DNA of 33,453 bases from Candidatus Eiseniibacteriota bacterium (GTDB lineage Bacteria; Eisenbacteria; RBG-16-71-46; JABDJR01; JAWXBZ01), in assembly GCA_034440375.1 (NCBI GenBank), contig JAWXBZ010000191.1, forward strand, positions 1 through 33,453. The letters are read 5' to 3'. The position numbers were made by a program, and so were the translations under genes. Under the pieces are notes generated by a model, which was not told where the DNA came from, did not search any database, and saw nothing but the letters and a program-made list of their open reading frames with translations. This document shows positions 1 to 33,453 of the stretch, piece by piece; within the stretch, counting starts at the first letter, position 1, and the number at the start of each line of letters is the position of its first letter.

Positions 1-663
1 GCCCGGGCCATCGCGACGATTCTGAACAACCTCGGCGACCTCGCCATGAATGAGGGTGACGACCCTCGATCACTGGCACTTTACGAGGAGAGCCTGTCCA
101 TCCGACGACAGCATGGAATCATCCGGGGCATCGGCGTTTCGCTCAGCAATCTGTCCGGCGTTCTGATCCGGCTCGGCGAGCTCGAACGGGCCCGCGAGTA
201 CGCGGAGGAATGCGTCCCGATCCTCCGAAAGCTCGGCGAAACCAGCCGGGTCGCCGACGCCCTCCATAACCGCGGACTTCTGGAGTTCCGTGAGGGCCGT
301 CTCGAGGAGGCGCGCGGGTCGCTGTCGACGGCCCTGGAAATCCGCCGTGACCTGGTCGACCGCCACGGCCTCATTCATTCCTGTGAAGCCTTCAGCCATC
401 TCGCAGCCGCCACCGCTCGGCCCCGACTGGCCGCGCAGCTTCTCGGCGCGGCCGAAGGGATTCGAACAGAGGTAAAACTCATCCTTCATCCCGGAAACCA
501 GCGGGAGCTGGGGCCCCTGATCGAAAGTCTTCGGCAAACGCTCGGGCACGAGCCGTACGAAGCGGAGAGAACGCGCGGCCTTGGCCTTGGCTGGCACGGC
601 GCGGTTCCGGCGATTGCGGCATGGAATACTGACGATGATGTCTTGACGAATTGGCAGGGGTGA
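1..663 (+). CDS. TPR-repeat C-terminal part of a larger protein, probably an ATPase- or kinase-TPR regulator; 5' partial
   Basis: Frame is open from base 1 (ARAIATILNNLGDLAM...). It has repeated TPR-like units (LSNLSGV, LHNRGLL, ALEIRRDL) and an AAQLLGAAEGIR...LG...YEAE tail typical of ATPase-TPR proteins. Confidence 0.75.
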   Translation, partial: ARAIATILNNLGDLAMNEGDDPRSLALYEESLSIRRQHGIIRGIGVSLSNLSGVLIRLGELERAREYAEECVPILRKLGETSRVADALHNRGLLEFREGRLEEARGSLSTALEIRRDLVDRHGLIHSCEAFSHLAAATARPRLAAQLLGAAEGIRTEVKLILHPGNQRELGPLIESLRQTLGHEPYEAERTRGLGLGWHGAVPAIAAWNTDDDVLTNWQG

Positions 664-791
664 CCCCGGTAACCATTTTGCCGGGTCGCGGCGTGAGCTG
701 ATCTCCACCTTTTGATCTATTTCAAGTCATTTTGACACGATGGTTGACGGTCCTATCGTTGCTTCTCCTTGTGCGTATGGACTTACGGGGT

Positions 792-807
792 AGGTACGAT
801 ACTTGCA
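792..807 (+). promoter_or_regulatory. Putative sigma-54 promoter (-24/-12) for the ice-binding protein gene
   Basis: AGGTACGATACTTGCA has exact GG-N10-GC spacing with TTGCA, about 150 nt upstream of ATG 959. Confidence 0.55.
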
Positions 808-958
808 CACTTGGGCTGGTTGACTCTTGTGAGTGGGGGTTCCGGCCAGCGCCCGGCTGGCGAAGGAACCATCCGATCTCCCCAATGACCAAGAGCATCC
901 TTCAAGCGACCCTCGCGATTTCAAGAACGCCTGAACGCCTCCCTCGAAAGGTACGCAA

Positions 959-1777
959 ATGCAAAGATTCAACAGGAATGCGCTGTGGCTGACAGCGCTG
1001 CTGCCGGCCCTGATGATGGCCGGATGCCAGAAGAATGCGGCCACCCTGGTCGGACCCTCCGACGCCGACCCGAGCCTGACCCAGCTGAGCCACAGGCCCC
1101 CGGCGCGTTCACCGGTCAACCTGGGAACCGCCGCCAATTACGTGATTCTGTCCAAGTCCGGCATCTCGACCACGGGAACGACCTCCATTGTCGGGAAAAT
1201 CGGAGTCAGTCCGATCGCCGCCACCGCCATCACCGGCTTCGGGCTGGTTTTGGATTCTTCGGGTTCCTTTTCGAATTCATCCCTGGTGACCGGCCGGGTC
1301 TATGCGGCCGACTATGCCGTACCGACCCCGGCCACGCTGACCCGGGCCGTCAGCAACATGGAGACGGCCTACACCGACGCTGCCGGACGGACGTTGCCCG
1401 ACTACACTGAGCTGGGTGCCGGAAATATCGGCGGGTTGACGCTGAGGCCGGGTCTGTACAAGTGGTCCAGCACCGTTACCATCCCCACGGATGTCACCCT
1501 TTCGGGCAGCCCGACCGACGTCTGGATCTTCCAGATCGCCCAAACCCTGGCGATCAGCTCCGGGAAGCAGATCATCCTGAGGGACGGTGCCAAGGCGAAG
1601 AATGTCTTCTGGCAGGTCGCCGGCCAGACCACTCTCGGCACGACCTCAAAATTCAAGGGAATCCTGCTGTGCAAGACGGCCATCGTGATCCAGAACGGTG
1701 CCACCCTGAACGGTCGGGCCCTGGCCCAGACCGCCGTCACTCTGGACGCTAATTCCATCACCGCACCAGCCTTTTAA
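959..1777 (+). CDS. Ice-binding protein (DUF3494 family), predicted lipoprotein
   Basis: Lipobox LMMAGC. DUF3494 motifs VNLGTAANYVILSKSGIS, AYTDAAGR, L.PGLYKW, VWIFQI, NVFWQVAG and GRALAQTAVTLD are present. Confidence 0.93.
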   Translation: MQRFNRNALWLTALLPALMMAGCQKNAATLVGPSDADPSLTQLSHRPPARSPVNLGTAANYVILSKSGISTTGTTSIVGKIGVSPIAATAITGFGLVLDSSGSFSNSSLVTGRVYAADYAVPTPATLTRAVSNMETAYTDAAGRTLPDYTELGAGNIGGLTLRPGLYKWSSTVTIPTDVTLSGSPTDVWIFQIAQTLAISSGKQIILRDGAKAKNVFWQVAGQTTLGTTSKFKGILLCKTAIVIQNGATLNGRALAQTAVTLDANSITAPAF

Positions 1778-1807
1778 GGCTTCGGCACCCGAGAATTGTT
1801 CTGACCC

Positions 1808-1843
1808 CGACCCCCGTGAGAGAAAGCTCCCGGGGGTCGTTTT
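1808..1843 (+). terminator. Rho-independent terminator
   Basis: CGACCCCCG...CGGGGGTCG stem followed by TTTT, 30 nt after the IBP stop. Confidence 0.7.
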
Positions 1844-1866
1844 GTGGGCGGCATGGGGTCTTGCTC

Positions 1867-2785
1867 CTATCGGAGGAGGATGCGCCTGATTTCGAACGCC
1901 AGCTTCAGCCCATCCAGGCTGCGGTTTTCCGGAAGCCGATCACCGAGTTGGTGCATGAAGTAGTCCGGGCGAGGTGAATCGTCGCCTTCCCATCTCACCC
2001 CGGGCAGATAGACGAGATACACGTCCCAGGCGGGCTCGGTCGTGAGATCAAGCGGAGATTGAAAGAGTTTCCCAACTTCCTGCGAGCCGGTCCAGTAGTT
2101 TCGAACGCGCCGGTCCGGGAAAAGGGTCGTCGCTTTCCTGGATGACCGCTCATCGTCCGTCTTGAGGATGGGTTCCCACACGGCGTAAACGGCAAGCTCA
2201 TTACTGTCGATGACTCCGAGCACATTTTCCTGCACCACACGGGCGCCGCGTTGACAGCCGGGTCAGGTGGGAGAAAGCAGCATCAGCAGTCGGGTCTTCT
2301 TCGCATCGGCGTTGAACCGCTCCTTCAGCTCCCTCCCGGTTGGCGAGAGCTGTTCCATGAGCGTTGAATCGTCGGCGGCGCTCTCGAGCTGGAGGAAGGT
2401 CGGAGAACCGGGCTTCTCCAATTCGCTGAAATTCGATTGGCAGGTTGTGATCCTGAAAAGCGACGACTCCAATCATGGATTCGCCCCTGAAAGTGCCGAC
2501 AAACTCCGCATTGGGGCCGGCGAAATGCAGGTAAACGGTCGAATCCCCCAGCGTCACCTTCACGGGATAGTTCTCGACCCCCCAGTCGAGGACATCGAAC
2601 TCGCCCGTAAGCCTGGAACCCGCAAGACCTAGATCGACGACCATCTGAACGGACGTACTATCCTCGAACAGGACGTCGGCAATCCACTCCCCCGCAATCG
2701 GAGGATGATCCGTCACGGCGCCAGCGGGGGACACTCCCGTTCCGATGAGGAGCAGGGGAAGCCAAAAACGCATGTCGATCTTCAT
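1867..2785 (-). CDS. Secreted thioredoxin-fold probable selenoprotein (UxxC), with an in-frame TGA at 2265-2263 and a frameshift near 2398
   Basis: ORFs 2263..2472 and 1867..2238 are in one frame, separated only by TGA: LLMLLSPT-TGA-PGCQRGARVVQENVL...VYAVWEP...AWDVYLVY...MHQL. The signal-peptide ORF from 2785 shifts frame at ...ARFSD/FLQLE. Confidence 0.7.
2229..2262 (-). promoter_or_regulatory. Candidate bacterial SECIS element
   Basis: After the UGA there are 11 nt, then stem ACGCGG/CCGUGU with loop CGC (G second, 17 nt from UGA) and a lower CUG/CAG pairing. This fits the bacterial SECIS consensus geometry. Confidence 0.55.
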
Positions 2786-3403
2786 CTAGTGGCGGATATC
2801 CACAACCACCCGCGGCGAACTCGACAGCGGGAACACCCGAAACTGGTTCGGCGAGCCAACGCCGAGCACCCACGAGACATCGGCTTCGAAGTCGCAGATC
2901 AGGCTCAACTGCTTCAGCACCGGCTGATTCACCACCCGCATCCGCTCCCCGACGGTCGGTTGACCTTCCTCCGTGTGCGCGGCCGCCGGGATGAACCGGA
3001 TGAGAATCCACGCGTCTCCCGCTATCTGGACCACCTCGCCCGAGCCGCACTGTCGAACGGGATGGTCGACGTACTCCGCATGCACGCCTGGAAGCCCGCC
3101 CGGACCAAACTGGAAGACGACGCGATCGTAATTGTCGTGCCGGGCATTCCTCACCGCCTCGAGGACGGGCATCTCTCCACCACTCGCCGGCAGATCGACG
3201 ATACCGATCGTCCAGGCAGCCGTCTCGGGGGTGTCCTCGGCGGGGTCGGGCCGCGGCACGACCGAGGTATCCCGCTCGACAACCGGCGGGCGCGGCCTCT
3301 GAGATTCGCGGGAGCGATCCTGCCCACCGCAGCCGACAAGCAATCCGGTCAGGAGGAAGGCCACCATTCGGACCATCTGAGTCTTGAACATGAAGCCGGG
3401 CAT
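2786..3403 (-). CDS. Lipoprotein with AMIN-like domain
   Basis: Strong SD GAGGAGG, lipobox LLVGC, Pro-rich linker, and motifs HDNYDRVVFQF, EYV, DFEA...W.LG and PRVVVDI. Its TAG abuts the ATG of the next gene (operon). Confidence 0.75.
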   Translation of the reverse strand: MPGFMFKTQMVRMVAFLLTGLLVGCGGQDRSRESQRPRPPVVERDTSVVPRPDPAEDTPETAAWTIGIVDLPASGGEMPVLEAVRNARHDNYDRVVFQFGPGGLPGVHAEYVDHPVRQCGSGEVVQIAGDAWILIRFIPAAAHTEEGQPTVGERMRVVNQPVLKQLSLICDFEADVSWVLGVGSPNQFRVFPLSSSPRVVVDIRH

Positions 3404-3602
3404 CCCTACCTCCTCATTACCGGTGAGATCGATCCTCCTGGAATCGCCATGGCACGGCGTGGATTATACCGGTAGGCTCTCACATGGCTCAGAACCCGCG
3501 CACGCGCCAGGAGCGGATTTTCTTTGCCCCCCGCACGATCCTGCTAAAATGATGGATTCCCATCGACATCAACAACTTGACATGCTCTTTCAGGGAGGAA
3601 TC

Positions 3603-4364
3603 ATGAGGCCGCGTTCGTCCAACTCGTTGCACTTCTCGAAACTGCTGCTTTCGACACTATTCAGCCTGGCCGTCTCATCACCTGTGGTGGCTCAGCCCGT
3701 CTCCAGCTTAATTTCGTCCAATTTCAACGGAACTGCGATACCGGCAGGCCGGACGGTCTGGTTCAACAGCGTCCTTGACTACTCGGGGCCCACGTCACAG
3801 CCGGTGACCATCTTCGTCCGGAATGCCACGGTCAGCTTCACGGCCAACAGCGTGAACTATGTCATCAATGTTCCCGATGCTGATATCACCCTGGGCCCGT
3901 CGGTGTCTCTTGCCACCACAAACTTCAATACGTCGACAGGCCGGTGGGAGACCACGGCCGATTTTGGCTCGAGCGGCAACACCTTCATGGCCGGGGTAGC
4001 CTTTCCCGCAATCGTGAATCTTCCCGGGGGAATCAACCCAGTGGTATGGAGTGCGGATTTCTCTTCGGACACACAGGGCGTCTGCCTCAACTGGAAATGG
4101 GCGGCTGCCGTGTACACGACTTTCAGTACCGACTACAGCGCCATCGGCGTCAAGCCGATTGATCCCAACACCGGAAGTCCCTACTTGAATTCCCATCATG
4201 CGGGAACGCCGGAGAACTTCACAAACTTCGTCACCGGTGGCGCCCGGGGCGGTGGTGGGTCGAATTTCACCGGTTCCTACAGCGGGACATCGAGCGCCTG
4301 TCCTGGTTTCGTTGTACCCGTTTTGCCGGTCACCTGGAGTGGGCTCAAGTCGCGTAGCTTCTGA
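3603..4364 (+). CDS. Secreted beta-rich protein with C-terminal TW-x3-K motif
   Basis: SD GGGAGGA before ATG 3603, signal peptide ending ...SPVVA-QP, C-terminus [26 protein letters not shown] at 3542-3550 is a possible extended -10. Confidence 0.8.
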
Positions 4365-4404
4365 CCGGCGCAGGACAGGGGCCACTGGCTCCATCGGAGA
4401 TCCA

Positions 4405-4824
4405 GCCGGCCAGTCAGGCACTCGTAGAGCAGGCAGCCGAATGCCCAGATGTCGGTGCGCTTGTCGACCGGCTTTCCGCGTGCCTGCTCGGGGCTCATGT
4501 AGGCCGCGGTGCCGAGGATCATGCCGGCTCCGGTCACCGCGCGCGTGAGCGTTGGCGAGTTGGAGAGATCGAGCGCCGGATCCGAAACGACCCCGGCTCC
4601 CCCCTTGGCGAGGCCGAAATCAAGTACTTTGACCTCGCCCGCCGGGGTGACCTTGATGTTCGCCGGCTTCAGATCCCGGTGAACGACGCCGCCTTCGTGG
4701 GCCGCTTCGAGCGCCGCGGTTACCTGCGGTCCAGTCGCGTGTCGCGCCCGAGGTAGACCATGCCCATCCCGCCGCGGCCAAGTTCGCGCTCGATCGGGTA
4801 GGCGCCGATCCGTTCCGGTGTCAT
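4405..4824 (-). pseudogene. Ser/Thr protein kinase remnant, paralog of 14803..17469
   Basis: [21 protein letters not shown]...DTRLDRR joins out of frame at about 4725 to [20 protein letters not shown]...DFG...YMSPEQARG...CLTGR. About 240 bp (including VAIK) and everything after subdomain IX are missing. Confidence 0.88.
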
Positions 4825-4976
4825 GCGAGTGACTCCGTGGGGTTCATGCCTGGTGGCGGCTCCCGACAAACGGTCTAAACTTGCCGGGCTGTCTCCGGTA
4901 GCAAGGTTTGTAGCACGATCATGTACGCCACCACCGAAAAGATACGACAGAAGCAGCACACGGCATAGGAGGATGC

Positions 4977-5960
4977 ATGAAATATCGTCGTTTAGGGCGG
5001 GCGGGAATACAGGTCAGCGAGCTCTCGCTCGGCTCGTGGGTCACGTTCGGCACCCAGGTGGATATCGAGGCGGCGGTGGACATGCTGGCCACCGCCTATG
5101 ACGCCGGCGTGAATTTCTTTGATAACGCCGAGGGCTATGCCGGTGGGAAATCAGAGGAATTGATGGGCGCGGCGCTCAAGAAACTGGGCTGGCGGCGCGG
5201 CAGTTATCTGGTGTCAACCAAGTTCTTCTGGGGATTGCACGACGGCCCCAACCAGCGCAACACGCTCAACCGGAAGTACCTGATCGAGGGAATCAACGAC
5301 CCGCTCAAACGGCTGCAGCTGGACTACGTCGACCTGGTCTACTGCCATCGTGCCGACCCGTCCACCCCAATCGAGGAAACGGTCCGGGCCATGCACAACA
5401 TCATCGAATGGGGCAAGGCGCACTACTGGGGCACTTCGGAATGGTCCGCGGCGGAAATAACGCAGGCCATCGAGATCGCGGAACGGCATCACCTGCACAA
5501 ACCGATCGTGGAGCAGCCGCAGTACAACCTGTTCGAGCGGCACCGCTTCAGCCCGGAGTACGTCCGCATGTACAAGGATTACGGCTATGGCGCCACCACA
5601 TGGAGTCCACTGGCATCCGGCCTGCTGACCGGCAAGTACCAGGGTGGCATCCCCGGGGACAGCCGCGGCGCGCTCCAAGGCTATGGCTGGCTGAACGATC
5701 ATCTCACCGATGACCACAAGCTGGCCAAGGTGGGGGCACTCGAACCGATTGCCAGGGCGATGGGCGCATCCCTGGCGCAGTTTTCGCTGGCCTGGTGCCT
5801 GCAGAATCCCAGGGTCAGCAGCGTCATCACGGGCGCGAGCCGGGTGGAACAGGTGCGCGAAAACTTGAAGGCCGCGGAATTCGTGGACAAATTTTCAGCC
5901 GACGTGATGACACAAATCGATGACATATTCGGAATGGAAAGTCATGAATCCATGGATTAG
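4977..5960 (+). CDS. Aldo/keto reductase, Kv-beta-like family
   Basis: [57 protein letters not shown] and [13 protein letters not shown] motifs; SD AGGAGG. Confidence 0.93.
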
Positions 5961-6054
5961 GAGCAGCGGGCGACGGGAGCTGGTCCCGCAGCCCGCTTTC
6001 TCCGGACGTGACGTCATGGTCGGTTTCGGTGGCACGTTGGCCGATCGCCGGATC

Positions 6055-6546
6055 TCAGAGATAGCGGGCCTTGATCCCGCTCCAGGTAGCCGGTGCGGTC
6101 GGCACCTTGTCTTCCGCCGTTGTGATTCGAAGGATACCTCCCCAGGTGGCCACACCACCGTTGTTGCACCCGCCAGGCTGTCCTTCGGCCTGAATTTCGA
6201 CCTTGTGGCTGCCGGGAGAGACCGGCCCCAGGTCAAATTCGACGGTCTGCATCGGCTGGTTCAGCGGGTCACCGGGATAGCCAAGGAAGGGACTCGTCAC
6301 GACGAGGGGGCCATCCAGGAGGAAGTGAACCCGCACCGAGCTGCAATGCCCCGGGTGCACAAAGTACTGGACCTTGAGCGTTCCGATTGTATTGACGGTT
6401 ACTGAATAGGGCGGCGCGCAGAGCTGGCCGGTGCTTGTGCAGGAAACCGCAACCGGATAATCCGTGACGATTTGATTGGCCACCCCGGGACCGGAAGACA
6501 GGGCAACGGCGGCAACAGCGGCACTCACGATGGCAATAAATCTCAT
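6055..6546 (-). CDS. Small secreted Cys-containing protein with C-terminal TW-x3-K motif
   Basis: SD GGGAGG, signal peptide, ends DKVPTAPATWSGIKARYL. Confidence 0.8.
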   Translation of the reverse strand: MRFIAIVSAAVAAVALSSGPGVANQIVTDYPVAVSCTSTGQLCAPPYSVTVNTIGTLKVQYFVHPGHCSSVRVHFLLDGPLVVTSPFLGYPGDPLNQPMQTVEFDLGPVSPGSHKVEIQAEGQPGGCNNGGVATWGGILRITTAEDKVPTAPATWSGIKARYL

Positions 6547-6614
6547 GGACCCTCCCTCGCAACAGGTGAAAAGCGGGAATCTTCAGGGGACGGTTACCGG
6601 TGAATTGCCCTGCA

Positions 6615-6642
6615 AGTATAGGCCTTCCGCGCGTTCTGGCAA
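6615..6642 (-). promoter_or_regulatory. Putative sigma-70 promoter for 6055..6546
   Basis: TTGCCA-N16-TATACT on the minus strand, about 70 nt upstream of the ATG. Confidence 0.5.
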
Positions 6643-6651
6643 CTCTCGGGC

Positions 6652-8880
6652 TCAAGCCGAGCCGGGCGCCGCCCCTGTCTGGCACAAACGCTGAAATTCA
6701 GGGTCGTCACGGAGCAGAGCCAGGTCGGGGTCCCGGGCAGCCCATTCCCGGTTTCCGTATCCGGCTTCAAAGGCCTTCTTGATGGTCGCCAGCGCTTCCG
6801 CCTTGCTGGCGAGCAAGCCATAGGTACAGGCCGCGTTATACAGAACGTTGGCGTCGCCCGGCCGCAGTGTCACCGCAGTTTGAAGTTGGCGCATGGCATC
6901 TTCCGGGCGGCCAATTTCGGCGCATATCCCCGCCAGGAGGATGCGCGCCCGGACATCCTCCGGCACCAGCTCCAGTTGCTTCTCCAGCACCCCCATCATG
7001 CGGAGCCGCAGTTCCCGGACTTCCTCCACCCGGCCCAGCCGGGTCAGGACGTTTGTATACGGGACATAGGTGTTGTAGTCATCGCCGCTGGCTTCCATCG
7101 CGCGCTCGACGAGAGCGGCCGCTTCATCCAGGCGGTCCGACGCGAAGAGCGCCCGGCCCAGAATGTTGTAAGCCCCATCGCAATCCGCCTTCTGCTCGAT
7201 GGCCATCCGGGCATAGCGGACGGCTGGATCGTAGGATTTCTGCGCGTAGGAAATGCGGGCCCGGGCCGCCAGGACCTCCGCCGCCTGCGAGTCCAGGGCC
7301 AGGGCTCGATCACACGCGGCAACGCCCCTGTCGATCCACTTCGGATTCTGCTCGCGCAGTTCGTAGATCATGCCGCAGACATTGGCCACCCCGGCATGAG
7401 CCAGGGCGAAGTCCGGGTCGAGCTTGATCGCCTGCTCGAACATCTGCAGGGCGAAGTCCAGATTCTCGCGCCGGGTATAACTGCGTCCGCGCAGGTAGTA
7501 GTCGTACGCTTGCAGGTTTTCGGTGGGTTTCTGGGCGATCGTCTTCTCCTCCTGGGGAGAAAGGGTCACGCGCAGTGCCTGAGCGATGCTGCGCGCGATT
7601 TCGTCCTGTATCGCGAAAACGTCCTCCAGCTCCCGGTCATATCGTTCGGCCCATGCCGAATGGCGGGTCCTGGTTTCGACGAGCTGCGCGGTGATACGCA
7701 GGCGGTTTCCCGACCTCCGGATGCTCCCCTCGAGCACATAGGCGGCGTCCAGTTGTTGGCCTACTTCCGGGGCCGTGACCGGCTTGTCGCGGAAGCTGAG
7801 AACCTCGGATCGCGGAAAAACCTTGATCTGTCCGATCTTCGAGAGTTCGGTGATGATGTCCTCAGTCATCCCGTCCCGGAAGTACTCATCATCCTTGGCA
7901 CCGCTCAAATTTCCGAAATAGAGGACGGCGACGGACCTTTCCTTGACCTTTGTCCCTGTGGATGCGGAGGATTCCGTGCTCCGAACCTGCGCCGGACTGC
8001 TCCCGGAATCCCGGTCGCGCTTCAGCCGCTTGAGATCGGCCTTCATCTCCCCCGCCGTCTGGTAGCGCAGCTCCGGATCCTTTTCCAGCGCCTTATTGAT
8101 GATCCGTTCCAGGTCGGCTGGCACCTCGGGGTTGAGGCGCGCCGGAGGCCGGGGTGTCCCATTCAGGATTTCGTTGAAGACGAGGGCGGTCGTCCCCCCT
8201 TCGAAGGCAACGCTCCCTGTGGCCATTTCATAGATCATGGCGCCGAAGGAGAAGAGATCGGTCCGCTGATCCAGCGCCTCCCCGCGCGCCTGCTCCGGCG
8301 ACATGTAGGCGGCCGTGCCGATCGCCGACCCCGGCTGGGTCAGGTCCAGAGCGACGGCGGCCGTGACCATCTGTGAGGAGTCCACGCTCCGGCCGGACTC
8401 CTGGCGTGAGGCAGCCGGCTTGGCCAGGCCGAAATCGAGGACCTTGGCCACTCCCTTCGAGGAGACGAAGATGTTGGCCGGTTTGATGTCCCGGTGAATG
8501 ATGCCCTTGGCATGAGCCGCCTCCAGGGCCTCCGCAATATGCATCGACAGATCGAGAATCTGGTCCACCTTGAGCGGCCGGCCGTCGATCAGCTGCTTCA
8601 AGGACTGGCCTTCCATCAGCTCCATCACGATGAACGGTTCACCCTCGTGTTCGGCGATCTCGTGAATCGTGCAGATGTGCGGATGGTTCAGGGCCGCGGC
8701 GGAGCGCGCCTCCCGCAGGAATCGGTCCAGGGCAGGCTTGTCGCGGATGGCCTCGCCGGGCAGGAATTTGAGCGCGACCGAGCGATCCAGGACCGTGTCC
8801 TCCGCCCGATAGACCACCCCCATGCCGCCGCTGCCGAGCTTCTCGATCACGCGATAATGGGAAACAACCTTGCCGATCAC
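6652..8880 (-). CDS. Hanks-type Ser/Thr kinase with TolB-like N-terminal-type domain and TPR repeats
   Basis: GTG 8880 after SD AGGAGG. Motifs GSGGMG, VALK, HRDIKPAN, DFG and YMSPE, then SVAVLYF.N...YFRDGMTEDII...GSIRRSG.RLRI.AQL, TPRs, and a YNAAC...DPDL tail. Confidence 0.92.
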   Translation of the reverse strand: MIGKVVSHYRVIEKLGSGGMGVVYRAEDTVLDRSVALKFLPGEAIRDKPALDRFLREARSAAALNHPHICTIHEIAEHEGEPFIVMELMEGQSLKQLIDGRPLKVDQILDLSMHIAEALEAAHAKGIIHRDIKPANIFVSSKGVAKVLDFGLAKPAASRQESGRSVDSSQMVTAAVALDLTQPGSAIGTAAYMSPEQARGEALDQRTDLFSFGAMIYEMATGSVAFEGGTTALVFNEILNGTPRPPARLNPEVPADLERIINKALEKDPELRYQTAGEMKADLKRLKRDRDSGSSPAQVRSTESSASTGTKVKERSVAVLYFGNLSGAKDDEYFRDGMTEDIITELSKIGQIKVFPRSEVLSFRDKPVTAPEVGQQLDAAYVLEGSIRRSGNRLRITAQLVETRTRHSAWAERYDRELEDVFAIQDEIARSIAQALRVTLSPQEEKTIAQKPTENLQAYDYYLRGRSYTRRENLDFALQMFEQAIKLDPDFALAHAGVANVCGMIYELREQNPKWIDRGVAACDRALALDSQAAEVLAARARISYAQKSYDPAVRYARMAIEQKADCDGAYNILGRALFASDRLDEAAALVERAMEASGDDYNTYVPYTNVLTRLGRVEEVRELRLRMMGVLEKQLELVPEDVRARILLAGICAEIGRPEDAMRQLQTAVTLRPGDANVLYNAACTYGLLASKAEALATIKKAFEAGYGNREWAARDPDLALLRDDPEFQRLCQTGAAPGSA

Positions 8881-9124
8881 CGATCCTCCTGGAACTTCCG
8901 TTGAAGGCACACAAGCATATATCCTGCAGCGGGAGGATCCCAGTGCCTTCCTGCCACCTGGGTCGGCCTGGCGACCCTCCACAATCACTGTCACAAACCG
9001 CCTCCAGGCCTCCTCCCTTCTGCGACAATGGGCACTGATCGCGATCAATCGCGGGAGAGTCGGCAGCTGCCGTTCATCCCCGCCGGCCCGGCGTATCGTT
9101 GCACATTTAACCCCGGCAGAAATC

Positions 9125-9865
9125 ATGGCGCTTCAGGAAGAATTCGAACGGAGTGGCAGATGGCTCTTCCGTTGGAGAAGCTATGTCCCGCTCGTTCTCC
9201 TTGCCCTGTGTCTGTTTGCGCTCCCGAGGCACCAGGTCGAGGCGGATGGGCGTGATGGGGATCTCTGGTGGGAGGCGGGCTGCCTGTTCGTCAGTCTGCT
9301 GGGGCTCGGAATTCGATGTCTGACGATTGGATATGTCCCGAGCCGCACGTCCGGACGAAACACGCGGACGCAGCGAGCCGACTCTTTGAACACCACAGGA
9401 ATGTACTCGGTTGTCCGCCACCCGCTTTACCTCGGGAATGCCGCCGTCGGGCTCGGCGTTGTCCTCTTCACCCGATCCTGGTGGATGACGATTCTGTACG
9501 CCCTCGCCTTCTGGATATATTACGAAAGGATAATGTTCGCAGAAGAGAGTTACCTCAAGAACAAGTTCGGTGCACAATTCATGGACTGGTCGGATCGTAC
9601 CCCGGCTTTCTTCCCCCGATTGAGCAACTGGAAACGCCCTCTGCTCCCCTTTTCAGGCCGAACAATTCTGCGAAGGGAATGCAACGGGCTGCTGGCCATC
9701 ATTGTGGCCCAGTTCACCCTGGAAGTAGCCGGCGATCTAATCCAGAAAAGGGGCTTTGAGCTCGATACCTTCTGGGTCGTGGTCCTGACGGCGGGTGTAG
9801 TAACCTGGGCCGTTCTGAGAATATTGAGTAAAAACACCAACTTGCTGAGAGTAGCCAATCGCTGA
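9125..9865 (+). CDS. Isoprenylcysteine carboxyl methyltransferase-family membrane methyltransferase (LmtA-like)
   Basis: MALQEEFE.SG.WLFRWRS start, TSGRNT, LNTTGMYSVVRHPLYLGN and YYERIMFAEE.YL..KFG motifs, multiple TM segments. Confidence 0.85.
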   Translation: MALQEEFERSGRWLFRWRSYVPLVLLALCLFALPRHQVEADGRDGDLWWEAGCLFVSLLGLGIRCLTIGYVPSRTSGRNTRTQRADSLNTTGMYSVVRHPLYLGNAAVGLGVVLFTRSWWMTILYALAFWIYYERIMFAEESYLKNKFGAQFMDWSDRTPAFFPRLSNWKRPLLPFSGRTILRRECNGLLAIIVAQFTLEVAGDLIQKRGFELDTFWVVVLTAGVVTWAVLRILSKNTNLLRVANR

Positions 9866-9917
9866 TGAGATGACGATGCCATCGAGTTCGGGATCTCGAA
9901 CTACCAGGGAGGCGCGA

Positions 9918-10184
9918 ATGAGTTTTCCGGCGATGATCAATCGGCCGAGTGCCTTTCTTCCGATCGTGATGTCGCTGGCCGCGCTCGCCATTGTACTTGT
10001 TCACATCATCTTGTCCGGCGCGGCTCGTCAGGCCGATGAGGGCACGGCGGCGCATCTTTGGCAGCTGCTGATGGCGGCACAGATTCCAATCATTGCGTTT
10101 TTCGGCATTCGCCGGCTACCGCAGACTCGTATGAGAGGAACGGCTCCATTTCGTACCGGGTCGTGCAGATTGGCCTGGGACTGA
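9918..10184 (+). pseudogene. Small membrane protein, probably 3'-truncated where the 98-bp repeat begins (10124)
   Basis: SD GGGAGG and two TM helices around ADEGTAAHLWQLLM. The hydrophobic pattern ends at LPQT exactly where repeat copy 1 starts. Confidence 0.55.
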
Positions 10185-10221
10185 CTGTTCACTGACCCGA
10201 TGACTGATTGGGTCGAAGTCA
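10124..10221 (+). repeat. 98-bp direct repeat, copy 1
   Basis: 92/98 identical to 12022..12119 by manual alignment. Confidence 0.95.
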
Positions 10222-10285
10222 CCTGCACCGCCCCGGTTTGACCCGAGATTCGCCCTATCCCTCCCAAACCTACGAACTGACGGCG

Positions 10286-10317
10286 TTTCTGGCGCAGCCG
10301 ATTATTGTGACGCTACA
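10286..10317 (+). repeat. Solo IS right-end terminal repeat, copy 1
   Basis: TTTCTGGCGCAGCCGATTATTGTGACGCTACA matches 32436..32467. Upstream 10233-10269 also resembles about 32326-32363. Confidence 0.8.
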
Positions 10318-10334
10318 GGAGAGGACAGACTCTG

Positions 10335-10868
10335 CTATTTCTCGCTCCGGAAAAAAACGTCGACGGCCGCCACGACAGCCGACCGAGAGAGGTTCGGGTA
10401 GCGGGCAAATTCCGATTCCGGGATCTGCCCAACCAGCAAACGGAGCTGAGATTCATCAACCATGCCGCTGTCGACGAAGTGGCGGGCATCGTCCAGATCC
10501 CTTGTGAATCCGCGGACGATCTTGGCGAAAACCTGAGCGTACGGGTCATAGTGATGGAATGTCACGGGAGGGATCGTTTCGATCAGGACATGGCGTCCGG
10601 CAGTTCCCCGAAGTGCGGGGACGAAGTGCTCGGGACGGGCGAACTCAATATTGACGTTCAGGCGTTCCTTGATCCCCTGAACATCGTGAAAAACCTCCTC
10701 GCGATCCGAATAGAGATCGACATCGATGGAGGCGGCCCGCCAGCCGGAATAGACAGCCGTCCCTCCACCGACAAGGTAAACCTGAAAGGCGCCCCGTCGC
10801 GGTGGAGCGACCCGCGCAATTTCCTGCATGAGCGTGCGGAGCCGCTCGCGGGTCAGTTCATTTCGCAC
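10335..10868 (-). CDS. Nucleotidyltransferase-fold protein (DUF6036-like), putative toxin
   Basis: VYLVGGGTAV..GWRAASIDVDL (GG...DxD) and KIVRGFTRDLDD. GTG 10868 overlaps the end of the upstream gene. Confidence 0.75.
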   Translation of the reverse strand: MRNELTRERLRTLMQEIARVAPPRRGAFQVYLVGGGTAVYSGWRAASIDVDLYSDREEVFHDVQGIKERLNVNIEFARPEHFVPALRGTAGRHVLIETIPPVTFHHYDPYAQVFAKIVRGFTRDLDDARHFVDSGMVDESQLRLLVGQIPESEFARYPNLSRSAVVAAVDVFFRSEK

Positions 10869-11313
10869 GGCGGCGCCCATTCCGGGTAAGGGTCCGGCAG
10901 GCGTCCGCGAACGAGCTGATCTGCCGCAGGCAAGCCAGATACCGGGCATGCGCCAGTTCCCCTGCCGACCGTTCGAGGAGTCGGAAGAGCCGGATCTCGG
11001 CATCCTGAAGGATGGTCGCCGGCAACGGCAGCCCTTCGCGCCGGAGCCTGGGAGCAGCCAGCGAGACCATGAGGCTCTCCATCGATTCCTTCCCGGCCAC
11101 GAGATCGTCCAGCCCCGTGTCGACCGCCTCGCCGCCCGGGAGTCCGAGCGCCTCAAAGCGAGCATTCCCGAAACGCGCCTCGGTCCAACGCCGGAGCGCA
11201 GCTCTCCGGGCGATCGCCGTACGCTCGACTGGCAAGAGCCGCCCGGCACGCGTCCGCCCACCGCGCGCCCCGTGCCTCCGAAATTGCTCCCGAATGACCT
11301 CAGGCAGCTTCAT
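10858..11313 (-). CDS. Partner protein of the nucleotidyltransferase (putative antitoxin/regulator) with basic N-terminal module
   Basis: N-terminal GARGGRTRA..L.P.ERTAIARRAA..RW basic module followed by an LPGG...GL.DL..G.ES...APRLR...AH.RY domain; overlaps the NTase gene. Confidence 0.7.
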   Translation of the reverse strand: MKLPEVIREQFRRHGARGGRTRAGRLLPVERTAIARRAALRRWTEARFGNARFEALGLPGGEAVDTGLDDLVAGKESMESLMVSLAAPRLRREGLPLPATILQDAEIRLFRLLERSAGELAHARYLACLRQISSFADACRTLTRNGRRRAK

Positions 11314-11319
11314 GAATTA

Positions 11320-11349
11320 AGTTTATACCTAGGGGGTAAGCATTTTCAA
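11320..11349 (-). promoter_or_regulatory. Sigma-70-type promoter predicting a leaderless transcript
   Basis: TTGAAA-N18-TAAACT, then 6 nt to ATG 11313 with no SD. A TACC-N5-GGTA palindrome lies in the spacer. Confidence 0.6.
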
Positions 11350-11474
11350 GTTCTGAAAACTACCTCGCGGGCAATGATTCAATCTGCCGGCGGCCGCTCC
11401 TGCCGTTCCGGTTCATTCGAGAGGCTTTCCAAACGTAACCCTCTTCGGAGCCCTCGCACGGAACGGTCACTCCA

Positions 11475-12005
11475 TCAACGGCGGCGGAACTTGAGCGCCC
11501 CCCAGGTCACCGGCTGCACCGGTGTCACATCCGGGCAGGAGTAGAGGAGCGCGTAGTCAAACGCAAGGTACGACTCGCTCGGAGCGATGACCCTGATCAC
11601 AACCTGCCCGTCTGTCATTGAAGCCCACGGCACCGTCGCCGAGGCTTTCTGCACAAGTCCGTCCTCGCCCCCGCCCTGGGTGGTCAGCGGAACGATAGTG
11701 CCATCGACATCGATGCTAGCCGGGATGACGTCGTAGTCGCCGCACACCAGGTCAAGGCAGTTGTCCACGTCGTAGTCGGGATCGCCCGTTATAGGCACGG
11801 AGAATGAGGACGTGAACATCGCTCCGTGCGCGGCGGGGGCGGGTGTGAGCGAACGATCGGTCATCTGTGCACCGTTGGTGCTCGAGAATTCGGAGGGATA
11901 CCCGCGAGGGTGATCGCACAGGTTGCCGTGGACTTCATTGGCTTCACAAACTCGAGCTTCATGCCCACCTTCACCCGCAACACCGATGAGAATTTTCTTG
12001 AGCAT
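11475..12005 (-). pseudogene. Chimeric ORF: SRPBCC-like fragments fused to the C-terminal part of a secreted TW-x3-K protein
   Basis: MLKKILIGVA start, an out-of-frame VGMKLEFVKPMKSTATCAITL segment resembling SRPBCC proteins, then about 140 codons ending CPDVTPVQPVTWGALKFRRR. No intact signal peptide. Confidence 0.55.
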
Positions 12006-12021
12006 TGAAGCCCTTCTAGAG

Positions 12022-12119
12022 GACTCGTATGAAACGAACGGCTCCATTTCGTACCGGGTCGTGCAGATTGGCCTGGGACTGACCGTTCACTGACCAAATG
12101 ACTGAGTGGGTCGAAGTCA
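12022..12119 (+). repeat. 98-bp direct repeat, copy 2
   Basis: 92/98 identical to 10124..10221. Confidence 0.95.
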
Positions 12120-12155
12120 GCTGGAGACGGCCACCAATCGATGGAAAGACAGGGA

Positions 12156-12265
12156 TCACTTCAGTTTGTTCAATGCCGAGTGCTTACCCCACCGATCTCC
12201 GGGAGCCTTCAGGTAGTTTTTGACGACGTATCCCCAGGGCATCACGAGTGGAATCAACACAAGTG
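12156..12265 (-). pseudogene. C-terminal fragment of a membrane protein gene
   Basis: LVLIPLVMPWGYVVKNYLKAPGDRW-stop reads like a real protein C-terminus but has no plausible N-terminus. Confidence 0.35.
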
Positions 12266-12548
12266 ATCTCCCGATTGAAGGTGCTGGCGTCACCACTAAG
12301 ACACCATCCAGGCCCGAAAGGGGACATGAGGCCATCGCCGCCGCAATCACAACTGGCGGGGCAAGTGATTGAGCTGAAATGAGATCTGGTTGGTGAGCTG
12401 GCAGCCAACGTAGAACCCTTGTAGACAGCGACTTGGCGGCCCTGGAGCAAAGTCCGCTGGGAAAAGGCCCGCATCGCCCAGGAACGTGCCTATACTCCAG
12501 GAGGCGGGCCGAGCGTAATTACTCCTCAATATTCATGGGGGTGTCGCC

Positions 12549-13235
12549 ATGATTCGGCGAGCATGTGTCATCGCGATTCTCACGGCAGGTGTCGTTTTCA
12601 CGACCACAATCGCCCGGGCCCTCGTCCCTAACCCGGGACTCTGCGACATTCCGAGGCCATTTCAGATTCATTCCTCGACAGCGCTCACGAACGCTGTCCC
12701 ATCACATGCTGCCAAATACAACGTGCTGATCCTCTCGACAGGTGGACCGATCAATGCTTCATCGGTGGAAATCCGAATGACGATTCCGGGCGATACACTT
12801 ACTTGCTGGTGCGACGGCCAGGTCGGACCCAGACCGTATGTCTTTCGGGAGCGCACCAATGCAGCCGGTATCGCCCGTTTCGTGGTCGGTGGGGGAGGAT
12901 GCATCGAGTATGGGCTGCTCGCCATCCCTGGCCATCTGGACTACGTGGGTGAAGTCTTTGCCGATGGAGTTCGCCTGCAGGAAATTGGCCTCGTCTCGTC
13001 GGACGTCGTCGACAATGCCGGACGGCGGGCCACCGACAGCCCCCGCTGGAGTCCCGCCGGGGCCTGCGCCGCCGGCCTTGCCGATGCCGTGGAACACACG
13101 ACGGCGTTATCGACCAACACGTATGACTGGTGCACCGACTTCAATTGTGACAACGACGCCGGGGTTTCAGATGCAGTGATCGTGACGCCGTTTCTAGCCG
13201 GCGCGGCAAACTGTAGTGGCGCGTCCGGGCCGTAG
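12549..13235 (+). CDS. Secreted Cys-containing protein with dockerin/EF-hand-like C-terminus
   Basis: Signal peptide ending ...TIARA; the C-terminal YDWCTDFNCDNDAGVSDAV resembles a Ca-binding dockerin loop. Confidence 0.7.
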   Translation: MIRRACVIAILTAGVVFTTTIARALVPNPGLCDIPRPFQIHSSTALTNAVPSHAAKYNVLILSTGGPINASSVEIRMTIPGDTLTCWCDGQVGPRPYVFRERTNAAGIARFVVGGGGCIEYGLLAIPGHLDYVGEVFADGVRLQEIGLVSSDVVDNAGRRATDSPRWSPAGACAAGLADAVEHTTALSTNTYDWCTDFNCDNDAGVSDAVIVTPFLAGAANCSGASGP

Positions 13236-13314
13236 ACAGCGTTTGTCGACTTCGCTGGGCCAATTCCGTTAGTGACCCACTTCGGCGTCACCGGAATCCG
13301 ACTCGATGTCACCG

Positions 13315-13572
13315 CCGGGACGCGGCGTAGGATCGATTCGTCGGAATAACAGGTTCAATCGGCTGCCCGCTGCCCAATCTCCAGGTGGACGGGCCCGGTA
13401 AGCCGTGTCGTTAGGCGTCCTTCGGGCCCGATTCAATCTGATTTCATAGTGCCATCCCCCGGAATGACGCCCAGTATCCCGGCCGGACTTCTACGGTGTC
13501 GCATCACACCGGCGGCCACGGACCGCATGAAGGCAGCACTTCTGACGCGGCCGAATATTTTAACCCTGCGGG
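13315..13572 (+). mobile_element. Solo right-end segment (about 258 bp) of the integrase-core IS
   Basis: Colinear with 32213..32469 from the last transposase codons (RDAA-stop) to the terminal repeat CTTCTGACGCGGCCGAATATTTTAACCCTGCG at 13539-13570. Confidence 0.85.
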
Positions 13573-13640
13573 ACAATCGTTGCCGCCGGCCCGGTTCTTC
13601 GAGCCGGCGGCAACTCTGGTTCTTGACTACCGGGAGAAGC

Positions 13641-14339
13641 CTACTGCGACCGGGATCCCGTGAGTGACTTGATCCGGCTCCACGTCGCGCCTTCGATCGG
13701 GGTGGGACAATGGTCGAAGATCAGTTCCACGTCGTCGATGTAGGCCGGAACGCCGCCCGCCGTCGAGTTGACGAGGAACACCTGCGCCAGGATGTACTTG
13801 GTGTCCACAGGAATGGCGACGCAGTTCACCACGACCTGCTGCCAGGTACCCGCATCCGCATCGAGCCCGAGGACGTTGTTGACCAGGAGCGTATGGGTGG
13901 GCCAGCCGTTCGGGCTGTTGAAGGTCCTGATGTCCACCCCGATCGTCGCACCGGGCGACAGGGCGCAGGTGTTACCCCACGCGCGAAGGCTCACCAGGGT
14001 CGGTGGCCCGGCCGAGACGTCCACTGCCTGCCAGGCCTGGCTGTGGGAACCGCCGCCCACATTGAGCTGGAGCATGTACGGATTGCTTCGCGGCCCGAGG
14101 CCGCAGGTGTTGACAGTGACAATCGAGGCATCCTCGGCGCCCCAGAAACCGTACTGGGCCGGAGGGCCGACGACAGTACCGAAATTGAACATCGGCCCGG
14201 CGGGACCGGCGTCGAAGCCGGGATTCACGAGCTGTGCGCCGGCCGGACCGGCCGCCCCCAGAAGGACCGTCAGTATGACTGGAATCATGAACCTTCTGGC
14301 CGGGACAAAAAGGGATTCTCTTCGAGACGCAATCTGCAT
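13641..14339 (-). CDS. Secreted protein with CBM-like jelly-roll features and C-terminal TW-x3-K motif
   Basis: ATG 14339 after AGGAAGGA, signal peptide ending ...PAGA-QLVNPGFD, YIDDVEL, ends CPTPIEGATWSRIKSLTGSRSQ. Confidence 0.8.
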   Translation of the reverse strand: MQIASRRESLFVPARRFMIPVILTVLLGAAGPAGAQLVNPGFDAGPAGPMFNFGTVVGPPAQYGFWGAEDASIVTVNTCGLGPRSNPYMLQLNVGGGSHSQAWQAVDVSAGPPTLVSLRAWGNTCALSPGATIGVDIRTFNSPNGWPTHTLLVNNVLGLDADAGTWQQVVVNCVAIPVDTKYILAQVFLVNSTAGGVPAYIDDVELIFDHCPTPIEGATWSRIKSLTGSRSQ

Positions 14340-14562
14340 GGAGTTGGTCCTTCCTGGGCGCCGATTGCCGCCTGCGTGCTGGCGGCACCGGAACCGCGTC
14401 GCGGGCAGAGAACAGCACAACGGGGATGCGGCGCGTTTCTCAAACCCATGGTGTGGTGGTGCCAGAGAGCTGGCCTCGTCGATGATGCTGGACAGGGCTC
14501 GAAAGCCGCCCATTCCCGGGGTCCGTGCGGATCCGGTGGTCCCCCCGTTCCCGCGTCTGGAG

Positions 14563-14740
14563 CGTAGGATGAAGATACTCCGCCGAAAGCCAACTGTCGA
14601 GTTTTTAGTTGGAAGCGGTTCGTCTGGCCCGGAGGGGCGAGGCTTCCCTGGCTCAGATTGCCGGGCGGATGGCTCGCGGCGGACTTCACTGACCGCGGGA
14701 TGACACCAACTCTGGCGCGGCTGGATATTTTGACCTTACG
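14563..14740 (+). mobile_element. 178-bp MITE-like derivative of the integrase-core IS
   Basis: Left end CGTAGGATGAAGATACTCCGCCGAAAGCCAACTGTCGA resembles 31380-31417, the right end at 14709-14740 resembles 32436-32467, and GGAG flanks both sides (14559-62 and 14741-44). Confidence 0.75.
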
Positions 14741-14802
14741 GGAGCCCCGGCAGAAGCGAGTGGACCAACTGCTTACGGTTGACATGATCCTACAGTCGGC
14801 GA

Positions 14803-17469
<2,667 letters not shown>

Positions 17470-17911
17470 GCAAGCTCCGCGATGAAGTCCAACACCAATG
17501 TCGGCATGCGATCTCTCCCTGGTTTTGATCGGGCCCCGGCCGCGCCCGGACGGTCGCACGATACATGAGGCCCCGGCCGTGGGGAAAGGCTCCACGAAAG
17601 CTTCTGGCGTCTACGCGGTGAAACAGCGTCGCCCACCGGGGGCTGTTGTAGTTGGAGGTTTCACAAGGCTATTTTCGGTAGCCGTCCTCGTTGCTGGCGA
17701 TGGCGTCTTTGTGCCAATTGTCGAGGAAGTCCAGCGGCGAGGAGTGATGGTCGTAGTGGCAGAACTTGGCCGACTCCTGGATCCGGAGTTGACCCGGTTT
17801 CCATGAGGACATGCTACAAATCCACCGCGCCTGACCGCTTTCCAGAAGACTCCATTCGTCATTCCTCCCGCCGTTCGCCAGTCCCTCAGTAACTCTCCCT
17901 CCGGGTTAGCG

Positions 17912-17942
17912 AAAAACCCCGAGGGCTCTCGCTCTCGGGGTT
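17912..17942 (-). terminator. Rho-independent terminator
   Basis: Minus strand CCCCGAGAGC-GAGA-GCCCTCGGGG-TTTTT downstream of 18029..20803. Confidence 0.7.
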
Positions 17943-17984
17943 CGTCGTTAACCATAGTGTCGCGGATAGTTTGCGGTTTTTGTC

Positions 17985-18023
17985 TGCCGGGGCCGGTCCG
18001 CCAGGTGCGGACCGGCTCCGGCA
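17985..18023. other. Strong 17-bp hairpin just after the stop of 18029..20803
   Basis: TGCCGGGGCCGGTCCGC-CAGGT-GCGGACCGGCTCCGGCA. Confidence 0.7.
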
Positions 18024-18028
18024 TTGTG

Positions 18029-20803
18029 TTACTTGACGAGCATCAACCGGTAGACGATCGACTCATGGCCGACCGTCAGCCGGGCGATATACATGCCGCT
18101 GGACCATCCGTCCGGCGCCAGCAGCAGCTCGTTCGACTCGGCCGTCACGACTCCGTCGAACAGATGGGCTACGGGACGACCGGCGGCGTCGAACACGTCG
18201 ATCACAGCCTGCTGACCGACCTGGTCGGGCCGGGCCGTCCAGCGGAGGACGGCCGTCGGGTTGAACGGGTTGGGAACTGCCGCCAGCGACAGCTGGCGGG
18301 TCGGCACCGATCCGGCCCGATTCAAGCTCCGCACGGCCTCATCGTTGTCAGGACAGACGAAACCGGCGTTGCTGGAGGGGCAGGTCATCCCGAAGTTCGC
18401 GAACGGGCCATTTTCCCCGCCCTCGCACGGACGACCACGGACACCGGTACCGTTGTTGATGGCGTCGGCAATCCCGATAGCCTCGGACAACTGCGAGTCG
18501 CTGGCATCAGATTGATTGAGAATCTCCTCGATGTCGTCGATCGCTTCGCCGATGGTGCCCTCGAAAGTGCCGTTGTCGATCGGTGTATCAAGATCGACGA
18601 GACCCATCGCCACGTTGAGCAGCAGGGCCAGGTACTGGATCTCCGCCATGTCGCGCTGCGTCATGGGACGGGGGCCTTCGAGCTCGCACCCGAGGGCGTC
18701 GAAGAGATCGCCGTCGTCAAGATTGGCCAGGCTGACCACGGTGACCGTCGATCCGTCGTTGGTCCGGAACGAAACCAGGTCGGTCAGCTGGATGACCTCG
18801 CGCCAGAGCCGCTGCATGTCAGTGGCGTCCGCCCCGTCGGCCTCGCAGATCTTCCGGCTTCCGCCCGACTTCTGCTGCGTCTGCTGGCGCCAGAAGCCGA
18901 TCGTCCGCGGACAGACTTCCGCGAGCGGTGAATCGCAGTCGGTACTGATCAGGATGTCGACCACGTCAGTGGCGTTGGCACATGCCAGCCCGGCCGTATC
19001 GGCCGGCGTGGTGCTGGCCGGGTAGGACGTGGCGCGCAGGACCAGCGGTGACGGATTGCCCGAGGACGGCAAGGTCCGCGACGCCGTCACCTGGACCGTA
19101 TTGCCGGAGGCCAGGTTGTTGAACACCGTCGGGGTCAGCAGCCAGCCGGCCGTCGGTGTCTTTACATAGACATCGACGGAGGCTTCACCCTGGTTCTCGA
19201 CTGTGAACGATACCGTGATCGGCTCTCCCGGGCAGCCTTCGCCTTGCGGCGGCGCAACCAGCGACAGCGGCCCACAGGACCCGCCGACCGGGCATACGAT
19301 GCAATTGATCCGCGTGTCCCCCGCGACGTCCACCGCGCAGCTGTCCCCGGTCAGGGTCCAGGCGCTGTTGACGACCGTCAGGAACTCGCCCGGCCCGCAG
19401 TCCGCCGGCACCACGCACGTCACCGTGCTGATCCGCGACTGGCCCGGGTTCAGGTTGAAGTTGAAGGGTTCAACGGTGTTCACGATCTGCCCGTTGCAGG
19501 CCGCCACCATGTTGACGTTGAACGCCACGCTACCGCAATTTCTCACCGTGAACGGAACTTCGACGGTCTCGCCCGCGCAGGCTTCGATCGCCGGGGGGTT
19601 GTTGACCGTCACACAAGGCGCCGGACTGAGCGCGATGGTGACCACGTCGCTGGCGTTGGCACACGCCACCCCGGCCGTATCGGCCGGCGTGGTGCTGGCC
19701 GGGTAGGACGTGGCGTGTAGCACGAGCGCCGGCGGATTGCCGGAGGGCGGCAAGGTCCACGACGCTGTCACATTCACCGGATTTCCGGAGGCCAGGTTGT
19801 TGAACACCGTCGGGCTGAGGAGCCAGCCCGCGGTCGGTGTCCTCACGTAAACGTCGACAGGGGCTTCGCCCTGATTCTCAACCGTGAACGATACCGTGAT
19901 CGCCTCTCCCGGACACCCACCACCTTGGGGCGGCGCGACCAGGGCCAGAGGACCACAGGACCCGGCGACCGGGCATACGATGCAGTTGATCCGGGTGTTT
20001 CCCGTGATGTCCATCGCGCAGCCCCCGTCGCTCTTGGCCCAGGCGCTGTTGACCACCGTCAGGAACTCACCGGGCTGGCAGTCCTTCGGCACCACGCACG
20101 TCACCGTGCTGATCCGCGACTGGTTGGGGTTCAGGTTGAAGTTGAACGGCTCGACCGTATCCACGATCTGGCCGTTGCAGGCCGCCATCATGTTGACGTT
20201 GATCGCCACGTTGCCGCAGTTCCGCACCGTGAACGGGATTTCAACCGTCTCGCCGGGACAGGCCTCGATCGCCGCCGGGTTGTTGACCGCGACACACGTT
20301 TCGCCGCAATCGACGCGGACGTCGGCGGTCGTCGAATCGACGCAGCCGGGGTTCTCGAGCAGCGACGCCACCGCCTTGACGTCGATGTCGAGCGGACCCT
20401 TGCACGTCGCGGGAATCGCGCATGTGACCGTCACGTTCGACTTTTCACCGGGCGTAAGATCGAGCGTGGCCGGCGTTACCGGCACAGTCTGCCCGTTGCA
20501 GGTGGCGGTCAAGACGTAATGCTGAACGGCTCCGTCGCCACCGCCGCGCTTGCCGACCGGGCGAATCCCGCCGCGGAGGCTGGCCTTATTGACGTTGCAA
20601 TTCTCGATCACGAACGTGCCGGTGTACGTGCCACTGGCACATGCGGTCGTGTCATTCGGCGCCGTGATATCGAGGCAAACTTCGCGGCAAGGCGGCTGGG
20701 CCTGGGACGGATGTGCGGTCAGCAGGAGCAGCAGAACGGCGGTGACGATGACGCCCAGGCGGCCGTAAATCGTCGAACGTGAACAGTGAAACTCGGTGCG
20801 CAT
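18029..20803 (-). CDS. Large secreted Cys-rich Ig-like repeat protein with T9SS/FlgD-like C-terminal domain
   Basis: ATG 20803 after a G-rich SD, signal peptide ending ...PSQA-QP, two repeats with a 227-aa period, and C-terminal PNPFNPT...DVFDAAGR.V..L...SSGMYIARL. Confidence 0.85.
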   Translation of the reverse strand: MRTEFHCSRSTIYGRLGVIVTAVLLLLLTAHPSQAQPPCREVCLDITAPNDTTACASGTYTGTFVIENCNVNKASLRGGIRPVGKRGGGDGAVQHYVLTATCNGQTVPVTPATLDLTPGEKSNVTVTCAIPATCKGPLDIDVKAVASLLENPGCVDSTTADVRVDCGETCVAVNNPAAIEACPGETVEIPFTVRNCGNVAINVNMMAACNGQIVDTVEPFNFNLNPNQSRISTVTCVVPKDCQPGEFLTVVNSAWAKSDGGCAMDITGNTRINCIVCPVAGSCGPLALVAPPQGGGCPGEAITVSFTVENQGEAPVDVYVRTPTAGWLLSPTVFNNLASGNPVNVTASWTLPPSGNPPALVLHATSYPASTTPADTAGVACANASDVVTIALSPAPCVTVNNPPAIEACAGETVEVPFTVRNCGSVAFNVNMVAACNGQIVNTVEPFNFNLNPGQSRISTVTCVVPADCGPGEFLTVVNSAWTLTGDSCAVDVAGDTRINCIVCPVGGSCGPLSLVAPPQGEGCPGEPITVSFTVENQGEASVDVYVKTPTAGWLLTPTVFNNLASGNTVQVTASRTLPSSGNPSPLVLRATSYPASTTPADTAGLACANATDVVDILISTDCDSPLAEVCPRTIGFWRQQTQQKSGGSRKICEADGADATDMQRLWREVIQLTDLVSFRTNDGSTVTVVSLANLDDGDLFDALGCELEGPRPMTQRDMAEIQYLALLLNVAMGLVDLDTPIDNGTFEGTIGEAIDDIEEILNQSDASDSQLSEAIGIADAINNGTGVRGRPCEGGENGPFANFGMTCPSSNAGFVCPDNDEAVRSLNRAGSVPTRQLSLAAVPNPFNPTAVLRWTARPDQVGQQAVIDVFDAAGRPVAHLFDGVVTAESNELLLAPDGWSSGMYIARLTVGHESIVYRLMLVK
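18959..20296 (-). repeat. Intragenic tandem duplication, 681-bp period
   Basis: 19640..20296 and 18959..19615 encode near-identical CV.VNNP.AIEAC...ANA.DVV units. Confidence 0.95.
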
Positions 20804-21134
20804 GTGATCCCCCCAATGGCCAGGCCATCGTTGTCCGTTACAAGTGTGAGGTACGAGAGAGAAGTCATGCGGCCGGTTGTCCACGGAGCCGATGCAGGCG
20901 CATCAGGAGCGGTCAAAGCCACTTTCCCCCCCAGCGATTCGAAGGCACGTTGTTCAGTAGCTAGGCCTTACCGCAGGATGGCGTCTAACTTGGCCAGTCG
21001 TTCGTCGCCGTCCTTGGATTGAGGTGAACCGACATGTATCAGGAAGCTAAGCCCCGCCACCTGCCACACGAGCTACAGAAACTCGGTGCGGAATTGGGAT
21101 AAGTCATCTATCCCGAGATCCTTTACGCCTCATT

Positions 21135-21150
21135 AGCAAGGCGCGGGCCA
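21135..21150 (-). promoter_or_regulatory. Putative sigma-54 promoter for the repeat-protein gene
   Basis: Minus strand TGGCCCGCGCCTTGCT = TGGC-N7-TTGCT with exact GG-N10-GC spacing. Confidence 0.6.
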
Positions 21151-21329
21151 CTCGCTGACATACCAGATGGAAATCCTCACTCCCGGGTTGGGCCCACGGG
21201 AAAGAAGTGCCAGGATTGGAAGGACTGCTGGAGGAGGGGGACGAATTTTTCCAAAAGGAGTAGTCAATCTAACCGGGGGATCGGTCGAACCAGCCACGGA
21301 TCGATCGCCGCAAGCCTCAAATTACCGCG

Positions 21330-21765
21330 ATCCGAGTAAAACTTCCCGACCGACGCTAAGCCTCGGTCCCGGCCGAGACAATTCGTCTTCATTTCTCGCC
21401 GCCGGCCCGGGCTATGGCGAGGGTGCCCTCGCGGTCACGCTGAGTCAGCTCCGCGATAACGATCCGAACGGTTTCCCGCTCCTCTGGAGGAGAGTTCGTC
21501 CAGCACGTCGATTCCGTGACCGTTCTCGCGGATCCTCTGACTTTCGGTCTGTTCGTGAATACTGATGCATCGAACGGCAATTTCGGGATCGGGCTCGTCA
21601 GCGGACTGGTAAATCAACTGGACGGCCGGACCGTCCTGACTGACCTCCGGTGGCAGCGGATTGGCCAGAATCAACACATGGCTCCCAGCCTCCTGTCTCT
21701 CGACCAGGCCCTCCAGAATGCCGAGATGCTGGAAGGAATGCTGGTCCACTTCTCACATGGCGAAG
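21330..21765 (+). pseudogene. Possible degraded coding fragment cut by an IS end
   Basis: Two overlapping frames with protein-like composition; the second runs into the terminal repeat at 21766. No recognisable family. Confidence 0.25.
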
Positions 21766-21797
21766 TTTCAGACGCGGCTGATTATTATGACCCTACG
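21766..21797 (+). repeat. Solo IS right-end terminal repeat
   Basis: TTTCAGACGCGGCTGATTATTATGACCCTACG aligns without gaps to the other five copies. Confidence 0.8.
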
Positions 21798-21930
21798 GCC
21801 GGCATGATATTATCCTGAACATCATCCGTCCCCCAACCCTCCGAATAGGTTGCTCTCGGGAGGGATGGAGCGATAGACGTAATTCGGGAAGTTATTTGTC
21901 GGCGATTATTTTGCAACCATCGAGGAACGA

Positions 21931-23685
21931 ATGGCCAAAGCCACCGCCAAACGCACGCCTCCAAACCACGGCCTTGCCAAGGCCCCTACAGGTGTCCAGG
22001 GTCTGGATGAAATCACGGGGGGCGGCCTGCCGCGCGGCCGGCCCACGCTCGTCTGCGGTAGCGCCGGCTGCGGCAAGACGCTCCTTGCGATGGAGTTCCT
22101 GGTCCGTGGAGCCACACAGTTCGGTGAACCCGGCGTGTTCATGGCCTTCGAGGAGACTTCCAAGGAACTGACCGAGAACGTCCGCTCGCTCGGCTTCGAC
22201 CTGGACGAACTGGTCAAGCAAAAAAAGCTCGCCATCGACTTCGTACGGGTCGAGCGGAACGAAATCGAAGAAACCGGCGAATACGATCTGGAGGGGCTGT
22301 TCGTCCGCCTCAACTACTCGATCGATTCCATCGGCGCGAAACGGGTCGTGCTCGACACGATCGAGACGCTCTTCGGCGGTCTGTCCAACATGTCCATCCT
22401 GCGCGGCGAGCTGCGCCGGCTGTTCCGCTGGCTCAAAGACAAGGGTGTGACCGCCGTCATCACCGGCGAAACCGGCGACGGCACGCTCACCCGGCACGGC
22501 CTGGAAGAGTACGTGTCCGATTGCGTCATCCAGCTCGACCACCGGGTGGAGAACCAGGTTTCGACGCGGCGGCTGCGGATCGTCAAGTACCGGGGCACCA
22601 CGCACGGCACCAATGAATACCCCTTCCTGATCGACGAGGACGGCATCAGCGTCTTGCCCGTCACGTCCCTGGGATTGCTGCACGAGGTGAGCAACGAGCG
22701 AGTTTCGAGCGGCGTTCCGCGGCTCGACATGATGCTGAGCGGCGAGGGCTACTTCCGGGGCAGCACGGTCCTGATAACCGGCACGGCGGGCAGCGGCAAG
22801 ACCAGCCTCGCCGCCCACTTCGCTGTCGCCGCCTGCCAGCGCGGGGAACGCTGCCTGTATTTCTCCTTCGAGGAATCCCCGGGCCAACTGCTGCGCAACA
22901 TGCGCTCGATCGGCATCGACCTGGAGCCGTGGGTGAAGAAGGGCTTGCTGCAATTCCACTCCAGCCGCGCCGCGATCCACGGCCTGGAAATGCACCTGGC
23001 GACCATTCACAAATTGGTGCGCGACTTCCAACCGCGCGTGATGATCATGGATCCGATCGATACCCTTGTGGGGGCGGGGACGCGCCGGGACGCGACGGTG
23101 ATGCTGACCCGACTGATCGACTTCCTCAAGATCCAGGAGATCACGGCGCACTTGACCAACCTGACGGGTGCCGGCGAGGCCGTGGGAGAGACCGACATGG
23201 ACATTTCCTCCCTCGTGGACACCTGGCTGCTCTTGCGTGACCTCGAACTGGGCGGCGAGCGCAACCGGGTGATCAACGTCCTCAAGTCGCGCGGCATGGC
23301 CCATTCCAACCAGCTCCGCGAGTTCCTGCTCACCGACCGGGGGGTGGAATTGCAGGATGTGTACCTGGGCGCGGAGGGCGTCCTGACCGGCTCGGCGCGG
23401 CAGGCGCAAGAAGCCAGGGAAAAAGCCGTCACCATGCTGCGGCAGCAGGAAGTCGAAGGCAAGCAGCGCGAGCGGGAGCGGAGGCGGGAGGCGCTGGAAG
23501 CCCGCATCGTCGCCTTGCAGAAGGAGTTTGAAGCGGAAGAGGAAGAGGCCAAGCGGCTCAGCGCCGAGGTCCATGCGAGTCAGGAAGTCCTGGGGAAGGA
23601 CCGGGAGGAGATGGGTCGTAGCCGTAAGTCCGACGCGAACGAGACGACCGCCCGTTCCCGCAAGACACCGGGGAATCGCAAATGA
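21931..23685 (+). CDS. kaiC: Circadian clock-type ATPase/kinase KaiC (double domain, KaiC2-like)
   Basis: Two Walker A motifs ([16 protein letters not shown]), FEE motifs, KYRGTTH, phospho-site region [23 protein letters not shown], and a coiled-coil tail. Confidence 0.95.
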
Positions 23686-24032
23686 GAAAATCGGGCATAT
23701 CCGATGGGGCGAAGGCTCATGTAACCGCACCGGCGACCGAAATGTTCGAACTGCGGTTGTACATCGCCGGGCAGACGCCGCGTTCCGTCACCGCCTTCGC
23801 CAACTTGAAGGAGATCTGCGAGGAACACCTGTCAGGACGCTACAAGATCGAAGTCATCGACCTTCTCCTGCACCCGCAACTGGCCGCCGGCGACCAGATC
23901 GTGGCGATTCCGACGCTTGTGCGAAAACTCCCGGAACCGCTCCGCCGGATCGTGGGCGATCTGTCCAATACGGAACGAGCGCTGGTCGGATTGCAATTGC
24001 GGCCCGTGACGCAAAAAGACCCAACCTCGTGA
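23682..24032 (+). CDS. kaiB: KaiB
   Basis: [29 protein letters not shown]...[12 protein letters not shown]...[15 protein letters not shown] overlap with kaiC. Confidence 0.95.
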
Positions 24033-24373
24033 AAATACGAATGAATGCAAAGGACGGCAGACCCACGGCGGGCGCCGAGGTGCCGGCCGACGCTCAGGAC
24101 CGATACATTCTGCGCCTGTATGTCACCGGCATGACGCCGCGCTCGACGCAGGCGTTCGCCGCCATCAAGGCGGTCTGCGAGGAACACCTGCATGGGCGCT
24201 ACGACCTGGAGGTGATCGACATTTACCAGCACCCGCAACTGGCGAAGGACGAGCAGATCGTCGCCGTGCCTACGCTGGTTAAAAAACTGCCGGCGCCCTT
24301 GCGCCGATTGATCGGAGACCTGTCCGACATGGAGCGGGTGCTATTCGGCCTCGACCTGCGGCACAAGACCTAA
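24029..24373 (+). CDS. kaiB: KaiB, second copy
   Basis: [14 protein letters not shown]...[20 protein letters not shown]...[21 protein letters not shown]. Start is GTG 24029 (GTGA overlap) or ATG 24041. Confidence 0.93.
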
Positions 24374-24386
24374 CAAGAGAAAACGG

Positions 24387-26072
24387 ATGACGGGCGCGAA
24401 TCTACAAGAGGAAAACGACGACCTCCGGCGACGGCTCGAAGAAGCCGAGGAGGTGATCCGGGCCATTCACAGCGGCACGGTGGACGCCTTCGTGATCGCG
24501 GAGCCGCACGGGAATCGCATCTACACGCTGGAGAGCGCGGACCGTCCCTACCGCCTGCTGGTCGAGCAGATGCAGCAGGGGGCAGTTACGCTGAGCACCG
24601 ACGGCGCCATCGCCTACTGCAACCGCCGCTTTGCCGACTTGCTGCGCTGGCCGCACGAGCGACTGACCGGGGTCGCCTTCCGCGACTTCATCCCACCCGA
24701 AGGACAGGCTCCGTACGAGAACTTGTTGGAACAGTGCCACACCGGCGCCGGCCAGGGCGAGGCTCACTTGCAGAAGTCGGACGGCGGTCTGATCCCGGTC
24801 TTTCTCACCTTCAACGCGCTCCCGCCGGACTGCGGGGCCGCGATCGGCGTCCTCGTGACGGACCTGACGACGCAACGGCATCATGAGAAACTCGGCGCCG
24901 CCGTGGAGGCGCTCAAGCAGTCCGACCGCCACAAGAACGAGTTCCTGGCGATGCTGGCCCACGAACTTCGCAACCCGCTCGCCCCGATCCGCAACGCCCT
25001 GCAGATCTTGAGCCTGAAGGGCGGCAGAGGCAAGGCAAACGCATCGGCGACCGCGATGATAGAGCGTCAGGTCAACCAGATGGTCCGCTTGGTGGACGAC
25101 CTGCTCGACGTGAGCCGAATCGAGCAGGGCAAGATCAACCTGCACAGGGAACGGGTCGAACTGGCGTCGGTCGTACGCAACGCCGTCGAAGCGGCTCGCT
25201 CGCTGTACCAGGGCAGGAACCATGAACTGACGGTCGTGTTGCCGCCCGAGCCGATATACCTGAACGCCGACCCGACCCGGCTGGCTCAGGTGGTAGGCAA
25301 CCTTTTGAACAACGCATGCAAGTTCACTGACAAGGGCGGCCGGATATGGCTCACCGTCGAGCGAGACCCCCCCCAGCTCCCCCCTTCGCAAGGCGGGACA
25401 GGGGGGGGTGCGGTCATCCGGGTGCGGGATAACGGCATCGGCATCGCCGCCGACCAGCTCCCCTACATCTTCGACATGTTCACGCAGATCGACACCTCTA
25501 TCGAGCGTTCGGTCAGCGGACTGGGCATCGGCCTGACGTTGGTGAAAAAACTGATGCAAATGCACGAGGGTACGGTGGAGGCCCACAGCGGCGGCGCCAA
25601 TCAGGGGAGTGAGTTCATTGCGCGATTTCAGATCTCGGATTTCGGATTGGCGGATGGTTCTTCAATCGTCAATCCTCAATCCGAAATCCGAGATCCGAAA
25701 TCGAGACGCATCCTGGTTGTCGATGACAACCGGGACTCGGCCGATTCGCTGGCGATGTTGTTGACGCTGACCGGCAACGTGACACACATCGCCTACGACG
25801 GCATCGAAGCGGTCGAGGCGGCAGCGGCGTTCCGGCCCGACGTGGTGCTGCTCGACATCGGCCTGCCAAAGTTGAATGGTTATGACGCCTGCCGCAAGAT
25901 ACGAGAACAGCCCTGGAACACGGGGATGGTGTTGATTGCCCTGACCGGATGGGGACAGGATGGGGACCGCCGCAAGTCCCATGAGGCCGGGTTCGACGGC
26001 CATTTGGTGAAGCCGGTGGAGCTCGACATCCTCATGAAGCTGCTGGCCGAGTTATTGCCGACCCCGGCTTGA
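24387..26072 (+). CDS. PAS-domain hybrid histidine kinase-response regulator
   Basis: N-terminal coiled coil, PAS, H-box LAHELRNPL, N-box NLLNNACKF, DNGIG and GLGIGL, REC domain ILVVDD...LLDIGLP...KP. Confidence 0.93.
   Translation: MTGANLQEENDDLRRRLEEAEEVIRAIHSGTVDAFVIAEPHGNRIYTLESADRPYRLLVEQMQQGAVTLSTDGAIAYCNRRFADLLRWPHERLTGVAFRDFIPPEGQAPYENLLEQCHTGAGQGEAHLQKSDGGLIPVFLTFNALPPDCGAAIGVLVTDLTTQRHHEKLGAAVEALKQSDRHKNEFLAMLAHELRNPLAPIRNALQILSLKGGRGKANASATAMIERQVNQMVRLVDDLLDVSRIEQGKINLHRERVELASVVRNAVEAARSLYQGRNHELTVVLPPEPIYLNADPTRLAQVVGNLLNNACKFTDKGGRIWLTVERDPPQLPPSQGGTGGGAVIRVRDNGIGIAADQLPYIFDMFTQIDTSIERSVSGLGIGLTLVKKLMQMHEGTVEAHSGGANQGSEFIARFQISDFGLADGSSIVNPQSEIRDPKSRRILVVDDNRDSADSLAMLLTLTGNVTHIAYDGIEAVEAAAAFRPDVVLLDIGLPKLNGYDACRKIREQPWNTGMVLIALTGWGQDGDRRKSHEAGFDGHLVKPVELDILMKLLAELLPTPA
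25366..25409. repeat. REP-like C/G-rich palindrome within the kinase reading frame
   Basis: ACCCCCCCC-AGCT-CCCCCCTT-CGC-AAGGCGGG-ACA-GGGGGGGGT, encoding DPPQLPPSQGGTGGG. Confidence 0.8.
25623..25703. repeat. Heptamer-based palindrome (27-bp arms) in the HATPase-REC linker
   Basis: 25623-25649 and 25677-25703 are reverse complements with one mismatch, built from (A)ATCCGA-type 7-mers. Confidence 0.9.
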
Positions 26073-26099
26073 TCTTGGCGTCGGCCTTTTGCGGCACGA

Positions 26100-26204
26100 T
26101 CTCCGTTGCCTTTTGTCTGGCTCCGCGGGCAGATGGCTCAGGGCGTGCGCCGCGGATCGAGATATGACGATACTTCTGGCACGGCTGAATAATTTGACCC
26201 TACG
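26100..26204 (+). mobile_element. Solo right-end segment of the integrase-core IS
   Basis: Terminal repeat CTTCTGGCACGGCTGAATAATTTGACCCTACG at 26173-26204. The upstream 45-70 nt align with about 32370-32435 and 14660-14708. Confidence 0.8.
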
Positions 26205-26490
26205 GGCGCGCGGAAATGCTACCGGTGAGCCGGAACTACCTCCATCACTTCCGGCAGATGTAGGGCGGGGTGGCCAGACTCCAGGTCTGTTCGACTCGGG
26301 CACTCCGGGCGAAGTTGACAGACCGACCGCCGTTGGCCCCATAATGCGCGGGCTCAACTTCAACCGCCCACCCTCCGGAGCAGCTCCCGCGACGAGGAGG
26401 CGCGTCCGGCGCCGCAGGAGCTTGCCGATGGTGATTGACGCATTGATGGTCAGAGGACACGAGGCGCTCAAGGCGCGGGCACGCTAGCGG

Positions 26491-29367
26491 GTGACGGAAC
26501 ACACCCTCCAGGCTGGCGACCGGCTCTCCCACTACCGGATTGTGAGCCCCCTGGGATCGGGCGGCATGGGCGAGGTGTACCTTGCCCAGGATCTCACCCT
26601 CGAGCGCAGTGTGGCGCTAAAGGTCCTCCCGGCGCAGCTGGTCCGTAACGATGAGCGGCTGCGGCGCTTCGTCCTTGAAGCCAGGGCGGCGTCCTCGCTC
26701 AACCACCCGGGCATCGTCACGATCCACGAGATCGGTTCGGGCGAGATCGAGCGTGCGGGTGAGGCGTCGGGTCCGATCCACTTCATCGCCATGGAGCGGA
26801 TCGACGGGCGTACGCTGCACGAGCTGATCCATGACGACAAGGAAGACCTGCGCCGCCTGCTCGGCTACCTCGCCCAGGCCGCGGACGGCATCGCCAAGGC
26901 TCACGCGGCCGGGATCGTCCACCGCGACCTCAAGCCGGGCAACATCATGGTCTCGCGGGACGGCTTCGCCAAGGTGCTCGACTTCGGACTGGCCAAGCTG
27001 ACGGAAGCCGGGCCCGAGGCCGAGAACGCCAGCCTGGCGCCGACACGTGCCGCCGAGCAGACGAGCGCGGGGACGTTGCTGGGCACCGTCGGCTACATGT
27101 CGCCTGAGCAGGTGCGGGGAAAGTCAGTCGACTTCCGTTCCGATATCTTCTCGTTCGGCTGCATCCTCTACGAGGCCGTGACGCGGAAGCGCGCATTCGC
27201 GGCGGACTCCGCCGTGGACACGATGCACAAGATCCTGCACGATGCGCCTGTCGAGACGCAGGAACTGAACCCGAAGGCGCCCGCCGACCTGCGACGCCTC
27301 GTGCGGCGCTGCCTCGCCAAGAGCCCCGACCAGCGCCTTCAGTCGATGAAGGATCTTGCCATCGAACTGAGGGAGATCGCCGACGATTTCGATTCGCTCT
27401 CGGATTCGGCGAGTTCGGGGAGCGGCATCGAGGCCGTAGGATTGGCACCCCGCACCGCCCGAAGCCGTGCGCCGATGATCGGCGGGGCGATCGCCGCGGC
27501 ACTCGCGATCACGGCGCTGGCAATCGGAATCCCGCGCCTCCTGGATCGTGGCGCTGGCAGGTCCATGGACGCGGCGCCGGCCGCCGGGCTGAATGTGACG
27601 AGCATTTCGGGCCGGGCGGGTGTTTCCGGCGTGGCCATCTCCGGCGACGGCCGCTACCTCGCCTACCCGGTCAATGCCTCGGGCATGTCGTCGATCTGGA
27701 TCCGGCAGGTCGCCACGGGGAGCGAGGTCCAGGTCGTGCCCCCGCGCAAGGAGTTCGTGGCAGTCCCCCGCTTCTCCGCGACCGGGGACTACGTCTTCTT
27801 TCTCGGCCAGGACCCGGATCATCCGACGATGGCCTCGCTGGAGCGGGTACCGACCCTGGGCGGTCCATCGACCGTGGTGGCTTCCGACGTCGGCTACCGT
27901 TTCAGCGTGACACGAGACGGCAAGAGTGTCTGCTTCGTCCGGTCCAATCCCAAGTCCGGGAAGGCTTCGGCAATCGTGCGCGACCTCGAGTCCGGCCAGG
28001 AAAAGACGCTGGCGACCGTGGCGGAGCCGCTCATATTCCAGGGCCCTCCCACGCTGTCTCCCGATGGCAGGAGATTCGTCACGGCCATCCACACGGCGGA
28101 GAAGGGGATCCACGGACAGTTGGCGTCGATCGATGCGACAACCCTGGCGCAGACCCGTTTCGGCCCCACGGGATGGGAGGCGGGCTCTTTCGAGTGGTTT
28201 CCGGACGGCAAGGCGCTCGTCATGACCGCGTACAAGTTTGGCGAGCACGAACAAACCCAGCTTTTCCTCGTGTCGTATCCCGACGGTCGATACCGGAGGA
28301 TCACGAGCGATTCCAACGGCTACAATGAGTTCGGCATGACCGCGGATGGCCTGACGATCGCGGCATTCCGCTCGGCCAGAGTGTCGAACGTCTGGAGCGT
28401 CCCCTTCTTTGCCAAGGCAAGGCCGAAACAGCTCACATTCAACGCCAGCAGCGCCAGTGCCGTCGGATCGTTCGTCGTGTCGGGAGACAGCACCATCGCC
28501 TTCAGCGCCGCCACCGGTCACAACACCCACATCTGGACACTCGACGGGAATGGCCAGGCGCCGCGTCAGATCACGCCGGGAGCGAACGGCGAAGAGGTCA
28601 ATCGCGCCCTCCTGGGCGACGAACTCATCGTATCCCGCACGGGGTCGGACTACACCGCGCATATCTTCGTCATGAATCGTGACGGGGGCAACGTACGTCC
28701 GCTTGTCAGCGGCACCGGGGAGTGGTTCCAGGGGCTCAGCCCCGATGGCAAGACCCTGCTCTACACGCGCGTCGATTCGCTGCGCGCCCTCTTCGCGGTT
28801 CCCGTCGCCGGGGGCGAGCCGCGCATGGTCTCGTCGTCCTACGACTACACCGTGGATGTTTCGCCCGACAATCGCACCGTCGCCTATTTCGAGCCGGCGG
28901 AACTGGAAGGCGCGTCCATCACATGCGTCGTCGCGCCGATCGAAGGGGGAGCGCCGATCGCAGGGGGAGCGCCGATCGCAACGTTCACGTTACCGCCGCA
29001 ATCCCACGCGCTGAGGTGGACGCCGGACGGCAAGGCGCTCTCCTTCCTGGTGCGGAAGGACGGCACCTCCAATCTCTTCCTGCAGTCGCTTGCCGGCGGG
29101 CCGCCCCGGCTGGTGACGCAACTGACCGAAGGGACGATCGACGACTATCGCTGGTCCCCCGACGGACTGAGCCTCGTGCTGAAACGCACGATCGCGGATG
29201 TCGCCAACCTCTGGAGCGCCGGCACCGACGGCCGCGCACCCGAACCGATCACCGACTTCGCGACGGGGTCGATCTTCGCGATCGACATCTCCAGGGACGG
29301 AAGGACGATCTACTTCCTCTACGGCAACGAGAGCAACGACATCGTCCTGCTGAACAACTTCCGCTAG
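26491..29367 (+). CDS. Hanks-type Ser/Thr kinase with TM helix and PD40/TolB-like beta-propeller
   Basis: GSGGMG, VALK, HRDLKPGN, DFG and YMSPE; TM IGGAIAAALAITALAIG; SPDG/WTPDG repeats. Confidence 0.92.
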   Translation: MTEHTLQAGDRLSHYRIVSPLGSGGMGEVYLAQDLTLERSVALKVLPAQLVRNDERLRRFVLEARAASSLNHPGIVTIHEIGSGEIERAGEASGPIHFIAMERIDGRTLHELIHDDKEDLRRLLGYLAQAADGIAKAHAAGIVHRDLKPGNIMVSRDGFAKVLDFGLAKLTEAGPEAENASLAPTRAAEQTSAGTLLGTVGYMSPEQVRGKSVDFRSDIFSFGCILYEAVTRKRAFAADSAVDTMHKILHDAPVETQELNPKAPADLRRLVRRCLAKSPDQRLQSMKDLAIELREIADDFDSLSDSASSGSGIEAVGLAPRTARSRAPMIGGAIAAALAITALAIGIPRLLDRGAGRSMDAAPAAGLNVTSISGRAGVSGVAISGDGRYLAYPVNASGMSSIWIRQVATGSEVQVVPPRKEFVAVPRFSATGDYVFFLGQDPDHPTMASLERVPTLGGPSTVVASDVGYRFSVTRDGKSVCFVRSNPKSGKASAIVRDLESGQEKTLATVAEPLIFQGPPTLSPDGRRFVTAIHTAEKGIHGQLASIDATTLAQTRFGPTGWEAGSFEWFPDGKALVMTAYKFGEHEQTQLFLVSYPDGRYRRITSDSNGYNEFGMTADGLTIAAFRSARVSNVWSVPFFAKARPKQLTFNASSASAVGSFVVSGDSTIAFSAATGHNTHIWTLDGNGQAPRQITPGANGEEVNRALLGDELIVSRTGSDYTAHIFVMNRDGGNVRPLVSGTGEWFQGLSPDGKTLLYTRVDSLRALFAVPVAGGEPRMVSSSYDYTVDVSPDNRTVAYFEPAELEGASITCVVAPIEGGAPIAGGAPIATFTLPPQSHALRWTPDGKALSFLVRKDGTSNLFLQSLAGGPPRLVTQLTEGTIDDYRWSPDGLSLVLKRTIADVANLWSAGTDGRAPEPITDFATGSIFAIDISRDGRTIYFLYGNESNDIVLLNNFR
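28933..28980 (+). repeat. 18-nt in-frame tandem repeat (about 2.7 units)
   Basis: GCGCCGATCG(A/C)AGGGGGA twice plus a partial unit, encoding APIEGG-APIAGG-APIA. Confidence 0.85.
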
Positions 29368-30185
29368 CGGCCCGGAGGCGTGGAACGCTCGCGCAGCCTC
29401 TCGATCTCCCGACGCAAGCCCCTGACCTCCTCGAGGATCTGCCGGGTATGCGCCTCGCCCTCACCCCTCAGGTCTTCCGCGATCTGAGATTGCATGGCAT
29501 TGACGACCACCGCGATGAACAGGTTCAGGATCATGAAGGTCGCGATGAGCAGGTAGACGGCGAAGAAGATCCAGGCCAGCGGCGCCTCGGCCATGACGCC
29601 GCGCGCGATGTCGGGCCACCCCTCGACGGTCATCACCTGGAACAACGTGAAGAGTGACGTCGTGAGAGTCCCGAAGTACTCCGGCGAGATGTCGCGGAAG
29701 AGCTTCGTGGCCAGCACCGACGACACGTAGAGCACGAGCCCCATCAGGCCAATGATGGACGCCATCCCCGGCATGGCGGAGAGCAGCGCACCGACCACCC
29801 CGCGCATCGAGGGCACGAGCGAGACCAGCCGCAGCATCCGCAGCACCCGCAAGGAACGCAGGACGCTGAAGGCACCCCCGACCGGCATGACCGCGATCCC
29901 GACGATCAGCAGATCGAACACCCGCCAGGGGTCGTGGGCGAAACGACTCCGATAGACGAATAAACGGGCCAGCAACTCGGCGACGAAGATGGCCAACACC
30001 ATGCGATCGATCAGGCGAAACCAGTCTCCGAATCGCGCCACGATCGCCGGCGAGGACTCCAGTCCGAGCGTGATGGCATTGGCCAGGATCAGCCCGGTAA
30101 TGGCCCGCTCGAAGCGGGTATTCTCGATGAGGGCACGGACGCGCTCGCGTACGCCGGACGAACTCTCCGGGTGATTCGTGTTGAT
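29364..30185 (-). CDS. Bacterial voltage-gated cation channel (BacNav/ion transporter family)
   Basis: S1 LILANAITLGLE, S3 PWRVFDLLIV, S4 LRSLRVLRMLRL, filter FQVMTVEGWPD, S6 LNLFIAVVVNAM, coiled-coil tail. The frame extends upstream of GTG 30041 to ATC 30185 behind GAGGAGG (273 aa). Confidence 0.9.
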   Translation of the reverse strand: MNTNHPESSSGVRERVRALIENTRFERAITGLILANAITLGLESSPAIVARFGDWFRLIDRMVLAIFVAELLARLFVYRSRFAHDPWRVFDLLIVGIAVMPVGGAFSVLRSLRVLRMLRLVSLVPSMRGVVGALLSAMPGMASIIGLMGLVLYVSSVLATKLFRDISPEYFGTLTTSLFTLFQVMTVEGWPDIARGVMAEAPLAWIFFAVYLLIATFMILNLFIAVVVNAMQSQIAEDLRGEGEAHTRQILEEVRGLRREIERLRERSTPPGR

Positions 30186-30399
30186 ACGTCCTCCTCGGGG
30201 CAGTCTGAGGCCTCAAAATGCGGGGTCACTGTATGGTCCGCCCAAATCCGCATGGGATACCGTCGGCGGCACGAGCGGCAGCTTAGGGGGTTCGGGACCC
30301 GGGCACCAGTTGGTCCGTCGCCGGCCCGGGATGATCTTCCAGGCGCGGCCTACAGTGCCTGCTCCCCCCGGCCTGGTGTAGATTGTCCCCATGCCCCTG

Positions 30400-30610
30400 A
30401 CCCCCGGAACCCGCCTGGAGACGATAGAAATGAACGCCCGATGCGATTCCAGCGGTATTGAATTCACATTCGTGAGGTCCTGCGTACAGCAGAACGTTTG
30501 CGAGCGTGGTGACGGCGCGTCCGGTCACGTCGAAGACCCCTTCACGAGATCGCGCTTACGCGGGTCAAGCGGACTCATAGTTCGACGGATGAGGGGGCGT
30601 GCGGATTTCC
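30400..30610 (-). pseudogene. Remnant of a T9SS/FlgD-like C-terminal domain
   Basis: VFDVTGRAVTTLAN...AGPHE..FN..GIASGVHFYRLQAG, frameshifted upstream and with no attached gene. Confidence 0.6.
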
Positions 30611-30810
30611 CACATCCGGCTTTCGGACAAGGATTCACGCGTTGCCCACGACACGCTGCGGTTCGGTGTCTCATCCACGTTGGCAGAGAGGGCTTATCTC
30701 GATAACAAGGTAGCACTTACAGAATACCGGTTGCAGAGCGGGAACGATTGCAATAAGTTAAACACTGTACTGGTGACTGGATAGTAAAGCGAATAACAAG
30801 GAGGCGCGAT

Positions 30811-31263
30811 TTGGACTCAATACGGTTGTCTGGGACGCGGGTGCGTCGAATGGTTGTCGCGGCGGTCTTGCTGCTTCTCACGCTGACTTTTATCGTGCTG
30901 CCCGCGGGCGCAGGGCAACCACCCCCGCCTTCAAGCACCACGACCATTACCTCTTCGAATGGATGCTCTTTCACGGTGACTTACACGTGGCAGGGCTTCC
31001 ATGGTAAGGGGCTTATCGCTGTATTCGGTTTGTACGAGCGCTTGAATGGTTTAGATGCCAGCTACAATCTCTTTAGTGTGCCGGGGGTGAGCGGCAAAAG
31101 CGGCTCCGTTTCGCATACCTTCAACTTCACGGGTACTACCACTTCCCGAACCGTCCTCTTCAGGGGGGCTTTGCAAAACGGCAGGACCTTTGCGCAGGTC
31201 AGCGGCTCCACTTCGGGGACGGGCCTGTTCGCTTCGGACTGCGCCAACCCCACGAGCCCCTAG
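30811..31263 (+). CDS. Small secreted hypothetical protein
   Basis: SD AAGGAGG before TTG 30811, signal peptide ending ...LPAGA, Thr/Ser/Gly-rich beta-type mature part. Confidence 0.7.
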   Translation: MDSIRLSGTRVRRMVVAAVLLLLTLTFIVLPAGAGQPPPPSSTTTITSSNGCSFTVTYTWQGFHGKGLIAVFGLYERLNGLDASYNLFSVPGVSGKSGSVSHTFNFTGTTTSRTVLFRGALQNGRTFAQVSGSTSGTGLFASDCANPTSP

Positions 31264-31379
31264 CCTTTATAATTCGCGAGCCGGCGATTTGAGTAGCGAC
31301 GCGAAGGCCTCCGAGAGCCCCGTATAATCGGGCGCGAACCTGGGGCTCAACCGGGCCGTCCCCTCGAACTGCTCGATCG

Positions 31380-32467
31380 CGCAGGGTCAAAGTATTCGGC
31401 CGAGTCGCAATTGTCGAACGTACTTCACCTTGCGACGTTGCTCTGCGCCCATGGCTCGCCCGATTGAGGGACATCCATTCCTCCCCGATGCTCCCCGGCT
31501 TTTGCCAAGGACCACTGGGAGCATCCATGCGCACCGTCCTCCAACCGTGGCACATCTTTGTCGTCATCCTCGCCGGTTGGGTCAATCGCCGGCAGCACGA
31601 CGCCATCGACTACCTGCGAACCGAGAACCAGGTCTTGAGGGAGGCGTGTGGCAAGAAGCGGATTCCCCTGACCGATTCCCAGCGCCGTCGCTTGGCGATC
31701 AAGGGGAAGCTCCGGCCACCGGTCTCCCAGGAAGTCATCGACCTTGTTCTCCGACTCGCCCGTGAGAATCGAAGCTGGGGCTTTGACACGGCCAGTCCGA
31801 ATTTCGCATGGATAAAGCAGATCGCCAGAAATCTGACCGACTGCACCGACGGATTTCTCCTGGGATCCCACTTCGTTCTGATGGATCGCGACACGAAGTT
31901 CTGTGAGGAGTTTCGCTCGCTTCTCAGGGATGCCGGAATCACTCCCGTCATACTTCCCGCCCGATCGCCAAATCTCAATGCGCTTGTCGAGCGATTCATG
32001 AGGTCGCTGAAATCCGAGTGCCTCAACCGGATGATCTTCTTCGGCGCGAACTTATTGCGGGGTGCCGTCCGCGAGTACCTCGCCCATTATCACCGGGAGA
32101 GGAATCATCAGGGGCTTGGCAATCGGCTGATCGAGCCGGACGTCAGGGTCGGAGAGGATGCTGGCGACATTCAGTGCCGCGAGCGGATCGGCGGGCTCCT
32201 GAAGTACTACTACCGGGACGCAGCGTAAGGTCGATTCGTCGGCGCAGTTGATTCAAACAGCTGGCCCCTTCCCCATCTCTCCGGGGACGGGCCTGATAGG
32301 CCATGTCGTGATGCGACTCTCGGGCCAGGTTCACCCGAATCCATCCCGCCTTCCCCCCAAACGACGCCCAATATCTCGGCCCGATTTCGGCAGTCGTGCT
32401 TCACGCCGAGCGCCGAGGACTGGGGAATGGCGCCATTTCTGGCGCAGCCTAATATTTTGACCCTACG
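31380..32467 (+). mobile_element. Degenerate IS element with integrase-core (rve-type) transposase and terminal inverted repeats
   Basis: Left end CGCAGGGTCAAAGTATTCGGCCG is an inverted match to right end ...CAGCCTAATATTTTGACCCTACG and the pair encloses the transposase. No target duplication is visible. Confidence 0.8.
31527..32228 (+). pseudogene. Integrase-core DDE transposase with two apparent in-frame internal deletions
   Basis: LAGWVNR.Q...IDYL..EN.VL, ARENRSWG, DRDTKF, RSPNLNA..ERF.RSLK.ECL, YH.ERNHQGL.N and ER.GGLLKYY are present. The segments I expect between KGK and RP and between WG and the W..QIARN motif (including the first catalytic Asp, DFF) are absent. Confidence 0.8.
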
Positions 32468-32531
32468 GGCCCCGCACTTTCCAGCAGGATCTACTGTGAG
32501 TGTTCACGTCGACAGGAATTTTCGTAAACCC

Positions 32532-33311
32532 TCAGCCCTGACACCCCGGACACCAATAGCTAGACCGCCCCCCCAACCCCTGCCGGCGCATCTCCACGAG
32601 CGTGCCGCACCGGCGGCAGGGAGCGCCGCTGCGACGGTAGACCCAGTAGCGGGCACCGTCGAGAGACTGGCGCGTGGTGCGCGTGCTCGTTTCGAGATTG
32701 GAGCGCATGAGGCGGCGGGCGGTCTGCACGAGGTCGCGCAGCGTGTCGTCGGGCAGGTCGCGCACGAGGCGAAACGGTGAAATGCCGCACAGAAAGAGCG
32801 TCTCGGACTTGTAGATGTTACCGATGCCGGAGATGATCCGCTGGGCCAGCAACGCCTCCCCGACCGGCATATCTCCCCGGTCCCGGAGGCGCTCGATGGC
32901 GGCGGTCTCATCGAACGTCTCCGCTACGATGTCGGGGCCGAGAGCCGTCAGCCTTTCGCTGCGACCGGCGCCTCGCGTCAGCAGCTCGATTTCCGGAGCG
33001 TTGAAGCAGGGCAGGACCCAGCCGTCGACTTCGAGCACGAGTCGGGCGAGCCGTTCCGGCTTTCCCCACTCCTCCCCCGGCCGGTAGACGTGCCAGGAGC
33101 CGGTCATCCGCATGTGAGTGCGGAGCGCGCGCCCGTCGTCGAAGCGAATGATGAGATGCTTGCCCAGCGCCTCGACGGCGTCGACCGCGTGGCCGACCAG
33201 GGATTCGGCATCGAGGCCGGGTACGAGCGTACGGGCGGACGTTATGACCTTGCCGGAGAGCACCCGCTGCAGCGTGGCCGCGACGCGATGGATGGTATCG
33301 CCTTCAGGCAT
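32532..33311 (-). CDS. nei: Fpg/Nei family DNA glycosylase/AP lyase
   Basis: N-terminal MPEG, GKHL, HMRMTGSW, H2TH GIGNIYKSE, zinc finger CRRC...CPGCQ. Confidence 0.92.
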   Translation of the reverse strand: MPEGDTIHRVAATLQRVLSGKVITSARTLVPGLDAESLVGHAVDAVEALGKHLIIRFDDGRALRTHMRMTGSWHVYRPGEEWGKPERLARLVLEVDGWVLPCFNAPEIELLTRGAGRSERLTALGPDIVAETFDETAAIERLRDRGDMPVGEALLAQRIISGIGNIYKSETLFLCGISPFRLVRDLPDDTLRDLVQTARRLMRSNLETSTRTTRQSLDGARYWVYRRSGAPCRRCGTLVEMRRQGLGGRSSYWCPGCQG

Positions 33312-33345
33312 CAGCTCACTCCTGCGCGGAGCGGTGACACGCGGG

Positions 33346-33453
33346 TCAGCGCCTCACCGGCCGGCCGGTGGACGCGGCGCGCTTCAGGTGCCCTTGCAAC
33401 GACGGCGTGAAGCCGGCCTGCGCCAGATGCGGCGCCAGGGGAGATTCCGCCGC
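33346..33453 (-). CDS. C-terminal end of a probable Lhr helicase; 5' partial
   Basis: ...SPLAPHLAQAGFTPSLQGHLKR...-stop resembles the Lhr C-terminus, and lhr-nei adjacency is a common gene order. Confidence 0.5.
   Translation of the reverse strand, partial: AAESPLAPHLAQAGFTPSLQGHLKRAASTGRPVRR

Follow-up and report, generated by a model that had tools for sequence, protein, structure and literature searches.

A gene copy from an Eisenbacteria contig with a very probable selenocysteine codon in the thioredoxin-fold domain of a large uncurated protein family

The window analysed in this study, 33,453 nucleotides of the Candidatus Eiseniibacteriota contig JAWXBZ010000191.1, carries on its minus strand a single open frame at 1867–2472, the sole interruption of which is a TGA at 2265–2263 (codon 70). 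Gene calling has divided this frame into two ORFs, with the downstream 123-aa ORF on record as database entry P0002 (Table 1). The original prediction, made from the letters of the sequence, was that of one frame broken only by this TGA, with the TGA located exactly at the first Cys position of a CxxC-type motif after a β-strand. The statement about the frame holds for 1867–2472, but not for the complete gene, since the beginning of the latter (2785–2396) is read in a different frame. The placement of the TGA is in full agreement with both the sequence around the codon, RLLMLLSPT-TGA-PGC, and the structural model described below. The upstream neighbour, which had been put down as an AMIN-like lipoprotein gene, is indeed recognised as such by Pfam, and its TAG stop (2788–2786) directly abuts the ATG at 2785. 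The two genes may be co-transcribed, as the original prediction had it; a promoter and terminator scan of 1700–3700 returned nothing on the minus strand in support of an operon and, with ORFs of 130 aa or more considered, an adjacent AMIN-like gene was found at none of the seven related loci.

Table 1. Features of the proposed selenoprotein locus in the window, in the order in which they are read on the minus strand.
Feature	Position	Strand	Basis or remark
AMIN-like lipoprotein gene, lipobox LLVGC (upstream neighbour)	2786..3403	minus	PF24837, E 9.1e-31
N-terminal part, other frame: predicted signal peptide and eight-stranded β-barrel	2396..2785	minus	
Called ORF, upstream piece	2263-2472	minus	69 aa, last residues LLMLLSPT
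Frame break, GACC where relatives encode D/E-T	2398..2401	minus	two-frame tblastn and one-frame relatives
Frame of linker and thioredoxin-fold domain, 177 residues, Sec = residue 46	1867..2400	minus	TAG 1869-1867 at end
Proposed selenocysteine codon, in-frame UGA, first position of U-P-G-C	2263..2265	minus	Sec/Cys column comparison
UGU, resolving Cys of UxxC	2254..2256	minus	C49 invariant in family alignment
SECIS-like hairpin	2233..2256	minus	recurrence in Sec forms, pairing counts
Called ORF, downstream piece, 123 aa, GTG start inside helix α-1	1867-2238	minus	

Modelling of the read-through domain with AlphaFold2 (window:1867-2400:-, pLDDT 94.2, pTM 0.90) put the TGA-encoded residue 46 between strand E36-42 and helix H47-61, i.e. 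at the CxxC position of the thioredoxin fold. A Foldseek search with this model yielded 16 PDB matches at E ≤ 1e-3, led by DsbF, DsbE, CcmG and ResA and also including human GPX8 (3cyn) and ScoI. The model and these matches support the assignment of the redox domain to the TlpA/ResA/CcmG/Sco-like thioredoxin folds, in line with the redoxin-like character that had been expected from the sequence. The best structural matches belong to the TlpA/ResA/CcmG group (DsbE and DsbF included), with DsbF 3ios in first place (E 2.4e-5, target-normalised TM 0.59), followed by 1lu4, 1kng and 2f9s. Members of this group resemble the window protein family in being exported or membrane-anchored and in carrying C/UxxC at the N-terminus of helix α-1; they differ in sequence, with 8–17% identity, and in that the window protein has no match to Redoxin (PF08534), AhpC-TSA (PF00578) or Thioredoxin_8 at E ≤ 1. 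The motif of Sco proteins is CxxxC. ScoI and Sco1/Sco2 are comparable to the window domain in their thioredoxin-like fold (Foldseek matches 4wbj at E 9e-4, 2rli and 1wp0), in their extracytoplasmic location, in having a link to metal and in combining a Cys pair with a distal conserved His, the candidate counterpart of which, as read from sequence, is the nearly invariant H150 of the family alignment. They depart from it in the spacing of the motif, which is CxxC here, and in TM values of only 0.39–0.47.

Scanning the read-through window protein against Pfam gave 0 families at E ≤ 1, and its Cys-containing homologues P0003 and P0004 match no Pfam model either. The best NCBIfam scores of these three proteins (E 0.03–0.17) fall far short of the cut-offs, none of 144 family representatives has a thioredoxin-type Pfam match at E ≤ 1e-4, and a profile search of PDB sequences returned nothing significant (best E 0.0039). 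The invariant set of the family consists of FN.D, SPT[C/U]..C, VWEP, AWDV and MHQL. The invariant P-A-W-D-V stretch lies ahead of strand E127-131 and may form the cis-Pro loop opposite the active site.

The presence of Cys or TGA in homologues at the column of the interrupting codon had been set beforehand as a test of the selenocysteine assignment, and this is the pattern that we observed. At the DNA level, the column holds TGA at four (L001, L004, L006 and L007) and TGC at three (L002, L003 and L005) of seven related genome loci; the sources of the compared loci are Eisenbacteria, Acidobacteriota and a Planctomycetaceae MAG. Of the full-length homologues in the database, 48 span the column, and every one of these has Cys there, within SPTCxxC; SPTC..C is invariant. 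The expectation that gene callers would miss the selenoprotein was equally well founded: among the best 120 database matches, 116 are truncated ORFs that begin 2–23 residues past the column and two are full-length proteins with Cys, and each of five related upstream ORFs ends exactly at ...LLSPT. Identity to the window amounts to 40–57% over the 30 residues before the TGA vs 33–52% after it. A further relative known as protein only, P0013, has SPAAHGRPGC at the column, a five-residue replacement. Judging from these alignments, the Sec/Cys pattern at the column is far beyond chance and the signature of the family is F-N-x-D ... R-L-x-x-L-S-P-T-[U/C]-x-x-C.

These comparisons bear directly on the possibility that the TGA is a nonsense mutation or a true stop, in which case the 123-aa ORF, or the two ORFs, would be expressed without any Sec. 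The 123-aa ORF is called by gene callers both here and in relatives. However, a stop recurs in this very column at the four TGA-form loci, which belong to different phyla, and effectively in the 116 truncated relatives; conservation is equal on either side of it; all of the full-length forms have Cys in its place; and the 123-aa ORF comprises neither strand β-1 nor the active site of a fold that is predicted at pLDDT 94. Because these elements are missing, we reject the 123-aa ORF as a genuine stand-alone gene: it is a truncation artefact of gene calling. An ordinary stop at this position is, in our assessment, very unlikely.

A second alternative is that a reassigned genetic code or near-cognate read-through lets the UGA specify one of the standard amino acids Trp, Cys or Gly instead of Sec. 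One fragment known as protein only, P0099, does carry W at the column. This lone W may, however, be the product of another translation table, the column is otherwise strictly Cys or TGA, and TGA is the ordinary stop for six of the 15 Pfam-supported ORFs of the window. A reassigned code was rejected since TGA is so commonly used as a stop here, and we regard decoding as a standard amino acid in general as extremely improbable.

We then turn to the SECIS-like hairpin downstream of the codon. Its inner stem of 6 bp, ACGCGG-cgc-CCGUGU at 2251–2237, pairs 2251–2246 with 2242–2237 around the loop CGC (2245–2243); A2252 is bulged, and an outer stem pairs 2256–2253 with 2236–2233. The stem starts 11 nt and the loop 17 nt from the UGA, and the second loop base is G, just as the original prediction had it. 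The consensus for bacterial SECIS elements, as given in the legend to Fig. 2 of PMC13188914, demands a loop of 3–9 nt with G in the first two loop positions, a distance of 16–37 nt from the UGA, a stem of at least 4 bp and an MFE of −7.5 or lower. A 3-nt loop with G among its first two bases, 17–18 nt past the codon, is present in all five Sec forms, and a loop at the same position was found in 0/3 Cys forms and at 6.4% of 3000 random window positions. Across the five Sec sequences, 78% of cells are paired vs 36–58% when the partner is slid, and three pairs are altered on both sides, which is weak covariation for n = 5 Sec DNA sequences; in the pair-count control, the observed pairing was matched by 68 of 500 shuffles. 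As the hairpin coincides with the conserved G-A-R-V codons, this signal is confounded by coding constraint.

Thermodynamic tests gave no sign of extra stability. The z-score of the 86-nt fold against shuffles was +1.23, that of the 45 nt past the UGA against 500 synonymous recodings was +0.35 for the window, and the five Sec sequences ranged from −1.1 to +0.9 against synonymous recodings; the simple stems of the window and of L004 missed the −7.5 kcal/mol limit in a test that allowed no bulge. For this reason stability is not used as evidence in our argument, and its insignificance is a point in favour of an ordinary stop. Scanning the window and the four Sec loci against Rfam yielded 0 matches; Rfam is not known to include a general bacterial SECIS model. 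Altogether, in its geometry the hairpin is in keeping with the consensus published for bacterial SECIS elements, and its stability lends no statistical support. Another point on the side of an ordinary stop is that the Sec machinery was not found in the 33-kb window, which contains none of selA, selB, selD and tRNA-Sec; ARAGORN detected neither tRNA nor tRNA-Sec in it.

From the Sec/Cys column, the truncation pattern, the conservation across the codon, the use of TGA as a stop elsewhere, the fold and the recurrence of the hairpin, we conclude that the TGA at 2265–2263 is very probably a selenocysteine codon at the first, nucleophilic position of UxxC in an extracytoplasmic thioredoxin-fold domain. 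SelB with Sec-tRNA(Sec) would be recruited by the hairpin at 2256–2233, and after insertion of Sec translation would run for 132 more codons to the TAG at 1869–1867. The resulting selenol/thiol pair would act outside the cytoplasm, as is suggested by the fold and by the domain fusions of relatives; its role would be that of a reductase or, alternatively, that of an exchange site for soft metals (Hg/Cu-type) in the service of a MerP/MerT-like cysteine relay.

The N-terminal part of the gene starts with a putative signal peptide at approximately 2785–2715, MKIDMRFWLPLLLIGTGVSPAGA, which was read by eye. The domain that follows was modelled by AlphaFold2 with eight strands at pLDDT 90, had weak Foldseek matches to FABP/lipocalin-type barrels and is common to family members of about 300 aa. 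A tblastn search with P0003, which is 63% identical to the window domain at 1867..2400, matches the window in two frames, while P0003 itself, P0314–P0318 and L001–L003 are read through in one frame, with FSDTFLKLE and FSETFLALE among the relatives' sequences at the site of the break. Two bases are missing at 2398–2401; therefore the frame of the N-terminal part, signal peptide and barrel alike, is shifted by one base relative to that of the Sec domain. The original prediction of an exported protein is accordingly valid for the family, in which signal peptides, lipobox or MerT anchors are present, but not for this copy.

On the basis of its sequence, the window copy either has been inactivated recently or carries an assembly error. 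If the gene is dead, its selenoprotein ancestry is genuine and the 2-nt loss is real, the organism would make no exported selenoprotein and at most the barrel domain with a nonsense tail would be produced. This is a substantial possibility, although one that in our view falls short of an even chance. It accounts for a frame break that is apparent from both the two-frame tblastn result and the one-frame relatives, and the frameshifted ORF is on record as P0313 with two members from two contigs. Elsewhere in the window the long ORFs are undamaged, which speaks against frequent indel errors and a generally error-prone assembly; the copy may thus be dead, and a kinase paralogue in decay is situated 2 kb off. 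On the other hand, a slip during assembly could have removed 2 nt from GACACC, and the stretch of 202 codons between 2472 and 1867 is free of lesions apart from the TGA and retains the identity to P0003 given above. For this reason, any inactivation would be recent.

A further alternative is double recoding, in which a programmed +1 frameshift near GAC-CUU-CCU (2401–2393) would connect the N-terminal part with the Sec domain and would be followed by UGA-Sec decoding on the same mRNA. The two frames do differ by +1, and the CUU and CCU at the site are probably rare codons in a genome of 63% G+C. Against this, all of the relatives examined (P0003, P0314–P0318 and L001–L003) use a single frame, and inspection of the site by eye disclosed no stop, known slippery heptamer or nearby SD-like stimulator. 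We consider double recoding barely credible. The frameshift illustrates that a correct Sec call alone is no guarantee of a working gene.

What is the complete protein in relatives with an undisturbed frame? It starts with a signal peptide or a MerT-type membrane anchor, often followed by an HMA domain, and continues with the eight-stranded β-barrel, a linker and the TlpA/ResA/Sco-like domain. The family is large, with 2665 representative clusters at E ≤ 1e-3. MerT and/or HMA domains are present in 8 of 49 database matches and in 14 of 144 family representatives. They are fused to the protein at L001 and L004, L005 has merR and a gene for MerT+HMA directly upstream, and the nearest relatives of the window's N-terminal domain include P0314 with MerT and P0316 with HMA. 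As there are no mer genes within the window, the case for a role in metal handling is built on these relatives. A tblastn search of PLSDB plasmids gave no match, and hence plasmids provide no annotated mer-operon context.

These fusions raise the possibility that the SPT-U-x-x-C domain is no general reductase, but a dedicated periplasmic capture and hand-off module for Hg(II)/Cu(I)-type ions in MerP/MerT-like uptake relays, in which Sec would serve as a metal ligand and would have taken the place of Cys in the majority of the window protein's close relatives. We offer this reading tentatively and think it rather unlikely to be right. Sec proteins tied to MerT/HMA-type soft-metal handling are described in PMC13188914 and bioRxiv 10.1101/2022.07.06.499078, and the combination of Sec with metal handling is the same; however, in the families described there Sec is situated inside MerT or the metal-binding domain itself, whereas here a thioredoxin-fold domain of its own carries the Sec, either on the C-terminal side of MerT/HMA or by itself after a signal peptide.

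Selenoproteins of the UxxC thioredoxin-fold type are well known, and the mechanism proposed here is therefore unsurprising. Table 1 of PMC9312934 and that of PMC13188914 catalogue Trx, Grx, a Prx-like thiol:disulfide oxidoreductase, DsbA-like and DsbG-like proteins as well as a Thioredoxin_8-type isomerase-like protein, the Redoxin family PF08534, SaoT and a family with a HUIPC motif. Our family is like these in that Sec takes the place of the first Cys of CxxC within a thioredoxin fold, that there are homologues of the Cys form and that database proteins are truncated. For each of these families the tables give an identifier from Pfam, NCBIfam, TIGRFAM or CDD; in a comparison with the Pfam and NCBIfam models, the window protein differs from them in having no match, and so do P0003 and P0004. 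We did not find the family in the portions covered here of the two reviews' selenoprotein tables, from 2022 and 2026 (for 2026, the later part of the table). With no Pfam or NCBIfam model to describe it, the family appears to be uncatalogued.

Annotation consistently goes wrong for its Sec forms, which are listed as 'hypothetical proteins' of 118–134 aa accompanied by an upstream fragment. Recognition of the family would allow many annotations to be corrected in Eisenbacteria, Acidobacteriota and related MAGs, and those phyla would gain an extra marker of the Sec trait. That MerT/HMA domains are repeatedly fused to the family is a testable lead on a function of selenium in periplasmic heavy-metal handling. 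Should the Sec domain indeed be a module of metal capture and hand-off, the family would connect selenium with the handling of mercury, widely and so far without annotation, in phyla of soil and sediment, Eisenbacteria and Acidobacteriota among them.

Minus-strand positions 1867-2472 form one frame whose sole interruption is a TGA at 2265-2263, flanked by the residues ...FNADAKKTRLLMLLSPT-[TGA]-PGCQRGARVVQENV... Gene-calling logic splits this frame in two (see table), which bears out the original observation that two separately called ORFs are one. The window very probably holds a real hidden selenoprotein gene, and the family of its product appears new, is large and falls within a known kind; the observation behind this reading is correct and its interpretation supported, with a frameshift that is possibly fatal to the window copy.

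Features of the selenoprotein locus and of the rest of the window
Feature	Position	Strand	Description
AMIN-like lipoprotein gene	2786-3403	-	PF24837, E 9e-31
N-terminal part	2785-2396	-	signal-peptide-like start (judged by eye), then modelled eight-stranded barrel domain, pLDDT 90
69-aa ORF	2263-2472	-	upstream half produced by gene-calling logic
123-aa ORF, GTG start	1867-2238	-	downstream half produced by gene-calling logic; database entry P0002
Ice-binding-like protein gene	959-1777	+	PF11999, E 3e-79; lipoprotein-type N-terminus (LMMAGC); convergent with the selenoprotein gene, the gene ends separated by a GC-rich inverted repeat at ~1806-1835
326-aa ORF	3384-4364	+	matches no Pfam family; runs divergently to the AMIN-like gene; promoter-like site at 3577-3604 within its 5' part; true start probably further downstream
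Ser/Thr kinase gene fragment	4406-4824	-	88-90% identity to the kinase at 14803-17595, of which it looks like a decayed paralogue; residues 43-74 and 156-262 in separate frames, ~80 intervening residues gone
KaiC gene and neighbours	21931-26072	+	KaiC (584 aa, PF06745 E 7e-111), then KaiB-domain protein and PAS-HisKA-HATPase-receiver hybrid kinase; resembles a clock-like KaiBC signalling cluster, here in an apparently non-cyanobacterial genome
ORF of integrase/transposase type	31464-32228	+	rve_3, DDE_3; adjoins the Fpg DNA glycosylase gene 32532-33311

Homologues carry TGA or Cys at the position aligned with the window TGA (the column), the outcome named beforehand as support for a selenoprotein. 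A single scan of representative genomes yielded seven loci, with TGA at the column in four (L001 and L004, Eisenbacteria MAGs; L006, Acidobacteriota; L007, Solibacteraceae) and TGC in three (L002 and L003, Acidobacteriota; L005, Planctomycetaceae). Longer homologues (n = 49) were retrieved with P0003, a database Cys form, and a second Cys form, P0004, was added to the set; P0168 is without the column region. Cys occupies the column in 48/48 covering sequences of this combined set, and SPTC..C is invariant. The Acidobacteriota Cys form at L002 (region of 3430) reads SPTCGC, a CxC rather than CxxC motif with one residue fewer between the cysteines; P0222 in the representative set is identical to it.

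That gene callers miss the protein, as was also predicted, is evident beyond the split of the window frame: among the best 120 matches to the read-through protein, 116 start 2-23 residues past the column, the first residue is M in 75 and V in 43, and two (P0003 and P0004) are full-length Cys forms. Querying with the upstream ORF returned five relatives, P0314-P0318, all of which terminate precisely at ...LLSPT. Identity to the window is 40-57% in the 30 residues preceding the column versus 33-52% following it. The sole results opposing a strict Cys/Sec column are P0013, where SPAAHGRPGC stands in place of SPT-U-PGC, and the fragment P0099, which reads R-W-PGC; both are known from protein only, at which level TGG would look the same as TGA, and an insertion the same as a frame error. 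TGA is otherwise an ordinary stop, terminating six of the window's 15 Pfam-supported ORFs (five end in TAG and four in TAA). The comparative evidence for TGA as a selenocysteine codon is strong, and across the family these alignments make Sec decoding very probable.

The SECIS-like hairpin is present in the sequence as originally described: ACGCGG-cgc-CCGUGU at 2251-2237 (-), its stem 11 nt and its loop 17 nt from the UGA; the second base of the loop is G. With one bulged A and three to four further pairs outside the stem, it can span 2256-2233. The legend to Fig. 2 of PMC13188914 gives the bacterial SECIS consensus as an apical loop of 3-9 nt, an upper stem of 4-16 bp, G within the first two loop positions, a spacing of 16-37 nt and an MFE <= -7.5 kcal/mol. 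In a positional test (loop of 3 nt with G among the first two bases, placed 17-18 nt past the codon, at least three closing pairs), a hairpin was found in 5/5 Sec forms (stems of 6 bp in the window, 3 in L001, 4 in L004, 7 in L006 and 8 in L007), in 0/3 Cys forms and at 6.4% of 3000 random window positions. When a hand-drawn 10-pair structure is applied to the alignment of the five Sec sequences, 78% of cells are paired versus 36-58% with a slid partner, and both-sided changes occur at three pairs; in a column-shuffle control on these five sequences, 68/500 shuffles equal the observed pairing. No excess stability was seen for the 86-nt fold (z = +1.23) or against 500 synonymous recodings of the five Sec sequences (z = -1.1 to +0.9). 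A strict no-bulge hairpin test at the -7.5 limit is passed by L001, L006 and L007 and failed by the window and L004, with a background rate of 8%. The stem overlaps the codons of the conserved G-A-R-V. The hairpin is SECIS-compatible and positionally conserved; as a SECIS it stands as a suggestive, unproven candidate.

Two frames of the window match P0003 (296 aa): 2698-2396 covers its residues 11-113, and 2445-1876 its residues 105-287. Relatives read ...FSDTFLKLE... or ...FSETFLALE... in a single frame; in the window, FSD (to 2399) and TFLQLE (starting at 2400) lie in successive frames, with GACC in place of the expected GAC-ACC, a two-base loss at 2398-2401. The barrel N-domain ahead of this point is common to many ~300-aa family members and has weak Foldseek matches to FABP/lipocalin-type barrels (best E 9.6e-4). 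The proposal that the protein is exported holds for relatives, which carry signal peptides and, in P0004, a lipobox, but in the window as sequenced the two-base loss leaves the export signal out of frame with the Sec domain. Since P0313, the window's own frameshifted upstream ORF, is on record with two members in two contigs and the remaining long window ORFs (561-958 aa) are undamaged, the frameshift may be genuine and is hard to put down to assembly noise. An inactive window copy is a serious possibility, though we put it at somewhat under an even chance.

An AlphaFold2 model of the residues encoded by 2400-1867 (-) (alignment depth 47 sequences; pLDDT 94.2, pTM 0.90) has thioredoxin-fold topology, with U/C beginning helix 47-61. 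Foldseek matches in the PDB were DsbF (3ios, E 2.4e-5), DsbE (1lu4), GPX8, CcmG (1kng), ResA (2f9s, 1st9) and ScoI (4wbj), at 8-17% sequence identity and a target-normalised TM of about 0.5-0.6; the predicted thioredoxin fold is thereby upheld. A family profile matches 2665 representative clusters at E <= 1e-3, of which 1641 also reach <= 1e-10 and 398 reach <= 1e-30, and none of the 144 family representatives scanned has a thioredoxin-type Pfam match. In the ESM Atlas the family adjoins clusters auto-named 'Thioredoxin family protein', which share no common Pfam. Three members (P0169, P0170 and P0171; 571-708 aa) carry the SPTCxxC domain three times in tandem, P0169 with an HMA domain besides.

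Like known selenoproteins of this kind, the family has a thioredoxin fold in which Sec is the first residue of CxxC, and it likewise has Cys homologues and annotations that are truncated. Nearly all families in Table 1 of a 2022 and a 2026 review (PMC9312934, PMC13188914) carry an identifier from Pfam, NCBIfam, TIGRFAM or CDD; the window protein, by contrast, is matched by none of the Pfam or NCBIfam models, and the same is true of P0003 and P0004. The terms searched for were absent from the BSepDB paper. Haft's preprint (10.1101/2022.07.06.499078) mentions selenoproteins of the MerT family and SaoT, a different thioredoxin-like family of ~85 residues; no MerT-HMA-thioredoxin-fold selenoprotein turned up in the literature searched. 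Judged by domain models and descriptions rather than accession numbers, and within the parts of these sources covered, the family provisionally appears absent from selenoprotein catalogues.

The AMIN-like lipoprotein gene put forward as a co-transcribed neighbour is there, and its TAG immediately precedes the ATG at 2785, which makes co-transcription plausible, but among ORFs of at least 130 aa this adjacency was seen at none of the seven loci. The recurrent association among relatives is instead with heavy-metal proteins. At L001 and L004, MerT and HMA share one ORF with the SPT(U/C)xxC domain; at L005:1069-3507 (Planctomycetaceae MAG), a mer-like unit comprises a divergent merR, a 490-aa zf_CopZ + MerT + HMA protein and then, directly downstream, the Cys form. 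MerT and/or HMA occur in 8 of the 49 longer homologues (precomputed Pfam column) and in 14 of 144 family representatives, five of these with MerT. Among the window's closest N-domain relatives, P0314 carries MerT, P0316 carries HMA and the start of P0315 resembles the last MerT helix; no mer genes were found in the window. The C-terminus of MerT lies on the periplasmic side, so domains fused behind it would be periplasmic, in keeping with the other forms, which have signal peptides or, in P0004, a lipobox. From this placement and the MerT/HMA association we propose an extracytoplasmic selenol/thiol pair, which would either hold the cysteine pairs in a MerP/MerT-type relay in their reduced state or itself bind the soft metal and hand it on.

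Follow-up and report, generated by a model that had tools for sequence, protein, structure and literature searches.

Right ends of one IS481-like family between gene modules of an uncultured Eisenbacteria genome: a possible case of decay in place

What does it mean that six copies of one short motif, all pointing the same way, stand at the junctions between gene modules in an uncultured bacterium? The window analysed is a stretch of 33,453 nucleotides from Candidatus Eiseniibacteriota (contig JAWXBZ010000191.1, assembly GCA_034440375.1), and its initial annotation described a gap-free 32-bp motif punctuating the region like cassette boundaries. All six copies are there on the + strand (10286, 13539, 14709, 21766, 26173 and 32436); a pattern search allowing up to three mismatches recovers five of them against none expected in 100 shuffles, and the copy at 14709 has four mismatches to the motif. 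The copies are real but the conserved unit is longer than was claimed, running to about 45-75 nt in an ungapped alignment. They differ from one another as described, with pairwise identities of 45-86% over 71 columns, which fits different members or different ages, and GG lies directly 3' of five of the six, the right flanks almost always starting with these letters. As to the genes between them, Pfam supports KaiC, two KaiB proteins, an HK-RR histidine kinase, two kinases of Pkinase plus PD40 type, a CARDB repeat protein and an Ion_trans channel, whereas the genes first called TA-like and dockerin-like have no match in Pfam or NCBIfam. No tRNA was found in the window.

The six motifs are right ends, each a terminal inverted repeat with some 40 nt of subterminal sequence, of one IS481-like family. 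Genome G058 holds three full-length copies of about 1.42 kb, 99% identical and with defined ends, and the motif core is their inverted repeat. The population sampled here also carries a full-length IS (metagenome loci L064/L066), whose transposase is 100% identical to the family transposase P0002, whose flanks are 100% identical to contig C164 of the metagenome-assembled genome (MAG) and whose right end is again the motif core. In the window some 21-33 nt are common to 31380-31416 and the right end there, and so constitute terminal inverted repeats; across the metagenome loci, left ends adjoin transposase starts in 11 of 18. P0002 is a single ORF of 360 aa with HTH_32 and rve_3 domains, its relatives have open frames of 349-405 aa, and a frameshift occurs in none of the best eight loci. 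Because it scores 105.7 bits against the NCBIfam model NF033577 (transpos_IS481; cut-off 224), with IS3 next at 87.7 and below its cut-off too, the family is named IS481-like and not a member of IS481; the copy in the window reaches 56.9 bits with the IS481 model. Homologues of the transposase number 5466 at E <= 0.001 and occur in 20 of 206 genomes of the phylum, and among the papers listed by a literature search none has a title or abstract start on the family. The motif gives just four weak partial matches (18-20 bits) among 60 relatives, and a strict search for the pattern in 185,579 genomes of different species returned five loci, read as three coding-sequence coincidences in Firmicutes and two ends of the left type.

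Across the whole assembly (3.96 Mb in 264 contigs) nine right ends are detected at E <= 2.6e-12, both by nhmmer and by an Infernal model of sequence alone, six in one 22-kb span of the window, one on contig C73 and two adjacent to each other on C117. A PWM of the core returns the same nine together with the left end at 31379, and no further match in the window. Both left ends of the initial annotation, 14563 and 31380, are real and no others were found genome-wide, so that right ends exceed left ends by 9 to 2, or 10 to 3 if L064 is counted, in a fragmented MAG that is 93.7% complete and demonstrably lacks some IS copies. The annotators had named an even scatter through the genome, in random orientation and with left ends in balance, as what would refute their reading; instead two thirds of the right ends are clustered and left ends are scarce, so their reading is not refuted on this count. 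Outside the window the ends are ordinary insertions: the one on C73 overlaps the 3' end of a peptidase ORF, and one in another metagenome (L059) interrupts a kinase gene at about residue 210.

The window copies, all on the + strand, survive to very different extents. The last (31380..32467) had been taken for the right inverted repeat of an rve-transposase element, and so it is, but of a defective one. Its left end (31380-31416) and right end 6 (32398-32467) enclose a transposase ORF of 254 aa (31464-32228) in which two in-frame internal deletions, mapped by blastn against L064 and by hmmsearch (hmm 1-62, 103-128, 215-360), take out most of the catalytic core; the Pfam rve_3 match is confined to the C-terminal part, and the flanks do not match. 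Sediment runs, in which the strain is 1-6% diverged, give almost no cover in parts of the stretch, for example 30828-31491, and contigs end at 32473/32477. At 14563..14740 lies a MITE-like deletion derivative of 178 bp (right end E 1.5e-17), with a left end at about 14563-14610 that matches its counterparts in the window IS and in the full-length L064 element, and right end 3 at 14670-14740. With GGAG on either side (14559-14562 and 14741-14744) it is the only copy that is short and non-coding with inverted IS ends and a flank duplication. Target-site duplications in the IS481 family are of fixed length, 4-15 bp; matching flanks are seen at this MITE and neither at the window IS nor at the three G058 copies. 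A further remnant of 258 nt (13315..13573; 71% identity by blastn over 258 nt to 32213-32470) consists of the non-coding region 3' of the transposase stop and right end 2, has neither transposase nor left end, and aligns to a 300-nt profile at 13280-13572.

Three copies are short stubs. Stub 1 (10258..10320; nhmmer E 4.5e-13, PWM 29.3 bits) is the most eroded and diverged, with about 49-63 nt recognisable and identities to the other copies of 0.46-0.62. Stub 4 (21728..21800; nhmmer E 2.6e-12), also diverged, aligns to the 300-nt profile over 21757-21798 only, and its tip is 130 nt upstream of the kaiC start. Stub 5 (26134..26207; nhmmer E 3.9e-18) starts 62 nt after a histidine-kinase stop and has its tip 98 nt before a transferred kinase segment; it is identical in metagenome contig L069, and an X2 contig spans 25933-26940. 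Incomplete copies all keep the exact tip and vary in their inner limit, the retained lengths being 1088, 569, 258, 178 and 178 nt and roughly 42-75 nt.

Repeats are where assemblies go wrong and this MAG is fragmented, and so a chance resemblance or an assembly artefact has to be considered. With no matches in the shuffled sequences it is scarcely credible. In two other runs from the same habitat, contigs span copies 2, 3, 4 and 5 and show no differences, which rules out a chimera of one assembly as the source of the layout, and an independent JGI contig carries the same junctions.

Co-oriented short repeats between unrelated gene modules recall an integron array, and the initial annotation proposed an integron-like one without an integron integrase. 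Yet what repeats here is the end of a transposon, the multi-gene modules occupy both strands, none of the 41 window ORFs has an integrase or recombinase domain in Pfam (Phage_integrase included), and for an attC-like hairpin RNAalifold offers just three trivial pairs at -0.83 kcal/mol on nine copies. No cryptic left ends were found at module starts, nor any passenger genes in the window held within a left and a right end and one outer target duplication; paired with ends 4, 5 and 6, the left end at 14563 sets GGAG against GCCG, GGCG and GGCC, without a match. The idea of cassette boundaries is accordingly not supported. Some other identities were tried and dropped. A structured RNA has neither a consensus structure nor an Rfam match to the motif. 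A small ORF is suggested by an in-frame ATG in eight of nine copies and by some synonymous-looking changes, but column entropy is equal in the codon phases (0.58, 0.61, 0.47) and the full-length IS lacks this ATG. The stubs are not halves of the MITE, whose left 107 nt are unlike the 250 nt upstream of the six other ends (200 shuffles each); low-GC patches left of copies 1, 2 and 4 contain no transposase remnant by six-frame hmmsearch and so are not decayed IS bodies; and a seventh, degenerate end at 9933-9957 has E 0.2-0.7 and an unconvincing sequence.

Could the modules nevertheless have been brought in and stacked by the IS, as composite transposons, IS26-like translocatable units or units that make use of a right end further downstream, with the stubs as leftovers of IS copies at each junction? 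There is an end at each junction, all share one direction, and one gene has moved. The kinase gene at 26491-29367 is a recent horizontal transfer common to the genome of the window (G000) and to G001, which belongs to the same family but another genus. With its own promoter it forms a cassette (26305..29378, + strand) of 88% nucleotide identity over 3074 nt to G001; its four-fold third-position identity is 0.80, compared with 0.52 and 0.58 for two other gene pairs, and a control region gives 67-73%. The homology begins 98 nt past the tip of stub 5, at the kinase's own promoter, and in G001 no site in the whole genome matches the motif model better than one 193 nt away from this kinase (15.8 bits, E 0.047). 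The Kai operon (kaiC-kaiB-kaiB-hybrid histidine kinase by Pfam, 21931..26072, + strand, flanked by stubs 4 and 5) and the ion channel have a patchy distribution: there is no DNA-level match to the operon in G001, and the channel is matched in 7 of 205 other genomes. G131 has all four operon genes, arranged in identical order.

The link between ends and cargo made in the initial annotation is partly supported, by the kinase, which adjoins a right-end-type stub in two genera and points opposite ways with respect to the tip. Against it, neither target duplications at the level of modules nor left ends, true or surrogate, were found where modules start. The stretch separating tip and cassette, 98 nt long in G000 and 193 nt in G001, is not common to both. 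The histidine kinase, the channel and kinase 2 have synonymous-site identities of 0.45-0.56 to their best homologues, saturated or nearly so, and in 41 loci of other genomes no ends were found near homologues of the Kai operon, kinase 2 or the channel. G000/G001 synteny is equally poor in the control region, and so broken synteny at the locus proves nothing. Two further readings were not upheld: the histidine kinase next to the stub in G000 is not an orthologue of the one next to it in G001 (26% identity, catalytic core only), and no clear recent transfer of the Kai operon emerges from KaiC four-fold-site identities of 0.65-0.70 to two genomes of other families and 0.45 for its histidine kinase. 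Taken together, accretion of modules by the IS seems on the unlikely side, though with some weight left to it.

The stubs might, on another reading, never have been more than stubs, having been inserted already truncated by abortive or one-ended transposition that is polar from the right tip inward and carries no cargo. One-ended transposition is known in Tn3-family, IS91-type and IS1380-type elements and in IS911, and is not known from this IS481-like family; for the stubs themselves it is possible. The exact tips with their variable inner limits would follow naturally, as would the fact that neither an IS body nor a left end accompanies the stubs, even in gaps as tight as the 62 nt after the histidine-kinase stop or the 295-nt gap in G001, and C117 has a 70-nt unit joined directly to another right part at position -178 of the latter. 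However, the two shortest stubs are the most diverged copies, and solo ends of the left type are present in other samples (L055/L057, L049). In run X9 one contig joins 21677 to 21782 through five other letters, which seems to be a 104-nt loss (21678-21781) within stub 4 of a related strain and suggests that erosion is still under way. Divergence of the shortest stubs and the shortening of one of them in a related strain both argue for loss after insertion, and arrival in truncated form is an unlikely alternative.

A very improbable alternative is that the host retains the stubs because it uses them: they might drive downstream genes as outward promoters, or bind the 254-aa transposase derivative, catalytically dead but employed as a regulator. 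In other genomes similarity to the Kai operon sets in at the kaiC start codon, which leaves stub 4 or the 130 nt that follow it as the place of the operon promoter; stub 5 contains a sigma-70-like match (ATGACG, an 18-nt spacer, AATAAT); and the 254-aa ORF has stayed open through two in-frame deletions with a coding-like GC3 of 0.75. Against this, the promoter-like pair is kept in just four of ten copies, as read off the alignment under the scan criteria, stub 4 yielded no promoter, the kinase is served by a conserved one of its own, and at four of the six tips the neighbouring gene is convergent, with its 3' end towards the tip.

The explanation that we prefer, at roughly even chances, is insertion into an accessory, rearrangement-tolerant zone followed by decay in place. 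The 22-kb stretch would be such a zone, with many signalling genes, and members of the IS481-like family, which is still full-length in the population, may have inserted time and again in the gaps between its genes. Unequal decay would then have left one IS with internal deletions, the 178-bp MITE, the 258-nt remnant and the three short stubs. The ends would be old insertion points between genes, which would give them the appearance of module boundaries, and would not now work as recombination sites. What the ends are, how many there are, how far each has decayed and the recent transfer of one neighbouring gene are established; erosion in place is what we infer. Against it, a six-frame hmmsearch with a profile of 70 transposases found no transposase remnant beside ends 1, 2, 4 and 5, nor was a remnant of the MITE left half found in the 250 nt upstream of them, and so these four would have lost all but their last 42-260 nt. 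In its favour, on contig C12 of G058 the three full-length copies are co-oriented within 37 kb, 12-21 kb apart, as accretion might also have it, and so clusters in one direction can form in this family without any cargo logic.

Simple decay does not, however, predict the excess of right ends, and six window copies in one direction have a 1 in 32 chance. A bias of insertion or deletion, weaker detection of left ends, or chance may account for shared orientation and surplus. If gene movement were unconnected with the ends, it would also be an odd coincidence for one kinase to lie beside a right-end-type match in two genera. Right ends might instead be places where foreign DNA lands or is joined on in pieces the size of a gene, one behind the other and always on the tip side, building a directional signalling array with a DDE transposase where an integron has its integrase. 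We regard this as a long shot; were it true, one-sided survival of right ends would be the signature of the mechanism and not of decay, and the kinase cassette would be such a piece.

Among known systems the mobile insertion cassettes (MICs) of TnXax1 in Xanthomonas have transposase-less solo ends beside passenger genes, clustered in a plasticity region with mobile-element debris and interpreted as traces of earlier transposition or recombination, according to Ferreira et al. 2015 (PMC4337579). The solo ends beside passenger genes and the clustering with mobile-element debris are much as in the window. TnXax1 belongs to the Tn3 family, makes 5-bp duplications and has mostly inverted pairs around a passenger gene, whereas the solo ends here are IS481-like, of right type only and in direct orientation, with a matching flank at the 178-bp MITE alone. 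MITEs and deleted ISs are matched by 14563-14740, with two ends, no gene and a 4-bp flank repeat, and by the internal deletions of 31380-32467, but four of the six window copies lack any left end. IS26 pseudo-compound transposons and arrays of translocatable units resemble the window in that acquired genes alternate with copies of a single IS in direct orientation. Their copies are whole IS26 elements (IS6 family) with flanks shared in a known pattern, but the window has stubs, and of another transposase family. ISEcp1-type (IS1380) and Tn3-type one-ended transposition leaves the whole IS in the mobilised unit. One constant end, a variable other limit and genes just past an end are common features, but the family differs and surrogate ends were not found in the window.

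If the ordinary reading holds, the locus is a graveyard of ISs, well documented and from an uncultured phylum about which little is known, useful for annotation, with the stubs as markers of a plasticity zone that holds a Kai clock-like operon and several Ser/Thr kinases. If the transfer of a kinase beside a right end and the surplus of right ends are linked, they would point to a DDE-transposase route to ordered gene accretion.

The six motif copies of the initial annotation lie where it placed them (10286, 13539, 14709, 21766, 26173 and 32436), all on the + strand, and five are directly followed by GG as it stated. Its consensus recovers five of the six at ≤3 mismatches, against none in 100 dinucleotide shuffles, the copy at 14709 having 4 mismatches. 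Repeat finding and ungapped alignment extend the conserved unit beyond 32 nt, to some 45-75 nt inward from the outer tip; the motif has no codon periodicity and no conserved structure. The window is the entire contig C191 of a 3.96-Mb MAG of 264 contigs, and a profile of the copies run against this genome gives nine right ends with E-values up to 2.6e-12: six are the window copies, contig C73 has one, and C117 has two that are adjacent. Next ranks a left end at 31380 (E 7e-4), and no other hit has an E-value under 0.17. A sequence-only Infernal model and a PWM built on the 26-nt core agree on the nine. The clustering is evident (for six of nine ends to share 22 kb in a 3.96-Mb genome we calculate a probability on the order of 1e-9), and the single orientation of the six is, as first proposed, a 1 in 32 event by chance.

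The copies survive in differing states. The last is indeed the right end of an rve-type element (31380-32467, + strand), which is defective and without matching flanks, and the left end of this element, at 31380-31416, is the inverted repeat of the copy. The left end suspected at 14563 is borne out by its likeness to those of this IS and of a metagenome copy (L064), and opens a 178-bp MITE (14563-14740, +) with GGAG at both flanks. At 13315-13573 (+) a 258-nt remnant covers non-coding sequence of the right part, and the others are + strand stubs of ~42-75 nt (10258-10320, 21728-21800 and 26134-26207). Around the first stub, and bracketing also two unknown - strand ORFs (10335-11261 and 11475-12047), is a 102-nt direct repeat (10124-10225 and 12022-12123, 93% identical) that is absent from the rest of the genome and without an Rfam match; a small integrated element could have left it as an att-like duplication. 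Of the copies outside the window, that on C73 retains 569 nt, and C117 a 178-nt piece with a 70-nt unit directly against its inner limit; in this tandem (C117:13400-13649) the unit's tip abuts position -178 of the second right part at a G-rich microhomology. No further left ends were found in the genome, nor a cryptic inverted core within the window, and right ends outnumber left ends 9 to 2 in the assembly, or 10 to 3 counting L064. This surplus may partly be a detection bias, because the left-end model was trained on three more variable sequences and the right-end model on nine copies of the 75-nt unit.

The window transposase ORF (31464-32228, 254 aa) matches rve_3 in its C-terminal part only, its full-length relatives being 360-aa HTH_32 plus rve_3 proteins. 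Two in-frame internal deletions, of 40 and ~87 codons, keep the N-terminal part and the open frame and take out most of the catalytic core, and this copy is therefore without autonomous movement. The shortened protein may act in trans as an inhibitor or regulator, or the frame may have stayed open by luck. No stop interrupts this frame between the left tip and the ATG, or between the stop codon and the right tip, so that one stop serves the whole element, which in 63% GC DNA is possibly meaningless. The transposase has 5466 homologues at E ≤ 0.001; within the phylum, 20 of 206 genomes contain one at E ≤ 1e-60. Judged by sequence the family appears IS481-like rather than a filed IS481 member, since the best NCBIfam model for the full-length protein, IS481 (IS3 next), reaches 105.7 bits where its cut-off is 224. 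Three copies in another genome (G058), ~1.42 kb and 99% identical, fix the termini of a related IS, and the motif core recurs in them.

A strict pattern scan of a metagenome collection gave 18 loci, 11 of them left ends beside a transposase start. One (L069) is the window itself at 100% identity, and this, with the empty shuffles, makes an artefact scarcely credible. In four, the retrieved flanks lack a transposase (L055 and L057, identical and of left type; L059, of right type; L068, assignable to neither). The remaining two (L064/L066, one locus, on contigs of the same population) hold a full-length IS with a transposase identical to the 360-aa relative P0002 and a right end with the entire 71-nt unit; the final 9-10 nt of its left tip depart from those of the other left ends, and ~1 kb adjoining the IS is likewise absent from the MAG. 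Since the flanks of this locus are 100% identical to MAG contig C164, and C117 begins within another transposase gene, the population has intact IS copies lost from the MAG, and all end counts are therefore lower bounds.

The initial annotation had read the region as an integron-like cargo array. What stands of this is a neighbouring kinase gene recently transferred; a recombinase, a motif structure and module-level flank matches do not appear. That the IS ends assembled the modules by accretion is accordingly unlikely in our estimate: no recombinase domain occurs among the 41 window ORFs scanned, matching flanks occur at the MITE only (pairing the left end at 14563 with the last three right ends gives none), and no IS end lies near homologues of the Kai operon, kinase 2, kinase 5 or the channel in other genomes (36 loci, 195 kb; 5 loci, 16 kb). 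One unpublished genome (G054) enters a tally only, and no conclusion here depends on it. Neither transposase remnants nor MITE left-half remnants lie beside the three stubs and the 258-nt remnant. Breakpoints at the motif among relatives had been proposed as a check, and the window is without synteny to G001, the only same-family genome (of another genus), but this is uninformative because a 20-kb control region of the MAG is spread over G001 contigs just as much, at 67-73% identity.

In favour of accretion is the kinase gene at 26491-29367, which with 186 nt upstream (a TTGACA box included) is 88% identical to G001 over 3074 nt and adjoins a right-end-type stub in both genomes. Its four-fold degenerate third positions are 0.80 identical (506 sites), compared with 0.52 and 0.58 for two other gene pairs of these genomes and 0.45-0.70 for other module genes against their best homologues, and on these sequence comparisons it is a recent transfer between the two lineages. 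Over 26305-29378 this Ser/Thr kinase (Pkinase plus PD40, with promoter) has unsaturated synonymous sites against G001, the next best homologues in the phylum having 47% protein identity. The shared segment begins 98 nt past the tip of the stub at 26134-26207. In G001 the best motif-model match of the whole genome (15.8 bits, E 0.047) is a stub as well: it lies in the 295-nt gap that follows this kinase gene, with 193 nt between it and the shared segment's end, its tip toward the gene and with what reads as a right-type subterminal box. That a genome's best match should lie only a few hundred bases from a particular gene has by our arithmetic a chance of about 2 in 10,000. The tip-to-kinase sequences are not common to the two genomes, and relative to the tip the gene lies in opposite orientation. 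A simple single-unit model does not account for this. A composite transposon that lost its two inner ends independently would, and so would independent insertions beside the gene; the adjacency in both genomes favours a link of the ends with gene movement.

The window holds several other features. A fragment at 4402-4829, 82% identical to 16806-17474, is apparently a pseudogene duplicate of the N-terminal portion of the kinase at 14803-17595. A ~89-nt non-coding element with a terminator-like hairpin and no Rfam match (17905-17993) recurs 98.6% identical at the start of C73 (1-71) and 91% identical in G001 (C45:50-142), there 212 nt past the right tip of an IS of the same IS481-like family, and is much more conserved than the genes around it. 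The kaiC-kaiB-kaiB-hybrid histidine kinase operon (21931-26072), of a non-cyanobacterial uncultured lineage, has no DNA-level match in G001, and its four-gene order recurs in another genome (G131). At 959-1777 is a secreted ice-binding-like protein (PF11999, E 3e-79).

IS26 arrays, ISEcp1, Tn3-type one-ended transposition and IS911 end-targeting are systems to which such ends may be likened. Retention of the ends for a host function is very improbable, and their arrival as truncated, one-ended insertions is improbable. As far as the available text of PMC4337579 describes them, the TnXax1 clusters of MICs and solo ends in Xanthomonas are the nearest described situation. The most likely reading, held with about as much doubt as confidence, is a hotspot into which members of the IS family would have inserted repeatedly, the copies then eroding where they stood. 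In support of this, divergence is greatest in the two shortest stubs, and ends outside the window (C73 and L059) mark plain insertions into genes. In sediment run X9, which contains a strain 1-6% diverged, a single contig (depth 7, 90% likeness) passes from 21677 to 21782 through 5 other letters and lacks the inner part of the stub at 21728-21800. Repeated insertion with erosion leaves the right-end surplus and the common direction unaccounted for; three co-oriented full copies do lie within 37 kb on one G058 contig (C12), and so same-direction clusters occur in this IS family.
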